Virus record (IMG/VR): IMGVR_UViG_3300017653_000203
Span: 1-55,245 of that record
Origin: a virus
Taxonomy: Duplodnaviria; Caudoviricetes
Length of the DNA: 55,245 bases
Strand: one strand, 5' to 3'
Part shown: piece after piece, positions 1 to 55,245 of the stretch
Numbering within the stretch: position 1 is the first letter of the stretch
How the letters are laid out: each line of letters opens with the position of its first letter
The notes under the pieces: generated by a model
What the model was told of the DNA's origin: nothing
Database searches by the model: none
Seen by the model: only the letters and a program-made list of their open reading frames with translations
Program-made: the position numbers and the translations under genes

Positions 1-53
1 TCGAAGCCGCTACGGGCGTAATCGATCAGATACACGCGGCTCACTCGGAACGG

Positions 54-257
54 GTGACGGAGCTGCGTGCGGAAGTCAAACGGCTGCGGACGAATATTAA
101 CGAGCTGCAGACGTACGCCAACGGGCAGGCCGCGGCACGTTACCGGAAGGCTAGCGAAGAGAATCCGTTAATGGCGCTGTACTATCGAGGCATGGCGCTC
201 ACGTACGAAGATATGGAGCGGCGGTCGATCGTCGCTTACGCGAAGGAGGCGGAATAA
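54..257 (+). CDS. Hypothetical phage protein (may begin upstream of the window)
   Basis: ORF whose 3' end carries the AAGGAGG RBS of the next gene. Confidence 0.5.
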   Translation: MTELRAEVKRLRTNINELQTYANGQAAARYRKASEENPLMALYYRGMALTYEDMERRSIVAYAKEAE

Positions 258-368
258 ATGATCGTATATACAGTCGAGTTAATTCGGAGGAAACGCATCG
301 TTTGGGCGTACGAAGGGTTAACGCGTTGGAAACACGTAGAGGAGGCGATAGTGTATGACGAAAACTGA
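258..368 (+). CDS. Small hypothetical protein, 36 aa (not in ORF track)
   Basis: AAGGAGG then ATG at 258, directly after the upstream TAA; MIVYTVELIRRKRIVWAYEG... Confidence 0.5.
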   Translation: MIVYTVELIRRKRIVWAYEGLTRWKHVEEAIVYDEN

Positions 369-771
369 CGAGATCAATACGCCGGCTCGCGATTGGGCGG
401 CGGATCGAGCGGTATGTGACGCGGCTACGGCGGGGCCTTGGAAATACGATAAGACTACGCACGAGTTCGATGAGATTGAAGCGAAGTCCGGGGAGACGGT
501 TATGTATATCGCTAATTATATCGAAGAGGACGCGGTCTTTGCGTCTGAAGCCCGTACCGGATGGCCGGCGGCATTGGATCATATTCAGACGCAGGCTGTC
601 GAGATTGAACGACTCCGTACAGAAAATCAACGCTATAGGCAGGCGCTTGTATTTTACGCAGATGAACGGAATTATAGGGACGTTGAATCTGCGGCGTACT
701 CTGACGTTTCTCTCGACGAAGGGTATACGGCAAAGGAGGCGTTAGATTATGGCGAAAGCAGCGGCAACTAA
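355..771 (+). CDS. Ead/Ea22-like phage protein
   Basis: AATAGPW...DAVFASEARTGWPAALD...EIERLR pattern; GGAGG RBS. Confidence 0.6.
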   Translation: MTKTDEINTPARDWAADRAVCDAATAGPWKYDKTTHEFDEIEAKSGETVMYIANYIEEDAVFASEARTGWPAALDHIQTQAVEIERLRTENQRYRQALVFYADERNYRDVESAAYSDVSLDEGYTAKEALDYGESSGN

Positions 772-1183
772 ACGGAAGCAGCCGACGAAAGTCCGCATAA
801 CAGCGGAACAGCGCCGCGATTGGCGGGCGTTGTCTTACGAACACTGGAACGTGCGGACGCTACACGCTTATTTCGCGGACATGAATGCGGAGTATTTCGG
901 AGTGGCCGAATATTATCCGATGCGGAATTGGGCGTTCGAACAAGGCGTACTTAAGCGGGCGCTCGCGGAATACGGAGCGGAGATGCTTCGGGCGGCGTTC
1001 GACGAGTGTTTTCGGGGCTATCGCCCTACGCCGTCATTTCCGATCCTAACCGCAGGCTTTGCGGTCAGCTACCGGCTTAATGCGATCATGCCGCGGCTGC
1101 TAGCGGAAAAGGCGGAGAATGATCGTAGGGAGACGGAGATGGCGGCGGCCGAGACGGCAGAAATCGGAGGGGTCGCGTGGTGA
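749..1183 (+). CDS. Hypothetical phage protein
   Basis: AAGGAGG RBS, overlaps upstream gene, 144 aa. Confidence 0.7.
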   Translation: MAKAAATKRKQPTKVRITAEQRRDWRALSYEHWNVRTLHAYFADMNAEYFGVAEYYPMRNWAFEQGVLKRALAEYGAEMLRAAFDECFRGYRPTPSFPILTAGFAVSYRLNAIMPRLLAEKAENDRRETEMAAAETAEIGGVAW

Positions 1184-1242
1184 CTAGCGGCTAGCGTGTG
1201 ATTTCGGACAATTTCTGTATAACATTAATAGGAGGCGATCGT

Positions 1243-2139
1243 ATGGGTTCGAAAATTCTCGTAATGGAAAAGTCCGGTATGTCTTACGTAAAGTTAACGG
1301 AGTACAGAAAAGTTTACGGACAGTACGTTATTAACGGCGAGGAAGCGAAGGCGGCGCCAGGCGACGAGCGATATGCGATAGTAAACGGAAAAGTCGAGAG
1401 AATCGAAGTAAAGCGGAAGCCGCAGCCGAAGTTAATCGGATATAAGTTGTATGAACGGTATCACGAAATAACGCAACTCCCGCACGATATGCCGGCTGAC
1501 GCTTTTTACCGCGACGAAGATGGCGACCTTTGCGGTGAAAATGCGGAGTTCTATCGGCCGGTGTATGACGAGCCGCAGCCGTACCTTGAGCCGGTCGAAT
1601 TCGAAGTAATTGACCGCGACTGCGAACCGGTTAAAATCCCATCATATGTCGTAATCGAGTTTCCGAATAATATCGCGCAGTTTCCGGAAACGCAGCATAA
1701 ATATCCGTGCTTCATCCGGTCGGAGGACGTTTTCAACCTGCTGTATGATCGAGTGAAGGCGCACGCGGCGACCTCTGACGGAAAGTATGTGACGGACGAT
1801 TACCGAAATATTCAAGCTCTCCGCGTCGAGGAACGGATCGAGATACCGTACCATGAAACGAAAACAACTTCGCATTACCCGACGGCGCGGTCGCGTAAAC
1901 CGAAAACATATACGGTACAAGTCCGCTGGAAGAACGTTAAAGTTTTCGAAATTTACGGACCGAAATATTCCGTCAACTCTACGAATAATCTACCGCGTAC
2001 AGGACCGATTCGCGGCACCAACTACGCGGAGCTGCAGGCGAACCTAGAAACGTACATTCAATCGTTCTTATCGCAAATGACGGAAGGTAAGCGGAAAGTT
2101 TGCGAGTGTTGCCGAGGGGAGGGCGTTATAGCGGTATGA
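1243..2139 (+). CDS. Hypothetical protein with C-terminal Cys motif (CECCRGEG)
   Basis: GGAGG at 1231-1235 favours ATG 1243 over the ORF-track start. Confidence 0.75.
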   Translation: MGSKILVMEKSGMSYVKLTEYRKVYGQYVINGEEAKAAPGDERYAIVNGKVERIEVKRKPQPKLIGYKLYERYHEITQLPHDMPADAFYRDEDGDLCGENAEFYRPVYDEPQPYLEPVEFEVIDRDCEPVKIPSYVVIEFPNNIAQFPETQHKYPCFIRSEDVFNLLYDRVKAHAATSDGKYVTDDYRNIQALRVEERIEIPYHETKTTSHYPTARSRKPKTYTVQVRWKNVKVFEIYGPKYSVNSTNNLPRTGPIRGTNYAELQANLETYIQSFLSQMTEGKRKVCECCRGEGVIAV

Positions 2140-2318
2140 CACTACTTGACGCAATCCGCGCGGCAGAAAACGGAGCTGTCATCGTCTCTAACGCTGGCGC
2201 CACGTACACAGCTGCGGACTTATCGCCGATAACGTGGATCGGCCCGTTTGCGGTGAGTTACCGGACATGTATTCCGGAAAATGAACGAAAGGGAGCGTGG
2301 CGAATTGCCGAAGCTTAA
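2136..2318 (+). CDS. Hypothetical protein
   Basis: ATGA overlap with upstream stop; GGAGG upstream. Confidence 0.6.
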   Translation: MTLLDAIRAAENGAVIVSNAGATYTAADLSPITWIGPFAVSYRTCIPENERKGAWRIAEA

Positions 2319-2499
2319 GCGGAGTGAATACGAACAATGCCGGCGGATGCTCGACGGGCAGGGGATGGCGTTGTGGGAACGTTTTGCCAGCGGTCAGCTT
2401 GGCGAAGGGCGGTATGCGCTCCTTGACGATAAGCTGGCGGAGTGGGAAGCGGAGTTAGAGCGGAAGCGGCCGCTACTTTCGCGGAGGAAAGTCGGGTAA
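2305..2499 (+). CDS. Hypothetical protein
   Basis: AAGGGAG RBS, TTG start at 2305. Confidence 0.55.
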   Translation: MPKLKRSEYEQCRRMLDGQGMALWERFASGQLGEGRYALLDDKLAEWEAELERKRPLLSRRKVG

Positions 2500-2505
2500 T
2501 TATAT

Positions 2506-2549
2506 AAAAAAAAAACGCAAGACGAAGCCCTCCGCCTAGTCTTGCGTTT
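2506..2549 (-). terminator. Intrinsic terminator between convergent genes (probably bidirectional)
   Basis: AAACGCAAGAC...GTCTTGCGTTT inverted repeat next to a long A-run (U-tract on - strand). Confidence 0.75.
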
Positions 2550-2557
2550 CCGGTAAC

Positions 2558-3619
2558 TTATTTGAACTTCTCGACTATTGAAATTATTTCGTCTTTGTAA
2601 TTAATTATGTCCGAAACCTGATTAATCGGATGTGTCGTTCTGCTTTCGTTATTTAACATTAGCGATTTGTTTGTGCCGTTCAAGTAAAGACGACATACCC
2701 ATTTTCGAATGTTATCATCAATCAAAATGTTGAAATAGCTCTTGTTGTCTCTATAGTATAGTCTACTAGGGTCAATTGCATCCTTCATTAGCACTTTTAC
2801 TGTGATGTAACCTTCAATTTCTTCCTCTGTAGTGACAATTTCGGGATCATCGACGTCGGCAGAGGTAGCCGCGACTTCATCGACAAGAGCAGGAGGTTCG
2901 CTGTTAGTATTCTCCAAAGCACTTTTTAGTTTATCGTTTAAGAAGTCATTCATAAACTGCTTAAGTGCCTTTTGAACAATACCGCTAAAACGTTCCATAA
3001 CAACTTTAGTTTTTACGCCTGTGTATGCATCGGAGATGACAAGTTTAATAAACTCTTCCGATGGGGTCTCCCACTGTCTCTTTAAGTATTGTTTTATCTC
3101 ATTTGTGTATTTTAACTCTGAGGCAGTGTTAATGATATGTTCGACATTAAAGTTCGACTTCGTAAATTTCTGCAACTCTGTCCACTGGTGATCTCTTATG
3201 TCAAAGATATTGAGCTCAAAGAACGGTAATGTATCCATTTTATTCTGTTCGTCTAGGTCGGTATAAAACCTATAAATTATTCCGTTTGTCAGTATGGCAA
3301 ATTTGGATGGAGTCGTGCCAAAATACCTGAACAACTGGGAATCATGTCTCTCTAACTTTTCTTGAATGGACTTTGCCTCAATTAAGATAATCGGCCTTCC
3401 ATCTTGGAGTATTGCGTAATCTACTTTTTCGCCTCTTTTGATACCTACATCAGCGGTAAATTCAGGCAAAAACTCTTCTGGGTTAAAAACGTCATAACCA
3501 AGAGCTTGAAAAAAGGGCATTATAACGGATGTTTTCGTTGCTTCTTCGGTAGTAATACTATCTTTCATTTTCTGCAGGCGCTTTGCCAGGTTTCTTACAG
3601 GTTCTTTGAAATTGTCCAT
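2558..3619 (-). CDS. Stand-alone type I restriction enzyme R subunit N-terminal (HSDR_N-like) PD-(D/E)XK nuclease-domain protein
   Basis: EEATK...PFFQALGY...PEFTADVG...EKVDYAI...IEAK...QLFRYF...ILTNG motifs; AT-rich relative to flanks. Confidence 0.85.
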   Translation of the reverse strand: MDNFKEPVRNLAKRLQKMKDSITTEEATKTSVIMPFFQALGYDVFNPEEFLPEFTADVGIKRGEKVDYAILQDGRPIILIEAKSIQEKLERHDSQLFRYFGTTPSKFAILTNGIIYRFYTDLDEQNKMDTLPFFELNIFDIRDHQWTELQKFTKSNFNVEHIINTASELKYTNEIKQYLKRQWETPSEEFIKLVISDAYTGVKTKVVMERFSGIVQKALKQFMNDFLNDKLKSALENTNSEPPALVDEVAATSADVDDPEIVTTEEEIEGYITVKVLMKDAIDPSRLYYRDNKSYFNILIDDNIRKWVCRLYLNGTNKSLMLNNESRTTHPINQVSDIINYKDEIISIVEKFK

Positions 3620-3715
3620 GTAGAGTCACCCCAGGATTCCTATTATAGTAAACTACAAAATCTAGTACTATTATACTGAATTTCCTAGGTTTAGTATACA
3701 GACGAAGTGAATTTA

Positions 3716-3925
3716 CTAATAAGGAACAAACTCTACTACGTCTTCGATCCGGCATTCTAAATACTCACAGACCGTACGAAGCGTTCCGACTGATACGTCA
3801 ATGTCGTTATAGAGACGGCTTATAGTATTTTTGTTTATGCCAGTAGCCTGCTCTAATTCTTTACGTGAGATTCCAAGATCGGCCATTTTTACGCGGAATG
3901 GGCGGTAGCTTAATTTTAAAGCCAT
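3716..3925 (-). CDS. XRE/Cro-C1 family HTH repressor
   Basis: ISRKELEQATGINKNTISRL...TLRTVCEYLECRIEDVVEF; divergent from the rightward promoter. Confidence 0.9.
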   Translation of the reverse strand: MALKLSYRPFRVKMADLGISRKELEQATGINKNTISRLYNDIDVSVGTLRTVCEYLECRIEDVVEFVPY

Positions 3926-3990
3926 ACTTTACACCTTCTTAGTGGGGGGATACTAACGATAATAGCATAATTCCGAGTTTAATAAACTAA

Positions 3991-4010
3991 TTTCCTAATA
4001 TATTAGGAAA
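3991..4010. promoter_or_regulatory. Operator palindrome
   Basis: Perfect 20-bp palindrome TTTCCTAATATATTAGGAAA. Confidence 0.75.
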
Positions 4011-4015
4011 AAGTA

Positions 4016-4044
4016 TTGACGTCCTAGTAAATTAGGATTAATAT
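4016..4044 (+). promoter_or_regulatory. SigA-type promoter with a second operator between -35 and -10
   Basis: TTGACG-17 nt-TAATAT; TCCTAGTAAATTAGGA at 4022-4037 matches the TCCTA-N6-TAGGA core. Confidence 0.75.
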
Positions 4045-4050
4045 AGGTCA

Positions 4051-4386
4051 TAGCAATCATTACCAACTAACGAATCACCCGATATACCCCGCAATACCCG
4101 CCTCGCCTCGCAGTACATACGCGAACGCAACGTCCGATCCCGCAGGCATCCCCAGCGCCACGCGCAACTGCCTATATCGGAACAGTTCGCACCACGCAAC
4201 AGCCGGCCTAACGGCTACCGCGCAATAACCTCCGCAAAGTTAACGAAATTCTGACGTATCCCCTACGCAGGATTATCGAAAAGAAACGAGCATCCTCTAC
4301 GCTTGTTTCGAAACTGGCGCGAGGCTATTCGGCTTTGCGTCGGAGTAACGAAAATATGCCGGCGGGCTTACGTAAGGGAGGCGGAA
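4051..4386 (+). ncRNA. Candidate structured leader RNA or sRNA with ten CGCA motifs
   Basis: About 335 nt between promoter and first RBS; CCGATATA/TATATCGG stem; hairpins with G-U pairs on + strand. Confidence 0.5.
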
Positions 4387-4611
4387 ATGGGAATGGCGAA
4401 AACAATGAAAGAAGCAGGTATCACGAGACAAATGGTTATTGATCACATTATTGTTGACATTCAAGCAAGATTTAATATCAGTAAGTCGACGGCAACGGAA
4501 TACTTTAATGAATCTCTTGCCTATAACGTGGTAACAGAAGGTATTTTCGATCAGATAGCATACATGATCGAAACAGGCAGCAGATTGGACTGGTCAGGGG
4601 TCGAGGGATAA
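4387..4611 (+). CDS. Hypothetical protein
   Basis: GGGAGG RBS before ATG 4387 or 4393. Confidence 0.7.
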   Translation: MGMAKTMKEAGITRQMVIDHIIVDIQARFNISKSTATEYFNESLAYNVVTEGIFDQIAYMIETGSRLDWSGVEG

Positions 4612-4652
4612 ATAACACAGGCCCTACGAGGCTAATCGAAGGAGATGACGGA

Positions 4653-5045
4653 ATGAACAAGTTTGAATACGGTACGCTTGTGCGAGTAGTCGGGGATTCA
4701 CCGAGGTATCACGGTCACGAAGGTGTAGTGAAAGGGGTATCGTCTGCGGAAGGGCATGTGCGCGTTAGGTTTCCGGAGTTCGGACGTAACGGGCATACCG
4801 TAGAAATGAGATCCGAATATTTAGCGGCAATTGAACCGGAGAAACAAGAGGCAACCGAGCTATTCGCAACTATCAACTATAGCGAACACTCTCTGCTTGG
4901 CTCGCATTGGGTATGCCGACTGTCGGAGCCCGGCGGTTATGTGTGGCACGGACAAGTCGCGCATACGGATTTTACGCCGAACTTGTCGCGAGATTCGTTC
5001 GTTGAAAAATGCCGAGAGTTCTTCGGCGAGATTACGGTTAGGTAG
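4653..5045 (+). CDS. Hypothetical protein with N-terminal KOW/SH3-like module
   Basis: FEYGTLVRVVG...HGHEGVVKGV...VRVRF; AAGGAG RBS. Confidence 0.65.
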   Translation: MNKFEYGTLVRVVGDSPRYHGHEGVVKGVSSAEGHVRVRFPEFGRNGHTVEMRSEYLAAIEPEKQEATELFATINYSEHSLLGSHWVCRLSEPGGYVWHGQVAHTDFTPNLSRDSFVEKCREFFGEITVR

Positions 5046-5048
5046 GAG

Positions 5049-5246
5049 TTGACGAAAATGAACGTTGAAGCAACGTTATCCGCACGACTCGAAATCGGCC
5101 GTCACCTTGCGTACGTTAAACGGAACGGCCTGGCGGATCAGATTGGCGGCTTTACGGAATGGGCGGCGCTCTGCGGATACAGTCGGCAACAAGCGGACAG
5201 GCTCGTACGGTTGGCGGAATTAGCCGAAGGGCGGCCGGCGGTATGA
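5049..5246 (+). CDS. Hypothetical protein (DUF3102-like helical)
   Basis: LEIGRHLAYVK...GGFTEWA...GYSRQQADRLVRLA. Confidence 0.55.
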   Translation: MTKMNVEATLSARLEIGRHLAYVKRNGLADQIGGFTEWAALCGYSRQQADRLVRLAELAEGRPAV

Positions 5247-5425
5247 GTGCGAAGTCGCTAACCGACCGCGTCCGCTACTATCTGCGAAAATGCAACGATT
5301 ACGGCCGACGCAGAATGACCGGTAACCGCACGCCGGCGAACCGTTATCAACGGTTGCTCGTTTACCGCGACGAAATACGAAGGAGGGCGAAAAATGATCG
5401 GACAAGTCGGAAAGACCGTTATTAA
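5243..5425 (+). CDS. Small basic hypothetical protein
   Basis: ATGA overlap at 5243. Confidence 0.5.
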   Translation: MSAKSLTDRVRYYLRKCNDYGRRRMTGNRTPANRYQRLLVYRDEIRRRAKNDRTSRKDRY

Positions 5426-5555
5426 TTACGCTGGCGCCCCGCACCGGATGCTGCTCGAACTGGCGGATATCGCCGAGTTATCCGGCAACGACAGGCTCCG
5501 CCGCATGTGGCAGGCGAACTATTTACGGATGACTGACGAAAGGAGGACGCGATAA
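5394..5555 (+). CDS. Hypothetical protein, 53 aa (not in ORF track)
   Basis: AAGGAGG RBS, ATG 5394, stop abuts next ATG. Confidence 0.6.
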   Translation: MIGQVGKTVINYAGAPHRMLLELADIAELSGNDRLRRMWQANYLRMTDERRTR

Positions 5556-5759
5556 ATGCGTGGGTATAATTACGGAGTACGTGTTGGGAAGCCGCTTGCT
5601 CCTCGAACATTTGCGGTTTATATCGTAAATGAATTAGTCGAGTTGATTTACGCCAGTTCACGCGAGTCGGCGAACAGGTGGGCGCAAAATAAATACGGCA
5701 ACGAGGCGTATATCATGGAAAATGCGCAGGCTCTCGATGTAACTTACGAAGGATACTGA
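5556..5759 (+). CDS. Hypothetical protein
   Basis: AAGGAGG RBS. Confidence 0.65.
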   Translation: MRGYNYGVRVGKPLAPRTFAVYIVNELVELIYASSRESANRWAQNKYGNEAYIMENAQALDVTYEGY

Positions 5760-5768
5760 GGTGATAGA

Positions 5769-6134
5769 ATGAACCGCGAAGAAATCATAGCGAAATGGGA
5801 CGGAATGACCGCGCGTGAACGAGACGCTTGGGTGGCGGAGGTTGTTACGAAGGTACCGCGTGAGAGGCGTAGAATAAACTGTCCTGACGGTGACCGAGGC
5901 TGTGCCGTTATACATTTCGCGTATTATCCGAATTACTCAACGGACACTTCCGCGGCGTGGACGGTTGTTGAAGCAGCGGAATGGTCAGCGCTAATCAATT
6001 ACACACCGACACTTACACGTGCGAATTTTCATCGTAATGGGTGGGCGCAGTATGACGTCTATGCTACGAAAGCGCCCGAAGCAATCTGCCTCGCCGCACT
6101 ACTAGCAAAGCTCACGGAGGTGATCGCTAATTGA
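5769..6134 (+). CDS. Phage ABA-sandwich domain protein
   Basis: ERDAWVAE...PNYSTDTSAAWTVVE...APEAICLAALLA pattern. Confidence 0.7.
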   Translation: MNREEIIAKWDGMTARERDAWVAEVVTKVPRERRRINCPDGDRGCAVIHFAYYPNYSTDTSAAWTVVEAAEWSALINYTPTLTRANFHRNGWAQYDVYATKAPEAICLAALLAKLTEVIAN

Positions 6135-6910
6135 CGCAAGTATCATTTTCGACGCACTCGCAACACTGTAATCTCCGCTCAATCTGTTCGTTAGCCGACG
6201 ATACGACCGCTTGCAACCGTCTATGCTCGTCATACATCGCGATCCACGGACTAAACGGCGACGGCGGTCGGACGGCTGCGGCGAACATTCCGGACGGCTA
6301 TCGATTAGTTACGCTCGCCAATTCGGCAGCGGCCGCGGATCAATCGGCAATATACGGAGAGCTGGCGAAATACGCCGCGACGTTCAGCCGGCAATTTGAC
6401 CCGGACGAAACGCAAATTAAATCGCTATACCTGTATTCAGCGGAACCAGGCACGGGCAAGACGACGACGGCCGCGGCGTTACTCAACGAATACTTAGCGG
6501 TGCATTACGTCGGCTCACTCCGACGAGGACTGCAGCCAAACGCGCGGCCAGCGTATTTTCTCGACGTGAACGCGTGGCAGACGGATTTTAACGCATTCAA
6601 CCGGCCGCGGGTACCCGAATCAATCGCCGCGCCCGCCGCCGAAAGGTATTACCGCAGTCAATCCGCAGCGACCAGCGCAGGCTTCCTCGTAATGGACGAT
6701 ATAGGCGTACGCGACGCATCTGAAGCGTTTCGAGCCGACTTACACACGTTGATCAATTCTCGGGTGGCAGCGGGATTGCCGACCGTGTATACGTCAAATA
6801 TTCCGATGGCCGAGCTTGCTACGCTGTTTGACCGGCGGCTCGCGGACCGCGTGCGGGACATGTGCGCCGAGTTTACGTTCAAAGGCGTGAGTAAACGTGG
6901 ATTAAGATAG
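6131..6910 (+). CDS. DnaC/IstB-like AAA+ helicase loader
   Basis: Walker A PGTGKTT, Walker B LVMDDIG, TVYTSN, RLADRV; N-terminal Cys/His cluster. Confidence 0.88.
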   Translation: MTQVSFSTHSQHCNLRSICSLADDTTACNRLCSSYIAIHGLNGDGGRTAAANIPDGYRLVTLANSAAAADQSAIYGELAKYAATFSRQFDPDETQIKSLYLYSAEPGTGKTTTAAALLNEYLAVHYVGSLRRGLQPNARPAYFLDVNAWQTDFNAFNRPRVPESIAAPAAERYYRSQSAATSAGFLVMDDIGVRDASEAFRADLHTLINSRVAAGLPTVYTSNIPMAELATLFDRRLADRVRDMCAEFTFKGVSKRGLR

Positions 6911-7319
6911 TGCGATAAACTGAGAAAAACGGAGTATTCACGAGATTGGGCTTTTTGAACGATGAAATCTTCACTTTTTAAATCGTTTCTAATCGTAACG
7001 TATCGTGACTGAAAACGAAAATCGCACAAAAAACCTTATCTAAACGTATCTAATCGTATTCTCGTGGCGGCGACAGATTCGAACGGTAAATTTTCGAAAA
7101 CGGCTGAATATGACGTTTGAGCATTTTTACCATTCGAAGTATATTACGGTGAGGAGATACGAGAAAAGTAAAACGAAGAAAACGGGAGTAAACGAGCGGG
7201 AAATAAAAGTATTTCCCTTTTATATTATAGAAACGAAACTCTCGGAAATGGCCGAATTTGGCGTTTGTCCAATATTATCCACGTTAGTATACTCATTACA
7301 TCGAAGGAGGCAGCGAAAA

Positions 7320-8684
7320 GTGAGCGTAACAGAACCGCTATTATCGAAAATTATTGACGCAAACGACGTCGGCGCACTCGACCGTTTCGGTATCACGCGC
7401 GGCATGTTCGAAACGCCGACGGAACAGGCAGCTTTCGATTTTATACGTAAGTATGCCGAACAGAACGGACAGGCTCCGTCATATGCAACGCTGGTCGGTA
7501 ACGTGCCGGACTTTACGTATATACCGGCGGTCACGGACACGTACGAGTATCTTACGGGCAAGCTAAAAGAGACGTACGGCATGCGACAAATTGCGGACTT
7601 TTTCGGCAGCGGCGAGCTAAACGAGATGTTCAACGCGATAGGCAGGACGTCGAACATTGACGAATTTTATTCTTCATTGACGGAAAAGCTCCGAGAGATT
7701 AAACTTAAAATACGAACGGATGTTCGTGAAATTGGAATGGATTTAGCGAACAGCGGCGACCGGTTTATCTCCGAATACGAAGCGCGGGCGGCCGGTAAAT
7801 CGCACCGTATATGGCGGTCGAAGTTCCCAGGCGTAAACAATGCGCTCGGCGGCGGTTACTATTCGTCGAACACCTACGTTTTCTTCGCGCGATCCGGCCG
7901 CGGTAAATCTATCATTACGATGGAGGAAGCGATAGAGTTCGCGTTCCAAGGCGCGACGGTCCTCGTATGGGCGCTCGAAATGGGCTGGTTCGAATGGATG
8001 GCGCGGGCATTCTCGTCGATATCGGCGCGGCTCGGACTGGCGAACGCCACGATTGACGGTATCGATTACGATGCTGGCTTCGATAACCGCGCGCTGCAGT
8101 CCGCGAAATTACCGCCGGAATACGAACAAGCTTTCCGGAAATTTATCGGTGAGCTCAACGAAATATTGCCGGGAAAGATTATTCTCCGGGCGACCGACGA
8201 TGAACACTTTTCCGAACGGAATCTCGCGGCACTGCGGGCTGACATTCTCGAAACGGGCGCCGACGTTGCGGTAATCGATCCGTTCTATTATCTCGACTAC
8301 GAAAAGAACACGTCGAAAACGGCCGGCGGCGACGCGGCGGCAACTTCGCGGAAACTCCGGATATTGACCGGCTCGCTCGGTTGCTTGACGCTGGCGATTA
8401 CGCAGGCCGACGAAGATGCGAGCGAGAAAGACGACGAAGGAGTTCGTGAGCTGAAACCGCCAAAACGGGCCGGAGTGTCGAAAACGAAGCAACTACTTCA
8501 AGACGGTGCGGCGTTAATCGGACTCGATACGTTGGCTCACGAAGGGCGCGGCGTTATCGAAATCGGGAAAGGACGCAGCGGCGGCGAGGACACACGGATC
8601 GAAATCGTGTATCTGCCTAACTACGGGATTGTGCGCGAGCCGGTGGCGGAGGATACGGCGGGGAAATTCGTAGGGAATTTTTAA
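7320..8684 (+). CDS. DnaB-like replicative helicase
   Basis: ARSGRGKS, ALEM, VIDPFY, ITQ, KGRSG motifs; AAGGAGG supports GTG 7320. Confidence 0.92.
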   Translation: MSVTEPLLSKIIDANDVGALDRFGITRGMFETPTEQAAFDFIRKYAEQNGQAPSYATLVGNVPDFTYIPAVTDTYEYLTGKLKETYGMRQIADFFGSGELNEMFNAIGRTSNIDEFYSSLTEKLREIKLKIRTDVREIGMDLANSGDRFISEYEARAAGKSHRIWRSKFPGVNNALGGGYYSSNTYVFFARSGRGKSIITMEEAIEFAFQGATVLVWALEMGWFEWMARAFSSISARLGLANATIDGIDYDAGFDNRALQSAKLPPEYEQAFRKFIGELNEILPGKIILRATDDEHFSERNLAALRADILETGADVAVIDPFYYLDYEKNTSKTAGGDAAATSRKLRILTGSLGCLTLAITQADEDASEKDDEGVRELKPPKRAGVSKTKQLLQDGAALIGLDTLAHEGRGVIEIGKGRSGGEDTRIEIVYLPNYGIVREPVAEDTAGKFVGNF

Positions 8685-8763
8685 AATGAATGAAGCGGTG
8701 ACTTGTAAGTTGATTATAATATAAAGCATATATAAATAATAAAATGATATTAACATAAACATA

Positions 8764-8793
8764 TTGCAATATTACTCATGTGTGTGTTAATAT
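8764..8793 (+). promoter_or_regulatory. SigA-type promoter (extended -10) in an AT-rich gap
   Basis: TTGCAA-18 nt-TAATAT with TGn. Confidence 0.5.
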
Positions 8794-8817
8794 TCAGTCA
8801 TAGCGAGGTGGATAAAT

Positions 8818-9234
8818 GTGTCAAACGTAAATGAGTACTTAACGAAGAAAGCAAATGAGATTCTAGAGAACAAGAAGAGAAGTCGCGGCTCAGAAAAACG
8901 ACTAACAATTATTTTAAGTGAGTATGATTACCGACGTCTTAAGTTTATCTCAGACATTTTGAGCGAGCCCGTGAGTGCTTTTGCAAGAAACTTAATAGCG
9001 CAAGCGTTAAGCGATGCGGAAAAAGTACTTAAACTACAGGAGACTGAGGACGAACCTTCTGACTTTGATCCGGAAATTGGGCCATTGTACGAGTACACGA
9101 AGTATGGAGCGTTTATTAATTCCACAGGCAATATCGACGGGGACGATGAAGACACAGATGGAAACATAAGTAGCGACGCTCACGGGTCTGAACAAAAGCG
9201 TAGTACGAGAAGGCCAAGACCACCGCAAAGGTAG
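8818..9234 (+). CDS. Putative ribbon-helix-helix DNA-binding protein with acidic tail
   Basis: RLTIILSEYDYRRLKFISD...PVSAFARNLIAQAL; GAGGTG RBS. Confidence 0.55.
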   Translation: MSNVNEYLTKKANEILENKKRSRGSEKRLTIILSEYDYRRLKFISDILSEPVSAFARNLIAQALSDAEKVLKLQETEDEPSDFDPEIGPLYEYTKYGAFINSTGNIDGDDEDTDGNISSDAHGSEQKRSTRRPRPPQR

Positions 9235-9245
9235 GTATCTGCGGC

Positions 9246-10247
9246 ATGATTACTATTCGTGGACCAAACGTAACCACAACGGAACTCTCCGTCGACGTTC
9301 GCGCCGAACTCGAAGCCTTCGAATGGACGCGCGCTACGTGGACGTCGGACAAGTTAATCGCAGCTAGCCCGTTCCGCTACGAAAGCCGCCCGTCATTTGC
9401 GGTAATCTTCGAGCACGGCGGCTGGCGTGATTACGGCGCTACCGATTCGAAATGGGCGAGCGGATCGTTCGTACGATTGCTATCTTTCCTCCGACGGGAA
9501 ACTGCCGAAGAAACAGCGGAATATTTGGCGGCGAGGTATAACGGCTTCGCTACGCCCGGCGACGAAATAACGCTCAACGTACCGAAGCTAACGCTACCAG
9601 CCCGCCGAATAACGCGAATTGACGACGGCATTCTCGACGGATACCGATATCGCTCGCCGTACTTAGCCGGCCGCGGCATTAGCGAGGGCGTCCAGCGGTT
9701 AATGCGGATTGGTTACGATAAGCAGCGGCGGGCAATTACGATTCCGTGGTTTAATCCGGACGGCTCGCTCGGCAACGTAAAGTACCGGCGCACCGATTCG
9801 AAAACGTTTTGGTATGCACCCGGCGGCCGTCCGATTCGCGAAATGCTTTACGGTATTAACATCGCTTATGAGCGACGGATTAAACGGGCGGCGATCGTCG
9901 AGGCGGAAATCGATGCATTGACATTAATGTCGGCAGGCATATTCGCTATCGCGACCGGCGGAACGGCATTTACGGCGGCAAAAGCGGATTTGTTGCTCCG
10001 GTCACCGATCGAGGAATTGATAATTTTCCGCGATAACGACTCGGCCGGACGAGCCTGGCGTAACGCTATTGTATCGGCGGTCGGCGATAGGATGGACGTA
10101 AGGCTGGCTCTAGTGGATCGGCGGTACAAGGACATTAACGAGTGGCGTGTTGCGGAAGGCCTGCGGCGGGCGGCGGAACGAGCGCGGCGTTGTCGAAGAA
10201 TGACGTTTAATATACGTTGCTGTCGAGGGCTGGCGGTTGTACAATAA
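9246..10247 (+). CDS. DNA primase (TOPRIM domain)
   Basis: YLAGRGIS, IPWF...NVKYR, IVEAEIDALT, FRDNDSAG. Confidence 0.9.
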   Translation: MITIRGPNVTTTELSVDVRAELEAFEWTRATWTSDKLIAASPFRYESRPSFAVIFEHGGWRDYGATDSKWASGSFVRLLSFLRRETAEETAEYLAARYNGFATPGDEITLNVPKLTLPARRITRIDDGILDGYRYRSPYLAGRGISEGVQRLMRIGYDKQRRAITIPWFNPDGSLGNVKYRRTDSKTFWYAPGGRPIREMLYGINIAYERRIKRAAIVEAEIDALTLMSAGIFAIATGGTAFTAAKADLLLRSPIEELIIFRDNDSAGRAWRNAIVSAVGDRMDVRLALVDRRYKDINEWRVAEGLRRAAERARRCRRMTFNIRCCRGLAVVQ

Positions 10248-10282
10248 TTCTACGAAACGTAGAACATCGGACGGCCGAGCGC

Positions 10283-10498
10283 TCATTCCGTTGACCACTC
10301 GTATAATTCACGGGGAGAAACGCCCAACGTATCCGCAAGAGCGACGGCGGTTTCTAACGTCATCCTGCGGCGGCGTCCGGTCGCATAGAACGAGATAATT
10401 CGTTCGTCTACGCCCGATAATTCCGCGAGTTGACGCTGCGTCCAGCCGCGAGATTCGAGTAAGTCCGGAATAAGGCAGCGGCCGACCGTAATCGGCAT
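10283..10498 (-). CDS. XRE family HTH regulator
   Basis: RGWTQRQLAELSGV...ISFYATG...LETAVALADTLGVSPRELYEW; GGAGG RBS. Confidence 0.9.
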   Translation of the reverse strand: MPITVGRCLIPDLLESRGWTQRQLAELSGVDERIISFYATGRRRRMTLETAVALADTLGVSPRELYEWSTE

Positions 10499-10539
10499 CG
10501 CGGAGCCCTCCGAAAAAGTTTATAATAAATTGCAAAAGC

Positions 10540-10574
10540 ATGTCCCAAATTCCGAAAAGTATGTACTTACTATA
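10540..10574 (+). promoter_or_regulatory. Putative phage-sigma promoter, copy 1
   Basis: ATGTCCCAA...TGTACTTACTATA, repeated with identical spacing at 25919-25953. Confidence 0.55.
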
Positions 10575-10591
10575 TTGAGAGGTGATTGCTA

Positions 10592-11173
10592 TTGAACAAT
10601 GAACAACTGAATAAGCTTGCAGTGAGTGCCCGGAACGGGTGCGAGGAGTCATACCACGAAATCCTCAAACACTTCCTTCCTCGAATCTACTCCATGTCAG
10701 ACTACATATGGCACTCTGTTTCCAACGAAACTCACTTCGAGCAAAGCTGTCTAGTAGGTATTAGAGACGCTATCGAAAGATTCGACCCTACTCGCGGTAC
10801 GTTTTCAGCTCAAGTCAATTGGAGGTTTCGCCAGGCAATGCGAAGGTCCGCCGATAGACTGAGAAAACGTCGACGAGGTTACGATGTAGAGTCACTTGAC
10901 GAGTACCGAAAAGATGAAGATGAAAAAGGCAGTAAGTACGAAATTGTCGACGATTTGGCGATCGTGGACGATAGAGTTATCGTATTTGAAAAAGTCGCCC
11001 TCTTGGCGGAGGACGACCCACGGAAATTGGCGATCCTTAACGCATGGACTAACGGTTATTTTAACGATTCAGAAACCGCGTCGTTTTTGGCGAAACGATA
11101 CGGAGGCAATTCCGAATCACACCGGAAGTTCATACTACGCTTTCGGACCACTTGTCGCAAGGCATTGGCATAG
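10592..11173 (+). CDS. Phage-encoded sigma70-family factor
   Basis: Region 2 signature ARNGCEESYHEIL...GIRDAIERFDPTRGTFSA; GAGGTG RBS favours TTG 10592. Confidence 0.8.
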   Translation: MNNEQLNKLAVSARNGCEESYHEILKHFLPRIYSMSDYIWHSVSNETHFEQSCLVGIRDAIERFDPTRGTFSAQVNWRFRQAMRRSADRLRKRRRGYDVESLDEYRKDEDEKGSKYEIVDDLAIVDDRVIVFEKVALLAEDDPRKLAILNAWTNGYFNDSETASFLAKRYGGNSESHRKFILRFRTTCRKALA

Positions 11174-11328
11174 CCCTTTGACACTACCATTATAACATAC
11201 GTCAGCAGTTACGATAAAATAGTAATTTCTGCGGCCGCTCGGCGTTTAGGCATTACGTCGAGAAATCCGGAGAAAAACCACGCTACCCGTCTGCACGTTG
11301 ATGTTCTTGGTTATCATTTACAGTTTAT

Positions 11329-11357
11329 ACTATAACGTAATTTTTTATACGTGTCAA
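11329..11357 (-). promoter_or_regulatory. Leftward SigA promoter, antisense to the sigma gene
   Basis: On - strand: TTGACA-17 nt-TATAGT. Confidence 0.65.
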
Positions 11358-11383
11358 TAAAATTATTAACGGAGGTTTGACGA

Positions 11384-11554
11384 ATGTTTAACGAAAACTC
11401 TCGTAATTCTATACGCAATTCTCACGCTAACGTTTCAAATATTTCGCAGCTTTTACGGATTTCTTCGCAATATGACGGAGCGCTCTCGCCCGACGCCGAT
11501 CCGGCCGACGTTCTGCCGAGGAACCTCTGCGTAAAGGGGGCGCGGCTCGGATGA
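11384..11554 (+). CDS. Hypothetical protein, 56 aa (not in ORF track)
   Basis: GGAGG RBS, ATG 11384, ATGA overlap with next gene. Confidence 0.55.
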   Translation: MFNENSRNSIRNSHANVSNISQLLRISSQYDGALSPDADPADVLPRNLCVKGARLG

Positions 11555-12120
11555 CAGCAGCGGTAGTTTCCGAACAATCACGTAATTTTGTCGGCAAAGT
11601 GTACGTATCGCAGCACGCTATCGACCGCGCCGTCGAGCGGTTCAGCATAGCGCCGGATAAAGCGGAGCAATGGATTCGCGATAACGTTAAAAAGGCGCGG
11701 TACGTCGCTGTTACCGTGTCGGCGGAGGACGGCGGCCGTGAATCGCGGCTGTTCGTTTGGCAACGGGTGGCGTATCTACTCGCTATGGATATGGACCGCG
11801 TCATTACGATATATGCGCAGCATCACGCGCCTTCCTCGCTAAGTCAACGCGTCCAATCGCTGTTAAACCGCGAGTTGATGCGGGCCGAGCGGAAGGAGGC
11901 GGCCGCTATCCGGAAGGCGGAAATCGAGCGCGCTGAACTATCCATCGAGCAAGCACGCTGCAATTATCGTATGACCGTCACACCGTCGGCTGCCGTAATC
12001 AAGGTGAACACGAAGCGTCTCCGCGAAATTGAACGGCGGCTAGCGGAGATTGATACGGAGGTGCTCGCGGTAAAGAAGGAGAAATCGGCGATAGCGCGCG
12101 GATTGATAGCGTATCTATAA
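11551..12120 (+). CDS. Hypothetical protein (HAxxRxxER N-terminal domain plus coiled coil)
   Basis: VSQHAIDRAVERF...RVITIY, then a long helical region. Confidence 0.7.
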   Translation: MTAAVVSEQSRNFVGKVYVSQHAIDRAVERFSIAPDKAEQWIRDNVKKARYVAVTVSAEDGGRESRLFVWQRVAYLLAMDMDRVITIYAQHHAPSSLSQRVQSLLNRELMRAERKEAAAIRKAEIERAELSIEQARCNYRMTVTPSAAVIKVNTKRLREIERRLAEIDTEVLAVKKEKSAIARGLIAYL

Positions 12121-12121
12121 C

Positions 12122-12420
12122 GAAAGTCTGACGAAGGGATAACGATATTCCTCCGTCGGCTAGGCGGTATTAACTGGCTCGTAACGGTTAGTACCGTCTC
12201 GCGGACGGAGGATCGTAGGAGTCGCGTAACGAGGGACGGACATTGATTCGTTCCGCGCGTAAAACCGGAGTTTTCACGAGGTTGTCCCGCGTATACGTAC
12301 AAAGGACGTAATTGCGTAATAGTACGACGATTAGACGCATCCACCCGAGTCCGGGCCGAAGCGTAAGTCGGTAAACTACGGGTCGACACGTAGTAGAACC
12401 GCAATCCTACGATTCTGCGT
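12122..12420 (+). ncRNA. Candidate multi-stem structured RNA upstream of the SSB-like gene
   Basis: 15-bp stem with 3 G-U pairs (12162-76/12185-99); long-range stem 12210-20/12405-15 enclosing several hairpins. Confidence 0.55.
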
Positions 12421-12455
12421 TCGAAAAATTAATTTCCGAAGGGAAGCGTGATTGA

Positions 12456-13253
12456 ATGTCCATGTTTACGAAGGTAGGCGCGGCGGCAGCGGCAGTTAGT
12501 GGTAATGACGGAGGCGGCAACGATAGTCCGATTGTTTCGTTCAAGTCCGGCAGTCTTTACAAAGTCGGCGTTAAATCGATTAACGACGTTGCCGAGTATT
12601 ACGGTTACGGAATCTACAAGCGCGTAAACACCTTTGTGCCTAAGAATCCGTCAGTGCGTAATAGCCGCGGCTTCATCGAATCGAACCCGTCAATTTGGGA
12701 CAAAGCGGCCGACCTACTGTACGCCGACGCAAAAGCAGCGGAAGAGTCCGGCGCATCCGAGTCCGACGTTAAGGATATCCGTGACGAGGCGTATTTGTTC
12801 CGTGGCAAGAAGCGTTACTTACGCGCCTTCTACGATTTAACGACCGGTAAAGATATCGTCGTCGACCTAAGCCCTACACAAGAAGCAACGTTAAAAGCCG
12901 CCATTGAAGAAAACGCGGACGATCTCGATGTTATTGCGTTTAAACTCGCGAAAAAAGGCGCAGGAACGGCCGCCGTCGTATCGCTATCTGCCATCGTCAA
13001 GCCGGAACGCGACCTAACGGACGAAGAACGTGTTAACTTCGCAAAAATCGGCGAGACTCCGTTCGACCTTAACTCGTTCGAAACGTGCTTGTACGTTGCA
13101 GACGAGGCGGAGCAAACGAAGAACCTCGTTATTGCCGGATTCGATATCGCGAGGCTCGGTCTAAGTATTGGCGCAATCGTAACGAAGTCTGACGAAGCGG
13201 CTGACGCTAAACCGATTTCGGACGCCGATGCCCCGCCGGAAGTTAATTTTTAA
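12456..13253 (+). CDS. Putative single-stranded DNA-binding protein
   Basis: Position in the replication module; acidic flexible tail ending in Phe (DAPPEVNF). Confidence 0.6.
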   Translation: MSMFTKVGAAAAAVSGNDGGGNDSPIVSFKSGSLYKVGVKSINDVAEYYGYGIYKRVNTFVPKNPSVRNSRGFIESNPSIWDKAADLLYADAKAAEESGASESDVKDIRDEAYLFRGKKRYLRAFYDLTTGKDIVVDLSPTQEATLKAAIEENADDLDVIAFKLAKKGAGTAAVVSLSAIVKPERDLTDEERVNFAKIGETPFDLNSFETCLYVADEAEQTKNLVIAGFDIARLGLSIGAIVTKSDEAADAKPISDADAPPEVNF

Positions 13254-13270
13254 CGGAAGGGTGACGCAGC

Positions 13271-13471
13271 ATGAACGAAGCAGCGGCACTATTAGAACGG
13301 CCGGCGACGGCAAAATACGGAGGATTCGGCGGTAATCATCCGCCATTCTCCGTAGCACCAGCCGCACCGGGACCGGACGATTACGAGAGAGGACGTGTTT
13401 TCTACGGCACATATAACGGAAGTGACCGGCAAGTATTCGGAATTAATCGCAAGAGCGTCGCTGCTCGCTAA
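13271..13471 (+). CDS. Hypothetical protein
   Basis: AAGGGTG RBS; overlaps the next ORF by about 75 nt. Confidence 0.4.
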   Translation: MNEAAALLERPATAKYGGFGGNHPPFSVAPAAPGPDDYERGRVFYGTYNGSDRQVFGINRKSVAAR

Positions 13472-13862
13472 CGGCTGGCGTGTTCATACGTCAGATACCG
13501 AAGAGGCGTACGATATTCTCGCGACCGATCCCGTAAGCAGCGAACACGTACGTATCCAGGTCAAAACGATTAGGCAACGTATTGACCGGATTAAACGGGA
13601 CGGCACCGTCGATCTCGTCGTGTACGCGAAGAAAGGCAACGGTGAGCCGTACGATCAATCCGACGCTGATGCGATTATTGGCGTCCTGGCGGTCGATGGC
13701 GAAGTGCCCCGCGTGTATATGTTCGAAAACCGCGGTATCGGCGAATACTGGGCCAGCGAACAGCGTGCGGCCGAGCGGTGGATCGAGTTACCTATCGCGT
13801 TGAACCGGGCAGATTTCGTCACGGAAACGGAGGCGGCCGCCGATGATCGAGCAGCCGCTTGA
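13395..13862 (+). CDS. PD-(D/E)XK endonuclease
   Basis: GKYSELIA...YDILA...IQVKT...Y...DAIIGV; start codon uncertain. Confidence 0.75.
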   Translation: MFSTAHITEVTGKYSELIARASLLANGWRVHTSDTEEAYDILATDPVSSEHVRIQVKTIRQRIDRIKRDGTVDLVVYAKKGNGEPYDQSDADAIIGVLAVDGEVPRVYMFENRGIGEYWASEQRAAERWIELPIALNRADFVTETEAAADDRAAA

Positions 13863-14058
13863 GCCGCCGGAGCCGGCCGCTGTTGCGGAATGTGCCTGGT
13901 GCCGCGGCGAGATATACGAAGGCGACGAAGTTAAGCGGATTGACGATGGTGGAGGCTTCGTTCACGACGGTTGGAAGCGAAGCTGCGCGGCTGAATACGC
14001 CATGGAACGGGTGTACGACGCGGAAGGCGTTATCGGACGAGATTTAACGATAAATTAA
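13843..14058 (+). CDS. Small zinc-binding hypothetical protein
   Basis: CAWCRGEIYEGD...H...C; GGAGG RBS. Confidence 0.65.
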   Translation: MIEQPLEPPEPAAVAECAWCRGEIYEGDEVKRIDDGGGFVHDGWKRSCAAEYAMERVYDAEGVIGRDLTIN

Positions 14059-14075
14059 CGAGGAGCGATGTGTAA

Positions 14076-15251
14076 ATGGCGAAATTGGACGTTGTAATTC
14101 CGAGTGCGGACATAGAGGTACGGCAGGCTGACGGTAGTACCGTGAAATACCGGAAGGTTGGTCGTCCCGCGCGCGTAGGTGACGTTGTGAGATCCCTAGA
14201 AACGGACGATGGAATTACGAAGGATGCGTTCTACGAAGTTACTGGCAGCGGTGGTGGATACGTAGAGTTCTACGATAATGACGGCGACGAACGTTATCGT
14301 GACGTAGAAGATTACGAAGTATACGAAAAAGTCGCCGACTCATCTGATATCGTTACGCACGAAGGCCGTCAATACCGTAAGGTGAAGCGGAAGGCGAACG
14401 TTGGCGAACTCGTTTATAGCGAAACTGGCGGAAAGGTGTACACGGTATCGGCGGATGTCGAGTTAGATGACGACAAGCTCTCTGTCGGATACGTTAACGG
14501 GGCAATGCACCGTTTATCCGTTCTCGAACCGTTAACTAGCGATAAGCCGATCGAGCATCCGAAGCCTGACCGTTTGAAAGTCGGCGAATATGCGAAGGCC
14601 GCAGGTCCGCAGAGAAACGCTTTGTACCGCAAAGAAGGCGATTATGTGAAAATCGTCGAGGATGACAGAAGCAGCCGTCCGTTTAGAACGGAGCATCTCG
14701 ACGGAAGTATCGCAGGCTGGGCGTACGAGTCCGATTTAGTCCGCGCTACGGCCGACGAAGTTGCCGCTGCGCTCCGTAAAGTTGACGCGCCAAAACCGAA
14801 GTTGGCCCGCATCCCCGTCGGCAGCTACGTTAAAATTCTGACGGATTCCGAAACATTACCGGAGGGCGCTATCGCTAAAGTAACGCGCGACGATGGAGAA
14901 TACGATATTTGGCCGTACAAATGTGAACTACTTGACGGAAGCAACTACGATTGGTATAAGCCGGAACAAATCGAAGCGGTAACGGAAGAGGTCGTGAAAT
15001 GGGCGGCAATCGGACGTAATGTTAACGAGTATAAGACGGGAGACGTCGTTGAAGTAACGAGATCGACCGGTTATGTGCTGGTAGGCTCTATCGGCGTAAT
15101 CGGTAAATACGACAGTAACGATAGTTTCCGCGTGAACACTTTCGAACGTACTGGCTGTAACTGGCACGGATCGAAAGACGTTAAACTCGTCGTTCCAGTC
15201 GAGCAACGTTTCGACACACGTAGCGAAGCCGACTTTCCGTACGCGTCATGA
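14076..15251 (+). CDS. Multi-module protein with repeated SH3/KOW-like units
   Basis: Repeats YRKVGRPARVGD, YRKVKRKANVGE, LKVGEYAK, IPVGSYVKI, YKTGDVVEV. Confidence 0.75.
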   Translation: MAKLDVVIPSADIEVRQADGSTVKYRKVGRPARVGDVVRSLETDDGITKDAFYEVTGSGGGYVEFYDNDGDERYRDVEDYEVYEKVADSSDIVTHEGRQYRKVKRKANVGELVYSETGGKVYTVSADVELDDDKLSVGYVNGAMHRLSVLEPLTSDKPIEHPKPDRLKVGEYAKAAGPQRNALYRKEGDYVKIVEDDRSSRPFRTEHLDGSIAGWAYESDLVRATADEVAAALRKVDAPKPKLARIPVGSYVKILTDSETLPEGAIAKVTRDDGEYDIWPYKCELLDGSNYDWYKPEQIEAVTEEVVKWAAIGRNVNEYKTGDVVEVTRSTGYVLVGSIGVIGKYDSNDSFRVNTFERTGCNWHGSKDVKLVVPVEQRFDTRSEADFPYAS

Positions 15252-17068
15252 ACATTACGCTCTCGTTAAACAAACGCAACGAGTCAACAGCGGCAACCGC
15301 AACAGCAGTAAAGAACGCAGTTAAACGGAAGCAGGCGGCGGTTCCCGAAACGGCGGCCGAGGCGTTCGAGCGAATCGGTAAGATGGCGTTATCCGATAAG
15401 GAACGAACCGCATACGAAGCAGCCCGCCGCGCGCACAAAGACGGACGAATAGGCAACGTCCGATCCGACGGCGCAAAGTGGACGAAAAGCGACGTTGTTA
15501 CCGCGGGCTATCGCTTACTAGCGGATAAGGCGGAAGCAGAACGGGCAGGGCGGATGCGTTCCGTCCTCGCCTCGAAGCCGCCGAACTACCGTATTCTAAC
15601 GGATGATTCCGAGCTGCCTGCGTTTGTTGACCGGTTGCGGCTCGAATGTAAACGACAGATGACGGAGTGGCGCGACCGGTTCAAGGCGCTAGCCGTCGAT
15701 ACGATGACGGCGGGCGACTTCGAGGGTACCGGAGTTGATACGTATATCGATTTATCGATCGGATTTTCGATATGGCTTCCGCTACTTAACGAAGGCTATT
15801 ATCTGCCGTACGGACACGTTGATATGTATAACGGCGGCAGCCCGGCGGAAAGCTTCGAGTTTCTAACGGAAGAGTCGGCGTTTAAGGCGTCCAACCCGCA
15901 GCTCACGCGCTCGAAGGTAATCGAAGCGATTTCGCCATATCTCCGCCGTCCGAATCACGGCAAAACGTTTCATATGGGAAGCGCCCGTTACGATTTGCAC
16001 GTCGCGATAAAGGATGGGTACGAAATCGCCGGCTGCGTATGGGACACGCTCGACGCCATGCGGCATTTGAATGAACACGAACCGTCTTACGGTTTGAAAT
16101 CGCTCGTCGCGAAGTACGGCGCTCTTTTCGGCGTGCCTGGTCCGATATTCACGTTCGAGGACTTATTCGGTAACCGTTCGCCGGCGCCATTCAATACGGA
16201 GTTGGTCGGCATCTACGCCATAAACGACGTACTTTATGGATGGAAACTGTTCGAATGGCAATACACTGCAATGGCGGCAGCACCTTCCGCAAACGGAAAA
16301 GGCCGGTTACTAGAATGTTACGCGAAGATTGACTCGAAGCTTCCGGAAACCGACGTGTTCCTTGCGCGATGTGGCTTCGAAATTGACCGGGCGGGGCTGG
16401 CGCGACTCGAAGCGGAATTTACGCCAAAACTCGAAGAAGCGCGGGCGGCCGTTATTGAATCGTACGGCATTGACGCGGCGTTCGTACGTAGGATGGATCG
16501 TACGTTGAATAAGCGCAAGCTTGACGACTGGATAACGGCGCAGCAACGGAAGATTTCGGCGAAGGCCGACCGGATTGCGAAGCTTAAAGCGGATATGGCT
16601 GCGGACGAGGCGGCAGGCAAAACGCATCTTAAACGGTATACGCAAAACGCCGCGAAGCTTGCCGAATTGGAGACGGAGAATTTACTACCAGCCGACGAAA
16701 AGCACGCGCCGCTATTTACCGATTCGTTTTCGATTACGAACGGAAATCACCTCGCGTATCTGATTTATGACCATCTCGGAATCAGCGACCGGACAAGCCA
16801 ATTTAAGCGAGGCAAGACGCGGAGTACGGCGGCCGACGTACTCGACGCTTATTACGAAGAGGAAGAGGCGCTGAAACCGCTGGCGACCGTTGCGGCATAC
16901 GAAAAATTGCTGAATACGTACGTGACGAAGATTCCGGCGGCGGTCGAGGCGGACGGGCGGCTGCATTCGGAGTTTAAAGCGGGCGGTACGGCGACGGGGC
17001 GTTATTCGAGCGCAGGGTATAGCGGACGGCCGGTCGATATATTACGAGAATTTGAGACGGAGGGATGA
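15248..17068 (+). CDS. Family A DNA polymerase, N-terminal subunit (3'-5' exonuclease, thumb, start of palm)
   Basis: ExoI DFEGTG, ExoII RYDL, ExoIII YAINDV, KLLNTY, DGRLH...TATGRYSS. Confidence 0.92.
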   Translation: MNITLSLNKRNESTAATATAVKNAVKRKQAAVPETAAEAFERIGKMALSDKERTAYEAARRAHKDGRIGNVRSDGAKWTKSDVVTAGYRLLADKAEAERAGRMRSVLASKPPNYRILTDDSELPAFVDRLRLECKRQMTEWRDRFKALAVDTMTAGDFEGTGVDTYIDLSIGFSIWLPLLNEGYYLPYGHVDMYNGGSPAESFEFLTEESAFKASNPQLTRSKVIEAISPYLRRPNHGKTFHMGSARYDLHVAIKDGYEIAGCVWDTLDAMRHLNEHEPSYGLKSLVAKYGALFGVPGPIFTFEDLFGNRSPAPFNTELVGIYAINDVLYGWKLFEWQYTAMAAAPSANGKGRLLECYAKIDSKLPETDVFLARCGFEIDRAGLARLEAEFTPKLEEARAAVIESYGIDAAFVRRMDRTLNKRKLDDWITAQQRKISAKADRIAKLKADMAADEAAGKTHLKRYTQNAAKLAELETENLLPADEKHAPLFTDSFSITNGNHLAYLIYDHLGISDRTSQFKRGKTRSTAADVLDAYYEEEEALKPLATVAAYEKLLNTYVTKIPAAVEADGRLHSEFKAGGTATGRYSSAGYSGRPVDILREFETEG

Positions 17069-17072
17069 ACGG

Positions 17073-17291
17073 ATGAAGATCGAGAAAGGTAGCGCATTAG
17101 GTTACGAATACACCGCACATTTGACGGGAGACGAACTTCGTACATTATCGCTAATTCTTGGCGCGACAAGTCCGGACAAAGTAGATTCATTAGTAAAACG
17201 AGAGGGTTGGGAGCCGGAGTCATTCGTCGAGGATGGCGGTTGGGAGATGTACAACGAAATGGAAGATGCGTTAAATGCTGACGGTAACTGA
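17073..17291 (+). CDS. Small acidic protein inserted between the two polymerase halves
   Basis: GGAGG RBS, ATG 17073, 72 aa; overlaps the start of the C-terminal half. Confidence 0.65.
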   Translation: MKIEKGSALGYEYTAHLTGDELRTLSLILGATSPDKVDSLVKREGWEPESFVEDGGWEMYNEMEDALNADGN

Positions 17292-18363
17292 CGTCAACTA
17301 TCACGCAATCGTTCGTAAACTTATCGCCGACGACCGCAAGGTTCCGAAGGGGACGAATCTGCAGAACATGCCGTCAAAGGGCGGCGGCGTCCTCGTCCGA
17401 AATCAATTCGTTCCCCGCGCAGGCTATACGTTCGTCGGCGCCGACCTCGGACAAATAGAACCGCGTATCATGGCGCATATCATGTACGTGGAATATGGCG
17501 ATAACTCTATGCGGCAGATTTTCGTCGACGGCACGGACTTGTACACGTCAATGGCGATGATGACGTTCGGACTTGACGAAGAGTATTGCGTTGACAAAGC
17601 GTACGATCCGACGGGCACGTTTAAGCCCCGCGCCATGATGAAAACCGGACAGCTCGCGGTATCTTACGACCAGTCGCCACGTTCCTTTGCGAAGAAAATG
17701 GGCGTAACAGACGACGTCGCCGCGATGTTCTTCGAAAACTTCGACCGGACATTTCCGTCGTTCCGGCAAATGGTTGCCGATATCCGTGATTTCATGCGAA
17801 TCAACGGTTACGTCGAAACGCTGTACGGACGGAAGCGCCGTTTTCCGGACTATAAATCGGTAGCCGCCGAACAGCAACGTAATGAGCAGCGGTTGATCCG
17901 GCTGTATACCGAGCGGAAAGCGTTGCGGAATCGAACGATATTAACGCCGCGCGACGCCGAACGGTTGCAACGAGTCCAGGACGAAATCGACATACTGGCG
18001 GAGAAGCGCGGACTAATCGGATATTGGGATCGGGCGGCATTTAACGCGGTGATTCAAGGAACCGGCGCGGACATTCTGAAAATGAACGGTAACCGTAACT
18101 CGCGGATATGCAAGGAACGCGGATGGGAGTTTAACGCGTCAATCCACGACGAAATTAAGAACTCGATTCCTAACGCGGATTTGACGGAGGGCACTATCGA
18201 GCTAATCGACGATATCATGACGGGAACGTGCGGACCAGACTTAACGGTTCCTCTCGTAACGGATATCGTAATCGAGCCTCGTTGGATGCAGGAGTTCGCG
18301 CCGGAAGAGTGGGATTTCACAGCGTGCCGGCCGAAAGCGGAGTATGCGAATAAATACGAATGA
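17275..18363 (+). CDS. Family A DNA polymerase, C-terminal subunit (palm and fingers)
   Basis: NLQNMP, motif A ADLGQIEPR, motif B RAMMKTGQLAVSY, NAVIQGTGAD, motif C IHDE. Confidence 0.92.
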   Translation: MLTVTDVNYHAIVRKLIADDRKVPKGTNLQNMPSKGGGVLVRNQFVPRAGYTFVGADLGQIEPRIMAHIMYVEYGDNSMRQIFVDGTDLYTSMAMMTFGLDEEYCVDKAYDPTGTFKPRAMMKTGQLAVSYDQSPRSFAKKMGVTDDVAAMFFENFDRTFPSFRQMVADIRDFMRINGYVETLYGRKRRFPDYKSVAAEQQRNEQRLIRLYTERKALRNRTILTPRDAERLQRVQDEIDILAEKRGLIGYWDRAAFNAVIQGTGADILKMNGNRNSRICKERGWEFNASIHDEIKNSIPNADLTEGTIELIDDIMTGTCGPDLTVPLVTDIVIEPRWMQEFAPEEWDFTACRPKAEYANKYE

Positions 18364-18376
18364 GGGAGCGGACCAC

Positions 18377-19030
18377 ATGGCTGAAATTAGCGCGGCAAAG
18401 AAACTCGAATTAATCACGAAGCACGGACGAAAGTTTGCGTCAAAGTCCGAGACGACTCCGGTATTGCAAGGTATCCGTTACCAGGCGGAAGGCTCCGTTG
18501 TAGTAACCGACCGTTACCGCTTGCTCCGAATTGGTGGCGCGCATAGCTTCACGGAGGATTTTACGTCGCACGCCGTGACAGGAGCGCCGATTGACGGTCA
18601 GTATCCGGACACGTCACGCATCATTCCGATGGAGCTTCCGTCGCAGATTACGTTAATAAACGACGGGTTCAAACGCGACGATTTAAAAGCGGCAATAGCG
18701 GCCGTTAAATTATCGGTCGAAGCCGCGAAAGTGTCCGGCGATAAGTCGTACATTACTACGCTTAATTACGAAGGAAGCTCCGTTAATCTATCGGTTACGT
18801 CTGAACATCCTTCGCTAAGTCTAACGGTGGGAATTGCGGCTGACACTTCCGGTAAAGACGCGACCGTAACGTTCAACGCCGAATACTTATTAACGGCGCT
18901 TAACGTATTCAAGGACGCCGGCTCCGGCCGCGTGATTATCGGAATAACTGGCGCGTCGAGTCCGATTGTACTCCGCGACGAAGTTAACGAAATTGATATT
19001 GTAGTGCTTCCGTTCAGGAGGGCGGCGTAG
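18377..19030 (+). CDS. Two-domain DnaN (beta sliding clamp) homologue
   Basis: PVLQGI...TDRYRL, DGQYPDTSRIIP, FNAEYLLTAL, SPIVL...VVLPFR; only 217 aa. Confidence 0.82.
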   Translation: MAEISAAKKLELITKHGRKFASKSETTPVLQGIRYQAEGSVVVTDRYRLLRIGGAHSFTEDFTSHAVTGAPIDGQYPDTSRIIPMELPSQITLINDGFKRDDLKAAIAAVKLSVEAAKVSGDKSYITTLNYEGSSVNLSVTSEHPSLSLTVGIAADTSGKDATVTFNAEYLLTALNVFKDAGSGRVIIGITGASSPIVLRDEVNEIDIVVLPFRRAA

Positions 19031-19278
19031 TGGAACGTTTACAAACGACGCGGTGCGAGTACGAGACGGCGACGTATACTTGCCCGAAATGTCGCACGAG
19101 AATTCAAGTGTTAGCGGACGAGTACGGCGATCATCCGTGCGGCCGCTGCGGTTGGGAACCGTACAATGACGAGGAAGAATCGGAAGATGACGATTGGTTC
19201 GACGATACGTACGATTGCGGGTGCTGTACGTGTTGCGGCTGTATGTGCGGTTTGGATGACGAAGAGGAGGACGAGTAG
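19030..19278 (+). CDS. Cys-rich acidic small protein
   Basis: CPKC, CGRCG, CGCCTCCGCMCG; AGGAGG RBS. Confidence 0.65.
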   Translation: MERLQTTRCEYETATYTCPKCRTRIQVLADEYGDHPCGRCGWEPYNDEEESEDDDWFDDTYDCGCCTCCGCMCGLDDEEEDE

Positions 19279-19545
19279 ATGAAGATTACGGAAACTCACA
19301 GTATCGGAACGGGTTGGGACGAGTACAGTGGTAAAGGCTCGTTGACGGTTACGGTTGAAGATGACGCCGGAAACCGTAAGACTGTCGATATTATGGCGGG
19401 CGAGCCGGAGGACGCCGTATTCTTCCGAGATTTGAACGGAGCGTATTCGATTGCCGGCGCTATTAAACTAGCGTACGAAGCCGGAAAACGTGGCGAGGAA
19501 ATGACGTACGAGTTCGTAGATGAAAACGAAGGCGAGGCGATGTAA
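19279..19545 (+). CDS. Hypothetical protein
   Basis: GGAGG RBS; GEPEDAVFFRDL. Confidence 0.7.
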   Translation: MKITETHSIGTGWDEYSGKGSLTVTVEDDAGNRKTVDIMAGEPEDAVFFRDLNGAYSIAGAIKLAYEAGKRGEEMTYEFVDENEGEAM

Positions 19546-20154
19546 TTGCCCGAAGTATTTACGGTAATCGATATCGAAACAACCGGCCTTAGCGCGGCGA
19601 CCGATCACATTACGGAAATTGCCGCGATTCGCTTCGTAATTGATCCGAACGGCAGCGTGCGTGAACTTGGCCGTTTTCAAACGTACGTTGCGTTACCGGT
19701 CGGTGCCGAGATTCCTCCGTTTATTACGGAGCTGACCGGAATATCAGCGGACACGCTGATGGGCGCCAGTAACGAAACGGAAGCATCGTTGAGTCTCGAA
19801 TTCTTCATCGGCGATTCGACCGTTATAGCGCACAACGCTCCGTTTGATCTATCGTTCTTATCTACACTACATTCGGATAGATTCGTATGTACCCGCGCAC
19901 TTTCGCGCCTAGTCGAACCGTCCGAATCTGCTCGCCTTGCCGACGTCTGTGCACGCCACGGTATCGAACTCGCCGACCATCACCGTGCAATGAATGACGC
20001 CGAAGCGACCGTAAAAGTATTCGCGAAACTGCGGACGGCTGCGGAGGCTAACGGAATAACGTACCGCAACGTCGTTATCGATTCGGAAGAGCGGCCATTG
20101 ACGTACGTACCGAGAAACGCGATTGTACGAAAGATTACGAAGGAGGCGATTTAG
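19546..20154 (+). CDS. DEDDh 3'-5' exonuclease (DnaQ/PolC-exo-like)
   Basis: DIETTG, AHNAPFD, HRAMNDA. Confidence 0.92.
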   Translation: MPEVFTVIDIETTGLSAATDHITEIAAIRFVIDPNGSVRELGRFQTYVALPVGAEIPPFITELTGISADTLMGASNETEASLSLEFFIGDSTVIAHNAPFDLSFLSTLHSDRFVCTRALSRLVEPSESARLADVCARHGIELADHHRAMNDAEATVKVFAKLRTAAEANGITYRNVVIDSEERPLTYVPRNAIVRKITKEAI

Positions 20155-21222
20155 ATAACGAACACGATGTCGCATTTTACACGAATAGGTAACGAACTCG
20201 CCCGCCCACTAACCGAAGAAATCGCCGCAAATTTCCGCAAGTACCTGGACGATTGGCATAGCCGACCGGAGGTTTACGACAACGAGCTGGACGCGCAGAT
20301 TCACCGTTGGTATGCGGATATCTTGACCGATAAACGCCGAGCTGTATGGCCGCCGCGCCACATTCCGTACTTCTCGCCATCGTCCGCCAACTCCGACGCC
20401 CGCGAATTGTACGAAAAAGTCCGTGGCGCCAAGCGCGAACGGACGGGACAGCCTCCGCATCAAGGCCGATGGACAACGCTTGGGACAGCGATCGGCGATA
20501 CGGCGCAAAGGTCGCTACTATTTGCGGAGAAGCACGTTGAAGGCGCAAGATTCCGGTTTGAACGTAACACACAAGCCGAGCCGATGTTCGAAGACTTCGC
20601 GAAGGTTTCCCGTACGATTACGCATAACGGCGCTAGCTTCGCCCTCTACGGAACCTGCGACGGAATTATGCTGTACCGTTCGGACGCTGGCGAAATTATC
20701 CGCGTCGGACTCGAAATTAAATCGAAGCAGACGACATATTCGCAAACGTCGGAATTTAGTCAACGGAACGGCCCGAAAGAGGATCACGTTAAGCAAACGG
20801 TGTGCTACTCGTTGATGTACAGCGAAAACGCCGCGCCGGTCGATTATTACGTAATCCTCTACGTTAACGCATCGAAAAAGGCGTGGAATATGGACGCGGC
20901 CGAGTACGCCAAGAATCCGGACATTGCCGTACATTGTATCGAAATCACCGACGAAATGCGGGCGGCCGTACTCGACAACTTTGCAGACATCGTTAAGGCT
21001 GCAGAGACTTCGTCTCCTCCTCCGCTCAATCTCGGCAAATGGACGTTCAACAACTATAAACGAGCGTGTGCAAACGGACTTACCGTTGACGAGCTGGCGG
21101 CGTTGGAGCGTCAAGTGGCGGCCGTACAGCGGTCCGGCATGAAGGACTACGAAAAGCGTCAATATGCGGAAGCGCTGGCGGAAATACACGCGATCCGAGC
21201 GGAAGGGGCTGCGGCAGCATGA
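20155..21222 (+). CDS. RecB/Cas4-like PD-(D/E)XK exonuclease
   Basis: FSPSS, GTAIG, GTCDGI, LEIKSK, QTVCYS; RBS spacing favours ATA 20155 (ATG 20167 is the alternative). Confidence 0.8.
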   Translation: MTNTMSHFTRIGNELARPLTEEIAANFRKYLDDWHSRPEVYDNELDAQIHRWYADILTDKRRAVWPPRHIPYFSPSSANSDARELYEKVRGAKRERTGQPPHQGRWTTLGTAIGDTAQRSLLFAEKHVEGARFRFERNTQAEPMFEDFAKVSRTITHNGASFALYGTCDGIMLYRSDAGEIIRVGLEIKSKQTTYSQTSEFSQRNGPKEDHVKQTVCYSLMYSENAAPVDYYVILYVNASKKAWNMDAAEYAKNPDIAVHCIEITDEMRAAVLDNFADIVKAAETSSPPPLNLGKWTFNNYKRACANGLTVDELAALERQVAAVQRSGMKDYEKRQYAEALAEIHAIRAEGAAAA

Positions 21223-21524
21223 TGGAGTGGTACGTTGATCGTTCGAAATTCCTCGGTACGTGGACGCTAGTTTCCGTAACAGACCACGAAGGGAACATAA
21301 CAGAACGGGGCGTCCGGAGAGCCGGCGCAAAGGTGACGCTAGCAGGGCGGCCGCATCCCGGACTGCAATTCGCGTACGAATACGCTGACGGATCGGGTGT
21401 TAACGTTACGTCGCGTATCATCGATTGGGAGCGGACGACATCGTTAGGGAATCCGGACAAGCTCGTTGTAAAGACGATGAATAGCGTTTATACGTTCGTT
21501 AAGGAGGCGGCGCCAGTTGATTAG
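21219..21524 (+). CDS. Hypothetical protein
   Basis: ATGA overlap; C-terminal VKTMNSVYTF motif. Confidence 0.65.
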   Translation: MMEWYVDRSKFLGTWTLVSVTDHEGNITERGVRRAGAKVTLAGRPHPGLQFAYEYADGSGVNVTSRIIDWERTTSLGNPDKLVVKTMNSVYTFVKEAAPVD

Positions 21525-21747
21525 GAAAATTACGGTAGGCATTGCGAAGGGGATCGTTAAAGCTAGCGAAATTACAGCGGCAGCAATCGGATTTGCGTTC
21601 CTCATTTCGATACTAACCGGCTTTACGCAGTCCACGGTCGGGTTCCGTATCTGCTGCGCCTTAATGCTCGCCGTGGTTATCGGCTTGAACGTTTATACGG
21701 AGGTTACGAAGGAGGCGGGGAGTCACGGCAAAGTTGACGAAAACTAA
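21517..21747 (+). CDS. Small membrane protein with two TM segments
   Basis: Two hydrophobic stretches; AAGGAGG RBS. Confidence 0.65.
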   Translation: MIRKITVGIAKGIVKASEITAAAIGFAFLISILTGFTQSTVGFRICCALMLAVVIGLNVYTEVTKEAGSHGKVDEN

Positions 21748-22258
21748 ACCCGACCGTTATCTCATTTACGATATCTCGCTAACCTCGCCAGGCTTCGCGG
21801 CAATCGACGTAATAGGGCGAAAGCCCTCGCTCGTAACTACCGACCACGTTAAGACCGACGCAAGCCAGCCGGACGGACAGCGGTTCGCTATCGTTGAGGC
21901 TTTCGCTATTACGACGGCCTCCGGATGGGCTACAGCTTCGGTCGGCTCCGTTACGGTGATCCGCGAGGATTACAAAAACGCGGCGAGCAAGCGGCAAGGG
22001 CAGACGATATACGGCGCATGGGCTGCGGTCGATAGCGGATTGAACCGCTGCGGATTACGGGTCGCGGCGGAGGTTAACGCCAGCACCGTAAAGAAGGCGA
22101 TAGGCGGGCACGGTAAAGCGGACAAGGACGAAGTCGCGGCGGGCGTGCGGCGGATTCTCGGATTGGCGGATGACTACGAGTTTGCGACGGACGATGAAAG
22201 TGATTCGGCAGCGATTGGACTAACGTACCTTATCGAAAAGGGGCTGATTGATACGTGA
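21734..22258 (+). CDS. RuvC-like Holliday junction resolvase
   Basis: DISLTSPGFA, IRED, VKKAIGGHGKADK, DDESDSAAI. Confidence 0.85.
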   Translation: MTKTKPDRYLIYDISLTSPGFAAIDVIGRKPSLVTTDHVKTDASQPDGQRFAIVEAFAITTASGWATASVGSVTVIREDYKNAASKRQGQTIYGAWAAVDSGLNRCGLRVAAEVNASTVKKAIGGHGKADKDEVAAGVRRILGLADDYEFATDDESDSAAIGLTYLIEKGLIDT

Positions 22259-22419
22259 CGGATCGGCTGTATGACCGTTTGTATTACGCCCTTCTCCGCC
22301 AGCGCGACGAGCTGCGGTATCAAGTCGAGATGCAGACGAAATGGCTAGCGGAGAAGCAGGCGAAGTTGGCCGACGTTGAAGCGAGAATCGCCGAATATGA
22401 ACGGAAAGGCGGCGACTAA
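22255..22419 (+). CDS. Small coiled-coil protein, 54 aa (not in ORF track)
   Basis: GTGA overlap with upstream stop; fills the gap before nrdI. Confidence 0.55.
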   Translation: MTDRLYDRLYYALLRQRDELRYQVEMQTKWLAEKQAKLADVEARIAEYERKGGD

Positions 22420-22421
22420 CG

Positions 22422-22781
22422 TTGCTTATCGTTTATTATTCGCTAACCGGTAATGTCCGTCGTTTTGCGCATAAACTCGGCCGGCCCACCGCGCTGTACG
22501 AAATAACGAGCAAGAGCGCTATTGTTACGGAGCCGTTCGTTCTAGTTACGCCGACGACCGGCTTCGGGCAAGTACCGTTCTCAGTCGCGGAGTTTGTCCG
22601 GAATAATAGCGACTTACTCCGCGGCGTGGCGGCGAGCGGCAATCGTAATTGGGGGGTTAATTTCGGACGGGCCGGCGAGTTAATTGCGGAACAATACGGC
22701 GTACCGCTGCTATTGCGGTTTGAATTATCGGGAACAGACGAGGACGTACAGAAATTTATAACGGAGGTTGAGCGGCTATAA
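22422..22781 (+). CDS. nrdI: Class Ib ribonucleotide reductase flavodoxin NrdI
   Basis: YYSLTGNVRRF, TPTTGFGQVP, ASGNRNWG, FELSGT. Confidence 0.95.
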   Translation: MLIVYYSLTGNVRRFAHKLGRPTALYEITSKSAIVTEPFVLVTPTTGFGQVPFSVAEFVRNNSDLLRGVAASGNRNWGVNFGRAGELIAEQYGVPLLLRFELSGTDEDVQKFITEVERL

Positions 22782-24868
22782 CGAATCACATCGAATTAAA
22801 CAACGAAATTATGCAGCGCGACGAGTCCGGATGGTTCCGGCTTGACCGTGACCAGGCAGCAATTGACGCATTCTTAGCGGAGGTAGTGGCGAGCACGAAG
22901 AAATTCCGCCACGATCCGGACAGATTCCGCTGGCTTGTTAGAAACGGATACTATTACGATGCATACTCGCAGTATGACGAGGAAGATATCGCCGAAATCC
23001 ACCGTTTATGTTATTCGTACAACTTCCGATTTGCGTCATACATGGCCGCGTCCAAGTTTTACAAGGACTACGCGCTAAAAACGGACGACAAGGCGCAGTA
23101 TCTCGAAGATTACGAACAGCACGTCGCAATCGTAGCGCTATATCTCGGACAAGGTAGCTTCGCCCTCGCCGAACGTTTTGCCCGCGCAATGATGGAACAG
23201 CGGCTACAGCCCGCAACGCCTACGTTTATGAACGCGGGACGGGCGAAACGCGGCGAGATGGTATCGTGCTTTCTACTCGAAATGGACGATTCGCTAAATT
23301 CGATTAACTACGTGCTTGGTACGTGTATGCAACTTTCGAAGATTGGCGGCGGCGTGGCGGTCAACCTATCGAAACTACGGGGACGCGGCGAGCCGATTAA
23401 GGGCGTAGAGGGCGCGGCAAAAGGCGTCATGCCCGTTATGAAGCTGATGGAAGATGCGTTCTCGTACGCTGATCAAATGGGACAACGAAAAGGTTCCGGC
23501 GCGGCGTATTATAACGTTTTCGGATGGGACGTACTCGAATTTCTCGATTGTAAGAAGATTAATGCAGACGAAAAAACGCGGATCAAAACGTTAAGCATCG
23601 GGTTAATTACGCCGGCAAAGTTCTACGAATTAGCATCCGGAGATCAGCCGTTATATGTATTCGGACCGTTCTCCGTATATAAAGCGTACGGACGGCACCT
23701 CGACGACATGAGCATGACGGAAATGTACGACGAATTGGTTGCGAATCCTGCCGTTAAGAAGCGTCAAGTCGGAACAGCACGCGAAATGCTGGAACGGATC
23801 GCAGTAACGCAGTTACAGTCGGGATATCCGTACATTGCAAACGTAGATAATGCGAACGAACAGCACGCGCTCGGCGGACTCGGACGTATCAAAATGTCGA
23901 ACTTATGTACCGAAATTTTCCAGTTACAAGAGACGTCGACCATTGCGGACGAGGGCGAAGAAGGCACCGAATATCGTCGCGACATTTCGTGTAATCTCGC
24001 TAGTCTTAATATCGTCAACGTAATGGAGTCCGGTAAACTACGCGAATCAGTACATGTCGGTATGGACGCGTTAACGGTCGTATCGGATTTATCGCGGATA
24101 CCTAACGCACCAGGCGTCCGTAAAGCTAACGCGGAGTTGCATTCCGTAGGGCTCGGCGTCATGAACCTTAACGGATTCCTCGCGAAAAATAAGATTCCGT
24201 ACGAGTCCGAGGAGGCCCGCGATTTCTGCCGGACATTCTTCGCGGCGATGAACTTTTATTCGTTGGAAGCGTCGATGCAGATTGCGAAAGAGCGCGGCAT
24301 TACGTTTAAAGGGTTCGAGCAATCCGATTATGCCAGCGGTAAGTATTTCGAACGTTATACCGCGGATAACTATTGGCCTATGACTGATAAAGTGCGTTCC
24401 CTTTTCGCTAATATTCCGCTACCGTCTGTTGCAGATTGGAGATACTTAGCGTCGGCAGTCAAGCATTTCGGACTCTATCACGCTTACCGCTTAGCCATCG
24501 CCCCAACGCAGTCTATCTCGTACATTCAAAACGCCACATCATCCGTTATGCCTATCGTAGAACATATCGAAACGCGTACGTACGCCAACGCTACGACATA
24601 CTATCCGATGCCGTTCCTTTCTCCGGAGAATATGTTCGTTTATAAGTCGGCGTACAATATCGATCAGTTTAAGCTTATCGATTTAATCGCGGAGATTCAG
24701 CCGCACATCGACCAGGGGATTTCGACGATACTCTACGTCAACTCCGACGTAAGCACGCGGACGCTCGGCCGGTTATATGCGTACGCCAATTATCGCGGAC
24801 TTAAATCGCTATACTATACGAGAACGCAACGGTTGAAGCCGGAAGAATGTACGAGCTGCGCAATCTAA
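22778..24868 (+). CDS. nrdE: Class Ib ribonucleotide reductase alpha subunit
   Basis: PATPTFMNAG, SCFL, SNLCTEI, APTQSISY, C-terminal CTSC; conserved HIELNNEI lies upstream of the first ATG, implying an ATA start at 22778. Confidence 0.95.
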   Translation: MTNHIELNNEIMQRDESGWFRLDRDQAAIDAFLAEVVASTKKFRHDPDRFRWLVRNGYYYDAYSQYDEEDIAEIHRLCYSYNFRFASYMAASKFYKDYALKTDDKAQYLEDYEQHVAIVALYLGQGSFALAERFARAMMEQRLQPATPTFMNAGRAKRGEMVSCFLLEMDDSLNSINYVLGTCMQLSKIGGGVAVNLSKLRGRGEPIKGVEGAAKGVMPVMKLMEDAFSYADQMGQRKGSGAAYYNVFGWDVLEFLDCKKINADEKTRIKTLSIGLITPAKFYELASGDQPLYVFGPFSVYKAYGRHLDDMSMTEMYDELVANPAVKKRQVGTAREMLERIAVTQLQSGYPYIANVDNANEQHALGGLGRIKMSNLCTEIFQLQETSTIADEGEEGTEYRRDISCNLASLNIVNVMESGKLRESVHVGMDALTVVSDLSRIPNAPGVRKANAELHSVGLGVMNLNGFLAKNKIPYESEEARDFCRTFFAAMNFYSLEASMQIAKERGITFKGFEQSDYASGKYFERYTADNYWPMTDKVRSLFANIPLPSVADWRYLASAVKHFGLYHAYRLAIAPTQSISYIQNATSSVMPIVEHIETRTYANATTYYPMPFLSPENMFVYKSAYNIDQFKLIDLIAEIQPHIDQGISTILYVNSDVSTRTLGRLYAYANYRGLKSLYYTRTQRLKPEECTSCAI

Positions 24869-24902
24869 CGAAAAATTAACGAAAGGGGGTCGCCATCAAC
24901 GA

Positions 24903-25889
24903 ATGAAATGTACAAATTGGAACGTGCCGGAGGATTTCGCTAATACGTTTTGGGATCAGAACTTAGCGCAGTTTTGGATCGATACCGAGTTCCCTATTTC
25001 GGACGATCTCGGCGATTGGAACGGACTTACCGAGGCGGAACGGACGGTGTACAAACGTGTACTCGCGGGCCTTACCGGACTCGACACGCAACAAGGCGGA
25101 GAAGGAATGCCGTTAATAGCGTTGCATACGGAGGACGGCCGGCAGAAAGCGGTAATGACGTTCATGGCGGCTATGGAACAGATTCACGCTAAATCGTACT
25201 CTACGATATTTACAACGCTGACCACTTCGGAAGATACAGCTTATTTACTCGATAGGTGGGCGCCGAATCAGCGGAATCTCAAATACAAAGCGGAGCGGAT
25301 CGGTGAATATTACCGCGCATTGATCAAACCGGACGCAACGTTGTATGAGCGGTACATGGCGTGCGTGGCTTCGGTATTTCTCGAATCGTTTCTGTTTTAT
25401 AGCGGGTTTTATTATCCGCTATATCTCGGCGGTCAAGGTAAGGTTACGACGTCGGCCGAAGTCATCCGCAAAATTATGATCGATGAAGCGATTCACGGAC
25501 TGTTCGTCGGATACGTAGCACAGGGGATTTACGGAAGGTTGACGGAATCGGAACGAGAGCGCGCTGCCGCCGAAACGGACGAGTTGCTTGCAGACTTGCA
25601 CGCGAACGAAGTCGAGTATACGCGTGATATTTACGGCGAAATCGGCCTTGCCGACGACGTTATGCGATTCGTTGAATATAACGCTAACCGTGCGTTGATG
25701 CAGCTCGGACTTGAACCGGCGTTCACTCCGGAACCTTACTCCGCAATTGTGGCGAACGGCATCGACACAGGAACGCGTAATCACGATTTCTTCTCGCAAA
25801 AGGGCGATGGCTATGTTATGGCGCTAAATATCGAGCCGATGACGGACGCGGATTTCGTATTCGAAACGCCGGTGCTGCGAAAAATTTAA
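24903..25889 (+). CDS. nrdF: Class Ib ribonucleotide reductase beta subunit
   Basis: GLTGLDT, MEQIHAKSY, LESFLFYSGF, DEAIHG, HDFFS. Confidence 0.95.
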   Translation: MKCTNWNVPEDFANTFWDQNLAQFWIDTEFPISDDLGDWNGLTEAERTVYKRVLAGLTGLDTQQGGEGMPLIALHTEDGRQKAVMTFMAAMEQIHAKSYSTIFTTLTTSEDTAYLLDRWAPNQRNLKYKAERIGEYYRALIKPDATLYERYMACVASVFLESFLFYSGFYYPLYLGGQGKVTTSAEVIRKIMIDEAIHGLFVGYVAQGIYGRLTESERERAAAETDELLADLHANEVEYTRDIYGEIGLADDVMRFVEYNANRALMQLGLEPAFTPEPYSAIVANGIDTGTRNHDFFSQKGDGYVMALNIEPMTDADFVFETPVLRKI

Positions 25890-25918
25890 GCGGAAGATAC
25901 AAGAAAAGTGACGTAGTA

Positions 25919-25953
25919 ATGTCCCAATTCCGCGAAAACGTGTACTTACTATA
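25919..25953 (+). promoter_or_regulatory. Putative phage-sigma promoter, copy 2
   Basis: ATGTCCCAA...TGTACTTACTATA as at 10540-10574. Confidence 0.55.
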
Positions 25954-25992
25954 GTGTAAGGCCGACTACACAATGCGAAAGGAGTCGATTGT

Positions 25993-26355
25993 ATGGAAGA
26001 AACGAAAGTTGACGTAATGTCGGGCTTTGACGTACTCAACACGCTAGGCGGCGGAACGGTTACGGATATAGCGGATTGGGTCGTCCTCGTCAAAGTATTA
26101 CTGTTTCTAACGGCTTTAATAGCGCTTTTACTCGCACATATTATAGAGGATGTACCTACCGGAATTGTAGGAGCCGTCGCGTTATTGGTGTTAATTTTCT
26201 TCGCAATCTCCGGCGTCGGTGAAACGGAAGTTCCCGAACCGGTCCGCTACGAAATCACGGTTAAGGACGGACACGTTATCGATGCCAGCCGATGGAATAT
26301 CGTCGAGCAGCGCGGGCAAATTTACGTCATTGAAGAACGGAAGGTGAGCGAATGA
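25993..26355 (+). CDS. Membrane protein with two TM segments
   Basis: Hydrophobic segments; AAAGGAG RBS. Confidence 0.7.
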   Translation: MEETKVDVMSGFDVLNTLGGGTVTDIADWVVLVKVLLFLTALIALLLAHIIEDVPTGIVGAVALLVLIFFAISGVGETEVPEPVRYEITVKDGHVIDASRWNIVEQRGQIYVIEERKVSE

Positions 26356-27074
26356 TTACGTATAAATGTCCGGAGTGTAATTTGATTAGCGGACAAGCTC
26401 GGTGGGATGCGGCTACGGCAGCGAAGTACGGAACGGACAAGCTCGTACTGATTAGTGAAAAAGAGTCGGAAAGTGCCTCGTTCGTCTGCCCCGAATGTCG
26501 AGTAGAATCGGATGGTTGCGGAATAAAGGCAGAAGTCAACGGGTTAAACGAACAATGTAGCGTAGCCGTAAAAATCCGTAAGCTTTCCGAACACGCCCGC
26601 ATCCCAACGTACGGTACCGCCGGCGCCGCTTGCTTCGATCTATACGCGGCCGAGGACGCAATAATCGCGCCTGGCGAAACAAAGACCGTCGGGACCGGTC
26701 TTTCGGTTGAAATTCCGGACGGATACGAGCTGCAGATACGGCCACGGTCGGGGATTTCGTTAAAGACGAAGCTGCGTGTTGCTAATTCGCCAGGCTGCGT
26801 AGATAGTGATTTTCGCGGCGAGGTTGCGGTGATTTTCGATAACATAGCGGTGACTTACAACGAACTCTTTCCGTCAGTGGCTACGTTAGACGGCGGACTT
26901 GAATACGATGGCTTTGGTCAATATCTGTTTAATACGTACCTAATCCGCCGCGGCGACCGAATCGCGCAAGCCGCCGTCGTACCGGTTCCACGGGTACAAT
27001 TCGTAGAAACTGACGAGGAATTGACGAATACGGTACGCGGAAACGGCGGCTTCGGGCACACCGGAACAAATTAA
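26352..27074 (+). CDS. dut: Trimeric dUTPase with N-terminal zinc-finger extension
   Basis: AACFDL, PRSG, GCVDSDFRGE, RIAQ, RGNGGFGHTG; N-terminal CPEC...CPEC. Confidence 0.9.
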   Translation: MITYKCPECNLISGQARWDAATAAKYGTDKLVLISEKESESASFVCPECRVESDGCGIKAEVNGLNEQCSVAVKIRKLSEHARIPTYGTAGAACFDLYAAEDAIIAPGETKTVGTGLSVEIPDGYELQIRPRSGISLKTKLRVANSPGCVDSDFRGEVAVIFDNIAVTYNELFPSVATLDGGLEYDGFGQYLFNTYLIRRGDRIAQAAVVPVPRVQFVETDEELTNTVRGNGGFGHTGTN

Positions 27075-27090
27075 CGAAGGAGGCCGCAAA

Positions 27091-27858
27091 TTGAACGTTA
27101 AATTAATCGCACACACAGCGTTATCAGCTGATTTCTATAACGAAGTTCGTGGAACAATCGGGATAGGCGGAGACGGGCGAAACGAACGAGCCGCCGTCGC
27201 ACTAACCGCCATCCGAACGTGCTACTCGCCGCTTAAGCCGACCGAAATCGTTCCGGCCGAGGGCGATAAATACTTCGGATCGGCCGCGGCAGACGGCGAA
27301 GGCGGCACGGAATCTGACCGATTGTTCCGGCACATTATCCGCAGCAAGCATACGTCTACGCTCGAACATATCACGTACACGTTCGCGGTAGAACATGTTT
27401 CTCGCTCCTTACTCGCACAATTAACACGTCACCGTCAGTTTTCGTTCAGCGTACAGAGTCAGCGGTATGTCCGTTTCGGTTCCGGCGACAAGTCCGGCGG
27501 ATTCGATTATGTTACGCCGGATTCGCTGGACGGTAAGACGGTTCCGAGTAATGACGACGAAGATTACTACGTTACACTGTTGGCATCGGAAATTTACGAA
27601 TCAGCCATGCAGGACGCACAGTATGCGTACGACCGACTCCGTAAAGCTGGCGTGCCCGCCGAAGATGCCCGTTACGTCCTACCGAACGGTGTAACATGCA
27701 ATCTCGTTATGACCGGCAACCTCCGCGCATTCCTCGAATTTTACGGTAAGCGGAAGCCTGGCGCCGGCGCGCAATGGGAAATCGCGGAATTAGCCGAACG
27801 TGTCCGCGAAGAAATAACGAAGGTTGACGAATGGGTAGCGCCATTTTTCGAAAATTAA
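27091..27858 (+). CDS. thyX: FAD-dependent thymidylate synthase
   Basis: HTSTLEH, RHRQFSFSVQSQRY, EDARYVLP, AQWEI. Confidence 0.95.
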   Translation: MNVKLIAHTALSADFYNEVRGTIGIGGDGRNERAAVALTAIRTCYSPLKPTEIVPAEGDKYFGSAAADGEGGTESDRLFRHIIRSKHTSTLEHITYTFAVEHVSRSLLAQLTRHRQFSFSVQSQRYVRFGSGDKSGGFDYVTPDSLDGKTVPSNDDEDYYVTLLASEIYESAMQDAQYAYDRLRKAGVPAEDARYVLPNGVTCNLVMTGNLRAFLEFYGKRKPGAGAQWEIAELAERVREEITKVDEWVAPFFEN

Positions 27859-27893
27859 AACACGGGAGCGAAAACCGAAGGAGTGACGTAATT

Positions 27894-28226
27894 ATGACGA
27901 AATCACTTGCGGAGAAGATTGCAGAATTGGACGCCAAGCGCGCGGAGGTCGCGGCGTTGGAAAAGGAAGTAGCTACGGGCATTGTGGGCTCGCTAGTATG
28001 CGTTACTGGTGAAGGTTATCACGGGGATATAAAAATCGGAACGATAGTAAAAGTTTTAGAGATAGACCACGACTATGAAGAATATCCGTATAAATGCGAA
28101 TTACTAGACGGTTCCGACTTTGACAGATTAAATATCGCTGAACTCGAATTCCTCACGCCCGAAGCCGCCCGCGCCCGCCTTATTGCCGACATCGACCGTC
28201 AACTCGCGGAGGCTTGCGGACAATAA
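27894..28226 (+). CDS. SH3-like module protein
   Basis: YPYKCELLDGS module shared with 14076-15251; AAGGAG RBS. Confidence 0.7.
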   Translation: MTKSLAEKIAELDAKRAEVAALEKEVATGIVGSLVCVTGEGYHGDIKIGTIVKVLEIDHDYEEYPYKCELLDGSDFDRLNIAELEFLTPEAARARLIADIDRQLAEACGQ

Positions 28227-28702
28227 GTAGCGTATATGCGCTGTTCATGGCGCTGGCGTGCGCATGGCTTACGGACGTAGATGCAACGACGACGGAACCG
28301 GTAGCAATCGTACAGGAGGCGGAAGAAACGACCGAGTCCGAATGGCTTACGTTTGAAGCTACGGACGAACAGGAGACGTGGCGCACTTTCACGGCTACTG
28401 CGTATACCGCTAACTGCCGCGGCTGCACCGGTATAACGAAAACGGGCATAGACGTCCGGCAGACGATAGTCGACGAAGAGGGCAGGCGTATCATCGCGGT
28501 CGATCCGCGCGTGATTCCGTTAGGCAGCCGAATCGATATTCGTATAGGCAGCGAAATAATCGAAGGCGTCGCAGAAGATATCGGCGGAGCAATTAAAGGC
28601 GCCCGTATTGACGTATTAATGGCGGATTACAGCGAAGCTGTAACGTTCGGGCGGCAGGACGTAGAGGTACGGATTATAAACGAAAAAGAAGCGGAGGAAT
28701 GA
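28223..28702 (+). CDS. 3D-domain (MltA-like) cell wall protein with N-terminal signal or anchor
   Basis: ATAYT...GITKTG...IAVDPRVIPLGS...AEDIGGAIKGARIDV; ATA start inferred from RBS spacing. Confidence 0.88.
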   Translation: MSSVYALFMALACAWLTDVDATTTEPVAIVQEAEETTESEWLTFEATDEQETWRTFTATAYTANCRGCTGITKTGIDVRQTIVDEEGRRIIAVDPRVIPLGSRIDIRIGSEIIEGVAEDIGGAIKGARIDVLMADYSEAVTFGRQDVEVRIINEKEAEE

Positions 28703-28705
28703 CGA

Positions 28706-30253
28706 ATGAATACGATTGACGGACGTATGGCGGAAATTAATGACGCGGGCCTTTGGTTTAATACATACGAAGCCTTCGCGAAGAAGCACGGATACCCTGA
28801 CGCGGCTGTGAGTTGGGATTACGACGATACTCGAAGGGAGCCGCAAAACGGCGATATAGTTACGTTACTAACGTCGGGCGCGCACCTGTCTCTGGGGATG
28901 TACGACGGAGATACGTTATGGATCGTAGAAGCCGCGAACGGCGAGCGTCATATTTTCAACGAAAAGGGGCTGCGTATATTGGGCGAAAAGTTGACGAATG
29001 TGTCGGTACTTAAGGACGAAGTCCTCGGCGTTGAGCGTGAGTATCGCGAGGTTAAGCGGAAAGCGGCGGTCGGTGAGCGGATTAAGATCGTAAGCCCGTG
29101 GGGAGCAGGCGGTGCATACGCCGAAGGTGACGTATTAACGGTAAATCGCTTGTGGATCGATAATTGCGTGGAGTGTGACGCTGCTGTATCCGGCAGTAAC
29201 TGGGACGGAATGATTACGGGTGACGAATATGTCGTCCTCGAACCGACCGATATCGTCCGCATCGACGGCGGAAGGTATCGTTTGGTCGAGCGGAAGGCTG
29301 CGAAGGGCGATCGTATTGTGTTCGTTGCGGATTGGAGCACGGCCGGAAGCGCTAACCGTTCGATAACTGCGGGCAAAATTTACGAAGTTTATGCCTCGGA
29401 TCATGACGGTGGTGGGTTTAAATGTGACCGAGGATCTGAGCGCTGGCAGTATATCGGTAATAAGCCGAAATCGTACGTTCTTGAGCCGGTATCAGCCTAT
29501 TCGTCCGACGGCTACGCTTCAAGTGACGGCTACGCTTCCGAAGATGCCGCATTAATCGTCCTGCAGCGTGAAATCACTGGGCTGAAACGTCAGCAAGCTG
29601 ATTTCCAACGTTGGCAAGCAGAAGCGAGCCGTCAGCAATCGGAAGCCGCCGCGCAGATTGACGGACTGACCGACGCCGTTGCGAAATTGACTACGAAACT
29701 TTACGGTAAGTCCTCGGACGTTTCCGTAATCGACGAATTTGCGACGGCCACGACTCGTGACGAGATTATCGAACGTGCGAAAGCGGACGTGGCGGATTTG
29801 ACTCAATGTAACGGCGGTCTTTACGCGTGGTTGAGCGGTGTCGGACATGTTACTGTGGGGTTTGTCGTCAACAGGGAGAAACGAACCGTTGTAGCGTTAT
29901 TACGTCGAGCTTACATTAGTCAAGACGAGGCTCGTGCGCGCGGTATCGCCAAGTGTGCGCCAGGCGACTGCTTCAACGTATGGCTCGGTAAAGCCATTGC
30001 GCTCCGCCGTGCATTGGCGTTGCCAATTCCGTCCGAATACGTTAACGCACCGCAGCCGACGGAGCCGCGCGTTGGTGATATCGTAACCGGAGGTGAACGA
30101 GAAGGTGCGTTTTATGGCTCAGACAAGCGTTTCATACTCACGTCAAAGCGCGGCGAGACTTCCTTCCGTTACACTAATGGCGGAGAGGATTGGATCTACC
30201 GTGGACAGATCGGAACCGTTATCGACGACTCCGATCGGGAGGTGTCCGAATAA
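28706..30253 (+). CDS. Multi-domain protein with SH3-like repeats and coiled coil
   Basis: YREVKRKAAVGE, YRLVERKAAKGD; GIAKCAPGDCFNVWLGKAIALRRAL domain. Confidence 0.75.
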   Translation: MNTIDGRMAEINDAGLWFNTYEAFAKKHGYPDAAVSWDYDDTRREPQNGDIVTLLTSGAHLSLGMYDGDTLWIVEAANGERHIFNEKGLRILGEKLTNVSVLKDEVLGVEREYREVKRKAAVGERIKIVSPWGAGGAYAEGDVLTVNRLWIDNCVECDAAVSGSNWDGMITGDEYVVLEPTDIVRIDGGRYRLVERKAAKGDRIVFVADWSTAGSANRSITAGKIYEVYASDHDGGGFKCDRGSERWQYIGNKPKSYVLEPVSAYSSDGYASSDGYASEDAALIVLQREITGLKRQQADFQRWQAEASRQQSEAAAQIDGLTDAVAKLTTKLYGKSSDVSVIDEFATATTRDEIIERAKADVADLTQCNGGLYAWLSGVGHVTVGFVVNREKRTVVALLRRAYISQDEARARGIAKCAPGDCFNVWLGKAIALRRALALPIPSEYVNAPQPTEPRVGDIVTGGEREGAFYGSDKRFILTSKRGETSFRYTNGGEDWIYRGQIGTVIDDSDREVSE

Positions 30254-30948
30254 TGACGTTAATTAAGTGGTCAAATACGTGCGATTGTTGCGGAGAGTAT
30301 GTGAAGTCTCCGTACTCATTCCGTCATGAGGACGTTTGGTACAGCGGACATAAGCGTTGCATGGGAGCGCCTATGATTCGCAAGCTATCGCCAAGTTTCC
30401 CGCCGATCGCGCTATGTGGCCGGCTCCGTTCCGGCAAAGATACGGTCGCCGAATACCTTGCCGAGCGTTACGGCTACGTCCGGTTCGCGTTCGGTGACGA
30501 AATAAAGCGGTTCGCTAACGAATTGTTTCCGGACGAATCCGCTGCCGGACGGAAGCCCCGCGAATTGTACCAATGGTTCGGGCAGACGATGAGGCAACGA
30601 GATCCGGACGTATGGGTGCGGAAGTGTTTCGATACGATTAAATATAGGCATTATTTCCCGTTAGCAACCGCCTTATCTCCGCCGGTAATCACCGACCTCC
30701 GCCAGCCAAACGAGTTTGCTCGGTGCCGCACGGAAGGCTTCGTAATCATCCGCATTACTCGACCGGAACCAGCGCGAATAGCCGCTGCGTCCGCTACCGA
30801 CTCGTTCACGGCGGCGGACTTGCGGCATGAAACGGAGCAGCATACGGACGGGTTCGCCGTCGATTACGAAATTGCGAACGACGGGACGCTGGCGGAGTTG
30901 TATGCGAAGGTTGACAACTGCGTTAGCGCTATGTGCTCGGCGGCGTAA
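30253..30948 (+). CDS. Deoxynucleoside monophosphate kinase
   Basis: GRLRSGKDT, FAFGDEIK, RELYQWFG, ITDLRQPNE, HETE, NDGTL. Confidence 0.88.
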   Translation: MTLIKWSNTCDCCGEYVKSPYSFRHEDVWYSGHKRCMGAPMIRKLSPSFPPIALCGRLRSGKDTVAEYLAERYGYVRFAFGDEIKRFANELFPDESAAGRKPRELYQWFGQTMRQRDPDVWVRKCFDTIKYRHYFPLATALSPPVITDLRQPNEFARCRTEGFVIIRITRPEPARIAAASATDSFTAADLRHETEQHTDGFAVDYEIANDGTLAELYAKVDNCVSAMCSAA

Positions 30949-30950
30949 AT

Positions 30951-30988
30951 AAAAACGACTCTACCGCATAGGCAACGGCTAGAGTCGT
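30951..30988 (-). terminator. Intrinsic terminator between convergent genes
   Basis: ACGACTCTA...TAGAGTCGT inverted repeat with an A-run on the left. Confidence 0.65.
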
Positions 30989-30996
30989 AAATAACG

Positions 30997-31359
30997 TTAA
31001 GCTTCCGGACTTGCATCTTCGCTAACAAACACGAACCACCCGTCCTGCTCCGCCGCAAACACGTAGCGGCCGCGTTTCGGTTCGAGCTGCGTCCGGTTAA
31101 AAAATCGTCCGGCCGAAATATACCCGCGCTTATCAACGTTTGCCGCCGTCGGGTCGGCCGGATTCGCGGCGGGCTTTATCGCAATAGCACGTTCGGCCGC
31201 GGCGTATCCGAGCGCGACACGGTTCCCGGCATCAAGTCCGTACATTTTAACGATATCCGACGATAGCCGCAGCCGCTTTTGCGCGTCGGTCGCTACGTAG
31301 AGGTTGACGAGCGGGATTTCTTCGATATTAAAGCGTAGAGTTTCGTTTGCCACACGCAC
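30997..31359 (-). CDS. Putative tandem AbrB/MraZ-like DNA-binding protein
   Basis: TDAQKRLRLSSDIVKMYGLDAGNRV and VDKRGYIS swapped-hairpin-like repeats. Confidence 0.5.
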   Translation of the reverse strand: MRVANETLRFNIEEIPLVNLYVATDAQKRLRLSSDIVKMYGLDAGNRVALGYAAAERAIAIKPAANPADPTAANVDKRGYISAGRFFNRTQLEPKRGRYVFAAEQDGWFVFVSEDASPEA

Positions 31360-31441
31360 ACACTCCGATCAATTAACGGTTTTACAACGATAAATCGTCG
31401 AGATTGTAACGATATTATAACAGGAATGGGAGGCGGTTTCC

Positions 31442-32790
31442 ATCGGAAACACATCGTTTAAGTACGTAGAGTTGTTCGCAGGTATCGGAGGTTTTCGTCA
31501 AGCGTTGGACGCGCTGGGCGGCGAGTGCGTATTCGCGAGCGAGATTGACCCGTTCGCGACGCGAGCGAGATTGACCCGTTCGCGACGCGAGCGTATAAGG
31601 CGTTGTACGGAGATAAGGACGGAGTTTGCCCGGAATTGCACGGCGATATAACCGCGGTAGAGGCGCGCGACATTCCGGATCATGACGTATTAGTAGGCGG
31701 ATTTCCATGCCAGGCGTTCAGCGTCGCAGGACAGCGTAAAGGATTCGAAGATACGCGCGGGACTTTATTCTTCGAAATCGCACGAATTGCAGATGCGAAG
31801 CGTCCGCGGCTAATGCTGCTAGAAAACGTAAAGGGACTGTTGTCCCACGACGGCGGTAATACGTTCGAAACGATGTGCGCGGCGCTTAACGAAATCGGTT
31901 ACGCGGTCGACTTCCGCATTCTTAATAGCAAGCACTTTGCCGTACCGCAGAATCGTGAGCGCATATTTATCGTCGCTGACCGCGACGCAGCGGACGAACC
32001 GTGGGCGATACAGCCGAAGGCTAACGATGTTGTAACGAAGGCTAAACGAAGGGTGGCGGCTCTCGGTATTAGAACGTTCAATTTCGATTGGCCGACGGAA
32101 GGCGACATAACGGTGCGATTGCGTGACGTGTTGGAAACGGACGTTGACGAAAAATACTACTTGTCCGAAGAGAAAACGGCGAAGTTACTGGCGCAGCTTA
32201 GTGAACGTAATCATCACGTTGAGCCTTGCGTTAATGATCGCGGATCATTACGTGTTAACCTCGAAGGAGTTTCGAATGCGTTGGATGCCAGTTATTTTAA
32301 AGGGTTAGATAATCATGCGCAGCGTACGCATGTGATCGAATACTCACGTAAAACGGGTATTGGCCGCGAACTAGAGCAGGCACACTGTTTATCTGCGTCG
32401 GACTGGCGAGGGCTTAATCGTAATCAAGCGCAAACAGCCTTGTTAGAAGTCCGTCCGGTACTCACGCCTGACCGTGAAGAGAAAGCTCAAAACGGACGCC
32501 GTTTTAAAGATGACGGAGAGGAATCGTTTACACTTACGGCGCAGGACAAGCACGGCGTTGCTATCGGAACATTCCCTCGTTACCGCATCCGTAAATTAAC
32601 GCCGCTAGAATGCTGGCGACTACAAGGATTCTCGGACGCTGCGCATGATACCGTTAAAGCCGCCGGCGTATCCGATTCGCAACGTTATAAGCAAGCGGGG
32701 AATGCCGTCACTCGTAACGTAATCGCGGCAATAGGCAAGCCGTTGATTGAACGTTTAGATACGAAATTTACCGTACAGGAGGCGGCATAA
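31442..32790 (+). pseudogene. DNA (cytosine-5) methyltransferase, frameshifted by a 26-bp tandem duplication
   Basis: Motif I ELFAGIGG is in a different frame from GFPCQAFS, ENVKGL, PQNRERIF, QAGNAV; removing one repeat unit restores a 440-aa ORF from an ATC start. Confidence 0.88.
31534..31593 (+). repeat. 26-bp tandem duplication plus 8-bp partial copy
   Basis: CGCGAGCGAGATTGACCCGTTCGCGA twice (31534-59, 31560-85), then CGCGAGCG. Confidence 0.97.
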
Positions 32791-32791
32791 C

Positions 32792-33010
32792 ATGACGTGG
32801 AAAACGATTGATTCCGCACCTAAAGACGGAACTTGCGTACTCGTATACAACGATGACGGTTGTGTTTACGCAGCAGAATACGATGACTATTTCGGAAAGT
32901 GGCGTTTCCCTTCCGCCGATCAACATGGCTGCGGATGCTGTAGCGGCGATGGCGACGCACCTACGCATTGGATGCCTTTACCCGAAAAACCAACGGAGGT
33001 GTCCGAATAG
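32792..33010 (+). CDS. DUF551-like protein
   Basis: WKTIDSAPKDGT...PTHWMPLPEKP. Confidence 0.8.
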   Translation: MTWKTIDSAPKDGTCVLVYNDDGCVYAAEYDDYFGKWRFPSADQHGCGCCSGDGDAPTHWMPLPEKPTEVSE

Positions 33011-33400
33011 ATGGACTTGACGAAGCAAACTCGGAAATACACGGAGAGCTATACGCTTTCTACGGCGGCCGGCGTTAAAGCGCTGCTCCGCGACCGGCAT
33101 CGGATTGCGGCACGCCGATTCAAGGGCGATACGGCGGCGTCCGACATATTGATCGATTTACACTCCGCTATCAATTCCGCCGGCTTAACGGATCGGCAAA
33201 CGGAGGCGGTGGCGTGGGTGTACGGAGTGGACGTGACGCAAGCGGAGGCGGCCCGGATTATGGGGATTACGCGAGAAGGCGTAAAGAACCTCGTAAATGA
33301 AGCGGTAGAACGTGTCGCTGCGGTTTATGAACGTTGGGAATACGGCGAGGTTACGGTAGAAGGCGAAAGCCCGTTCGAAATCGGAAAGGTGGCGGCTTAA
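33011..33400 (+). CDS. Sigma70 region-4-like HTH regulator
   Basis: LTDRQTEAV...TQAEAARIMGITREGV. Confidence 0.8.
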   Translation: MDLTKQTRKYTESYTLSTAAGVKALLRDRHRIAARRFKGDTAASDILIDLHSAINSAGLTDRQTEAVAWVYGVDVTQAEAARIMGITREGVKNLVNEAVERVAAVYERWEYGEVTVEGESPFEIGKVAA

Positions 33401-34047
33401 TGGCGGAAACATACACAGAAAGATTCGCGGCACTAGTTACGGAAATCGTCGCAAACGTAAAGGGGCGTAAAACATGCGATAGCTTACGTTATGCTTACGG
33501 CGGGGTCGGTTATGATCTCGTCGACCGGTCGCAGCGTATGGCGTTAATTGAGCGCGTGGCGGATGGTTATATTAAGGCGCACGCCGACGTAAACCAAGCG
33601 ACACTAGACGCGTGGAGGGAGCGAGGCTGTAACGGAGAGAGGCCGTCGCCAATTTCGCTGGACACTGCGCTAATTGAACGTTTAACTGACGCAATCCTTG
33701 ACGAAGAATTGACGGACCCGAATCCGTACAAAGTTTCACACGAAGAGTACCCGTTCATGTCCGATAGGCAGCTCGACCTCCGCCGCGACCGTGAAACCGG
33801 ATTGAAAGCGGTAGAGGAAACGGGCATGGACGGCCGCGATTATCGGAAGCCAACGAAGCGCCGCCGGACGAATTACGAAAATTGGCACGTAGACCATCAT
33901 GCGCGCGGTCGGAACAAAGAACGCCAGCGTCAGTATGCGAAAGATACGGCGGCCGGACCGGTCTCTTACGGAAGAAGCGCCGCGGAGTTTGTTACGGCCG
34001 CGTCCGTTGCTAAAAAGTGGAGAGAGCGGTTAAGTCTCGTTTATTAA
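33400..34047 (+). CDS. Hypothetical phage protein
   Basis: TAATG overlap; LERLTD-like ILDEELTDPNPYKV...EYPFMS segment. Confidence 0.7.
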   Translation: MAETYTERFAALVTEIVANVKGRKTCDSLRYAYGGVGYDLVDRSQRMALIERVADGYIKAHADVNQATLDAWRERGCNGERPSPISLDTALIERLTDAILDEELTDPNPYKVSHEEYPFMSDRQLDLRRDRETGLKAVEETGMDGRDYRKPTKRRRTNYENWHVDHHARGRNKERQRQYAKDTAAGPVSYGRSAAEFVTAASVAKKWRERLSLVY

Positions 34048-34109
34048 TCCAATAACTACCGCCTCATTACGGTCGTGCATAGCGCTATAATCGTATTGAG
34101 GTGGTTTTT

Positions 34110-34958
34110 ATGTTTGTTGAACCGATGTTACTCGGAAAGCGCGAAGAACCGTTCGACGACGATCGTTATATTTTTCAGCCGAAAATCGACGGCCATCGGT
34201 TAATATTATCGCGTACAGCCGGACAGGTGCGCTTATATACACGTCACAACAACGACGTGACACTTCAATACCCGGAGTTGCATAACGTTCCGGTCGATGG
34301 CGATGTTGATGTCGTTTTAGACGGCGAAGTCGCCCGGATGGATGAAACGGGCTGGATCGACTTTGAAGCGGTCATGGAGCGGTTCCGTCTTACGAAGCAG
34401 GAGCGAATTAGCGAGGCCGCACGTACTATGCCGGTACATTATTACGTGTTTGACGTGCTGCATTACAACGGGGAGGACGTGCGGGGATGGCCGCTTACGG
34501 ATCGATTAGCGTTGTTATCGGATATTACGTCGTCAAATCCGCATTACTCCAATGTGCTGACGGTGCCGGGTGCGGGGATTGCGTTATTTAACACGGTAAA
34601 GGAACGCCGGTTAGAAGGTATCGTAGCAAAGCGTAAGAGTAGCGTATATGTAGGGCGGCGGTCGGAAAATTGGCTAAAGATTATCAATTACGAGTACGCC
34701 GACGTTCATATTGCGGGTTATCGTAAAGGTGATTTCGGATGGTTGGCGCACATAGACGGACGGCCCGCGGGCGTTATCGAGTTGGCGGTACCGGCTGCGC
34801 ATAAAAAAGCGTTTTACAACGTTGCTCGTACGCTCGTGACGGGCGAGGACAGGAATTTTGTTTACGTCCAGCCGCGGATAAAGGCGCGCGTCCGGTTCCG
34901 GAACTACTATAAGAGCGGAATGTTACGTACGCCGGAGTTTGTTGAATTTGTATTGTAG
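34110..34958 (+). CDS. ATP-dependent DNA ligase (LigD ligase-domain type)
   Basis: QPKIDGHR, LDGEV, VFDVL, EGIVAKR, MLRTPEF. Confidence 0.92.
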   Translation: MFVEPMLLGKREEPFDDDRYIFQPKIDGHRLILSRTAGQVRLYTRHNNDVTLQYPELHNVPVDGDVDVVLDGEVARMDETGWIDFEAVMERFRLTKQERISEAARTMPVHYYVFDVLHYNGEDVRGWPLTDRLALLSDITSSNPHYSNVLTVPGAGIALFNTVKERRLEGIVAKRKSSVYVGRRSENWLKIINYEYADVHIAGYRKGDFGWLAHIDGRPAGVIELAVPAAHKKAFYNVARTLVTGEDRNFVYVQPRIKARVRFRNYYKSGMLRTPEFVEFVL

Positions 34959-35085
34959 CCATCATGTATATTATTATCCCGAACGTTTGGAAATATAATA
35001 AGCCGCAGGGATGCTTTCCCATACGGCTTAGAATCAGATTACCGTAGTATTCCAATTTAATCAACGGTCTCTAACGAACAAATCT

Positions 35086-35113
35086 GCCGATCCTCCGTAG
35101 GGTCGGTTTTTAT
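35086..35113 (+). terminator. Intrinsic terminator
   Basis: GCCGATCCT-ccgt-AGGGTCGGT followed by a T-run. Confidence 0.75.
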
Positions 35114-35452
35114 TTACGCTTCGAATCCCGCACCTTCAATATCCCGGATCGGGAACCATTCACCGTCAACCATAAAGCGCTTATTGATCGGGTCTACTCG
35201 ATCCACAACCCCGACTATCTGTAAATCCTCAAATGGATGATACATTTTTATTGCAATTAGCCTGCGCTGCTGCATCGACTCGTAAACGATCCTTGATATA
35301 TCCTGCCATTCCTGGTCATCAAGCTCTATCCGCTGGCGGCGTTTGAGCTCTTTAAAATTTTCGTTCAACGCAATCTTATGCTCCGGCAGCATCATCCGGG
35401 ACGATTCCCAAAATCCGTTGCCCGTCAATTTCTTAGAGTCCTTCGTTAACAT
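35114..35452 (-). CDS. YolD-like protein
   Basis: KKLTGNGFWESSRMMLPEHK...ELDDQEWQDI. Confidence 0.85.
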   Translation of the reverse strand: MLTKDSKKLTGNGFWESSRMMLPEHKIALNENFKELKRRQRIELDDQEWQDISRIVYESMQQRRLIAIKMYHPFEDLQIVGVVDRVDPINKRFMVDGEWFPIRDIEGAGFEA

Positions 35453-35481
35453 AGCGTTTTCCCTCCTTGGCCTTAACGCTA

Positions 35482-35510
35482 ATTATACGAGAACACACGT
35501 TCGATTTCAA
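35482..35510 (-). promoter_or_regulatory. LexA-controlled SigA promoter of the yolD-like gene
   Basis: TTGAAA-17 nt-TATAAT on - strand, with Gram-positive SOS box CGAACGTGTGTTC in the spacer. Confidence 0.85.
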
Positions 35511-35732
35511 TTAGTCGGCGTACGTAAATTTGCAATTTTCGATCATAAAATGTTCAGACGTTCCGTCCTTGTTTCCGATAATTACCGTTTCGTCCGTTAC
35601 TTCCGCAATCCGGCCGCTGCCGATCAATTCGCCGTCCTGGAACGCTAGAATCGTAGTACCGTCGAGTTTAGCCGTATGAAAATGGATCGGAGCAGTCAGC
35701 TGGCGGAAGCCGGCGTATTTTTTCTTCGTCAT
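35511..35732 (-). CDS. Hypothetical protein
   Basis: GAGGTG RBS, 73 aa. Confidence 0.65.
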   Translation of the reverse strand: MTKKKYAGFRQLTAPIHFHTAKLDGTTILAFQDGELIGSGRIAEVTDETVIIGNKDGTSEHFMIENCKFTYAD

Positions 35733-35927
35733 AGTACGTCACCTCAACGGAATTATTCGACAAATTGGCGGAAATTCCTTTATGTCCGTACCATTTTACG
35801 CGGTTTCAAGGCTATACGTTATAGACACGTTGCTTCTCCGTGAGGCGGCGTTCTTATTTTGCGCTAAAACGCATATAGCGGCATATACTCCGCTTCTTAG
35901 CGCTCGAAAAGGAGCGTAATAAACCGA

Positions 35928-36443
35928 ATGTCCAACGTAATTGATACGTCAACAGGAGAAATCATAGACGAAGTAAATGCGCGTCATTTTCGGAACAGCA
36001 CATCGGAGGCTCAACGCGTTGTAATGGACGTTCAGCCTGGCGATCAAGTTAACGTAGGCAAGCCGAAGAAATTCGCCCGCGCCGCCGAGTTTACGATGGT
36101 ATTCCACGGCAGTACGCGCGAGTTAGTCCGTTCGAAGGCGTTAAGTGACGATGAAAAATCGCTGCTATTTTCGTTACTCATATACCTTGACTACGACCAA
36201 TATGTAAAGGACGAAGAGCGGTTCTTCTTCAACGTTAACCGAGCGGCGGAGTTGATGGGATGGTCGCGACACCGTTGCGGACGGGTACTCGAAGCGCTCC
36301 GGAAACAACGGCTGATAGGCGTTACAAGCGTCGGCCGCGCGAAATATTACATGCTAAATCCGGCGTTCATTTACCGCGGCGATACGTCGGGGCACGAGTC
36401 AGCCGTTAAACTATTCGAACAGGCCGCGGTCGATGACGAGTGA
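35928..36443 (+). CDS. RepL-like winged-helix protein
   Basis: HTH-like segment followed by YYMLNPAFIYRG, reminiscent of Firmicute RepL; AAAGGAG RBS. Confidence 0.6.
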   Translation: MSNVIDTSTGEIIDEVNARHFRNSTSEAQRVVMDVQPGDQVNVGKPKKFARAAEFTMVFHGSTRELVRSKALSDDEKSLLFSLLIYLDYDQYVKDEERFFFNVNRAAELMGWSRHRCGRVLEALRKQRLIGVTSVGRAKYYMLNPAFIYRGDTSGHESAVKLFEQAAVDDE

Positions 36444-36452
36444 GAACGGTTC

Positions 36453-36496
36453 TAATGGAATGCCAGCGTACCATTAATGGAATGCTAGCGTACCAT
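36453..36496 (+). repeat. Two tandem 22-bp quasi-palindromic repeats
   Basis: TAATGGAATGCCAGCGTACCAT / TAATGGAATGCTAGCGTACCAT, bracketed by TTCTAATGG...CCATTAGAA. Confidence 0.9.
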
Positions 36497-36499
36497 TAG

Positions 36500-37330
36500 A
36501 ATTCCCGCGAAGCCGCACCGTTACGCGATTTCGGGCATTTTCGCCTTCTTATCCCAAGGAAAACGAAAACAAACGAAAGTAATCGCGTCGTCGGCTTCGC
36601 CTTCCTAGCGAACAAGTTCCGCGGCAAAAACGGCCTTGATACTTGTAATATCGGATACGTCATACTTTAATCGTACGATAGGAGCTTACGTATAAGGTAT
36701 TCCGACGACGCGGCAGCGGCGGAGGACAAGGAGGCGTAGCCGACACGTAAGGCTCTTTAGCTCGCGTCAAGTCGATACGACTTATCGATGAGCCTTTCAT
36801 TTGTTCCCGTCAATGCTTTGCATTGTTCGCGAACCTACGTAATACACACCGTACGGTACCGATAGGCTACCGTTGTAACCTTCGCAATTAACGTAGCGTT
36901 CTACGTTGCTATTATAGTAGCGATATTTTACGTAGGGATTACGAAGGGTTACGGAGGTAATGGCGTAACGGTGACGGAGGGAATAGCGTTCGGTTACGAA
37001 TGGGTAACGAAATGATTACGATACATTTGCAGCGCGGCTCTGACCGGACGGCCTTCGGAAACTCACGGGGTCGGACGTAGACTAACGTCTAATTCCGTCT
37101 ATTTCGTTTGTACTATTACGTATATTTGGCGGGTGAATCCCGGATGGTAGCGGTCGATAGCTGACGTGGAACGGTAAGAATGGCGTAACGGTGCGGGTTG
37201 GCAGCGATTGAGGCTGCGGAGTACTACTTCGTAAAATACGGATTTTGTGAAGTAGTACTTCGTGCTTTAACGCACGAAAGCGTCGCCCCCAACGGGTACC
37301 CGCGCAGGCGGTTCGGTAACCGTAAATAGT
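36500..37330 (+). ncRNA. Candidate large structured RNA (or structured origin/packaging DNA)
   Basis: No credible ORF; many local and long-range stems, several with G-U pairs on + strand. Confidence 0.45.
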
Positions 37331-37375
37331 TAGCGTACAATTTTTTAAACTCAATACGTTAAGGAGGCGTTAGCA

Positions 37376-38020
37376 ATTACGAAACAATGCGCAACATGTG
37401 GCGGAAGCGTACCTGACGTTAAATTTTCCCGTAATCATAAGCATTGCAATCGGTGCCGTAGCGTAAAGTCGCGCACATACATAGCGGAGTATCAACGTAA
37501 ACGACGTGCTTCGTTAACCGAAGAGGAACGCGAGGCAGAACGTCAGAGAACGCGTAAATACCGCGAAGAGAATCCGCACTTAACGTTCTTTACTACATCG
37601 CGTTACCTGGCGAATAAAGCCGGTGTTGCTTCCGACTTAACGCAGGAGGACGCTTACGACATATATTACACGGCTGACGCTTGCTCATATTGCGGAAGAA
37701 CACCGGAGGAAGCAGCCGAAAAACGATCGTTCAGTATCGATCATATTATCCCGATGATACAAGGCGGTCCGAACAGCCGCTGGAACCTTACGAAAGTATG
37801 TAACGGTTGTAACTCGTCAAAAAGCTCCGCCTCGCTCGCAGACTTCCGTAGCCGGACGCCGGAGTTTACGGATGAACGTTACCAAGCGGTAATCTCCGCA
37901 ATGGCTACGTTATCCGGTAAGTCGCCGGAATACATTGACGAATTGTTAACGCAATCGGCCGAATTTGAAGCGGCATACCAGCGTGAGCGGGCACGGATGG
38001 AGTCGTTGCTCGCCGCATAA
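37376..38020 (+). CDS. HNH endonuclease with N-terminal Zn finger and Arg-rich helix (214 aa)
   Basis: AAGGAGG-8 nt-ATT; CATC...CNRC, CSYCG, DHIIP...GG...N...CNGCNSSK; the ORF track shows only the last 88 aa. Confidence 0.85.
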   Translation: MTKQCATCGGSVPDVKFSRNHKHCNRCRSVKSRTYIAEYQRKRRASLTEEEREAERQRTRKYREENPHLTFFTTSRYLANKAGVASDLTQEDAYDIYYTADACSYCGRTPEEAAEKRSFSIDHIIPMIQGGPNSRWNLTKVCNGCNSSKSSASLADFRSRTPEFTDERYQAVISAMATLSGKSPEYIDELLTQSAEFEAAYQRERARMESLLAA

Positions 38021-38137
38021 CGATTTCACCGGCACTCGCCCGGTAAATTAGCCGTTCTAAGCGCTAGCTGGTATGAACGGTCTATTTGCGTAACCAAACG
38101 CTAATATCACGATAAAAACACGAAAGGAGGACGTACA

Positions 38138-38575
38138 ATGTCCGAGGCAAAACGGAAGAGGCTCGAAGCACGATTAGACGGCAGGCAGCGGGTCGCGGCA
38201 TTGGCATGCGTTGAACGCGAATTTGCCGCCGAAGCCGACCGGAAAACGTTCGACATCATTGCAGAAGAAGCCGGAGTCTCACGTAACACGCTTTACGAAT
38301 GGCGGACGCAGAACCGTGCATTCATCGATTATATGAACGCTATTTCCGACGATTTCCTTGCCGGTAAGCGTGCGGTTGTATATCGGAGGCTTATGCAGCT
38401 TATCGATAGCAGTCAGCCGTCCGTTAAGGCGATCGACCTGTATATGAAACGCGAGGGCTTAATTACGGCGAAAGTTGAAGTCGATACGAAGGAGTCCGGA
38501 TCGTTACCGAAATCGAACGATGAGTTAGCGTCCGAATTGGCGGAACTGGACGCGTTATTGAACGAAGATAAATAA
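38138..38575 (+). CDS. terS: Terminase small subunit (HTH type)
   Basis: IAEEAGVSRNTLYEW HTH, SVKAIDLY; directly upstream of terL. Confidence 0.8.
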   Translation: MSEAKRKRLEARLDGRQRVAALACVEREFAAEADRKTFDIIAEEAGVSRNTLYEWRTQNRAFIDYMNAISDDFLAGKRAVVYRRLMQLIDSSQPSVKAIDLYMKREGLITAKVEVDTKESGSLPKSNDELASELAELDALLNEDK

Positions 38576-38599
38576 AACAACGTTTAGGAGGTCGGCGGA

Positions 38600-40360
38600 G
38601 TGGCGTGGATTGACGGCGAATGGCTCGGACGTGAAGCGCGCGCCGACCGTATCGAGCTCGTCACGGAACGGGCGAAGAAACTCCGGACGCTAATCGAAAA
38701 GGGCCGGGCGACGGACTATCACGTTGAATCGTACCGGGCGTCAGTGGCGGAATTAAAACGGCTCGTCCGGATACACCGCGGCGAGGTTGATGTCGCTTAT
38801 TTTACGTATGAATACCTATCCGACGGCGGCAACGCGGATAACGACGACAATATCATACGGAACGCCGACGACGGGCGGCAGCACGACGAACTCGCGGATA
38901 TAGCGCATATCCATCGCGAGTTTTTTGATTTATGCGATTACGTCAACGAGACGGAGCGGAACGCTAGGTTAGCGATAGCGGCGGCCCGCGGACATTCGAA
39001 ATCCGGTATGTTTTCGAACAGTTTTCCGCTGCATCAAATTGCATACCGGCGGCGGCATTATATTCTCGTCATATCGGAAACGGACGGGCTGGCGAAGAAA
39101 CTAATCGGATGGGTCAATAAGCAACTTAAATTTAACGCTAAGTTCCGTGAGGACTTTGGACCGTTATTGAACGAAAAGAACACGCAAAATGAACGCGACA
39201 ACGAAGAGGCGTTTATTACGGCGTCGGGCGCGCTGGTTGAAGCGTCATCGTCCGGCAAGCAACTCCGCGGTAAGCGTCACGGAAGCCGGCGGCCGGATCT
39301 CGTTATCGTCGACGATCCCTCATCGCAGAACAACGAAGGCACGAAGGAAGCACGGGAAAAGCTCGTACACTGGTTTAACTCCGTTGTCGTACCTATTGGT
39401 ACCGCCGGTACAGCGATTATTCTCGTCGGCACGATGGTAAGCGCGACAGGCCTGCTGAATCACGTATTGAAGCGGAGGGACTTCAAGTCATCGTTTCATG
39501 GCGCTGTTATACAAGAACCGGATAATCCGAAGCTATGGGACGAATACCTCGAAATTTACGGGCGCGCCGAGGATATGGCGGAAGTGGACGAGTTTTACGA
39601 AGCGAACCGCGAAGCGTTAGAAGCCGGCGTGAAATTAGCGTGGCCGTGGCGGTGGACGTATCGGGCGCTCATGCACGAAAAGTTTAACATGAAAACGCGC
39701 GCATTCAATTCGGAATTCCGGAATTTGGCGTTTAGTGAGGACGAGCAATTCTTCTTCCCGGAGAATTTCAGCAAGTACCGTTATGAGTACGAAGGCGAGC
39801 GGCGGTTTATTCGATACGAGGATATGCGGATACCGGTCGAAGATTTAACGATAAGCGGCGCGTGGGATATAGCGCTCGGAAAGAACGCGCGGAGCTGTTA
39901 TAACGCTGTCGTTACCGTCGGCCGCTACGAAAAGACCGGTCACATTTTCGTGCTTGACGTTTACGCATCGAAAGAGCCGGCGCACGTTTATATCGATTTA
40001 ATTATCGAGAAAATGCGGCAATGGCGGTATCATATCTTTTCGGTCGAGACGATTAACGCGCAGCACGAATTTTATCGGCAACTACAAGAAGCGGCGCGGA
40101 AGGCCGGAATCACGCGGACGAAAATCAACGATGTGAAGTCGTATAAATCGTCAAAAGAAGATCGGATCGAATCGCTCGAACCGCTGTGTCACAATAAAAC
40201 GCTGATATTTAACGATAGCCATACGATACTGCTCGATCAAATGGCGCAGTATCCGTTCGGCGATTTCGTGGATGCGATTGATGCGCTGCAGCTTTCGGTT
40301 GAACACGTTGCGCGGGCGAAGAAGGTTGTACGGAATAAGCCGGCGATGTTTTATCGGTAA
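38600..40360 (+). CDS. terL: Terminase large subunit
   Basis: ARGHSKS, LVIVDD, VGT coupling motif, AWDIA and DFVDA nuclease motifs. Confidence 0.93.
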   Translation: MAWIDGEWLGREARADRIELVTERAKKLRTLIEKGRATDYHVESYRASVAELKRLVRIHRGEVDVAYFTYEYLSDGGNADNDDNIIRNADDGRQHDELADIAHIHREFFDLCDYVNETERNARLAIAAARGHSKSGMFSNSFPLHQIAYRRRHYILVISETDGLAKKLIGWVNKQLKFNAKFREDFGPLLNEKNTQNERDNEEAFITASGALVEASSSGKQLRGKRHGSRRPDLVIVDDPSSQNNEGTKEAREKLVHWFNSVVVPIGTAGTAIILVGTMVSATGLLNHVLKRRDFKSSFHGAVIQEPDNPKLWDEYLEIYGRAEDMAEVDEFYEANREALEAGVKLAWPWRWTYRALMHEKFNMKTRAFNSEFRNLAFSEDEQFFFPENFSKYRYEYEGERRFIRYEDMRIPVEDLTISGAWDIALGKNARSCYNAVVTVGRYEKTGHIFVLDVYASKEPAHVYIDLIIEKMRQWRYHIFSVETINAQHEFYRQLQEAARKAGITRTKINDVKSYKSSKEDRIESLEPLCHNKTLIFNDSHTILLDQMAQYPFGDFVDAIDALQLSVEHVARAKKVVRNKPAMFYR

Positions 40361-40403
40361 AATTACGATTGATTATTAATATTCAACGAAAGGAGGACGT
40401 TAA

Positions 40404-41939
40404 TTGAGTAAGCTCTTTATACCAGGCGCGCAATACCCGCCAGCCGCCGATATCGAACGGCTCGCGAAGTACCAACGGGCGCGCGCGATATTTGACGGGC
40501 GGCTATACGACGTTTACGAACGCGCGACGGACTTGCTCCGCGATACGCCGGCCGCGCCGCAGCTAGCGAAGCTGTATATCGCCGTCAACTTAATGGACGT
40601 ATTGATATCGAAGCCGGCCGATTTAATGGTCGGCGATCCGCCTACGTTTGAGTCCGGTAATCCCGACAACTCGGCTGAACAGGCCGCGCTTAACCGCATT
40701 ATCGAGGAAAACGATATTGTCCAGCTCATACACGAAACGGTAACGGGCGGCGGTATCCGTGGCGACGCGTGGTTTAAATCGTATTACGCGGTACGGCAGG
40801 ACTTTTCAGCGCTCGCGGCTGCTAATCTTCCGATACCCGACGTTGATCCGGAGCCAATAATCGAAGCGGTCGACGCAAACTACGTTTTCCCGGAACTCGC
40901 CCGCGGTAGCCGGAAGAAATTCAGCGCTATAAATATCGCTTACGTCGAATGGGTTGACGAAGGGAAGGACGAGGTTCCGTATCTTAATGTTGAGCGACAC
41001 CTGCCCGGATATATCGTATATGAGCGCTATAAACTGACGGCCGCCGGCGTTGATAATTCGTACGGCGTACCTATTCCGACTTTTACGATTGGCGACGCCA
41101 TGAATACCGGCCGCGAAACGGACGTAATCGAAACTGGCGTTAACCGGCCGCTCATTTTCCACGCTCCGTATAAAACGGTTGACGACGATTGGCGAGGGAT
41201 AGGCGGAATCGAAAAGTTAGAATCCGTATTAGCCGCGATTAACGACCGCATCGTACAAATCGACTACATCCTATGGAAGCACTCGGACCCGATTGCCTAC
41301 GGGCCTGACGATATAGGCGATGATGACGACAACGGTGGCAATGCGGTCCGGTGGGGCGGTAAATATATTCCGGTCGGCAAGGGAGATCAGACGCCCGGCT
41401 ATATGACGTGGGACTCGCAGCTCGACGGCGCCTTTAAGGAACTCGATATGTTGCTGTCGCTCGTATTTATCCAATCGGAGACGCCGCAATGGCTATTCGG
41501 AACGGTCGTAGCCGGCGCGGACAAAGGCGGAACAGGTACGTCGCACACGGACGGAGCGGCGATTAAAGCCCGGTTTATGCCGATCTTGTCGAAGGTGAGA
41601 CGGATTCGGACGCACATCGATAAGGCACTCCGCGACGCGTTATGGACAGCGATGGAACTTGAGAATTTTGCGAACGCCGACGTTGAGGGATTTACGAAGT
41701 ACGAACCGATCTATCCGAAAATTAATTGGCGCGACGGAATTCCGAAGAATGAGAAGGAAGAGGCGGAAATATTCTCGATTCGAACGGGCGCTAAGCCGAC
41801 AATCGATGTTCGCGGCGCCATTAAACGGATGGACGCGCTCGACGATCAGCAGGCGGACGCGGTTATCGGTCGGATTGCGAAGGACGAGAAGGCGGCGGGC
41901 TTCGTTGACAGTACAGTGTTTAACGAAGTGGTAGTATAA
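40404..41939 (+). CDS. Portal protein (SPP1 gp6-like)
   Basis: 511 aa after terL; GDAWFK, GYMTWD, GAAIKARF. Confidence 0.88.
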   Translation: MSKLFIPGAQYPPAADIERLAKYQRARAIFDGRLYDVYERATDLLRDTPAAPQLAKLYIAVNLMDVLISKPADLMVGDPPTFESGNPDNSAEQAALNRIIEENDIVQLIHETVTGGGIRGDAWFKSYYAVRQDFSALAAANLPIPDVDPEPIIEAVDANYVFPELARGSRKKFSAINIAYVEWVDEGKDEVPYLNVERHLPGYIVYERYKLTAAGVDNSYGVPIPTFTIGDAMNTGRETDVIETGVNRPLIFHAPYKTVDDDWRGIGGIEKLESVLAAINDRIVQIDYILWKHSDPIAYGPDDIGDDDDNGGNAVRWGGKYIPVGKGDQTPGYMTWDSQLDGAFKELDMLLSLVFIQSETPQWLFGTVVAGADKGGTGTSHTDGAAIKARFMPILSKVRRIRTHIDKALRDALWTAMELENFANADVEGFTKYEPIYPKINWRDGIPKNEKEEAEIFSIRTGAKPTIDVRGAIKRMDALDDQQADAVIGRIAKDEKAAGFVDSTVFNEVVV

Positions 41940-43165
41940 TGGACGAACAACAAATTTCCGCGCTCGTCGCCGCCTATAAAGACGCAATCGAACGTATCCG
42001 GGCGGAACTGCTCCGTCTCGACTTGACGGACATGAGCCGCGCCAATACGAACGCCGCGCTCGCCGAGGTCGCCGGAATCTTAGCGTCGCTTAACGCCGAG
42101 TCAGCCGCGTGGGTGGCCGAGAATATTCCGGAGGCGGCCCGTTACGGCGTGGCGAAAACACTCGTCGACATTGGCGTAGCAGATTCGGTAAAATCTGCCG
42201 AAAAGATAGCGGAGTTTAACCGTATTAACCGCGATATGGTTGCGGCCGTCGTCGCCGATACGCAAGCCGATTTACTCGCCGTTACGCAGAACGTCGACCG
42301 GCGCGTTAAATCCGTTGTGCGTAAGGTGGCCGCCGATTCGATGCGGGCGAACATGGCTTCGGGAGTAAACGGTCGCCGGACGATTAGTCGCGAAATCTTA
42401 TCCGGAATGCGGCGCGAACTCGGCACAGCGGTTGATACCGGTTTGATTGACGCGGCCGGACGCCGCTGGAAGCCGGACGTTTACGTTGATATGCTTACGC
42501 GGACAAAGATACACGCGACCAGCCGTGAGGCCGCCGTGAATGAAGCGATAAGTCGCGACGCTTTGTACGGAGTGATATCGAGACACGGCGCGACGGACGC
42601 TTGCCGCAAGTACGAGGGAATAATCGTAAAGCTAACGCCGGACGCACCGGGCAACTACCCGTATATTGGCGATCTTCCGCGCAACGAGATATTTCATCCG
42701 AATTGCCGACATAGCGTTACGCCTACGCGGCGACCGGAAACAATTACGGAGCCCCCTTCGTATAAAGAAAAAGAAGAGGCTGAATTTAAAGCCCGGCAGG
42801 AAAAGGTAACCGGAATTATTACCGATATGAGGGAAAACGGGATCAATTGGAAACCGGGATCAGCCGAGAGTCATTTGAAAAAACGGGTCAAAAAAGGTTA
42901 TCTTCCAAAAGATTCAAATTTATCTGATTATGAAACTCGTATTTATGATATAATTAAAAATAAGTCAAACGACGTGTATGTCTATTCCTTGAAGCGATTC
43001 GACCAGGAATATTACGTTTTCGGCGATAAAAAATGGATCGCAATAGTCGGAGAAGATGGCGTTTTTGAAACCGCATTTCCTCCGGATTACTACTCTCGGT
43101 ATTTATCTAAAAAAGACGGCTATACTCGGATAGGAACGATAAAGGAGTTGATGATCGATGGCTAA
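41939..43165 (+). CDS. Minor head protein (MuF-like) with C-terminal putative toxin domain
   Basis: DAAGRRW, DACRKYEG, HPNCRH, then about 140 aa of AT-rich extension. Confidence 0.82.
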   Translation: MDEQQISALVAAYKDAIERIRAELLRLDLTDMSRANTNAALAEVAGILASLNAESAAWVAENIPEAARYGVAKTLVDIGVADSVKSAEKIAEFNRINRDMVAAVVADTQADLLAVTQNVDRRVKSVVRKVAADSMRANMASGVNGRRTISREILSGMRRELGTAVDTGLIDAAGRRWKPDVYVDMLTRTKIHATSREAAVNEAISRDALYGVISRHGATDACRKYEGIIVKLTPDAPGNYPYIGDLPRNEIFHPNCRHSVTPTRRPETITEPPSYKEKEEAEFKARQEKVTGIITDMRENGINWKPGSAESHLKKRVKKGYLPKDSNLSDYETRIYDIIKNKSNDVYVYSLKRFDQEYYVFGDKKWIAIVGEDGVFETAFPPDYYSRYLSKKDGYTRIGTIKELMIDG

Positions 43166-43460
43166 TATTAAACAACTAATTCAAAACTACGGATTGGACG
43201 TAGACGACTTCGATATTAGTCCGTTCGAATCTATTAACTTGCTGCATACCCGGAACGAGATTCATTCGAGAATCGGCGAATTGTCCGGAAATGACCGTAG
43301 CGAACTACACAAATACGATATGCTATTGATCGAGAATGCCGGACGAATGTACAGTCATATTTCTAAAATTTACGATTTTGAAAATAGCGGCGAGCCATTA
43401 GCTAAGTGGTGGTGGCACCTCGATAAAGTCGCAGACAGAAAATTAAACGTTGAACTATAG
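43158..43460 (+). CDS. Putative immunity protein for the MuF C-terminal domain
   Basis: Small acidic AT-rich ORF overlapping the MuF stop, ending in a KWWWHLD motif. Confidence 0.65.
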   Translation: MANIKQLIQNYGLDVDDFDISPFESINLLHTRNEIHSRIGELSGNDRSELHKYDMLLIENAGRMYSHISKIYDFENSGEPLAKWWWHLDKVADRKLNVEL

Positions 43461-43491
43461 CGTCACTCTGAATACAGAGGGCGCTATTTTT
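43458..43491 (+). terminator. Intrinsic terminator
   Basis: TAGCGTC-a-CTCTG aata CAGAG-GGCGCTA followed by TTTTT. Confidence 0.7.
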
Positions 43492-43576
43492 ATGCCCATT
43501 TTTGACCGAACGTACACGTCGTAAAACTGCAACGGAATAATAGCGCGACGGCGCTCAATAAACGGAGGTATGACGA

Positions 43577-44266
43577 ATGATTAACGAAGTTAAAACGCAT
43601 AAATACCGCTTGGCGCTAAATTTACAGACGTTCGCGGAGGACCCACCGGTTAACCCACCGCAGGACCCGCCGGCAGAACCGCCAGCAACGGTAACGATGA
43701 CGCAGTCGGAGCTAGACGCGCTCATCGCAAGGGAGAAAGCACGCGCTAAGAAGCCGTACGCCGATTACGACGATTTGAAATCGAAGCTTTCCGAATTTGA
43801 AGCGGCGGAAGAAGAACGTAAGAAAGCGGCTATGACGGAAGCCGAGCGATTACAGGCGGAAGTTGCAGCGGCGAAACAAGCGGCAGAAGAAGCGGAGACT
43901 GCCCGCAAGCAAGCGCTGGAAACGGCGAACCAACGCGCAATTAAAGCGGAATTTAAATTAGCGGCAGCTGGCGTGAATATCCGTAAAGATGCGATCGATG
44001 ATGCGTTTTTACTCGTTGATAAGGCGGGTATTTCCGTTGACGACGGCGGTAACGTCGTAGGGATTGCGGATGCGTTGGCGGCGTTAGTCGCGGCGAAACC
44101 GTACCTCGTCGAGCAAGCGCCGGGTAAGCCGAAAACTATCGGAGAGCCGAATAATCCGGCTGCTGACGAGAGAAAAACGTTAGAGCAGCAATTGGCTGAC
44201 GCAAAGAAACGTAAGGACTTTAGTAAAGTCGTAGAAATTTCGAATAAGATCGTTAATTTGAAGTAA
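43577..44266 (+). CDS. Capsid scaffolding protein
   Basis: LALNLQTFA motif, TQSELDALI, YADYDDLK coiled coil, KPYL. Confidence 0.88.
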   Translation: MINEVKTHKYRLALNLQTFAEDPPVNPPQDPPAEPPATVTMTQSELDALIAREKARAKKPYADYDDLKSKLSEFEAAEEERKKAAMTEAERLQAEVAAAKQAAEEAETARKQALETANQRAIKAEFKLAAAGVNIRKDAIDDAFLLVDKAGISVDDGGNVVGIADALAALVAAKPYLVEQAPGKPKTIGEPNNPAADERKTLEQQLADAKKRKDFSKVVEISNKIVNLK

Positions 44267-44268
44267 GA

Positions 44269-44304
44269 GGTCAAGCGTAATAACTGCGCTTGGCTTTTTA
44301 TTTT
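44269..44304 (+). terminator. Terminator-like hairpin between scaffold and capsid genes
   Basis: GGTCAAGCGTA...TGCGCTTGGCT followed by a T-run. Confidence 0.6.
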
Positions 44305-44345
44305 ATACAAACAAACAAACAAACTCATTAAGGGGGAAATTTTCA

Positions 44346-45467
44346 ATGCCAGCATTGACTTATGACTTTAAAGACCAAGTACGCCAACTAGAGGCGGGTA
44401 TTTCACTAATTATCGACGACGCTCCAACACTTCTCGGTTTGGTCGGACTTGACGGAGAGTCGCTGTACCAAACGAAATACGAGTGGATGGGTGATAATCT
44501 CAATTCTAACCGCGCAAACGCACTGTCGGCAGCAACCGCAGCAGCAACGTCTATTACGGTAGCGATGGGCGACGGCGAGAAATTCCGCGTTAACGCTATC
44601 GTAGTGGCAGGCGAAGAGTACATGCAAGTAACAGCGGTTGCCGGTGACGTTATTACTGTTGTGCGTGGTTTTGACGGTACAACAGCGGCGGCAATTGCGG
44701 CAGGTGACGAAATCCGTATTGTTTCGCGTCCACAGCTACAAGGCGCTGGACCAGGCGTTGACGAGTCGCATGACCGTTACACAGAGTATAACTACACGCA
44801 GATTATCGAGCGTTATGCTTCGGTATCCGGTACGCAACAAGCCGTTAAGACGTACAACGTAACGAACGAGTTGGATTACCAAGTTCAACTACGTTTGAAA
44901 GAAATTTCGCGCGAAATGAATGATTGGCTGATTTACGGTCGCCGTATCCAAGGCCAGCGCAATGTACCGTCCACGACCGGCGGATTGCTTAACTTCGCGG
45001 GAATCAACGGTTCGGCAAAGGTGAACGCAAGCGGCGGCGAAGTGTCTCCGAAGCTGCTGAACGACTTGGCGGAACAAGTCTATCTGCGCGGTGGTGAGGT
45101 TAATACGATCATCACGAATACTGCTGGTGCTCGTCAGATTTCGAAATTTGCCGGCGACACTATCCGTACGGAGCGTACCGATACTACGTCCGGCCACAAG
45201 ATTCAAACGTTCGTTTCCGATATCGTTGGCGGCAGCGTAGCGACCGTTGTTGTCGATCCAAACTTCCCGAAAAATAAGATTGCGCTAATCGACCGCAGCA
45301 TCCTTAAACTTTCGCCGCTGCAAGGCCGTGCGCTTTACGACGTAGACGCAACCGTACCGGGCGCGGACTTCGTTGCACGTCAAATCCGTGGTGAGTACGG
45401 TATCACTGTCAAGAACGCGAAAGAAAAAATCGCGATCCTTGAGAATATCTCGACGTCGGTATCTTAA
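44346..45467 (+). CDS. Major capsid protein (DUF5309/SU10-like) with an inserted domain
   Basis: TKYEW, YNYTQII...VSGTQQAV, TGGLL, GEYGITVKN; follows the scaffold gene. Confidence 0.88.
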   Translation: MPALTYDFKDQVRQLEAGISLIIDDAPTLLGLVGLDGESLYQTKYEWMGDNLNSNRANALSAATAAATSITVAMGDGEKFRVNAIVVAGEEYMQVTAVAGDVITVVRGFDGTTAAAIAAGDEIRIVSRPQLQGAGPGVDESHDRYTEYNYTQIIERYASVSGTQQAVKTYNVTNELDYQVQLRLKEISREMNDWLIYGRRIQGQRNVPSTTGGLLNFAGINGSAKVNASGGEVSPKLLNDLAEQVYLRGGEVNTIITNTAGARQISKFAGDTIRTERTDTTSGHKIQTFVSDIVGGSVATVVVDPNFPKNKIALIDRSILKLSPLQGRALYDVDATVPGADFVARQIRGEYGITVKNAKEKIAILENISTSVS

Positions 45468-45521
45468 TTAACGGAGGGCTTCGGCCCTCTTAACGAAATA
45501 TGAACGAAGAGGTGACGATAA

Positions 45522-45998
45522 TTGCCGTTAACAGAACACGAAATCGAGCGGTTGAACCTAATCAGTCCGGCCGCTAACGATATTAAACTTGGCGATTTAT
45601 TGGCGGAGTTGCAGGCGGGCGGAGGCGGTTCAACCTTAGTCGCATGGGCGGACGTAACCGGTAAGCCTGCGACGTTTACTCCAACAATCGGCACAACCGC
45701 AACAACTGCGAAAGCCGGTAACTATCAGCCAACAGCGGCTAATATTTCGGACGCAACAGCGGTCGGCCGATCCGTCTTAACCGCCGCCGATGCCGCCGCT
45801 GCTCGTACGGCAATCGGAGCCGGAACGTCAAGTTTAGCGTTAGGCACATCAGCTTCGCAAGCTGCGGCGGGTAATCACGTACACACGGCGAGCGTTATTA
45901 CCGCTACGGCAATCGCGCCCGGAACAGCTACGAATGTACAAGGTATATTAGCGGAATTGGCAGCGCGTATATCGGCGCTTGAAACGGCAGGAGGTTAA
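45522..45998 (+). CDS. Putative head decoration or head fibre protein
   Basis: LNLISPAANDIKLGDLL N-terminus, then fibre-type WADVTGKP, AAAARTAIGA and GNHVH motifs. Confidence 0.6.
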   Translation: MPLTEHEIERLNLISPAANDIKLGDLLAELQAGGGGSTLVAWADVTGKPATFTPTIGTTATTAKAGNYQPTAANISDATAVGRSVLTAADAAAARTAIGAGTSSLALGTSASQAAAGNHVHTASVITATAIAPGTATNVQGILAELAARISALETAGG

Positions 45999-46003
45999 CG
46001 TAA

Positions 46004-46258
46004 ATGGCAGTATATAAAGCTCAGCCAGGCTACTCCGTAACTTACGGAAAAGGCGAAGATGAGAATACGGTACGCTTCAATTATTTCGGTGAGTATGAAA
46101 CGGGCGTCGCGGCGGAAATAGCAGCGCTGGACGCACTCGTACCGAAGTGGATTACGAAGGAAGCGACGGAACCGGAAGCGGCGGCGAAACCGGCGGACGT
46201 AGCATCGGACGACGATCCGAAAACGCCCGCGAAAGGACGTAAGCCCTCCGGCAAATAA
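46004..46258 (+). CDS. Hypothetical virion protein
   Basis: GGAGG RBS; lies in the head module. Confidence 0.65.
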   Translation: MAVYKAQPGYSVTYGKGEDENTVRFNYFGEYETGVAAEIAALDALVPKWITKEATEPEAAAKPADVASDDDPKTPAKGRKPSGK

Positions 46259-46278
46259 AACGGAGGGAGGCGTTGACA

Positions 46279-46668
46279 ATGGCGATTAATGTTACGGACG
46301 CTGACGAGTATATCACGCTAAACTGCATCGATAACGAGGATTGGTTGGACGCTGACGAGGCGAAAAAACAACGGACGCTAAACGTCGCCGAGCGGAAGCT
46401 GACGACCAAGTACGCTCGTTACACGATACCGGACGCGGCGGTATACGAATACGCGAACGAGTTGTCTATCGCGTTTAACGATACGAACCGTCTGCAGCAG
46501 CATGGCGTCGCGAGCTTCGGATTAACGGGCGTGGCGAATTTTACGTTTAAGGATTGGGCGAAAACCGGACTCGATGCGTGGATTTCCGACACCGTCCTCG
46601 ATCTTATTTCGGGCGCTAACGGCGGCGTTTCGTTATCGCGGCGCGCGGTGAAATGGACGGTGTTGTGA
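46279..46668 (+). CDS. Head-tail adaptor/connector protein
   Basis: DADEYI...W...KQRTLNVA...AVYEYA; position. Confidence 0.65.
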   Translation: MAINVTDADEYITLNCIDNEDWLDADEAKKQRTLNVAERKLTTKYARYTIPDAAVYEYANELSIAFNDTNRLQQHGVASFGLTGVANFTFKDWAKTGLDAWISDTVLDLISGANGGVSLSRRAVKWTVL

Positions 46669-46669
46669 T

Positions 46670-46987
46670 ATGGCGTGGGTTCCGTTAAAGCAGACGGTCA
46701 CGGTTATCCCGCCCGGCAACGATGATCCGTGGAATCCTACGCCGGCCGCCGATCCGTTCGAACTCCGGTGCCGATTCCAGGAAGAAACGTCGCTTGTTCG
46801 TAATCAGCACGGCGCCGAAGTCGTATCGTCAGCGCAAATATTCCTCGATAAGTTTGCGCCCGTGTCCGCGTCTCACACGTTCCTATACACGGACGAAACC
46901 GGCGCAACAACGACATACGCGCCGATTAACGTCGCGCGTAAACGGTGGCTCAACGGTAAAGCCATTTTGACGGTGGTGTACGTATGA
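46670..46987 (+). CDS. Head closure protein
   Basis: LVRNQHGAEVVSSAQIF; position. Confidence 0.65.
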   Translation: MAWVPLKQTVTVIPPGNDDPWNPTPAADPFELRCRFQEETSLVRNQHGAEVVSSAQIFLDKFAPVSASHTFLYTDETGATTTYAPINVARKRWLNGKAILTVVYV

Positions 46988-47397
46988 GCGGGCGAATAAC
47001 GTTTGATACGGCGGTGTTTGACGGTGTGCTTGCGAGACTGTACGACAAGGCGGTAGCCGGCGCGGTTCGGGGCGTACACGATGCGACGGACGACTTGTTA
47101 CGGGTGAGCCGCGATTTGGCACCGCTCGAAAAAGGAACGCTACGGGCGACGGCGTGGAAAGAAGTCGAGGAAGCGGACGGGCTCGTTATTGGCGACGTTT
47201 ATTATAGCGCGGTTGAGGACGGAAAAGGCGGCCGGTTTAATTACGCGCTTTATATGCACGAGTTCGGCGGTCGGGACGAATACGCAAATCCGACGACGCC
47301 GGGCACGCAGCCGAAGTTTTTAGAGCAGCCGTTAAAAATGAACGCCGACGAATATAAGCGTTGGGTAGCGGAAGAAGTACGGAAGGAGTTGAAATAG
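46984..47397 (+). CDS. HK97 gp10-like tail completion protein
   Basis: APLEKGTLR, YALYMHE, PKFLEQP. Confidence 0.8.
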   Translation: MSGRITFDTAVFDGVLARLYDKAVAGAVRGVHDATDDLLRVSRDLAPLEKGTLRATAWKEVEEADGLVIGDVYYSAVEDGKGGRFNYALYMHEFGGRDEYANPTTPGTQPKFLEQPLKMNADEYKRWVAEEVRKELK

Positions 47398-47399
47398 AC

Positions 47400-47783
47400 G
47401 TGATTAGCGTAGCGGATTTAAAAACAACGGTGAATGCCGCAGTACCATACACGTACTATCAAAACGAATTTCCGGCGACGGCCGCTGACGACGCGGCGTA
47501 CGTGCGGATTTTCGGCGGCTTTGCACCTTCGCAATGGACGAACAAGCGGCGGCCTTCGTTCCAGGTCGTTGTGCGCGGGAAGAACGGACCGGCGGTCGAG
47601 GCGAAGGCGTGGGCGATATACAAAGCGTTTAACGGACGGACGAATTACGTTATTGGCACGCAGAAAATATCGTCCAGTTTCGCGGATCAGTCAGCGCCAT
47701 TATACATCGGTCTTGACGCGAATAACCGTCCGATGTATAGCGTTAACTTTACGATGACGTATATCGACGGTCAAACAATGTAA
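47400..47783 (+). CDS. Tail terminator (minor capsid-type) protein
   Basis: PSFQVVVRG, YIGLDANNRPMYSVNF. Confidence 0.75.
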   Translation: MISVADLKTTVNAAVPYTYYQNEFPATAADDAAYVRIFGGFAPSQWTNKRRPSFQVVVRGKNGPAVEAKAWAIYKAFNGRTNYVIGTQKISSSFADQSAPLYIGLDANNRPMYSVNFTMTYIDGQTM

Positions 47784-47798
47784 TAACAACGCAGTAAT

Positions 47799-47830
47799 GA
47801 CGTCGGGGCTTCGGCTCCGGCGTTTTTGTT
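47799..47830 (+). terminator. Intrinsic terminator
   Basis: GACGTCGGGGC TTCG GCTCCGGCGTT followed by a T-run. Confidence 0.75.
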
Positions 47831-47854
47831 GCGAAAAAATAAGGGGGATATCAA

Positions 47855-48388
47855 ATGAGCGTAGATGCAGACAAAATTAAACTCGGCCCGTGCCGCGTAA
47901 CATTCGATTTCGAGAGTACAGAACCGGTCATTTTCGAACAAACCCAGGGCGGCGTCGTATTAACGTACGAAGAGACAACGCGCGATATTAACGTCGATCA
48001 GCTAGGTACATCGCCAGCGGACGTAATCATTACGGGACGTACGGCTAGCGTTGCGGTACCTATCGTAGAACATGATCTCGAAAAACTATCGAAAATCATC
48101 CCGGGTGCAAAACTCGTAGTCGACGCAACTGATTCGAGCAAAAAGCGTGTTGACATTGACGCGTCCAAAGTCGAGCGGCTGTTTAAATATGCTAAGAAGG
48201 TTATGCTCGAGCCGTTGGATTCGGCGGCAACGACAGACGATATCGTTATTCTTCATAAGGCGGCGCCGCAAACGAATCTAAACTATACGTACTCATACGA
48301 TAATGAACTCATTACGAATACAACGTTCCGTGCGTTCCAAAGCTCGGACGGCTTTATCTCGTTCGGCGATCCGGACGCGACGGAGTAA
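47855..48388 (+). CDS. Major tail tube protein
   Basis: IKLGPCRV...TQGGVVL...VDQLG; position before the chaperones. Confidence 0.8.
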   Translation: MSVDADKIKLGPCRVTFDFESTEPVIFEQTQGGVVLTYEETTRDINVDQLGTSPADVIITGRTASVAVPIVEHDLEKLSKIIPGAKLVVDATDSSKKRVDIDASKVERLFKYAKKVMLEPLDSAATTDDIVILHKAAPQTNLNYTYSYDNELITNTTFRAFQSSDGFISFGDPDATE

Positions 48389-48405
48389 CGAAATACTAGC
48401 GTATT

Positions 48406-48438
48406 AAAGCGGCTCTTAACGGGGCCGCTTTCGTTTTT
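48406..48438 (+). terminator. Intrinsic terminator
   Basis: AAAGCGGCTC ttaacg GGGCCGCTTT followed by CGTTTTT. Confidence 0.75.
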
Positions 48439-48466
48439 ATAACGATGAATGGAGTTGAAAATTAAC

Positions 48467-48880
48467 GTGATTACACGGTTATTCAATAGAGATTCGGCGG
48501 CGGCCGACTACGTAATTCTCGGCGAAAAGTCCGTCAAGGTTCCGAAACTGACGGTCGAAAAGTGGAAGGCGCTATTTGAGCGGATCGAGGCGCTACCGCA
48601 AATTATCGTTAACGTATTGGCGGCGCGCGGCACGGACGACTTCGCGGCGACGGCGGTTGTTGGCGCGAATATCGCCATTGACGAAGCAATTAACATTGTC
48701 GCGGTGCTGGCGGACGTCGACGCCGATTACATCGAGAAAAATGCGGACGCAAACGAAATTACGGACTTTATCCGCGCCACGCTCGAAAAGAACGATTTAC
48801 AGCGGGCAATAAAAAACTTCCGCGCCGTCCTCGGTCAGTTTCGGACAGTAGCGCCGAGCGGCGGCAAGCCGGACAACTAA
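48467..48880 (+). CDS. Tail assembly chaperone (G-like)
   Basis: Between tail tube and tape measure genes; contains a slippery site. Confidence 0.8.
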   Translation: MITRLFNRDSAAADYVILGEKSVKVPKLTVEKWKALFERIEALPQIIVNVLAARGTDDFAATAVVGANIAIDEAINIVAVLADVDADYIEKNADANEITDFIRATLEKNDLQRAIKNFRAVLGQFRTVAPSGGKPDN

Positions 48881-49188
48881 CGCTTGACGAGTGGTTGACG
48901 CAGGCGGCCGTAAAGCTCGGCGTCAGTCAGCGGGCGCTCGAAACGGAATATTACATCGTTGACTTACCGCTGCTACTGCGGCTGAAAACGCACGAGATCG
49001 CCGAGAACCGGCTGATAACGCTGCAAATTGCTACCGTTAGTCAAGGCGCAGATAAAGACGTATATACCGAGTTTGTCGCCCGTCTCCGCGGCGATTTGAT
49101 AACGGATTCTAACGAGTGTCAAACGAATACCGACGAATTTGACCGGTCGGCCATCGAACGGCTACGCGGTCGCATCGGAAGGAGGTAA
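48811..49188 (+). CDS. Tail assembly chaperone GT extension via -1 programmed frameshift
   Basis: A AAA AAC at 48811-17 plus a downstream stem; the -1 frame is open into the 48895-49188 ORF, which lacks its own RBS. Confidence 0.8.
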   Translation, partial: KKLPRRPRSVSDSSAERRQAGQLTLDEWLTQAAVKLGVSQRALETEYYIVDLPLLLRLKTHEIAENRLITLQIATVSQGADKDVYTEFVARLRGDLITDSNECQTNTDEFDRSAIERLRGRIGRR

Positions 49189-49191
49189 CGC

Positions 49192-52100
49192 ATGAGTGTA
49201 ACGGATATTGGCGCTATTAGGGCGCAGATACTCGTGGATACATCGAAATTCAAGGACGGAATGGATCGGGCGAAGCGAGATTTAACGGAAGTCGGCGACA
49301 AGGCCGATAAGACGACGCGCAGCTTTGCTGGACTCGAATCGGCATTAACGGCTATTGGCGCATCTGCGGCGCTTGTCGGGCTCGTACGGACTGTGCGGAC
49401 GTTGACGAACGAGGCGCACGAATTGTCCATGTCGATGACGGGATTGTCCGAAGTGGCGAAAGCGCTCGGTCATGACGTCGGCGCCGTAACGAAAGCGGCC
49501 GAACAATTGGCGTCGCGCGGTTTTATGACGGTACAACAATCGGCGGACGCGCTAAAGACGACGCTGGCGACCGGCTACGGACTTGACGAATCAATCCGGT
49601 TGATTAACGCGTTATCGGATGCGGCGGCGTTTAACCGCGAATCGCACCTCGAATGGGGCGAGGCGGTCGTACAGGCGGCGCGCGGTATTAAAATGCAAAA
49701 CTCGAACCTGACGGACGCGGCCGGTATCACAACGAACCTCTCCGTCATGTACGATAAATACGCGAAATCGATCGGCAAGTCGGCGGCCACGTTAACGGAA
49801 GCGGAAAAGGCGCAAGCGGCTTATAACGGCATGATCGAAGAGGCAGCGCTGTTTACCGGTAACGCGGACAAGGCGCTCGCGGGATATGCCGGCACGCAAG
49901 CAACGTTTAATCAGACGATTAAGACAGCGCGGGCGGAACTTGGCGAAGCGTATCTGCCGATTATCGAGGATATTACGAAGGCGTTAACGAAAATGATCGC
50001 GGGCCTGACCGGATGGGCTACGGAAAATAAGGAAGTCGTCGCAGGCGTTACCGCTGGTACGGTAGCAGTGACCGGGCTTGTCGCAGTTTTAACGACACTT
50101 GTCACCGTTATCGGTGCGGTAAAAATAGCGCTCGACGCTCTGAAAATATCGCTAGGTCCGATTGGCTGGTTAACTACGGCGCTTGGATTGGCAGCGGCAG
50201 GACTCGGTGCGTTTTCGGTCGCAGCAAATATGACGTCAAAGTCAGTTGCAGAGTTGACAACGAATCAAGAAGCGCTGAACGCTGCGTTAGATAAGTCGGC
50301 AACTTCACGGTCAACTAGTGACTTAAAAGCAATGGAAACGAGTATCGCGAAGATAAACGAATTACTGCAAAAGCGTGCGGAAATCGAAGATGAGATAGCG
50401 CGCAAAGGCTATACCATGCGGCAAGTCGAAAACGCGGCAGGCCAGGACCCTAGAAGCAGACGGTTAATTGAGTTTCGGAAGCGCCTAGAAGAAGTAGACT
50501 CCGCACTCGAAGCGCTCAACGTCACGCAGGACACCGCCGCCGCACATATCAGCAACCTTACGGCGGAAATCGAAAAGTCCACGCCGGCACTCCGTGAACT
50601 CCGTATGGAAGAACTCCGCGAAATCGCCGCTAAGCAAGACGTAATCGCCGAAAACGAAAAGTTAATCGCGCGATATAACGAACTGGCCGCGAAAACGAAA
50701 CGAACGGCGGAAGAGAACGAAGAGATGACGACGGCTGTTCGTCATCTATCGGCAGCATATCCGCAGCTCGCGACCGAACTCGATACGCAGGGCGGACTGC
50801 TCATTACGAATGAAACGTTAATTCGTAACGTTATCGCGGCGGAAAAAGACGCACTCTCTGAACGTCTACGTGCCGAGGCGGAAAATACGGCGTCGCGTAG
50901 AAGAGAGACGGCTGCAGCGTTGGAATTTGCGAAGAAACAAGTTATCGCGCTGAATGCTGCAGCTGGTGTAAAGTCCGATCAACCGTGGGTAAAGGATACG
51001 TCCGATTCACTCATCGGTCGGATGGCGCAGGATGCCGCAGGTAACGCAAAAGCGACAATACAGGCGGAAGTTGACGCATATACCAAAGCGCTCAACGAAA
51101 TCGAAATCGAACTCGCAGCGATTGAGAACGGAACTTGGCGCGGACTTCTTAAAGACAAAGACGGCGGCGGCGGAAATGACGGTAACGCAACGGATAAGGG
51201 TACGAAAGCGGCCGGCGCATCGAAAACGGCCGAACAACTCGCGCAAGAAGCGTATCGGACGCAGCTCCAAATCATGGAGAAACGTCGATTACTCGGTCAA
51301 TTAACGGAGCAGCAAGAAGCGGACACGCTCGGCCGACTAGCGAAGCAATACGAAAAGTACGACGAAATATGGATCGACGCTGAATCTCGTCGGCAACGTG
51401 TCGTCGAGCAAATGGCGGCGGCCTCGGCGAAGAATGCCGAAGAGAAGGCGCGCGCGTCCGAAGCAGCACAGCGGGCCAGTTACGAAAAGTCCGCCGAATG
51501 GATTGAAATGGAAACTCGCCGGATGACAGAGCGGGGCGAGTCCGAACTGGCCATCACGCAAATGCAGCTTGAAGCTTGGGCGCGTGTGAGATCCCGTTAT
51601 ACTGCTGATACAGATTACTATAAGCGGGCGGATAAAGCGATGTACGACGCCCGGATGCAGCTTCGTCGGATGGATGAGCAGACAGCGATTGAGGCCGCGA
51701 AGAATATCGAGGCGGCGCAGAAGGAAACGACGAAGGCATCGCACGACGCTATCAGCAAACAGCGTGACGCCGAGCTCGCCGCACTCGACGAACGCAAGCG
51801 GGCAACACAGAAATATTACGACGATTTACTGCGGATAATCAACGAATCGGAACGCGGCCGTGAGCGAAAGGCTATCGAAGAGGAAGCGACTAAGTACCGG
51901 AATGCGACGTCTGAAAAGGGTAAGAAGCGCTACGCGGAGCTAATGGAAGAACTCCGTAAAATGGACGTCGAGGACTCGAAGCAAGCGCTGCAGGACGAGC
52001 GAGACGCGAAGCTGGCGGCATACGACGAGCAAAAACGTGATATCGACGCATGGTACAACGATCTCAAAGCGGCTGCGGATGCGTTTAACGGCAATATGAT

Positions 52101-52719
52101 CGCACTCTATCAATTGACGGAGGATAAACGGCTAGCGGCGTTTGTATCGACCAACTCCGCCATTAAAGCGGAAATGCAGCGGTTCATGTCCGAGATGGAG
52201 GCGTTAAACAACGCTTCTATAGCGGCGAATTCCGTTGTAGATCCGTTTACGGCTTCAACGTCGGTACAAATGGAGGCTAACGCGAAGGCTTGGCATACGG
52301 CGGACGCGGCCGGGAAGGAACGGCTTGCTACAGAGAACTTGAAACTCGGCGCCAGTATCGGAGCGACGAAAGATTCGGCTACCGGCAAATGGTATGGCGC
52401 CGATGGAACGCAGTTATTCCACGAGGGGCGCAACGGAGTGACCGGCGGAACATTTAGCGCGGGCGACATGTTGATGCCGGACGAGATTACGGCGATCCTA
52501 CGCGATAACGAGTACGTGTTTACGCCGGGACAATTGCGGAGTCTGCTCGATGGCGTAGGCGGCCGCGGCGGGGGCAATACGTACATCGAAAAAGTTGTCG
52601 GTATGGAGGTCAACGATGCCGTTATCGAGGACGAAATCGATATGCGGGCGCTTGGACGGACCGGTGCGGACATGGCGGCGGAAATGGCACGGAATAACTA
52701 TACGGGAGGTGGCGGATGA
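49192..52719 (+). CDS. Tape measure protein
   Basis: 1175 aa, Ala-rich helical, hydrophobic central region, C-terminal FHEG...EYVFT. Confidence 0.93.
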   Translation: MSVTDIGAIRAQILVDTSKFKDGMDRAKRDLTEVGDKADKTTRSFAGLESALTAIGASAALVGLVRTVRTLTNEAHELSMSMTGLSEVAKALGHDVGAVTKAAEQLASRGFMTVQQSADALKTTLATGYGLDESIRLINALSDAAAFNRESHLEWGEAVVQAARGIKMQNSNLTDAAGITTNLSVMYDKYAKSIGKSAATLTEAEKAQAAYNGMIEEAALFTGNADKALAGYAGTQATFNQTIKTARAELGEAYLPIIEDITKALTKMIAGLTGWATENKEVVAGVTAGTVAVTGLVAVLTTLVTVIGAVKIALDALKISLGPIGWLTTALGLAAAGLGAFSVAANMTSKSVAELTTNQEALNAALDKSATSRSTSDLKAMETSIAKINELLQKRAEIEDEIARKGYTMRQVENAAGQDPRSRRLIEFRKRLEEVDSALEALNVTQDTAAAHISNLTAEIEKSTPALRELRMEELREIAAKQDVIAENEKLIARYNELAAKTKRTAEENEEMTTAVRHLSAAYPQLATELDTQGGLLITNETLIRNVIAAEKDALSERLRAEAENTASRRRETAAALEFAKKQVIALNAAAGVKSDQPWVKDTSDSLIGRMAQDAAGNAKATIQAEVDAYTKALNEIEIELAAIENGTWRGLLKDKDGGGGNDGNATDKGTKAAGASKTAEQLAQEAYRTQLQIMEKRRLLGQLTEQQEADTLGRLAKQYEKYDEIWIDAESRRQRVVEQMAAASAKNAEEKARASEAAQRASYEKSAEWIEMETRRMTERGESELAITQMQLEAWARVRSRYTADTDYYKRADKAMYDARMQLRRMDEQTAIEAAKNIEAAQKETTKASHDAISKQRDAELAALDERKRATQKYYDDLLRIINESERGRERKAIEEEATKYRNATSEKGKKRYAELMEELRKMDVEDSKQALQDERDAKLAAYDEQKRDIDAWYNDLKAAADAFNGNMIALYQLTEDKRLAAFVSTNSAIKAEMQRFMSEMEALNNASIAANSVVDPFTASTSVQMEANAKAWHTADAAGKERLATENLKLGASIGATKDSATGKWYGADGTQLFHEGRNGVTGGTFSAGDMLMPDEITAILRDNEYVFTPGQLRSLLDGVGGRGGGNTYIEKVVGMEVNDAVIEDEIDMRALGRTGADMAAEMARNNYTGGGG

Positions 52720-53504
52720 TGACTTATGGATTTACGTTCAAAGGGCGGCATTGCTCGGAGTTAGGCGTCCGCCTTCTCCGATATAACGTCCATAGCCCGG
52801 AATTACGCGAGCATGAGGACGAAGTTACCGGAATGCCCGGCGCAATCGATTACGGAACCGAGTACGGAAAACGTGATATCGAAGTGACTATCGATATCGA
52901 TCCGGATGACCGTTCGTTTAAGCGTCGGCAATCGGAAATATTATCGTGGCTGTCACCGGTGGCTCCGGCGGACATGCTTGTTTTTGACGATATGCCCGAC
53001 CGCTATTTTATCGCGAAGATGACGGGGCGATTATCGGCGGAGCAAATCGGTAGCTACGGCGAGCTTCGGGTTACGTTTAAATGCGTTGACCCGTTTGCGC
53101 GTTCGCTAACGGCTTCTGACGCGGTGATTCTCGATTCCGACGTACGACTCGATTCGGATATCCGGCTAAACGACGCATGGTCATTCGTAGTCAACAGCGG
53201 AACGACGGCGCGCGTAAACAATTGGGGCGCCGAGTCGTTACGGCCTACTATCGTTATAACCGGTAGCTTTTCGACGATTACGATATCGACCGGCGGCGTG
53301 ACGTTTGCATATAACGCGGCTATAGCTAATAAAACGCTAACTATCGATGGCGAACGAGAGACGGCGCGGATTGACGGAGTGAGCGTGCTTCAACACGTTA
53401 CGGGCGATTTTATCACGCTAGCGCCGGGAGATAACGACGTTGTAATCGGAGGGGCGGCGCTTAATTGCACGGTCGCTTTCGTTTTTAACGCGAAATACAT
53501 TTAA
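52716..53504 (+). CDS. Distal tail protein (Dit)
   Basis: GFTFKGRHCSELG, LVFDDMPDRYF, FKCVDPFA, LAPGDN. Confidence 0.88.
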   Translation: MMTYGFTFKGRHCSELGVRLLRYNVHSPELREHEDEVTGMPGAIDYGTEYGKRDIEVTIDIDPDDRSFKRRQSEILSWLSPVAPADMLVFDDMPDRYFIAKMTGRLSAEQIGSYGELRVTFKCVDPFARSLTASDAVILDSDVRLDSDIRLNDAWSFVVNSGTTARVNNWGAESLRPTIVITGSFSTITISTGGVTFAYNAAIANKTLTIDGERETARIDGVSVLQHVTGDFITLAPGDNDVVIGGAALNCTVAFVFNAKYI

Positions 53505-53516
53505 GGAGGCGGACGA

Positions 53517-54839
53517 ATGGCGAATTTACAGCCGCTTAACGGCAATATGAAGCTACGTGAAGCGTGGCCGGTAATCGAAGCGAATGACGAAGCGTTGAAT
53601 GCGGAGCTGGCGGCGCAGAGCGACCGTATCGATAATATCGTAGCTGGCGGCGGTGAAAGTAACGTTGAAATCGTGGACGCGCGGCAGCCGGCGACGGGTC
53701 CAGCGTATCCTACGTTGAAGGAACGGTTGGATACGGAGCACGGCGGACTTACTGCGCAGTTGGCGGATAATGCGCAGGCTAGGAACGGTTTAAATGCCAA
53801 CGCAATAATTAACGGAAACTTCGACGTGTGGCAACGAGGGACAAGTTTCAGCAATCCGAAAAACGAGTATACGGCAGATCGCTTTCATATAGGCGTTGTG
53901 ACTACGGGCACACCTCCAACAGTTACACACACGCGAGAATATCTGCAAGGGGATATCGCTGGAGCGTCCGCGTTTTACCGTTTCACTACATCGGGTGCAG
54001 GAACCGGTCCCGGTGCTAACGACGTTTATAACATCCAACAAAGGGTTGAGAACGGGGTAAGATATCTCTGCGGAGCAGGCAGGAAAATAACGCTGTCTTT
54101 TTATGCGAGAAGTAGCATAGTCGGGAAGCGTATCGGAACCACGTTTTCACAGCAGTATGGATCGGGAGGCGGGGGCTCACCTTCTGAGAGCATTGTGGGG
54201 ACGACCTTCACGCTTACGAATAGTTGGCAAAAATTCGAGGTTACCGTAGAGACAAATACCCTTACAGGAAAAACATTTGGAGCAAACCGTGATGATTTTT
54301 TAATCGCTACAATTGCTATAATGTGGGGCGCGAATAGGGCTGGCTCATACGGATCATTGTCCGAGGAAATGTTTGGCGGCGCGGGTACCGTTGATATCGC
54401 GCAAATACAATTGTGTTCGGGAGAAACCGCACAGCCGTATCAACCGCGCTCATTTGCCGAGGAATTAGCACTATGTCAACGCTATTATGAGAAAAGTTAT
54501 GCAATTGGTACTAGACCTGAAACCGCTACTGCTAATGGGTCATTGAGTTTTCAGACGCGCGTAGCGATAAACGCGAGTACCATAGGAAATCTCTATCCGG
54601 GACAGCTTGCGTTTAAAGTAAGGAAAAGAACCACGCCTACTGTCGTAATATATTCGTCAGATACCGGAGCACCTAGCGCTGTTCGAAACGCTAACAACAG
54701 TACTGACCGAACGGGCGTATCTGCGGATTTGGTTTCCGATTCTGCAATAGGGAGATTGGCTGTAGATGCCACATCAGCTAATGCCATTTCCTTAGATCAT
54801 GTATTACGGTTCCATTGGGTAGCTGACGCCGAACTATAA
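53517..54839 (+). CDS. Tail fibre or receptor-binding protein with carbohydrate-binding-like domain
   Basis: EIVDAR...YPTLKERLD anchor, NAIINGNFDVWQRG, EELALCQRYYE, WVADAEL. Confidence 0.78.
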   Translation: MANLQPLNGNMKLREAWPVIEANDEALNAELAAQSDRIDNIVAGGGESNVEIVDARQPATGPAYPTLKERLDTEHGGLTAQLADNAQARNGLNANAIINGNFDVWQRGTSFSNPKNEYTADRFHIGVVTTGTPPTVTHTREYLQGDIAGASAFYRFTTSGAGTGPGANDVYNIQQRVENGVRYLCGAGRKITLSFYARSSIVGKRIGTTFSQQYGSGGGGSPSESIVGTTFTLTNSWQKFEVTVETNTLTGKTFGANRDDFLIATIAIMWGANRAGSYGSLSEEMFGGAGTVDIAQIQLCSGETAQPYQPRSFAEELALCQRYYEKSYAIGTRPETATANGSLSFQTRVAINASTIGNLYPGQLAFKVRKRTTPTVVIYSSDTGAPSAVRNANNSTDRTGVSADLVSDSAIGRLAVDATSANAISLDHVLRFHWVADAEL

Positions 54840-54849
54840 GGAGGACGTT

Positions 54850-55245
54850 ATGGACGGATACAAACATTATATACGAGTTAACGATGCCGGAACGATTGTT
54901 CACGGCTTTTCTGATGCCTTTGAACAACCGCTAGACGACGATATACTCGTTGCCGAAGAGGCCCCGCGACATTTTCACGAAGCATTTTCGGAACCGCTCG
55001 TTAATGATCGCGGCCAATTCGGCTTTAAATGGGCTGGCGAAATTGTAGAGAGGATGCAAGCGGAACTTGACGCAGAATGGGCGAACCGACCACCAGCGCC
55101 GCCGTCAGAAATCGAACTGCTCCGCGCGGAGAATATTGAGCTTAAGCTGGCGCTCGCCGAATTAGCGGAAGCACAGGAAGCAGACAAAACGGAAACGCAG
55201 CTCGCTTTAGCGGAGCTGGCCGAAATTATAACGGGAGGTGCGTAA
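54850..55245 (+). CDS. Small tail-fibre-associated protein with C-terminal coiled coil
   Basis: AAGGAGG RBS; PPSEIELLRAEN...QLALAELAE. Confidence 0.65.
   Translation: MDGYKHYIRVNDAGTIVHGFSDAFEQPLDDDILVAEEAPRHFHEAFSEPLVNDRGQFGFKWAGEIVERMQAELDAEWANRPPAPPSEIELLRAENIELKLALAELAEAQEADKTETQLALAELAEIITGGA

Follow-up and report, generated by a model that had tools for sequence, protein, structure and literature searches.

The segment from position 4051 to 4386 of a provirus record in IMG/VR (IMGVR_UViG_3300017653_000203; Caudoviricetes) belongs to a family of conserved, structured leader RNAs carried by temperate phages of Paenibacillaceae. This assignment is well supported, and the family has no entry in Rfam. 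An earlier note on the same DNA had drawn attention to ten copies of the tetranucleotide CGCA, which it took for the binding units of a multivalent RNA; among the homologous leaders, what recurs is a three-way junction preceded by a long C-rich domain. We tentatively favor, with somewhat less than even confidence, the view that the leader acts in cis to set expression of the early operon after initiation, likely through an entry site for the termination factor Rho combined with a junction that alternates with a downstream hairpin, a mechanism that we infer. We use the term “window” for the whole stretch of DNA that was analyzed, which is 55,245 nt long.

Genetic context of the leader

The window carries one copy of the leader, and no variation was seen in contigs from four DNA runs of three studies, which match the window at 100% identity. 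The leader lies between a divergently transcribed repressor gene of the helix-turn-helix (HTH) type and the first gene of an early operon, and its immediate surroundings contain the following elements.

3716-3925, minus strand: divergent gene for an HTH repressor of the Cro/C1 type, 69 aa (Pfam HTH_26, 7.7e-17)
3993-4008, strand not assigned: operator-like palindrome TCCTAATATATTAGGA, matching TCCTA-N(2-10)-TAGGA
4016-4044, plus strand: early promoter TTGACG-17-TAATAT (-35 and -10 hexamers)
4022-4037: second operator-like palindrome TCCTAGTAAATTAGGA, in the promoter spacer between the -35 and -10 hexamers
4376-4381, plus strand: Shine-Dalgarno (SD) sequence GGGAGG
4387-4611, plus strand: first early gene (ATG at 4387, end at 4611), 74 aa, no known family

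The palindrome pattern TCCTA-N(2-10)-TAGGA is matched twice in the window, where 0.13 matches are expected, and the location of one palindrome inside the promoter spacer makes repressor control plausible. Evidence from open reading frames (ORFs), promoter, and palindromes thus supports the earlier description of a repressor-controlled leader: it is long and untranslated, follows a promoter with operator-like palindromes, and adjoins a divergent HTH gene. No plus-strand ORF of at least 30 aa occurs between 4051 and 4303. By its position, the CGCA tract is the untranslated start of the predicted prophage early transcript, whose first nucleotide is placed at approximately 4051 from the -10 hexamer.

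The same arrangement recurs in the 19 homologous loci whose collection is described below. A small, divergent HTH repressor gene is found upstream of the leader in 18 of them; it is of the HTH_26 type and ends in CRIEDVVEF in 13 loci, and is of another, HTH_3 type in five more. A strict pattern search located a TTGAC-type promoter in the corresponding position of 14 of 19 homologues, and four more were recognized by eye. On the downstream side, the window encodes small ORFs without a known family, then a DnaC-like loader, a DnaB-like helicase, a primase, and a DNA polymerase, and a gene for a DnaC-like loader follows the leader in 16 of the 19 loci. The first gene 3' of the leader differs between loci, and the leader thus has the character of a module linked to the promoter. 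That of the window has only five relatives among 5.8 billion proteins. Small Arg-rich proteins are encoded just 3' of the leader in at least nine loci, and no match to any known family was obtained for the small downstream proteins. One locus (L173) carries the leader with neither the repressor gene nor replication genes nearby.

Distribution of the leader family

Relatives of the helicase served as bait and yielded 73 loci, to which relatives of the repressor added more. The five closest helicase loci with upstream sequence (L005-L009) each carry a homologous leader, followed by different first genes. A covariance model of the 3' domain of the leader, termed R1, matched 14 IMG/VR loci among 83 sources. 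It also confirmed eight of 26 loci selected by pattern from species genomes, and these eight are from Paenibacillus (six), Cohnella mopanensis, and Brevibacillus reuszeri. Removal of duplicates left a nonredundant set of 19 leaders. Of the matches from the broad pattern scans, most arose by chance (about 60 of the 74 from viral contigs and 18 of the 26 from genomes).

Within the sampled genomes, the leader model matched four of 151 from Paenibacillaceae. It matched one of ten in the genus of the center genome and one of 151 Bacilli, the sole match each time being the center genome itself. Helicase relatives at 43%-55% identity are without the leader. When analogous C-rich leaders were sought among distant helicase relatives, the one candidate inspected proved to be a real gene. 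The one relative locus of the first early gene that was retrieved (L002, which shares its provirus with L003) carries a different leader, in which two tiny hydrophobic ORFs occur. Neither a viral scan with the first-gene protein alone nor the first genome scan gave any matches.

Comparisons with catalogued RNAs and phages were likewise negative. Rfam 15 returned no match at gathering thresholds for the whole window, and none at E<=10 for 3950-4450 on both strands, with the C4 antisense RNA and c4-a1b1 included in that search. Searches with blastn and tblastn against a cultured phage collection gave no match, apart from chance matches to mycobacteriophages at E ~0.07. A limited search of the full-text literature, and Rfam, gave no description of the leader family.

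Architecture of the leader RNA

From 5' to 3', the leader of the window can be divided as follows.

4051-4217, plus strand: C-rich, G-poor 5' domain (C 65 and G 29 in 162 nt), with the start at about 4051 placed from the -10 hexamer
4201-4216, plus strand: small hairpin AGCCG-GCCUAA-CGGCU at the place of P1 (direct reading and minimum free energy [MFE] fold)
4218-4225, plus strand: S0, outer 5' strand of the closing stem, CCGCGCAA, which holds the CGCA at 4221
4227-4235, plus strand: S1, near-invariant AACCUCCGC, 5' strand of the helix that closes the three-way junction
4244-4278, plus strand: arm P2/P3, a long irregular hairpin with the loop UCCCC at 4259-4263
4283-4309, plus strand: arm P4, hairpin GAAACGAGC-AUCCUCUAC-GCUUGUUUC with a C-rich loop
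4314-4343, plus strand: alternative hairpin P5 (S2:S3), 12-13 bp with G-U pairs in the window
4317-4326, plus strand: S2, near-invariant GCGCGAGGCU, which pairs with S1 or S3

The 5' domain is loosely constrained in sequence yet constant in composition. It ranges from 64 to 171 nt among the 19 leaders, and its sequence is poorly conserved. In every one C exceeds G (pooled composition A 0.32, C 0.339, G 0.162, and T 0.18), at a C:G ratio of about 1.4 to 2.7. That of the window contains seven of the ten CGCA copies along with the motifs CCGAUAUACC and GCCUCGCAGUACAUAC; the first of these motifs and CCUCGCA(G/U)UAC are common to the window, L104, L135, L161, and L084. At the place of P1, other members often have CGGAC-ACCCUCA-GUCCG, and CGGAC is present in ten of the 19 5' domains.

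The strands that form the closing stem are far better preserved. The mean column identity is 0.86 for S1, which resembles an anti-Shine-Dalgarno (anti-SD) sequence, and 0.91 for S2, whose consensus is GCGCGAGGYU and which provides the leader's sole GAGG ahead of the ribosome-binding site. The S3 strand is UCGCG or UUGCG across the family. S0 is often CCACGCAA, and in many members it is a CGCAA-containing strand that pairs with the UUGCG of S3. In the window, S0 is predicted by RNAduplex to pair with 4334-4343 at -11.4 kcal/mol. The equivalent helix, ACGCAAGA:UCUUGCGU, is strong in L104, L135, L146, and L161; considered over all members, S0:S3 pairing is strong in these four and in L173 and L078, moderate in the window, and about 4 bp elsewhere.

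The stem of P4 has a different sequence in nearly every member, and the loop of P2/P3 is CCUC-like across the family; CCUC, CCCC, or CCC is found in each of the loops of P1, P3, and P4. The junction columns are the least conserved, with a mean identity of 0.42 versus 0.86-0.91 for the closing strands, and loops are likewise more conserved than the junctions.

Several of the pairings in the earlier note are recognizable in this architecture. Its hairpin GAAACGAGC/GCTTGTTTC is real and corresponds to arm P4, and its hairpin CTGGCGCGAGGC/GCTTTGCGTCGG is also real and corresponds to P5, at -17.1 kcal/mol; both are conserved parts of the leader RNA. It had further proposed that the CGCA tract is partly closed by CCGATATA (4079-4086) and TATATCGG (4173-4180). 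Both strands are present on direct reading, whereas the partner in the MFE fold is instead UCCGAU (4132-4137).

Covariation and the three-way junction

The whole leader of the window folds better than its shuffles (z = -2.6), and pairing of S1 with S2 closes the same three-way junction in all 18 MFE core folds that were evaluated. Covariation was counted on the alignment to a structure-aware covariance model, R2, and the counts are to be read with the understanding that this alignment is fitted to the structure and that the sequences are related. In it, 81.7% of cells are paired, compared with 70.5 ± 1.2 in shuffles (none of 500 reached the observed value) and 30%-39% in slid controls. Changes on both sides are seen in 21 of 30 pairs, and 69 cells have double changes versus 28.3 ± 4.8. 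By arm, pairs with changes on both sides number six of six in P2, five of seven in P3, and seven of the eight modelled in P4. For the near-invariant helix S1:S2, the covariation comes from two related members only, L077 (CUCUCCGC with GCGCAGAG) and L078 (CCCUCCGC with GCGCAGGG).

Covariation therefore supports the predicted leader fold, and the G-U pairs indicate that the structure resides in the plus-strand transcript. With 19 homologous leaders, a shared fold, and compensatory changes, the supposition that this region harbors a structured and conserved RNA element is borne out.

These observations also bear on the idea that the repeated words act in DNA, either as iterons of a replication origin or as other sites for a DNA-binding protein. 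Linkage of the leader to a module encoding DnaC-like and DnaB-like proteins and a primase would suit such elements, as would the repetition and strand bias of the words CCTCGC and CGCAA. However, compensatory changes together with G-U pairs point to selection on the fold of a single plus strand, the repeats are irregular in spacing and not conserved in number, and the region is GC-rich rather than AT-rich. A DNA-level element is thus extremely improbable.

CGCA repeats as a possible by-product of conserved structure

The count of ten CGCA copies on the plus strand is correct (4090, 4109, 4126, 4141, 4163, 4188, 4195, 4221, 4233, and 4266). Its complement TGCG occurs once in 3901-4500, at 4336, within P5. 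In total the window contains 333 CGCA, or 1.08 per 180 nt, and nowhere else are there seven or more in 180 nt. Dinucleotide-preserving shuffles of 4079-4275 contained 3.19 ± 1.44 CGCA, and none of 5000 reached ten; the nine copies of CGCA(A/G) compare with 1.31 (0 of 5000). The tract (C 76, G 39, A 52, and T 30 in 197 nt) is also C-rich and directly 3' of the TTGACG/TAATAT promoter as first described, and at 4061 it has the strongest skew of C over G in the 55-kb window (0.35).

A model in which CGCA is the working unit was tied by the earlier note to conservation of the number and spacing of the motif in homologous leaders. Neither is conserved. The 19 leaders contain 10, 8, 7, 7, 6, 5, 5, 4, 3, 3, 3, 2 (six leaders), and 1 (two leaders) copies, and only five of the 19 are enriched in the sense of falling in the top 2% of their own shuffles. 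This variability in number and spacing means that CGCA repeats are not the conserved feature of the family.

Only three or four CGCA positions recur, and all coincide with a helix strand or with part of a longer motif. Relative to AACCUCCGC, CGCA is found at -6/-7 (in S0) in 12 of 19 leaders, at +6/+7 (the end of S1) in seven, and at about +40 (the 3' strand of P3) in six; a further recurring place is the CCUCGCA motif in the 5' domain. The ten copies of the window divide accordingly. Three are in strands of conserved helices, among them the copy at 4266 in the 3' strand of arm P2/P3, and two are in motifs common to relatives. The remaining five fall in approximately 4120-4200, a stretch that, as judged by eye, has no counterpart in the nearest leaders.

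The word that is over-represented throughout the family is CCUC(GC) and not CGCA. In the 19 pooled 5' domains, CCTC is the most enriched word, with 29 copies in 18 of 19 leaders versus 8.8 expected, and CCTCGC is present 12 times versus 0.9 expected. For comparison, CGCAA has 18 copies in nine leaders (8.6 expected) and CGCAAC has 12 in eight leaders (3.1 expected).

The original proposal was that CGCA or CGCAA repeats sponge or recruit an RNA-binding protein, which might hold only in a sub-lineage with many copies. An enriched subgroup of leaders (L117 with seven, L133 with seven, L172 with eight, and L159 with six) is consistent with this, as are the excess in the window, that of CGCAAC, and the CGCA that adjoins the switch strand in 12 of 19 leaders. 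Nevertheless, 14 of 19 leaders are not enriched, the recurring copies (S0, the end of S1, and the 3' strand of P3) are strands of helices, and five copies of the window appear to be specific to it. The proposal had been modeled on CsrB, in which GGA repeats are displayed in hairpin loops. The leader of the window resembles CsrB and RsmZ in carrying many copies of one short word. It differs from them in that the number of repeats varies from one to ten among relatives and the copies are not displayed in hairpin loops, which counts against CGCA as a multivalent binding unit of this kind. Judged from these sequences, the ten copies of CGCA are not a functional unit, and the sponge model is now very improbable. 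More generally, a larger conserved structure can give rise, as a by-product, to a striking count of a short word in a single genome.

An alternative hairpin and its possible outputs

S2 can pair with S3 instead of S1. The resulting hairpin P5 is predicted in all 19 members, although only weakly in L092; L172, L078, and L077 re-pair it, in keeping with its re-pairing where S2 changes. When S0 is left out of the calculation, the closed form and the P5 form differ by -1.25 ± 2.0 kcal/mol (closed minus P5), and 16 of 19 leaders are within 3 kcal/mol. When S0 is included, 17 of 19 leaders favor the closed form, the mean difference being -5.7 ± 4.8 kcal/mol, and only eight of 19 are within 3 kcal/mol. 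In the window, the two states with S0 are equal (-45.4 and -45.3 kcal/mol for closed and P5). Where the closed form is strongly favored, P5 may be a minor or co-transcriptional state. With S0 included in the predicted energies, the idea of a switch is therefore weaker than at first sight.

Several outputs for such a switch were considered. Sequestration of the SD sequence is not supported, as the predicted pairing of the first-gene SD is alike in the closed and P5 states (0.54 vs. 0.58), being greater in the P5 state for six leaders and smaller for two of 19. P5 was also rejected as a canonical intrinsic terminator, since no U-tract follows it (0-4 U after P5 in the 19 members). The idea of a leader peptide with its start 3' of the S2 GAGG was set aside when reading revealed no conserved ORF, and a hammerhead-like core in the junctions proved inconsistent on reading. 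Complementarity of the 5' domain to P5 shows a modest pooled excess (123 vs. 85 ± 10) that is individually significant in few leaders.

A three-way junction followed by a mutually exclusive hairpin is a standard layout for a riboswitch, in which the junction would be the aptamer for a small molecule and the choice between P5 and the closing stem would be the expression platform. The covarying structure and the near-equal energies of the two states in roughly half of the members are compatible with this layout. In known aptamers, however, the pattern of conservation is the opposite of that seen here, where the nucleotides of the junction are the least conserved and the helices and loops the most. 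In addition, P5 is neither a terminator nor an evident sequestor of the SD sequence, and no known class matches. A riboswitch is accordingly quite improbable.

The location of the leader recalls another group of phage elements. The folded 3' domain could be recognized by RNA polymerase or by a protein of the phage or host, as a protein-dependent or factor-independent site of processive antitermination similar to lambda nut or HK022 put, or else as an element for RNase III-type processing or stability similar to the N leader of lambda. Like nutL and putL, it lies close to the promoter in a temperate phage's early operon. The conservation of S1 and S2 goes well beyond what pairing needs, the closing stem, long and interrupted (composed of S0:S3 and S1:S2), is similar to an RNase III substrate, and small Arg-rich proteins are encoded just downstream in at least nine loci. 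However, a scan detected no terminator-like sites on the plus strand of 4051-4386, and the 13 such sites in 3000-18000 are no excess over shuffles (19.5 ± 4.6), so there is no surplus of terminators to override. No element similar to boxA or boxB was recognized, and the small downstream proteins match no known family. We consider an antitermination or processing element improbable.

A candidate cis-acting regulator of early transcription

The earlier note had mentioned, as an alternative to its sponge model, a leader that loads Rho. This alternative fits the base composition of all 19 leaders. A site for Rho utilization (rut) is typified by untranslated RNA that is C-rich, G-poor, and roughly 80 nt or more in length, and the 5' domain of the window has this composition and length. 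Rho itself (PF07497) was found above the cut-off in each of four host genomes carrying the leader that were checked. Our preference for control in cis is based on the C-rich, G-poor, untranslated RNA in all members, the presence of Rho in hosts, and the lack of an intrinsic terminator.

If the leader acts in this manner, its effect would be exerted in cis and after initiation, and would set the share of early transcripts that become productive. The long untranslated C-rich RNA would be a rut-like entry site for host Rho. A choice between the closed junction and P5 would change the exposure of C-rich or anti-SD-like strands, and this exposure would tune the loading of ribosomes on the first ORF and hence read-through past Rho. 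Such a scheme is akin to that of the P1 c4 and P4 CI leaders, in which repression of translation is coupled to Rho polarity. A simple switch model of this type is countered by the equal SD pairing in the two states and by the many members that strongly favor the closed form, and the C-richness could serve a purpose other than Rho entry.

A processed antisense RNA would make different use of the same features. In this alternative, the junction would be cut from the leader to act in trans or in cis, either as an RNA of the C4/CI type or as a C-rich small RNA resembling RoxS or RsaE of Firmicutes. Its CCUC loops would pair with SD regions of early phage or host mRNAs, and the outcome would be an RNA layer of immunity or of host takeover. 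The closing stem with two hairpins, the placement within a repressor-controlled leader that precedes small ORFs, and the superior conservation of loops and closing strands relative to junctions are all in agreement with this possibility, as are the C-rich loops of P1, P3, and P4 and the rank of CCUC as the top enriched word. Set against these are the absence of any Rfam match at E<=10, C4 included, a complementarity to targets that is only a generic 4-5 nt of CCUC:GGAG with no extended target found, and a 3' end without a terminator or known processing signal. A processed antisense RNA is consequently unlikely.

A more ambitious reading can also be put forward. The junction might be the first RNA-based immunity or threshold device from a temperate phage of Firmicutes, in which S1 and the loops of P1, P3, and P4 provide multiple anti-SD mimicry, S2 is a decoy for the SD sequence, and Rho aborts the transcript. 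By blocking ribosome loading, the junction would allow Rho that has entered on the C-rich leader to do so, which would keep the replication operon silent, and full induction would out-titrate or refold the junction RNA. Such a device would be a functional analog of P1 c4 and P4 CI of independent origin. This reading is rather unlikely.

Comparison with known leader elements

In architecture and location, the closest known systems appear to be c4 of phages P1 and P7 and CI of satellite phage P4, with their Rho polarity, and the early leader elements of lambda and HK022 are also close. C4 and CI are antisense RNAs encoded in the leaders of repressor-controlled early operons, where small ORFs as well as antirepressor or replication genes follow them. 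Each folds as two hairpin arms joined by a closing stem, with arm loops that can base-pair with ribosome-binding regions, and their output is repression of translation followed by Rho-dependent polarity. The Paenibacillaceae leader is similarly encoded behind an operator-bearing promoter, has a closing stem with two arms, and is followed by small ORFs; furthermore, the Rho polarity of C4 and CI fits its C-rich composition. Differences are also evident. The leader has no match to these RNAs in sequence or structure and derives from a Firmicute host, extended targets of the a2/b2 or seqA/seqC type were not found, and there is no evidence of RNase P-type processing. It also adds the competing hairpin P5 and a long C-rich 5' domain.

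Rho-dependent attenuators with a rut site are known in other leaders, including the mgtA and ribB riboswitch leaders and the leader of rho. The Paenibacillaceae leader has in common with these an untranslated RNA rich in C and poor in G (across 64-171 nt in all 19 members), an alternative structure downstream, and Rho in its hosts. Unlike them, it resides in Firmicutes, for which few Rho-regulated leaders are known.

The lambda nutL element, the RNase III site of the N leader, and HK022 put likewise are structured parts of an early RNA that are promoter-proximal and follow an operator-controlled promoter. In contrast to the one or two simple hairpins of these elements, the Paenibacillaceae leader forms a three-way junction of about 100-120 nt; it also lacks boxA and boxB and evident terminators to override.

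Implications

Few RNAs that regulate the choice between lysis and lysogeny are known to have been worked out, and known examples such as nut, put, c4, CI, OOP, and sar are from phages of enterobacteria. The leader family described here is an uncatalogued fold, supported by covariation, that is located between an operator-controlled early promoter and replication genes in prophages of Paenibacillaceae. If control through Rho or through anti-SD mimicry proves to be true, then phages of Gram-positive bacteria would also add an RNA layer to repressor control, and the leader would constitute a compact and portable regulatory module.

Small genes of the early operon

Two families of small proteins, both represented in the window, recur in early operons among the 19 Paenibacillaceae provirus loci that carry the leader RNA.

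5243-5425, + strand: small Arg-rich protein with the pattern ..L(I/T)DR(I/L)xY.ERK.., a recurrent early-operon family
5394-5555, + strand: protein with the motif PPRMFLxLA...N..L.R.W..NY.R, a family of 43-82 aa proteins also encoded at 14 related loci

In 15 of the 19 loci, the gene for the PPRMFLxLA-motif protein precedes that for the DnaC-like loader by a short distance. The motif protein matched no family in Pfam or PHROG. Searches of the same two collections likewise returned no known family for the Arg-rich proteins, which at least nine loci encode in their early operon. Such a protein is often encoded by the first gene behind the leader, as in L157, L177, L084, and L151. These small proteins could be Cro-like or RNA-binding.

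Loci with other arrangements

Only one relative of the first early gene of the window had its locus retrieved (L002, the same provirus as L003). There, two tiny ORFs of 40 and 26 aa occupy the place of the leader (L002 1290-1700, equivalent to L003 3590-4000). Both contain hydrophobic stretches and are preceded by a TTGACT/TATAAT promoter.

The locus from Cohnella mopanensis (L173), whose leader lies at 6773-6901, is the only family member that lacks both a divergent HTH gene and a DnaC-like gene nearby. Upstream of this leader lies a gene for a 222-aa protein that has no match in Pfam. L173 may be a remnant or represent a different context.

Other genes, and exact copies of part of the window

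Three further genes of the window have matches to described families.

1198-2139, + strand: 313-aa protein, Pfam Gad1 (Gabija anti-defense 1), 3.2e-19
2558-3619, - strand: 353-aa protein, type I restriction HSDR_N domain; phrog_4225 'endonuclease', 1.2e-133
10586-11173, + strand: 195-aa protein, weak sigma-70 region 2 match

The Gad1-matching gene is positioned upstream of the immunity region. The HSDR_N-domain gene, a possible moron or defence gene, adjoins the one for the repressor.

Exact copies of window positions 3950-4700, with no differing letters, occur in contigs from four soil-metagenome runs (three studies); one of these runs may be the source sample.

The 195-aa protein matches sigma-70 region 2 below the cut-off in Pfam (0.0013) and through phrog_351 (5.5e-06). 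This candidate phage sigma factor may serve middle or late genes.

Follow-up and report, generated by a model that had tools for sequence, protein, structure and literature searches.

Organization of the polymerase locus

The window, by which we mean the whole 55,245-nt stretch of viral DNA that was analysed, carries two ORFs that together cover a family A DNA polymerase (PolA), with a third, small ORF between them (Table 1). The first ORF, hereafter the N subunit, comprises an N-terminal extension of ~100 residues, a 3'-5' exonuclease domain, the thumb and the TGR motif (T583-G584-R585, at 16994-17002), and ends at a TGA (17066-17068) with the tail after GRYSSAG that had been quoted in the initial annotation of this DNA. 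The second ORF, the C subunit, opens with MLTVTD and runs into GTNLQNMP, and thus contains the NLQN motif (17356-17367), followed by the palm and fingers, where the catalytic carboxylates lie; a TAA directly 5' of its ATG (17275) closes the frame. A gene for a two-domain clamp-like protein adjoins the C-subunit gene at its 3' side.

Table 1 Features of the split polymerase locus (window coordinates).
Feature	Position	Strand	Description
N-subunit gene	15248..17068	+	606 aa; basis: ORF listing, Pfam, Taq alignment, invariant residues
N-terminal half of insert	17012..17065	+	N-subunit residues 589-606; tail quoted in the initial annotation = 17018-17065
Shine-Dalgarno-like GGAGGG	17059..17064	+	within last N-subunit codons, 8 nt before ATG 17073
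Cargo ORF	17073..17291	+	72-aa acidic protein, function unassigned; ATG 17073 start
C-subunit gene	17275..18363	+	362 aa; basis: ORF listing, Pfam, Taq alignment, invariant residues
C-terminal half of insert	17275..17352	+	C-subunit residues 1-26
Cargo ORF end / C-subunit start overlap	17275..17291	+	17 nt

A single DNA_pol_A profile (PF00476, 381 positions, cut-off 34.3) is shared out over both ORFs, the N subunit matching positions 19-124 (E 2.4e-11, 43.7 bits) and the C subunit positions 126-380 (E 1.1e-40, 140.2 bits), and the N subunit also matches DNA_pol_A_exo1 (PF01612; E 2.6e-05, 24.5 bits; cut-off 23.6). Against Taq polymerase, N-subunit residues 489-590 align to residues 477-578 and C-subunit residues 27-195 to residues 579-735. 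In alignments of 39 sequences, D157, E159, D249, Y323, D327, T583, G584 and R585 of the N subunit and N28, Q30, D57, E62, R119, K123, Y131, H291, D292 and E293 of the C subunit are invariant, which we take to be the DEDDy residues of the exonuclease and, for the polymerase, TGR, NLQN and motifs A (Asp), B (Arg/Lys/Tyr) and C (His-Asp-Glu). The family A motifs are hence complete in these alignments, only shared between two chains. The initial annotation had described a PolA in two ORFs that keep their catalytic motifs, separated by a 72-aa ORF with its own ribosome-binding site, and this description is borne out in each part by the ORFs, the GGG codon present on either side of the gap (17015-17017 and 17350-17352), the Pfam coverage, the invariant positions and the GGAGGG upstream of the 72-aa ORF.

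The break lies within a lineage-specific insert

The stretch between GRYSS and NLQN varies in length, with 38-40 residues in 18 of 111 longer homologues, 12-23 in 27 and the canonical 3 in the remaining 66. The 18 are the closest unsplit relatives of the window, and in them the 38-40 residues form one continuous insert, to whose first and second halves the two tails of the window are homologous. These unsplit relatives are predicted proteins from metagenomes; the 12 unsplit loci that were seen as DNA carry a continuous 38-residue insert. The tails, which had been called novel, are therefore the two halves of an older insert, and the break that had been placed inside the GRxSS-NLQN motif does fall between these motifs but within a lineage-specific insert, not in the bare motif. 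Likewise, joining the two ORFs at their Gly codons gives GRYSSAGTNLQNMP, which is correct as arithmetic but misleading, because unsplit relatives retain the residues that such a join would delete.

Both tails evolve under purifying selection similar to that on the polymerase body, with pN/pS values of 0.22 and 0.22 compared to 0.32 and 0.20 in the flanking body (55 pairs from 11 sequences, with pS near-saturated at ~0.66). An AlphaFold2 model of one unsplit relative (P0007; pLDDT 92.2, pTM 0.85) has its insert (residues 581-620) ordered, with a block pLDDT of 91-96, and the position equivalent to the cut is predicted to lie in a loop (592-601) between two helices (588-591 and 602-611). This model, which is of the unsplit relative and not of the window's own chains, has a Klenow-like fold (Foldseek against the Klenow fragment 1d8y_A: E 2e-30, TM 0.86 by target).

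Conservation of the split and content of the break

The split occurs at the same residue, with conserved tails, in all ten relatives found first (two Paenibacillus larvae phage lineages and eight IMG/VR loci), and 25 of 37 distinct loci are split while 12 are unsplit. Among the best 120 of 191 similar-length protein clusters (E ≤ 1e-20), 117 begin with the same head as well, and the sources named for them are Paenibacillus, Brevibacillus, Neobacillus, Cytobacillus and the Bacillus subtilis group. Since the same break recurs in 24 loci besides the window and in these 117 clusters, chance or an assembly artefact was ruled out as its origin. When the split state is mapped on a tree of the C-terminal body, four changes are required, two of which are forced by strongly supported branches; a single clade of split forms is not rejected by the AU test (p 0.31).

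A gene occupies the break in 15 of the 25 split loci, where it belongs to 13 mutually unrelated kinds, among them a DNA methylase and an HNH endonuclease, and the gap between the halves measures 206 nt in the window and 157 to 684 nt across the cargo-bearing loci. The remaining 10 split loci have no gene there, so that a gene in the break is unnecessary for the split, and the idea that it caused the split lacks support. This is the outcome that the initial annotation had foreseen for a comparison of homologues, namely that the split point and tails would be conserved and the gene between them would vary. The window's own 72-aa cargo has no match to a Pfam family and, in a set of 1.84 billion representative proteins, only two relatives (53% and 41% identity), and a 151-nt contig from a sequencing run of another study matches 17074-17224 without differences. 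The last residues of both relatives are those dictated by overlapping the C-subunit start, an indication that they sit in the same slot.

It could be argued that the cargo protein is a functional third partner of the polymerase, such as a regulator, an assembly factor or a processivity factor, which would be compatible with a two-subunit enzyme. The ORF lies between the halves, its Shine-Dalgarno sequence is part of the N-subunit gene and its end overlaps with the start of the C subunit, and its two relatives seem to be placed likewise. However, related loci hold unrelated genes or nothing in the break, and cargoes such as the methylase and the endonuclease have functions of their own, which argues that the cargo is not a required subunit and leaves a partner role unlikely.

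Junction anatomy and predicted assembly

A GGAGG stands at the same place in the N-subunit tail in 11 of 11 cargo-bearing loci compared and in 9 of 10 cargo-less loci, and in 10 of those 11 cargo-bearing loci there is an overlap between the cargo stop and the C-subunit start. In the 10 cargo-less loci, where C-subunit starts were chosen by a simple rule and checked by eye only, stop and start codons overlap as GTGA, ATGA or TGATG and the frames overlap by 1-14 nt. A Shine-Dalgarno sequence together with an overlapping GTGA or ATGA is the ordinary signature of coupled cistrons, and what we found is a Shine-Dalgarno sequence within the upstream cistron and a stop that overlaps or abuts the next start. 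With GGAGG in the last N-subunit codons and the C-subunit start overlapping the preceding stop, it is probable that translational coupling underlies the synthesis of the two halves.

The complex prediction for the N and C subunits scored 0.86, compared to 0.00 for the best of three controls, and passed a mark that 58 of 80 solved complexes attain, as do 2 of 110 mismatched pairs; since the alignments included full-length unsplit homologues and the high score may come from the likeness of the joined chains to solved single-chain Pol I structures, it is to be read as likeness to the single-chain fold and not as proof of binding. The runs share at least 96% of contacts, with a partner pLDDT of at least 89. 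The predicted interface comprises residues 581-595, 598-599 and 601-605 of the N subunit and residues 1-2, 4-6 and 8-30 of the C subunit, where C-subunit residue 16 is predicted to touch residues 161 and 168 of the exonuclease domain.

A probable two-subunit polymerase and its alternatives

We consider it very probable that the window encodes a genuine two-subunit family A polymerase, non-covalently reassembled, of a Halcyonevirus-like Bacillales prophage, in which the break is also a gene slot. Under this explanation an ancestor would have gained an ordered insert of ~40 residues between TGR(YSS) and NLQN, at the position of D578/P579 in Taq, and the gene would then have been cut, in the window's lineage, in a surface loop midway through the insert. 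On the N subunit lie the exonuclease, the thumb and TGR, which contacts the primer, and on the C subunit NLQN, the palm, and the fingers with the catalytic Asp and Glu. With TGR on one chain and NLQN and the catalytic residues on the other, the active site would be composite, and the chains would have to reassemble into a normal Klenow-like fold, with both insert halves and the exonuclease domain forming part of the modelled interface. Expression would be polycistronic, the GGAGG in the last N-subunit codons serving the next cistron, and the slot in the window is occupied by the orphan 72-aa ORF. From the sequences, this appears to be one enzyme encoded by two cistrons, cut within a conserved region and kept in pieces under selection. 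The initial annotation had likewise favoured a non-covalent two-subunit PolA over decay, in agreement with the conserved split, the purifying selection on the tails, the coupled-looking junctions and the complex prediction.

Decay, in which an insertion would have turned the polymerase of a defective prophage into a pseudogene, might be suspected from a record that is listed as proviral and whose completeness is estimated at 85%. The same break is nevertheless found in Paenibacillus phages that have been isolated and form plaques (13 records of the Halcyone and Tripp groups) and in nearly all of the best related clusters, both halves are under purifying selection and the catalytic positions are all invariant, and we therefore regard decay as very unlikely.

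Joining at the RNA or protein level, which the initial annotation had kept as its alternative, fares worse still. Group I introns interrupt phage PolA genes at conserved motifs in SPO1-type phages, and positions 17018-17352 could in principle be a group I or other self-splicing, ORF-bearing intron which, once removed, would leave a polymerase with the canonical GRYSSAG-TNLQN sequence. Within a related clade, the PolA of the distant relative FA70 (Clostridium phage vB_CtyS-FA70) is indeed interrupted in a conserved motif by a mobile I-HmuI-like HNH gene. That interruption lies in the DLS/QIEPR region, further downstream than GRYSS...NMQN, whose spacing is the canonical 3 residues, and it has non-coding flanks of 112 and 167 nt, as is typical of introns, whereas in the window such flanks are absent and the tails are translated. 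Scanning 16700-17700 against Rfam (E ≤ 1) revealed no intron family, with two sub-threshold matches to unrelated families only, although this blank is weak evidence by itself because Rfam found no intron at the FA70 interruption either. More telling are the gap itself, which is almost wholly coding and whose ORF abuts or overlaps both halves, the tails, which evolve as protein, the homologous residues kept by unsplit relatives in the mature protein, and the 10 loci in which the gap consists only of overlapping stop and start codons. Taken together, these observations make an intron extremely unlikely.

Recoding, by which ribosomal bypass or a frameshift would give a full-length fusion at least in cargo-less relatives, we find just as hard to credit. 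In those relatives one frameshift within the overlapping frames would yield a fusion of near-unsplit length, but the window's gap contains an entire ORF that has a ribosome-binding site of its own, the gaps of cargo-bearing loci differ widely in length and the junctions are typical of coupled cistrons.

Least probable of all is that the tails are a split intein of very small size by which the halves would be ligated in trans-splicing: an intein begins with a catalytic Cys or Ser and ends in His-Asn, followed by a nucleophile, while here the first post-motif residue is Tyr and the head ends in Lys-Gly, the tails have just 16-18 and 26 residues, neither half has a Hint or intein domain according to Pfam, and the same residues are permanent and ordered in unsplit enzymes. 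The break does fall in a highly conserved motif, where intein sites usually lie, and the environmental 'fractured genes' include, as far as the relevant passages of that report go, split inteins with genes between their halves (PMC2677866).

Comparison with known split enzymes

The two-subunit polymerase proposed here has several partial counterparts. In T7-like cyanophages (S-SBP1-like), the family A polymerase is split into exonuclease and polymerase, which is called the first such split seen in PolAs in the passages of Czernecki et al. 2023 that deal with it (PMC10201439). Those enzymes, as described there, resemble the window's in that a phage PolA comes from two neighbouring genes, with reassembly predicted for the products, yet their cut lies between the domain of the 3'-5' exonuclease and that of the polymerase, and the cut of the window inside the polymerase domain, between TGR and NLQN. 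Only in the window are the thumb and the palm plus fingers set apart, the active site apparently built from two chains and the cut placed in a lineage-specific insert, and only in its family does the cut often hold a cargo gene.

Among Aeromonas phages, the B-family gene 43 of phages 25 and 44RR is split (43A/43B) and so is nrdA of Aeh1, there with mobE; the pieces co-purify and are active according to the relevant part of Edgell et al. 2010 (PMC2988022). As far as that account reaches, these systems share with the window an essential replication enzyme in two cistrons, with a break that sometimes holds a homing endonuclease gene, and differ in concerning another polymerase family or another enzyme. 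The analogy to Aeh1 nrdA drawn in the initial annotation thus holds for the outcome and less so for the gene in the break, since a homing-type HNH gene is present in 1 of the 25 split loci only (L107; HNH_3, E 1.7e-07) and the window's break, with its 72-aa ORF lacking a Pfam match, has no homing endonuclease. Most breaks in the window's family hold unrelated small genes or nothing, unlike the Aeh1 type, and the break lies in a pre-existing insert.

PhiKZ has a split B-family polymerase (DNAP-N/DNAP-C) with a clamp-related Rhc subunit (Basu et al. 2026, preprint, PMC13648687). In the portions of the preprint on this enzyme it is a stable 1:1 two-chain phage polymerase, as proposed for the window's pair, and a clamp-related protein is encoded or acts alongside, which may be set beside the clamp-like gene directly after the C-subunit gene. 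The PhiKZ enzyme is of the B family, from a jumbo phage and of solved structure, whereas the window's family is known from sequence and prediction.

The gene pair itself has been recorded before. In GenBank, the Paenibacillus larvae phages Halcyone (gp59, gp60, gp61) and Tripp (gp65-67) carry the same pair with a gene between, already annotated as two DNA polymerase genes, and the two products are tabled by Stamereilers et al. 2018 (PMC6070908). Where that paper lists them, the pair is not presented as a single split enzyme, and neither the insert nor the variable slot is mentioned.

Implications for phage gene content

A further reading, which we put forward tentatively and hold to be possible rather than likely, is that the cut is not merely tolerated and instead serves as an exchangeable cargo dock, where phages of this lineage carry and swap accessory genes. 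If this is true, the ~40-residue insert bridging the palm and the exonuclease domain would have let the fold survive the cut, and the cargo would be translated between the halves of the enzyme via the Shine-Dalgarno sequence in the first half, with ribosomes passed on to the second. Lying between the halves of an essential enzyme, a docked gene would therefore be expressed together with the replication genes and would not be lost by imprecise deletion, which would kill the polymerase. Accessory genes docked in this way would be such as those for methylases, endonucleases and small host-takeover or anti-defence proteins.

A polymerase domain divided between two genes

The window, a single IMG/VR provirus record of 55,245 bases, carries its family A polymerase (PolA) as two ORFs with a third between them, and their coordinates are collected in the table together with those of neighbouring and related features. 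Pfam analysis assigned a 3'-5' exonuclease domain and positions 19-124 of the DNA_pol_A profile to the first ORF and the profile's positions 126-380 to the second, meaning that one polymerase profile is cleanly shared by two genes, and gave no family match for the intervening 72-aa ORF. The initial annotation had described such a split PolA, and the ORF layout, the sequence details and the Pfam division of DNA_pol_A all confirm it. The cut passes through the polymerase domain, which leaves the TGR motif on one chain and the catalytic carboxylates on the other. The N-terminal extension of the first chain had no Pfam match; the region matching it is helical in our model of an unsplit relative (helices 11-31, 35-43, 49-63 and 77-105), the first 30 residues of which are of low confidence.

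Features of the polymerase region and of loci from relatives (L numbers)
Feature	Locus	Coordinates	Strand	Length	Remarks
ORF upstream of polymerase	Window	14076-15251	+	391 aa	Directly upstream, 4-nt overlap with polymerase start; apparently several similar short segments (internal repeats), judged by eye
First-half ORF	Window	15248-17068	+	606 aa	
N-terminal extension	Window	15248-15560		~100 residues	Precedes exonuclease domain
GGG codon	Window	17015-17017			
GGAGGG	Window	17059-17064			8 nt upstream of ATG 17073
First-half stop TGA	Window	17066-17068			
Intervening ORF	Window	ends 17291		72 aa if ATG 17073 is the start	Between halves
Second-half ORF	Window	17275-18363	+	362 aa	TAA closing its frame lies directly before ATG 17275
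GGG codon	Window	17350-17352			
Sliding-clamp relative, two-domain	Window	18344-19030	+	228 aa	Directly 3' of second half, 20-nt overlap
Cys-rich, acidic ORF	Window	19030-19278	+	82 aa	Directly 3' of clamp-like gene; CxxC pairs, Cys cluster close to C-terminus
DUF7296 proteins in break	L001, L002, L005				
N6/N4 DNA methyltransferase in break	L003	3318-4007		229 aa	Pfam PF01555, E 2.9e-26
HNH_3 endonuclease in break	L107	2462-3004		180 aa	E 1.7e-07; soil-metagenome viral contig
Clamp-like homologue	L015	6002-6724			Downstream of unsplit polymerase; BLASTP E 3e-12
Interrupted PolA, Clostridium phage vB_CtyS-FA70	L012	2220-3030			

Conservation of the break

In a blastn search of a phage collection, 13 records matched at ~67.5% identity. 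All belong to Halcyonevirus phages of Paenibacillus larvae, and in each a hypothetical gene is flanked by two "DNA polymerase" genes. Eight further loci, with second halves 73-84% identical to that of the window, were retrieved by a viral contig scan. For all ten relatives compared, the first gene ends 15-18 residues past GRYSSxG (hereafter the tail) and the second starts 22-27 residues ahead of NxQN (the head), and these terminal sequences are conserved across the ten. Among proteins of similar length, we retrieved at least 191 clusters at E ≤ 1e-20 and inspected the best 120, of which 117 start with the same head, three of them with Q replacing the last N of NxQN; the remaining three start at a Met within the motif, which is probably a gene-calling effect. 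The split arrangement, seen in at least 117 protein clusters, occurs commonly among phages and prophages of Bacillales, the named sources including Paenibacillus, Brevibacillus, Neobacillus, Cytobacillus and several species of the Bacillus subtilis group. A profile search of genome contigs with the C-subunit alignment and very general patterns gave 80 loci at 24-29% identity, none of them informative; most were polA-like genes on chromosomes, and the rest included MAG contigs. No RNA sequencing run was listed as holding the window stretch; one DNA sequencing run holds it, with a contig bridging 17037-17541 without differences, and because this run may be the window's own source sample the contig is not independent support.

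The break lies within an insert carried by unsplit relatives

A search among longer proteins yielded 111 hits at E ≤ 1e-10. The distance from the TGR-type motif to NxQ(N/Q), determined in all of them, was the canonical 3 residues in 66, 12 residues in 7, 17-18 in 19, 23 in one and 38-40 in 18. The nine closest of these 18 (905-946 aa, 57-67% identical to the window's second half) carry 38-40 residues whose successive parts are homologous to the window's first tail and then its second head. The continuous insert was also present in 12 unsplit genes on viral contig DNA (L015, L111-L118, L120, L121 and L123). The break therefore falls in the middle of a lineage-specific insert within the motif and not in the bare motif, at a site between Taq residues 578 and 579 by alignment to solved structures. 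The tails had been considered novel, a description that does not hold given their homologues in unsplit enzymes, and the proposed joining of the halves at two Gly codons would remove residues that those enzymes keep. As an excision junction the shared Gly codons were also rejected because the Gly before (T/V)NLQN is an insert residue in both unsplit and shorter-insert relatives, and because the residue following GRYSSx is variable.

An AlphaFold2 model of P0007, an unsplit homologous protein, built from an alignment of 51 sequences (mean pLDDT 92.2, pTM 0.85), matches the Klenow fragment. Its insert (residues 581-620) was modelled as ordered, with 10-residue blocks at pLDDT 93, 91, 96 and 93, and is predicted to contain short strands, a helix (588-591), a loop (592-601), a second helix (602-611) and a strand (616-618); by alignment, the window's cut is in the 592-601 loop.

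We reconstructed a tree of the C-terminal body from 57 rows: 22 split, 14 unsplit with the long insert, 11 with inserts of 12-23 residues and 10 canonical. The split rows were every fifth of the 120 hits, with 2 of the 24 sampled being dropped since their head lay outside the first 20 residues, and P0023, P0043, P0044, P0046 and P0047 were left out as the pattern missed their motif. All insert-bearing forms grouped in one clade with 100% support, within which the nine closest unsplit forms were interspersed with split ones in one strongly supported subclade. The split state requires four changes on this tree, two of them forced by strongly supported branches, and a single clade of split forms was not rejected by the AU test (p 0.31); the split may have arisen once, followed by re-fusions, or on several occasions. 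The results suggest a stepwise history, in which the spacing grew from 3 to 12-23 and then to 38-40 residues, the insert loop was subsequently cut in some lineages, and the break may be empty or bear a gene.

Selection on the tails and predicted association of the chains

Across 11 sequences (the window and L001-L010; 55 pairs), the ratio of pN to pS was 0.22 both in the first-half tail (pS 0.67, pN 0.15) and in the second-half head (pS 0.66, pN 0.15), compared with 0.32 and 0.20 in the adjoining polymerase body. The tails thus evolve as protein, under a constraint equal to that on the enzyme. These ratios, an Rfam scan of the window junction with nothing relevant and a gap between the halves that lacks non-coding sequence together argue against an intron in the window's break.

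A complex prediction for the two chains of the window, with residues 100-606 of the first and 1-362 of the second as input (alignments of 39 rows), scored 0.86 (0.87, 0.86 and 0.86 in three runs) against 0.00 for the best of three controls. The score is a pass: 58 of 80 solved complexes reach that mark, as do 2 of 110 mismatched pairs. At least 96% of contacts recur between runs, partner pLDDT is 89 or higher, and the predicted interface takes in the tail of the first chain (581-605) and the head of the second (1-30), with head residue 16 touching exonuclease-domain residues 161 and 168. The prediction supports binding of the two chains to each other, although the pass may stem from their likeness to solved single-chain Pol I structures.

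A variable gene slot

Three further viral contig scans extended the sample to 37 distinct loci, of which 25 are split and 12 are not. One + strand ORF occupies the break in 15 of the 25 split loci, and the HNH_3 endonuclease of L107 is the sole homing-type gene found there. Ten small ORFs showed no mutual BLASTP similarity at E ≤ 1e-3, and their only PHROG matches, strong for L007 and weak for L004, were to families of unknown function. The window's 72-aa ORF had only two relatives among 1.84 billion representative proteins, matched only itself in a word-based search and aligned to the 72-aa ORF in the break of L010 with a BLASTP E of 0.11. The protein Atlas offered low-weight leads, namely small phage proteins by features (0.89-0.90) and small proteins with unreliable automatic names by structure (TM 0.54-0.67). 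The other ten split loci have no gene in the break, and the first-half stop overlaps the second-half start, through GTGA or ATGA in six loci and by 10, 10, 1 and 14 nt in the other four. L105, with a 96-aa ORF in the break, and L106, with none, are equally identical to the query (65%, at the same residues) and have nearly identical tails. Such varied or absent cargo among the 25 split loci indicates that it is neither needed for the split nor a fixed subunit, and a causal role of the inserted gene could not be sustained. The proposed pattern of a conserved split point and tails (10 of 10 relatives) around a variable gene was nevertheless borne out.

Gene order and expression of the pair

The last codons of the first gene contain GGAGG in all 11 cargo-bearing loci examined and in 9 of 10 cargo-less loci, which accounts for the frequency of Thr-Glu-Gly or Thr-Glu-Val at the end of the tail, and the cargo stop overlaps the second-half start in 10 of 11 loci. 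As read from the nucleotide sequence, this junction anatomy is that usual for translationally coupled cistrons, and such coupling would be expected to give near-equal synthesis of both chains.

The clamp-like protein encoded downstream matched Pfam DNA_pol3_beta_3 (E 1.4e-06), phrog_6615 "DNA polymerase" (E 1.9e-30) and phrog_947 "processivity factor" (E 1.9e-14), and may be the processivity partner of the window's polymerase.

Relation to known split enzymes and implications

Split phage DNA polymerases as such are already established. Czernecki et al. 2023 (PMC10201439) describes a T7-like cyanophage PolA split into exonuclease and polymerase genes and calls it the first in the family; that enzyme is cut at the boundary between the two domains, whereas the window's is cut within the polymerase domain. 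In the literature searched, this boundary was the sole split site described for family A. Edgell et al. 2010 (PMC2988022) reports a B-family polymerase gene, gene 43, that is split in Aeromonas phages, and the Aeh1 nrdA split by mobE, with the pieces of split enzymes co-purifying and being active, and a 2026 preprint (PMC13648687) gives the structure of the PhiKZ two-chain B-family polymerase. A 2018 comparison of P. larvae phages (PMC6070908), within its accessible part, confines its mention of the two Halcyone products to a table. Searches of the main texts of mostly open-access literature gave no description of a PolA severed between TGR and NLQN, nor of the insert or the slot of varying content.

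The more distant PolA of phage FA70 has canonical GRYSS...NMQN spacing and is interrupted further downstream, between ...IGKDLS and QIEPR, by a gene annotated as I-HmuI-like with non-coding flanks of 112 and 167 nt. The arrangement resembles an intron with a homing endonuclease gene inside it; an Rfam scan of the junction found no intron family, and the downstream exon bears no annotation beyond hypothetical protein.

Judged by its sequence, the window's polymerase is a genuine, widespread two-subunit family A enzyme, and the central proposal of the initial annotation, a two-chain PolA, stands, with a conserved split and tails selected as protein. Features that merit experiment are the composite active site, the progression from insert through cut to cargo slot, and how diverse the cargo is. 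For annotation pipelines, two "DNA polymerase" genes of this kind represent one enzyme, and neither a truncated gene nor a duplicate. Designers of split Pol I-type enzymes could take the natural cut site and its insert as a guide, and the break is a place to search for new phage accessory genes.

Follow-up and report, generated by a model that had tools for sequence, protein, structure and literature searches.

Putative weak ATA, ATC and ATT initiation codons behind Shine-Dalgarno sites in a soil phage of Paenibacillus type and its relatives

Initiation factor 3 (IF3) discriminates against the AUU start codon of infC, and IF3 is autoregulated. A comparable layout, consisting of GGAGGTGG, ~8 nt and ATT, precedes host infC in five of five Paenibacillus genomes. 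In one report, raised IF3 was found to inhibit non-canonical starts, and genes V and VII of phage M13 were described as coupled by termination-reinitiation, with stop and start codons that abut or overlap (PMC2268962). In Staphylococcus aureus, extended Shine-Dalgarno (SD) sequences direct AUU and AUA starts at ~10-30% of AUG output, the examples being cvfC1 (AUU), ccpN (AUA) and infC (AUA) (PMC13009471).

The stretch of DNA analyzed here, referred to as the window, is a 55,245-nt soil-metagenome record of low depth that is ~85% complete and has no DNA-level match in the phage collection; its word depth in run X1, probably its own source, is 2-6. The phage is of Paenibacillus type and from soil, and its candidate weak starts are shared with its relatives. 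A first-pass annotation had drawn attention to five genes that seem to begin at ATA, ATC or ATT (together ATH) behind SD sites, and direct reading of each site confirmed the codons and their positions:

20140..20157, + strand: nuclease start site, AAGGAGG at 20140-20146, 8-nt spacer, ATA 20155
20155..21222, + strand: Cas4/RecB-like nuclease gene, alternative start ATG 20167
22763..22780, + strand: nrdE start site, GGAGG at 22763-22767, 10-nt spacer, ATA 22778
22778..24868, + strand: nrdE, class Ib ribonucleotide reductase alpha subunit (Pfam RNR_N 4-83, Ribonuc_red_lgN, Ribonuc_red_lgC)
28208..28225, + strand: 3D gene start site, GGAGG at 28208-28212, 10-nt spacer, ATA 28223
28223..28702, + strand: 3D-domain protein with hydrophobic N-terminus (Pfam 3D domain, 1.1e-12)
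31428..31444, + strand: methyltransferase start site, GGGAGG at 31428-31433, 8-nt spacer, ATC 31442
31442..32790, + strand: C5-cytosine DNA methyltransferase in two frames, 31442-31651 and 31603-32790
31534..31593, + strand: exact tandem duplication, period 26, 2.3 copies, 100% matches (Tandem Repeats Finder)
37361..37378, + strand: HNH start site, AAGGAGG at 37361-37367, 8-nt spacer, ATT 37376
37376..38020, + strand: HNH endonuclease with N-terminal CxxC...CxxC stretch (Pfam HNH_5/HNH at residues 103-156)

Among the 70 + strand open reading frames (ORFs) of the window, these five are the only ones in which an ATH codon is the best SD-backed candidate with no canonical codon adjacent. Of the five ribosome binding sites, which had been described as strong, only those of the nuclease and the methyltransferase exceed the typical strength, with SD duplexes of -16.1 and -15.2 kcal/mol; the values for nrdE, HNH and the 3D gene, -11.8, -11.1 and -9.5 kcal/mol, are ordinary or weak. 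TTG starts, which had been called frequent, are the best candidate in 9/70 of these ORFs, a share that is usual for Bacillota.

A workable canonical alternative is lacking for HNH, nrdE and the methyltransferase, and is present for the nuclease and the 3D gene. The HNH gene sits just upstream of the terminase genes, is preceded by an in-frame TAA at 37346 and, from ATT 37376 on, contains no ATG, GTG or TTG for 126 codons; the first, ATG 37754, corresponds to residue 127 inside the HNH domain, and a protein starting there would lack both the DH of the motif and the zinc-finger-like CxxC...CxxC stretch. ATT 37376 is highly likely to be the main start of this gene. In nrdE, an in-frame TGA (22769-22771) lies just upstream of ATA 22778, which overlaps the nrdI stop as ATAA, and the next canonical codon is ATG 22811. 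The HIELNNEI stretch preceding that ATG is conserved with synonymous changes among relatives, five of which (L072/L116, L115, L128, L130) carry AAA or AAG at the aligned codon, and position 1 of the Pfam RNR_N profile aligns to residue 4 of the ATA-started protein. ATA 22778 is very likely the main nrdE start. The methyltransferase has an in-frame TAA at 31418 and no canonical codon before TTG 31472, which falls within the motif I sequence VELFAGIGG; position 1 of the Pfam DNA_methylase profile aligns to residue 6 of the ATC-started product, and ATC 31442 is likely the main start, although the gene itself is broken in the window.

Disruption of this methyltransferase copy is genuine and results from a duplication, the start being unaffected. 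The 26-nt tandem duplication shifts the frame and splits the gene in two, the first piece covering profile positions 1-36 and the second 47-322; the pieces differ by 161 nt, and subtracting 26 leaves 135, a multiple of 3. As a result of the frameshift, the start may no longer be under selection in this copy. The duplication did not appear in the first-pass annotation.

Orthologous starts were compared in relatives, ~130 phage and prophage loci drawn from Paenibacillus, Cohnella and Brevibacillus and including the cultured phages Halcyone and Tripp. In each relative, the start with the best SD duplex was chosen, a canonical codon being preferred if within 2 kcal/mol; matches below 35% identity or beginning after query residue 30 were excluded, and identical 48-nt contexts were merged. 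To the question raised by the first-pass annotation, whether ATN codons are conserved or alternate with ATG, the answer is alternation, as the same SD-anchored position varies among ATG, TTG, GTG, CTG, ATT, ATC and ATA. In locus counts that are not independent, the genes being orthologs and most loci having been found with the very genes in question, non-canonical codons occupy the nuclease site in 28/40 distinct loci (ATC 10, ATT 10, ATA 4, CTG 4; 11 canonical and 1 without a candidate), RuvC in 22/38, the N-terminal part of DNA polymerase in 6/10, and the large terminase in 13/48, where the N-terminus, (M)AW(I/V)DG.W, is identical. The nrdE orthologs carry ATH in 7/20 cases (TTG 9, GTG 4), the nine HNH orthologs ATC or ATA in three (TTG 4, ATG 2), and the methyltransferase orthologs ATT or ATA in 4/7 (ATG 2, TTG 1). 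Such starts are absent or rare in scaffold (0/22), major capsid (0/9), minor capsid (0/41) and small terminase (1/44) genes, and were found in neither ThyX (0/13) nor exonuclease (0/7). Trees imply that the 49 terminases switched between canonical and non-canonical states at least 7 times and the 39 nucleases at least 5 times. In Halcyone RuvC, the annotated TTG start lies after the aspartate of GLDLS, and a CTG behind GGAGGTGA lies before it; as with HNH and nrdE, this points to a functional need for the upstream start. The GenBank annotation of Halcyone and Tripp cuts these putative weak-start genes short, and weak starts probably have this effect in gene-finding software generally.

Enrichment was assessed with a strict scan that accepted a codon only if GGAGG preceded it at 6-10 nt, its ORF ran to 100 codons or more, a stop lay no more than 25 codons upstream and no canonical alternative existed. 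The window gave 3 ATH sites versus 5 matches for all 57 control codons together, and the window plus L001-L131 gave ATC 31, ATT 19, ATA 17 and CTG 15, the best of the 57 others reaching 9. Terminase-anchored loci yielded 168 canonical, 22 ATH and 33 other sites (all 57 codons), compared with 124, 3 and 73 in 1.2 Mb of host chromosome (Fisher, p=0.0025 for ATH vs canonical and 4e-7 for ATH vs others); weak starts make up about one in ten strong-SD starts in the former, and the 3 ATH sites in the latter show no enrichment over the ~4 predicted by background. When the SD criterion was relaxed, background overwhelmed the scan and the phage-host comparison of ATH with canonical sites was not significant (p=0.12 terminase-anchored, p=0.085 window). 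The median SD duplex is -15.0 kcal/mol at ATH sites vs -12.5 at ATG sites (p=2e-9), and spacing at ATH sites is 8-9 nt in 49/67. The extended form GGAGGCGG occurs at 34/82 non-canonical vs 13/294 canonical sites, or 9/23 vs 11/97 when counted by family. The anti-SD tail occurs seven times in G001.

ATA, ATC and ATT, joined by CTG in relatives, are probably real initiation codons, weak but compensated by their SDs, that restrain production of DNA-cutting and other catalytic proteins and probably keep these enzymes scarce. The first-pass proposal that the phage tunes expression through weak starts agrees with persistence and recurrence at orthologous sites, the bias toward nuclease and other catalytic genes, absence from scaffold, capsid and minor capsid genes and the stronger, extended SDs. 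We infer initiation at these codons, its efficiency and IF3 dependence, and a pattern that is adaptive rather than tolerated. Initiator tRNA would read the weak ATA, ATC and ATT codons, and likewise CTG in relatives, because a strong SD 8-10 nt upstream, often 3'-extended (GGAGG, then C or U, then GG), would keep the 30S subunit correctly positioned. Within this clade of Halcyonevirus-like siphophages of Paenibacillus type, a given gene drifts in its start codon among ATG, TTG, GTG, CTG and ATH, with weak codons persisting where the product is needed in small amounts or is dangerous (Cas4-like nuclease, RuvC, HNH, large terminase, methyltransferase, part of DNA polymerase, ribonucleotide reductase alpha and the 3D wall-binding protein), while abundant structural genes retain ATG. 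The likely effect would be ~ten-fold lower translation per mRNA and an IF3 sensitivity like that of host infC.

Drift that is tolerated where expression is weak accounts for the gene-specific pattern no less well than adaptive tuning does, and relaxed constraint would produce the same split. Behind very strong SDs, any near-cognate might suffice for a low-demand gene; start codons would then wander neutrally, with only highly expressed genes purging weak ones, and the starts would be real yet serve no regulatory purpose. Rapid codon turnover (among the seven codons, at least 17 changes in the tree of 39 nucleases and at least 13 in that of 49 terminases) and the occurrence of four near-cognates and three canonical codons at the same site speak for such wandering, which is nonetheless rather unlikely, given that the stronger, extended SDs and narrower spacing at non-canonical sites look like compensation under selection, that non-canonical states dominate some families over wide divergence, as in the nuclease, and that sampled host genes lack comparable drift. 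Ribosomes finishing the upstream gene might instead restart at abutting ATH codons without normal scrutiny, in which case the weak codon would set how tightly the two genes are coupled, at a fixed ratio, and not how often initiation occurs independently. At three of the five sites, the start abuts or overlaps an upstream stop (TAG|ATA at 20152-20157, where the TAG at 20152-20154 ends the exonuclease gene, and ATAA at 22778 and 28223), the nuclease stop|start junction is kept across the clade (TAA followed by ATT, ATC or CTG), and SDs are known to boost re-initiation (PMC2268962). Reinitiation is, however, an unlikely main driver, since neither HNH nor the methyltransferase follows a gene with which it could be coupled, many sites in terminase and RuvC do not abut one, and E. 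coli re-initiation requires fMet-tRNA and is inhibited by IF3 and so does not bypass scrutiny (PMC2268962). Somewhat less doubtful is the possibility that only nrdE, HNH and the methyltransferase start non-canonically, the ATAs of the other two genes being bystanders to ATG 20167 and to TTG 28214 or ATG 28247, both of the latter in frame. In the nuclease, which had no match in a Pfam search and whose GenBank relatives are labeled CRISPR/Cas-associated or exonuclease, the in-frame ATG 20167, absent from the first-pass annotation, lies four codons past the ATA and, at 13 nt from the upstream stop, could be reached by a ribosome that re-initiates. In the close relatives L088, L090 and L074, the codon aligned with it is the start, TTG, ATT or ATC (MSHFTRIG). 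It is nevertheless 20 nt from the only SD, against 8 nt for ATA 20155, and the latter's place is taken by ATT or ATA, without an ATG, in L089 and L119, the L119 junction being TAG|ATA with no ATG close by; ATA 20155 is reasonably likely to be the main start. For the 3D gene, TTG 28214 would give a signal-peptide-like MRTISS..., matching the (M)R(I/A)(I/V) with which L124 and L126 begin, but it lies 1 nt after the SD, with a duplex of -2.6 kcal/mol, and in L130, the closest relative, this codon is ACT and the one aligned with the ATA is ATT. In L124, L126, L128 and L129, the gene has ATC behind AAGGAGG(C/T)GGT-type SDs, and ATA 28223 is perhaps the likelier main start.

Weak, SD-compensated initiation can also be set against explanations that deny the codons their weakness or their reality. 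The phage, or a peculiarity of its Paenibacillaceae hosts, could lower start-codon fidelity and render ATH and CTG starts efficient during infection. Non-canonical nuclease starts were observed only in Paenibacillus, Cohnella and Brevibacillus loci, relatives in Bacillus, Sporosarcina and Enterococcus phages having TTG, GTG or ATG at the same junction in 5/5 cases, and a second, divergent IF3-like gene is present in all five host genomes checked. Lowered fidelity is improbable all the same: the window (~85% complete) contains no tRNA genes and nothing that matches IF3_N or IF3_C at E<=1, there is no ATH excess in the host chromosomal genes sampled, and the stronger SDs at ATH and CTG sites argue for codons that are weak in vivo. 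The first-pass suggestion that the phage relaxes fidelity during lytic growth so that these genes stay quiet in the lysogen finds no support; the genes concerned are spread over both the replication and the packaging module, so that nothing singles them out as tied to lysogeny. Sequencing or assembly error, or recent inactivation by mutation in a decaying prophage, is an extremely improbable source of the codons even with a low-depth metagenome assembly and a visibly broken methyltransferase, as the same feature occurs in isolate genomes and cultured phages, each codon opens a long, intact reading frame (696 codons in nrdE) outside the methyltransferase, and four public runs list no variant at these five positions. 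None of the runs that contain the sequence is registered as RNA. Contigs from X1 agree with the window at 22778 and 37376, and those from X2, another sample, at 28223; relatives and public-run contigs rule out error or recent inactivation for four of the genes.

Among known systems, infC offers a near-cognate AUU behind a strong SD, as in the phage, whereas the phage uses all three AUH codons, and CUG, in many unrelated genes and with no feedback loop, its IF3 sensitivity being the part we infer. The S. aureus starts likewise combine a Bacillota host with a start-proximal extension of the SD helix, which the phage matches in the enrichment of GGAGG, then C/U, then GG at non-canonical sites; they concern a handful of chromosomal regulators, in contrast to a clade-wide habit that includes AUC, CUG and essential genes such as the large terminase (PMC13009471). 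M13 gene V-VII coupling resembles the nuclease, nrdE and 3D sites, where stop and start also abut or overlap and the SD lies inside the end of the upstream gene, while the HNH and methyltransferase sites stand alone and the restart codon of the M13 reporter is AUG (PMC2268962). The closest cultured relatives by nuclease protein (57-59% identity) are the Paenibacillus larvae phages of Halcyonevirus (Halcyone, Heath, Scottie, Unity, Tripp, Ash, Ley and C7Cdelta). The window is not a member of these species; they share with it the gene order exonuclease, nuclease, RuvC, ribonucleotide reductase, and, ahead of the annotated nuclease, RuvC and portal starts, they carry ATC or CTG candidates with an SD behind them.

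Five + strand genes of the window appear to open on ATA, ATC, or ATT (together ATH, or AUH in the mRNA), and these sites are most likely weak but genuine initiation codons compensated by their Shine-Dalgarno (SD) sequences. Direct reading confirmed both the SD and the ATH codon that the first-pass annotation had placed at each of them:

20155, + strand: ATA of the Cas4/RecB-like nuclease gene (hereafter the nuclease)
22778, + strand: ATA of nrdE
28223, + strand: ATA of the gene for a 3D-domain protein
31442, + strand: ATC of the methyltransferase gene
37376, + strand: ATT of the HNH endonuclease gene

The ATH codon lies 8–10 nt from the SD at all five sites, where duplex energies range from −9.5 to −16.1 kcal/mol, and a comparison of seven possible start codons for the best SD backing across 70 + strand ORFs singled out exactly these five genes. 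The upstream stop overlaps or abuts the start at three of them (20152–20157, 22778–22781, and 28223–28226), and no such stop is found at the HNH and methyltransferase genes.

A canonical codon (ATG, GTG, or TTG) could not supply the conserved N-terminus of nrdE, HNH, or the methyltransferase and could supply that of the other two genes, in which in-frame alternatives had been overlooked: ATG 20167, four codons past the ATA, in the nuclease, and in the 3D gene TTG 28214, three codons ahead of the ATA, and ATG 28247, eight codons past it. Between TGA 22769 and the conserved HIELNNEI of nrdE all in-frame candidates are indeed non-canonical, the Pfam RNR_N profile starts at residue 4 of the ATA-started protein, and the residues encoded from the ATA to the first ATG, a codon that several relatives lack there, are conserved among relatives despite synonymous codon differences. 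The HNH gene runs, as described, for 126 codons without ATG, GTG, or TTG, and its first ATG (37754) lies past the DH dipeptide and within the HNH domain (residues 103–156, Pfam). The first canonical codon of the methyltransferase is likewise a leucine codon within VELFAGIGG, and the Pfam profile begins five residues past the ATC. Also missed in the first-pass annotation was an exact 26-nt tandem duplication in this gene (31534–31593, 2.3 copies), which shifts the reading frame so that the Pfam halves fall in different frames; by arithmetic, deletion of one copy yields a single open frame, 31442–32790. Contigs from public runs neither bridge nor contradict the duplication, and one contig of X1, the probable source run, begins inside it at 31564.

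Sequencing error or gene decay would also place ATH codons at the head of reading frames, and the methyltransferase, with its internal 26-nt duplication, is the one gene of the five whose ORF is not intact. This explanation was rejected because ATH starts recur in isolate genomes and cultured phages and the other ORFs are uninterrupted. Across 22778 and 37376 the window agrees exactly with contigs of the probable source run, a contig assembled from a different sample spans 28223 without a difference, and no variants at the five sites are listed in four public runs, which offer contigs rather than reads, at low depth. A programmed −1 frameshift fusing nrdI to nrdE was likewise rejected: GCGGCTATAA, the stretch from TGA 22769 to the nrdI stop at 22779, contains no slippery X XXY YYZ heptamer, and relatives carry independent TTG or GTG starts at the same place.

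The window is the entire record, classed by IMG/VR as a provirus and about 85% complete, although no integrase or tyrosine or serine recombinase was found in it. ORFs overrun both ends (1–257 and 54823–55245), which indicates that the element is incomplete or permuted. The best public holder of the sequence is a soil metagenome run, and none of the public runs that contain it is recorded as RNA. Genes lie nearly all on the + strand, and Pfam searches identified a Gad1-like protein, a primase with a helicase loader, a two-ORF family-A DNA polymerase, a DEDDh exonuclease, a RuvC resolvase, NrdI/NrdE, dUTPase, ThyX, the 3D-domain protein, a dNMP kinase, the C5 methyltransferase, sigma-like proteins, and DNA ligase; the HNH endonuclease adjoins the small and large terminase genes, and a minor capsid protein, scaffold, and SU10-type capsid are also present. 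The portal gene was named from its position and its homology to the portal genes of relatives. The homolog of Gad1, the Gabija anti-defence protein, occupies 1243–2139 (PF25705, 2.2e-19), and the sole long minus-strand gene within the first 9 kb, at 2558–3619, encodes a type I restriction HSDR_N nuclease-like domain in a region of low GC content (42.5% in 2001–4000). The polymerase is split over 15248–18363 into an ORF with the exonuclease domain and profile positions 19–124 (15248–17068) and one with profile positions 126–380 (17275–18363), separated by a small ORF (17073–17291), a layout also seen in Paenibacillus larvae phage Halcyone (CDS 59, 60, and 61). Of the two sigma-factor-like proteins, one (10592–11173) has a weak Sigma70_r2 match under the Pfam cut-off, and the other (33011–33400) matches Sigma70_r4 and has an ATC start in three of 22 relatives.

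Megablast of window positions 20000–38000 against the phage collection gave no DNA-level match, and the closest cultured relatives by protein are P. larvae phages of the genus Halcyonevirus (nuclease identity 57–59%), with related prophages in Paenibacillus, Cohnella, and Brevibacillus genomes. Related loci were collected by searching viral contigs with four proteins (HNH, terminase, NrdE, and nuclease) and one genome per species with the nuclease; matches had to reach 35% identity and begin no later than query residue 30, and each distinct 48-nt context was counted once. Starts were assigned by the best SD duplex, a canonical codon being favoured if within 2 kcal/mol. The alignment of orthologous start regions proposed in the first-pass annotation bears out alternation: ATG, TTG, GTG, CTG, and ATH replace one another at a single SD-anchored position of the nuclease, nrdE, HNH, methyltransferase, and terminase genes. 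Canonical codons thus occupy the orthologous position in relatives, as expected of a start site. Frequencies differ between gene families as follows.

Non-canonical start codons per gene family in related loci (non-canonical/total)
Nuclease: 28/40
RuvC: 22/38, mostly CTG after GGAGGTGA-type SDs
DNA polymerase, N-terminal part: 6/10
Methyltransferase: 4/7
nrdE: 7/20, one of them (L115) also with an in-frame GTG two codons upstream
HNH: 3/9
Large terminase: 13/48
Small terminase: 1/44
Scaffold: 0/22
Major capsid: 0/9
Minor capsid: 0/41
ThyX: 0/13
Exonuclease: 0/7

In the 3D gene, ATC follows AAGGAGG(C/T)GGT-type SDs in four relatives, and in the closest relative the codon aligned to the window ATA is ATT; SDs are weak at two RuvC calls (L072 and L081) and three 3D calls (L022, L027, and L123). 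Of 50 portal genes, 17 were automatically called as ATC or ATT, mostly with SD energies of −1.6 to −5, and at 10 loci the procedure proposed no start; this count was not used because the automatic starts are unreliable and the search range evidently overlooked true N-termini. The SD-anchored portal cases comprise ATA in two and ATC in one of 23, with ATT in L016 and CTG in Halcyone. In FastTree phylogenies that left out the first residue, starts switched between canonical and non-canonical at least seven times among 49 terminases and at least five times among 39 nucleases. Non-canonical nuclease starts are confined to Paenibacillaceae-associated loci, and the corresponding stop/start junction in Bacillus, Sporosarcina, and Enterococcus phage relatives carries TTG, GTG, or ATG in five of five.

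Enrichment over chance was assessed with a strict scan for GGAGG followed, after 6–10 nt, by any codon opening an ORF of at least 100 codons. A stop had to lie no more than 25 codons upstream, and sites with a canonical codon in the interval or up to two codons away were excluded. The window itself yields 12 canonical and 3 ATH sites and 5 for 57 other sense codons combined, the methyltransferase and 3D sites falling outside these rules. Together with the related loci L001–L131, it yields ATG 212, TTG 58, GTG 24, ATC 31, ATT 19, ATA 17, and CTG 15, and the top control codon reaches 9; these loci were partly collected using the genes in question, and the 63 loci anchored on the large terminase alone give 168 canonical, 22 ATH, and 1 CTG against 33 for the 57 others. 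Sixty 20-kb stretches from two Paenibacillus chromosomes carrying related prophages gave 124 canonical, 3 ATH, and 3 CTG sites and 73 for the 57 other codons, with no ATH enrichment over background in this sample. The terminase-anchored phage loci differ from the host at p = 0.0025 (ATH vs. canonical) and p = 4e-7 (ATH vs. others). When the SD was defined more loosely and any 5-mer of AAGGAGGTG was accepted, the phage–host contrast was non-significant (p = 0.12 and 0.085), because the raised background swamped the signal; the strict GGAGG scan was kept, and both are reported.

Non-canonical sites are also distinguished by their SDs, even when both start classes are selected on an identical GGAGG core and spacing. 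Median pairing with the 16S tail is −15.0 kcal/mol at ATH sites and −12.5 kcal/mol at ATG sites (Mann-Whitney p = 2e-9), with TTG and CTG sites at −15.1 and −16.6 kcal/mol, and ATH spacing is 8–9 nt in 49 of 67 cases. The assumed anti-SD tail occurs seven times in the Paenibacillus host genome G001 and has no exact match in the draft host genome G003. A C or U followed by two Gs after GGAGG, which lengthens the helix toward the start codon, is far commoner at non-canonical sites; GGAGGCGG is found at 34/82 non-canonical vs. 13/294 canonical sites (9/23 vs. 11/97 families). Within the window, SDs are above average at the nuclease and methyltransferase only. An ACG (Thr) second codon follows 19/82 non-canonical vs. 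19/294 canonical starts (by family, 5/23 vs. 11/97), the window having ATA ACG twice and ATT ACG once, and this excess is taken to be mostly a family effect.

The five sites are most likely true initiation sites at which a strong, extended, and precisely spaced SD compensates for poor codon-anticodon pairing in the P site, and ribosomes terminating on the upstream gene may additionally feed three of them. IF3 suppresses non-canonical starts, according to an earlier study (PMC2268962), and by analogy would suppress these. The gene classes involved suggest that nucleases and other catalytic proteins are expressed at a low level, and on sequence evidence the weak starts could represent either selected tuning, one of the explanations put forward in the first-pass annotation, or else tolerated drift. 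Its other proposal, that the phage relaxes start-codon fidelity during lytic growth, finds no support in the window, where neither a tRNA nor an IF3-like domain was found in a record about 85% complete and open at both ends, and the stronger SDs at non-canonical sites speak for codons that initiate weakly in vivo.

Besides infC, all five Paenibacillus genomes checked carry a second, shorter IF3-like gene (L198, L199, and L200 in host genomes G001, G003, and G002, respectively), which in two of the three copies read has a length of about 157 aa and an ATG start; among 151 genomes of the host's class, surveyed without taxon labels, 19 had two IF3_C matches, a count for the class and not for Paenibacillaceae. 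A host- or phage-specific twist on start fidelity has low odds and is kept alive by the presence of this gene in five of five hosts together with the confinement of non-canonical nuclease starts to Paenibacillaceae-associated loci. In a further, also unlikely, reading, IF3-sensitive starts would act as a built-in translational gate on the DNA-cutting and DNA-modifying enzymes, namely the Cas4-like nuclease, RuvC, HNH, large terminase, and methyltransferase, which would be near-silent on leaky transcripts both in the lysogen and in early infection and would rise disproportionately when the IF3:ribosome or IF3:mRNA ratio falls or the second IF3-like protein takes over. Such a gate, if real, would amount to an infC-like sensor across an entire viral gene set, possibly specific to Paenibacillaceae.

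Common gene callers generally consider ATG, GTG, and TTG only, and a standard caller run on the window would retain just 88 residues of the HNH enzyme. For Halcyone, each of the 76 + strand CDSs checked in the GenBank record has ATG, TTG, or GTG as its annotated start; another CDS was skipped for want of upstream sequence. The annotated starts of its portal, nuclease, and RuvC genes lack an SD (−1.7 to −2.5 kcal/mol), and an SD-backed in-frame codon lies upstream of each: CTG 42 codons away for the portal (−17.2 kcal/mol), ATC 16 codons away for the nuclease (−12.6 kcal/mol), and CTG 17 codons away for RuvC (−17.0 kcal/mol). The annotated RuvC start lies downstream of the GLDLS motif, whose aspartate we take to be the first catalytic aspartate. 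A candidate ATA for the Halcyone RNR alpha gene, 34 codons ahead of its annotated start, sits within the preceding annotated gene and was set aside. In phage Tripp, the annotated nuclease start lies 53 codons past an SD-backed ATC. The positions of these cases, in which nuclease, RuvC, and portal genes of cultured P. larvae phages are annotated from SD-less downstream codons, are 6010 and 7004 in L197 (Halcyone), 3742 in L201, and 410 in L208 (Tripp). Near-cognate-started phage genes appear shortened in GenBank, with three clear cases in Halcyone and the Tripp nuclease.

The principle of near-cognate, SD-driven starts is already known. Our literature search found no description of a phage lineage with such frequent, gene-specific AUH and CUG starts and a matching SD signature; in the main text of two comparative P. 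larvae phage genome papers (PMC6070908; PMC11860570) the word non-canonical is absent, and start codons are mentioned by one alone, in methods and figure legends. In this lineage about one strong-SD gene in ten appears to retain a near-cognate start, paired with an extended SD and confined to low-copy enzymes, and this offers a natural, many-fold replicated data set on the trade-off between SD strength and start-codon identity in Bacillota, while IF3-dependent control of viral gene expression becomes directly testable in cultivable phage-host pairs. The host infC has the classical design, GGAGGTGG followed by ATT, in five of five Paenibacillus genomes. Non-canonical codons in general reach 0.01–2% in Escherichia coli, according to one report (bioRxiv 10.1101/063800). 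In Staphylococcus aureus, according to PMC13009471, AUU and AUA starts give about 10% of AUG output, and up to 30%, and the SD compensation described there matches the one proposed here for the phage sites.

Follow-up and report, generated by a model that had tools for sequence, protein, structure and literature searches.

A Paenibacillus prophage gap upstream of the terminase genes: a probable composite DNA-level control region with a packaging module and a predicted terminal repeat

In concatemer junctions of the T7 type, a short non-coding terminal repeat has promoters and palindromes near its boundaries. The region is transcribed across, and a single copy of it lies between genomes in the concatemer. 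HNH proteins encoded beside terminase are required for cos cleavage in HK97 and in staphylococcal phages of the phi12 type. Kala et al. in 2014 reportedly found that an HNH gene beside terS and terL is usually linked with cos packaging. Phages of the Halcyone cluster have direct terminal repeats of 377-378 bp which, according to the published account, were determined from coverage and pile-ups of read starts (PMC6070908).

The DNA analysed here, referred to as the window, is a stretch of 55,245 nt from a Paenibacillus prophage, and all of its genes are on the + strand. Its longest non-coding stretch is a gap of 932 nt (36444-37375) with a GC content of 0.49. When the gap was compared with its relatives by tblastx, all six frames gave similar scores, and none of its short ORFs matched Pfam or PHROG, so the gap has no conserved coding sequence. 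The gap is followed by an HNH endonuclease gene (37376-38020, + strand; Pfam HNH_5 and HNH). This gene apparently starts with ATT, 8 nt behind an AAGGAGG; its reading frame is open from position 37376 onwards and has no canonical start codon before 37754. The next genes, both on the + strand and assigned with PHROG, are terS (38138-38575) and terL (38600-40360). TerL shares 40% identity, over 99% of its length, with that of P. larvae phage Tripp and of other Halcyone-cluster phages (Halcyone, Unity). On balance we favor a reading of the gap as a composite control region at the DNA level, which includes a packaging module with a terminal repeat. Rather than a giant RNA, the gap is most likely a mosaic of DNA sites: those of a regulator, a variable spacer, and a terminal repeat with its cutting sites. 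The preliminary description had proposed one large RNA with a pac region as an alternative. The latter comes close to the comparative evidence for the 3′ half of the gap.

About 480 nt of the gap (36888-37370) form a module that is conserved upstream of this type of terS/terL. Some 355 nt of it align in 13 loci, as invariant blocks with variable stretches between them. Related modules were also found in Paenibacillus pinihumi and P. cisolokensis. The module begins with a promoter-like element on the + strand (36888-36922), recognized in a consensus scan, which consists of TTAACG, a 16-nt spacing, a TG-extended TATTAT (36910-15) and GTAGCG. All 16 loci that carry the module have a -10-like box with G(A/T)AGCG behind it, lying 80-243 nt ahead of the 13-mer AAACTCACGGGGT described below, and the box at 36888-36922 may act as a promoter. 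The next part (36928-37021) is an array of TTACG or GGTTACG-type repeats with a period of about 11 nt (TRF: period 11, 2.9 copies). TTACG/CGTAA is enriched 2.4-fold in this array, and the arrangement GGTTACG-N4-GGTTACGGAGG is partly conserved. We infer that the array is a set of binding sites for the small terminase. It includes the direct copy of a 15-mer (36959-73), whose second copy at 37179-93 is 100% identical, as described before.

Block 1 (37022-37071) has the form TACAT..TGC..CGGC..GACCGGA-N10-AAACTCACGGGGT and is the predicted left-end cutting site. The 13-mer AAACTCACGGGGT (37059-37071) occurs only once in the window, which fits a single, unique site better than a promoter motif present in several copies. 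A repeated late promoter for the phage sigma factor at this position was dropped for the same reason. Except for one A/G position, the 13-mer is invariant in the aligned non-redundant loci, and this invariance is partly by construction, because some loci were retrieved with a pattern containing it. As a search pattern for this terS/terL type, the left site gave few false matches in the viral collection, where 19 loci were retrieved and 17 of them had terS 388-1242 nt downstream. It gave many in metagenome contigs: of 67 matches there, 54 had no match to the module profile and 13 had one at E<1e-3, of which seven cover most of the module.

Block 3, GAATGGCGTAACGGTGCGGGTT (37178-37199), contains the second copy of the 15-nt repeat and is also the 3′ arm of a 14-bp inverted pair. 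It is conserved in 13 of 13 aligned modules, and its motif also follows the gene upstream of the gap, in direct orientation, in eight loci. No further copy with 4 or fewer mismatches was found in the 10 relatives in which block 3 was located; five others were without a located block 3. Downstream of block 3 is a long imperfect palindrome (37217-37262) with arms of 21 nt that match at 86%. On the + strand it folds into 22 bp including four G-U pairs, which agrees with the hairpin noted earlier. Only its AAAA/TTTT apex is conserved. The full helix was 66.9% paired versus 63.4% in shuffles and had no excess covariation, the covariation score being reached by 98 of 500 column shuffles. Blocks 6-7 (37286-37366) consist of CCCCCAACGGG followed by GGTTCGGTAACCGT..GCGTACAATTTTTTAAACTC and abut the first packaging gene. 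They are conserved in an alignment of 11 loci, their profile matched 15 of 18 segments, and we take them as the predicted right-end region.

The module was compared with the 54-kb genome of Tripp. The two best matches of the whole-module profile in that genome (E 0.014 and 0.02) are both inside the Tripp terminal repeat. They are accompanied by two further colinear blocks, in the first and last 30 nt of the repeat. In all, the profile matched three parts of the repeat (6-32, 101-147 and 346-378) in colinear order and without a change of strand. Block 1 aligns to the first 32 nt of the repeat, the apex sequence of the palindrome at 37217-62 recurs at 101-147, and the CCCCCAAGGG block (blocks 6-7) aligns to 346-378. 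With a profile of the left site, the two best matches in the whole Tripp genome were the two repeat starts. With a profile of the right site alone, the repeat end ranked second, at E 4.2, a match without significance by itself. The individual matches between the module and Tripp are weak (E 0.014 to 22), and the similarity had been noticed before it was tested. Among 100 dinucleotide shuffles of the Tripp genome, none had three colinear matches and three reached the best score. The same three blocks are present in Halcyone and C7Cdelta, which are close kin of Tripp and do not count as independent support.

From this alignment we predict that 37029-37316 is the single prophage copy of a direct terminal repeat of about 290 bp; both boundaries are estimates, the right one to within 10 nt on either side. 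No viral or metagenome contig ended at the predicted termini. Of the sequencing runs listed as containing the stretch, none is of RNA and only two, both of soil-metagenome DNA, were identified. Their contigs are short and of low depth, with breaks at 36436/36460 and 37164/37158 that are uninformative on termini. Another metagenome contig starts 19 nt before the left-site pattern and has no match to the module profile.

The elements can be arranged in a model. At the 5′ end, two tandem 20-bp dyads would bind a dimer of the winged-helix protein encoded next to them, either for autoregulation or as an origin-type iteron, and a lineage-specific spacer would separate them from the packaging module. 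The module, at about 36888-37370, would belong to this terS/terL type, with its promoter-like box reading rightwards and the GGTTACG-type array serving as a landing pad for the small terminase. The left-end site would be TACAT|GCAG...GACCGGA-N10-AAACTCACGGGGT, followed by a body of about 290 bp with the palindrome. At the right end, CCCCCAAxGGG and about 20 nt would precede the cut, after which a conserved block would abut the first packaging gene. Cleavage of the concatemer by terminase at these two sites, or close to them, would leave the stretch as a direct terminal repeat on either end of the virion DNA. One copy would be present in the prophage.

The alternative that survives best is a cos site, at which terminase and the adjacent HNH protein would make staggered nicks near the GC-rich GACCGGA...CGGGGT and leave cohesive ends with no repeat. 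The genes for HNH, terS, terL and portal adjoin in the window, and the left-site block has a high GC content and is in part dyad-symmetric. This resembles the HNH-dependent cos phages (HK97, staphylococcal phi12/phiSLT), which likewise have adjacent HNH-terS-terL-portal genes with a unique GC-rich site upstream. However, the HNH gene was found in only 9 of 18 module-bearing rows, and the nine that lack it keep the same module and terS/terL. HNH thus appears to be dispensable for the role of the module, and its absence from half of the related loci is unlike the situation in those phages. In addition, the nearest characterised relatives of TerL package through terminal repeats. A second conserved site about 260 nt from the first corresponds in the alignment to the distal end of the Tripp repeat, and fits a repeat rather than a single cos. 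For these reasons we consider a cos site unlikely.

The module might instead function mainly as RNA, as the long 5′ leader of an HNH-terS-terL late operon that starts from the -10-like box at 36910. Its hairpins at 37217-62 and 37262-79 would then control elongation, stability or translation. The promoter-like box that precedes the module in 16 of 16 loci and the placement of all genes on the + strand agree with this proposal. On the + strand the hairpin region is the more stable by over 1 kcal/mol in 8 of 13 loci, and G-U pairs are commoner there. In a small hairpin after the palindrome, five of the six pairs each have two-sided changes in 2-4 of 13 sequences. Nevertheless, RNAalifold on the 13 homologues of the 3′ part (394 columns) gave only 19 pairs, with an energy of -6.92 kcal/mol and a covariation term of +0.22, and the large hairpin is no better than shuffles. 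The folding z-scores, given below, are equal on both strands. No terminator-like U-run was found after the hairpins of the module, and the conserved blocks are invariant in sequence, as expected for protein sites. Although the module is probably transcribed, it is doubtful that it serves mainly as a leader.

Folding on the + strand gives the palindrome and a number of small hairpins slightly greater stability, an observation that bears against a view of the module as DNA only. As the module is probably also transcribed, an additional role as RNA is conceivable. It is very unlikely, in our estimate, that the module is transcribed from its own promoter-like box and that this RNA, or transcription across the repeat, is needed in cis for repeat duplication or terminase loading. 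If true, a temperate siphovirus would have an RNA element coupled to packaging, with a loose resemblance to the transcription dependence of T7 concatemer processing or to the pRNA of phi29.

The 5′ part of the gap is different from the module. The last gene upstream of the gap (35928-36443, + strand) encodes a winged-helix DNA-binding protein of 171 aa with weak matches to HTH_Crp_2 and ArsR (E about 0.02) and no match to solved structures. The earlier label "RepL-like" holds weakly: one of its 31 homologues (71% identical) has a UniRef name with a RepL domain, but Pfam gave no RepL match even at E≤10. The gene is syntenic in 11 viral loci. In 10 further loci, in which the next packaging gene could be placed, it is followed by an ORF-poor gap of 0.4-1.36 kb.

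Directly after this gene are two tandem 20-bp dyad-symmetric units with a period of 22 nt (36453-36496; TRF: period 22, 2.1 copies), which are candidate operators or iterons. Tandem dyads were found in 10 of 10 distinct loci. Across these loci 86.5% of the cells were paired and 8 of 20 pairs changed on both sides, which was matched by none of 500 shuffles. The two units of one locus resemble each other, and the dyads co-vary with the locus. Judged from these patterns, the dyads are most likely bound by the adjacent winged-helix protein as a dimer. Behind them is a tail (36497-36586) that is conserved in an alignment of 10 loci; within it are a 16-nt core at 36513-36528 and, at 36545-36555, the pyrimidine tract CTTCTTATCCC. 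The core is direct in eight loci and inverted in the window and in its closest relative, locus L013.

The tail is followed by a variable spacer (36587-36885), which carries two competing inverted repeats of 11 and 13 bp. The 11-bp pair (36584-94/36702-12, 100% complementary) was found as described before, and its competitor was located at 36590-602/36732-44 (92% complementary). The spacer had no homologue in the fetched viral and genome loci. In 401 Paenibacillaceae genomes nothing was found beyond one 38-nt patch (36593-36630) in one genome.

These sites could also be read as a replication origin, in the 5′ part or the whole of the gap, served by the adjacent RepL-like initiator. The dyads would then be iterons, and the inverted repeats of the gap would be unwinding or loading elements. 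Tandem dyads beside the gene that co-vary with it in 10 of 10 loci, the homologue with the RepL-domain name, and the pyrimidine tract and further repeats behind the dyads are all consistent with an origin. On the other hand, the protein has no Pfam RepL match and only weak generic winged-helix matches, and the phage encodes primase, polymerase and clamp-like genes elsewhere. The repeats number just two, an AT-rich region for unwinding is absent (GC 0.49), and the 3′ half of the gap travels with the packaging genes, not with the winged-helix gene. We regard an origin as quite improbable.

The preliminary description started at 36500 and proposed a single new, structured non-coding RNA with a length of about 830 nt; such an RNA would be comparable to GOLLD or ROOL. 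The pairings behind this proposal were confirmed. The 14-bp inverted pair (36513-26/37183-96) is perfect and is part of a 31-nt pair with 81% complementarity. A stem at 36875-89/36937-52 pairs by eye, but it needs a 1-nt bulge and is absent from the output of the repeat search. The gap also folds better than shuffled controls. On the + strand its minimum free energy was -314.6 versus -269.3 ± 7.1 for 20 shuffles (z -6.4), and on the minus strand z was -7.5, which means that the excess is not strand-specific. Local folding was calculated in 200-nt windows with 22 shuffles each on both strands. The z-scores were -5.2 / -5.7 at 36401-36600, -2.3 / -3.3 at 36801-37000 and -3.3 / -3.8 at 37101-37300. 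They were -1.7 to 0 at 36601-36900, which spans most of the spacer, and -1.7 to +2.0 in 11 coding control windows on both strands. The excess is concentrated in a few local palindromes, and the strongest hot spot is formed by those at 36453-36496, just before the start of the proposed RNA.

Although the stretch is the longest non-coding one in the window, folds with z -6.4 on the + strand and has several long inverted repeats with G-U pairs on that strand, an RNA of this kind was not borne out by Rfam, conservation, consensus fold or strand symmetry. A scan of the whole window gave no Rfam match at gathering score, and at E≤10 the region 36300-37500 gave four chance-level matches, none of them credible. 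No match to the gap was found by blastn in 50,697 phage records. The stretch had no full-length homologue; the longest match was 473 nt, in one locus, and in the collections searched the middle 300 nt are unique to this phage. Fourteen of the 401 Paenibacillaceae genomes had matches to the stretch, all in patches of 84 nt or less. The 13 homologues of the conserved 3′ part have no covarying fold in RNAalifold.

The 14-bp pair is not kept as a helix in the closest relative, L013. There, 3 of 16 positions allow not even a G-U pair (counted by hand from the alignment of 10 loci), and no inverted copy of the 18-mer was found at 4 or fewer mismatches. The apparent long-range pair arises because a repeated 16-nt motif is present at both arms, and this motif is in direct orientation in eight relatives. 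GOLLD and ROOL in Rfam are alike in size class, location in Bacillota prophages and high predicted pairing, but the stretch has no covariance-model match, no conserved structure and no full-length conservation. With the minus strand folding equally well, a single large RNA is the least probable of the readings considered. A group I or II intron carrying the HNH gene was dropped, as none of the intron models in Rfam gave a match and the HNH gene stands by itself, with a ribosome-binding site of its own. A hammerhead or other small ribozyme at GACCGGA...GAAAC was dropped as well, since the bases that would form its core differ between loci and Rfam gave no matching model.

For a group of uncultured Paenibacillus phages, the analysis delimits a packaging module that is conserved among them and offers predicted boundaries of the terminal repeat. 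The 5′ end of the gap offers a candidate operator-regulator pair. The practical gain is modest, and the stretch most likely resolves into ordinary DNA sites. Long hairpin-rich non-coding stretches upstream of prophage terminase genes are readily mistaken for new RNAs, and the present case is a caution that strand-equal folding z-scores together with repeated motifs can imitate a large structured RNA.

Compared with the Halcyonevirus phages (Tripp, Halcyone, C7Cdelta), this prophage is similar in genome size and gene order. Tripp and this prophage have in common the order methylase, sigma factor, ..., packaging genes, and a split family-A polymerase. In Tripp the repeat is within a largely gene-free stretch of 1.4 kb before terL, and this prophage is likewise gene-poor there. 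The differences concern length, sequence and gene position. The Tripp repeat is 378 bp (377-378 in the cluster), whereas about 290 bp is predicted here. Tripp has GAAACTTTTCAG where this phage group has the invariant AAACTCACGGGGT. Tripp also has an HTH small-terminase-like gene before the repeat, whereas here terS, sometimes with HNH, comes after the predicted repeat. A junction of the T7 type resembles the predicted repeat too. However, this phage is a temperate siphovirus-like prophage with terS and not a T7-like podovirus.

The window is recorded as an IMG/VR provirus of 55,245 nt and carries nearly all of its genes on the + strand. Genomes of Paenibacillus pinihumi and P. cisolokensis hold relatives of its packaging genes. 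Upstream of the gap described below, the window encodes a primase-like protein, a split family-A DNA polymerase, ribonucleotide reductase, a cytosine methylase and a small sigma factor; next come an ATP-dependent DNA ligase gene, a minus-strand YolD-like gene and the gene of a 171-aa protein (35928-36443). The polymerase occupies two adjoining ORFs, 15248-17068 (exonuclease and start of the polymerase) and 17275-18363 (remainder of the polymerase). The sigma factor (33011-33400) follows the C-5 cytosine methylase and matches Pfam region 4 only. Far upstream, the protein encoded at 1198-2139 matches Pfam Gad1 (Gabija anti-defence 1; E 3e-19). In the YolD-like gene, one soil-metagenome contig skips 66 nt at 35188-35255; its matching piece is short, with 9 differences in 60 nt, and a related phage in the sample is its probable source.

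After the 171-aa gene comes a gap of 932 nt (36444-37375), then an HNH endonuclease (open frame from 37376), terS (38138-38575), terL (38600-40360) and an SPP1-type portal. The gap is the longest stretch of the window without a long ORF, as the preliminary description had stated. Its short ORFs have no match in Pfam or PHROG, and all six frames scored alike when translated and compared with relatives. An Rfam scan of the whole window yielded nothing at gathering score, and at E≤10 over 36300-37500 its matches were all at chance level. The gap is non-coding and is not a known RNA.

To assess the dense base pairing, the gap was folded against 20 dinucleotide shuffles. It folded far better than these (z -6.4). 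However, the reverse complement folded equally well (z -7.5). In 200-nt windows the excess was limited to 36401-36600, 36801-37000 and 37101-37400, on both strands alike, and z in the middle of the gap was close to the range of 11 coding control windows. All of the repeats and hairpins named earlier are present but for the stem 36875-89/36937-52, which the repeat search did not return and which pairs only with a bulge. The pairing potential is thus real, but it is of the kind left by DNA palindromes and repeats and is not specific to one strand.

To compare the gap among relatives, we used the flanking proteins to collect 31 loci from viral and genome collections, some of them one contig region found twice. 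A gap of 0.4-1.36 kb 3′ of the 171-aa gene is syntenic, and its sequence is a mosaic. Only locus L013 shares a long piece with the window (68.7% identity over 473 nt, corresponding to 36904-37352). Matches occurred in 14 of 401 Paenibacillaceae genomes, each a patch of 26-84 nt and none within 36633-37003; none were found in 50,697 phage records. There is therefore no conserved 830-nt unit. With no Rfam match, no conserved unit and no conserved fold in its 3′ part, the proposal of a new large RNA is not supported. The stretch 36587-36885 is treated as a lineage-specific spacer; it contains 11-bp and 13-bp inverted repeats, its local z is weak and the only homologous stretch found is a 38-nt patch in one genome. 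Two viral contigs from one metagenome may be pieces of a single phage of ~59 kb broken in this variable spacer: one (41,209 nt) stops 98 nt past the winged-helix gene and the other (18,233 nt) starts 554 nt before the left-site pattern (loci L011 and L025).

The perfect 14-bp long-range pair joins an arm at 36513-26, in the element after the 171-aa gene, to an arm at 37183-96, in a conserved block (37178-37199) of the packaging module. Both arms belong to the same motif, whose 16-nt core TSGCRTAAYGGCGCGG follows the dyads described below. Eight searched loci (seven without duplicate L017: L014, L015, L016, L018, L019, L021 and L012) carry the core in direct orientation, which precludes pairing with the downstream block. 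Only the window (36513-36528) and L013 have it inverted, between conserved flanks. In L013, 3 of 16 core positions, worked by hand from the aligned sequences, would be unpaired even with G-U, and no inverted copy of the 18-mer was found within 4 mismatches. A third copy of the motif (36959-73) is present only in the window. Comparison of the loci thus indicates that the supposed pair is a repeated motif rather than a conserved helix.

The post-gene element (36444-36586) holds, just past the 171-aa stop, two tandem 20-bp dyad-symmetric units with a 22-nt period, found in 10/10 distinct loci. The arms vary among loci with symmetry kept: pairing holds in 86.5% of cells, both sides have changed in 8 of the 20 pairs, and none of 500 shuffles reached the pairing or covariation values. 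Within any one locus the two units are nearly identical, which fits the sites of one dimeric protein and is not needed by a hairpin. We therefore read the dyads as candidate operators or iterons of the adjacent 171-aa protein. This protein has weak, generic winged-helix matches and no RepL match in Pfam; one UniRef name for a 71%-identical homologue includes a RepL domain. As a rival reading, the 5′ part of the gap might serve as an origin.

In many loci, patches of the 3′ half recur ahead of terS or the HNH gene. The pattern CCGGA-N10-11-AAACTCRCGGGGT was found in 19 viral loci, 17 of them with the same terS family 388-1242 nt downstream and 2 unrelated. Thirteen loci could be aligned over ~355 nt, as invariant blocks separated by variable sequence, in the proposed packaging module (about 36888-37370). 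Farther upstream, 16/16 loci have a -10-like box with G(A/T)AGCG after it, and GGTTACG-type repeats sit between this box and the left block. The left block contains the 13-mer AAACTCACGGGGT (37059-37071), which is single in the window, with no second match at ≤2 mismatches, as expected of a unique site and not of a repeated promoter for the sigma factor. A 151-nt metagenome contig (soil run X1, record 6) matches the left-site block over 37035-37079 and then diverges; another phage sharing this left site was therefore present in that sample.

No conserved fold emerged from the 13 aligned module sequences, on which covariation had been sought. The RNAalifold consensus has 19 pairs, an energy of -6.92 kcal/mol and a covariation term of +0.22. 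The 20-bp hairpin fares no better as a selected fold: 66.9% of cells are paired vs 63.4% in shuffles, its covariation score is reached by 98 of 500 shuffles, and only the AAAA/TTTT apex is conserved, as sequence. Most loci form hairpins of varying length; the + strand is favoured by >1 kcal/mol in 8/13 and the minus strand in 4. Such hairpins may still have a local structural role, and an added leader-RNA role of the module is kept as a rival.

Of 18 module-bearing rows, 9 have the HNH gene and 9 lack it, and so the gene appears to be an optional insertion, not a constant component. From the in-frame stop at 37346 to 37754 it has no ATG, GTG or TTG. The family match begins at the first residues of the protein, and the ATT at 37376, 8 nt past AAGGAGG, is the only plausible start. 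In relatives, the putative starts appear from the alignment to be ATT (L003 and L007), ATC (L024) and GTG (L006); these are uncertain, since L003 has a mere 3 nt between GGAGG and the putative start.

The gap most likely comprises a terminal-repeat/packaging region with binding sites of a regulator ahead of it; the pac region named earlier as a fallback seems essentially right for the 3′ half. TerL of the P. larvae Halcyone-cluster phages is 40% identical to that of the window over its whole length. According to the published account, these phages package via direct terminal repeats of 377-378 bp, recognised as sharply bounded regions of double coverage (PMC6070908). In Tripp, a member of this cluster, the repeat sits in a largely gene-free stretch of ~1.4 kb ahead of terL, and its start, TACATCC|CTTGCGCAGTCCTGACGGAAGGTCCTCCGAAACT, resembles the left block of the window, TACATTT|GCAGCGCGGCTCTGACCGGACGGCCTTCGGAAACT. 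When a left-block profile from 17 loci was run against the whole 54,439-nt Tripp genome, the top two matches were both repeat starts (E 0.37 and 0.64). The whole-module profile matched best at repeat positions 101-147 (E 0.014 and 0.02) and more weakly at 6-32 and 346-378, all colinear; the matches are individually weak, and the similarity was noticed ahead of testing. Among 100 dinucleotide shuffles of the Tripp genome, the best score was reached in 3, and three colinear matches within 450 nt in none. Halcyone and C7Cdelta, both close kin of Tripp, have the same blocks. The order, the strand and the coincidence with both experimental boundaries of Tripp would be hard to get by chance. Tripp also has a family-A DNA polymerase annotated as split, and shares with the window the order of C-5 cytosine methylase and sigma factor.

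Boundaries transferred from Tripp predict a left end at 37029, a right end at ~37316 and a repeat of ~290 bp. Of the viral and metagenome contigs, none ends at these positions; in sequencing runs the stretch itself is represented by low-depth soil-metagenome contigs only. We propose that the box at 36910 would drive transcription rightward into the packaging genes, and that the small terminase would bind the repeat array left of 37029. The terminase would then cut the concatemer at the left and right sites or close to them, leaving 37029 to ~37316 at both virion ends; a cos mechanism for the conserved module is kept as a rival. Under the terminal-repeat reading, the palindrome of the repeat may aid its duplication or cutting, similar to the role proposed for a palindrome in T7.
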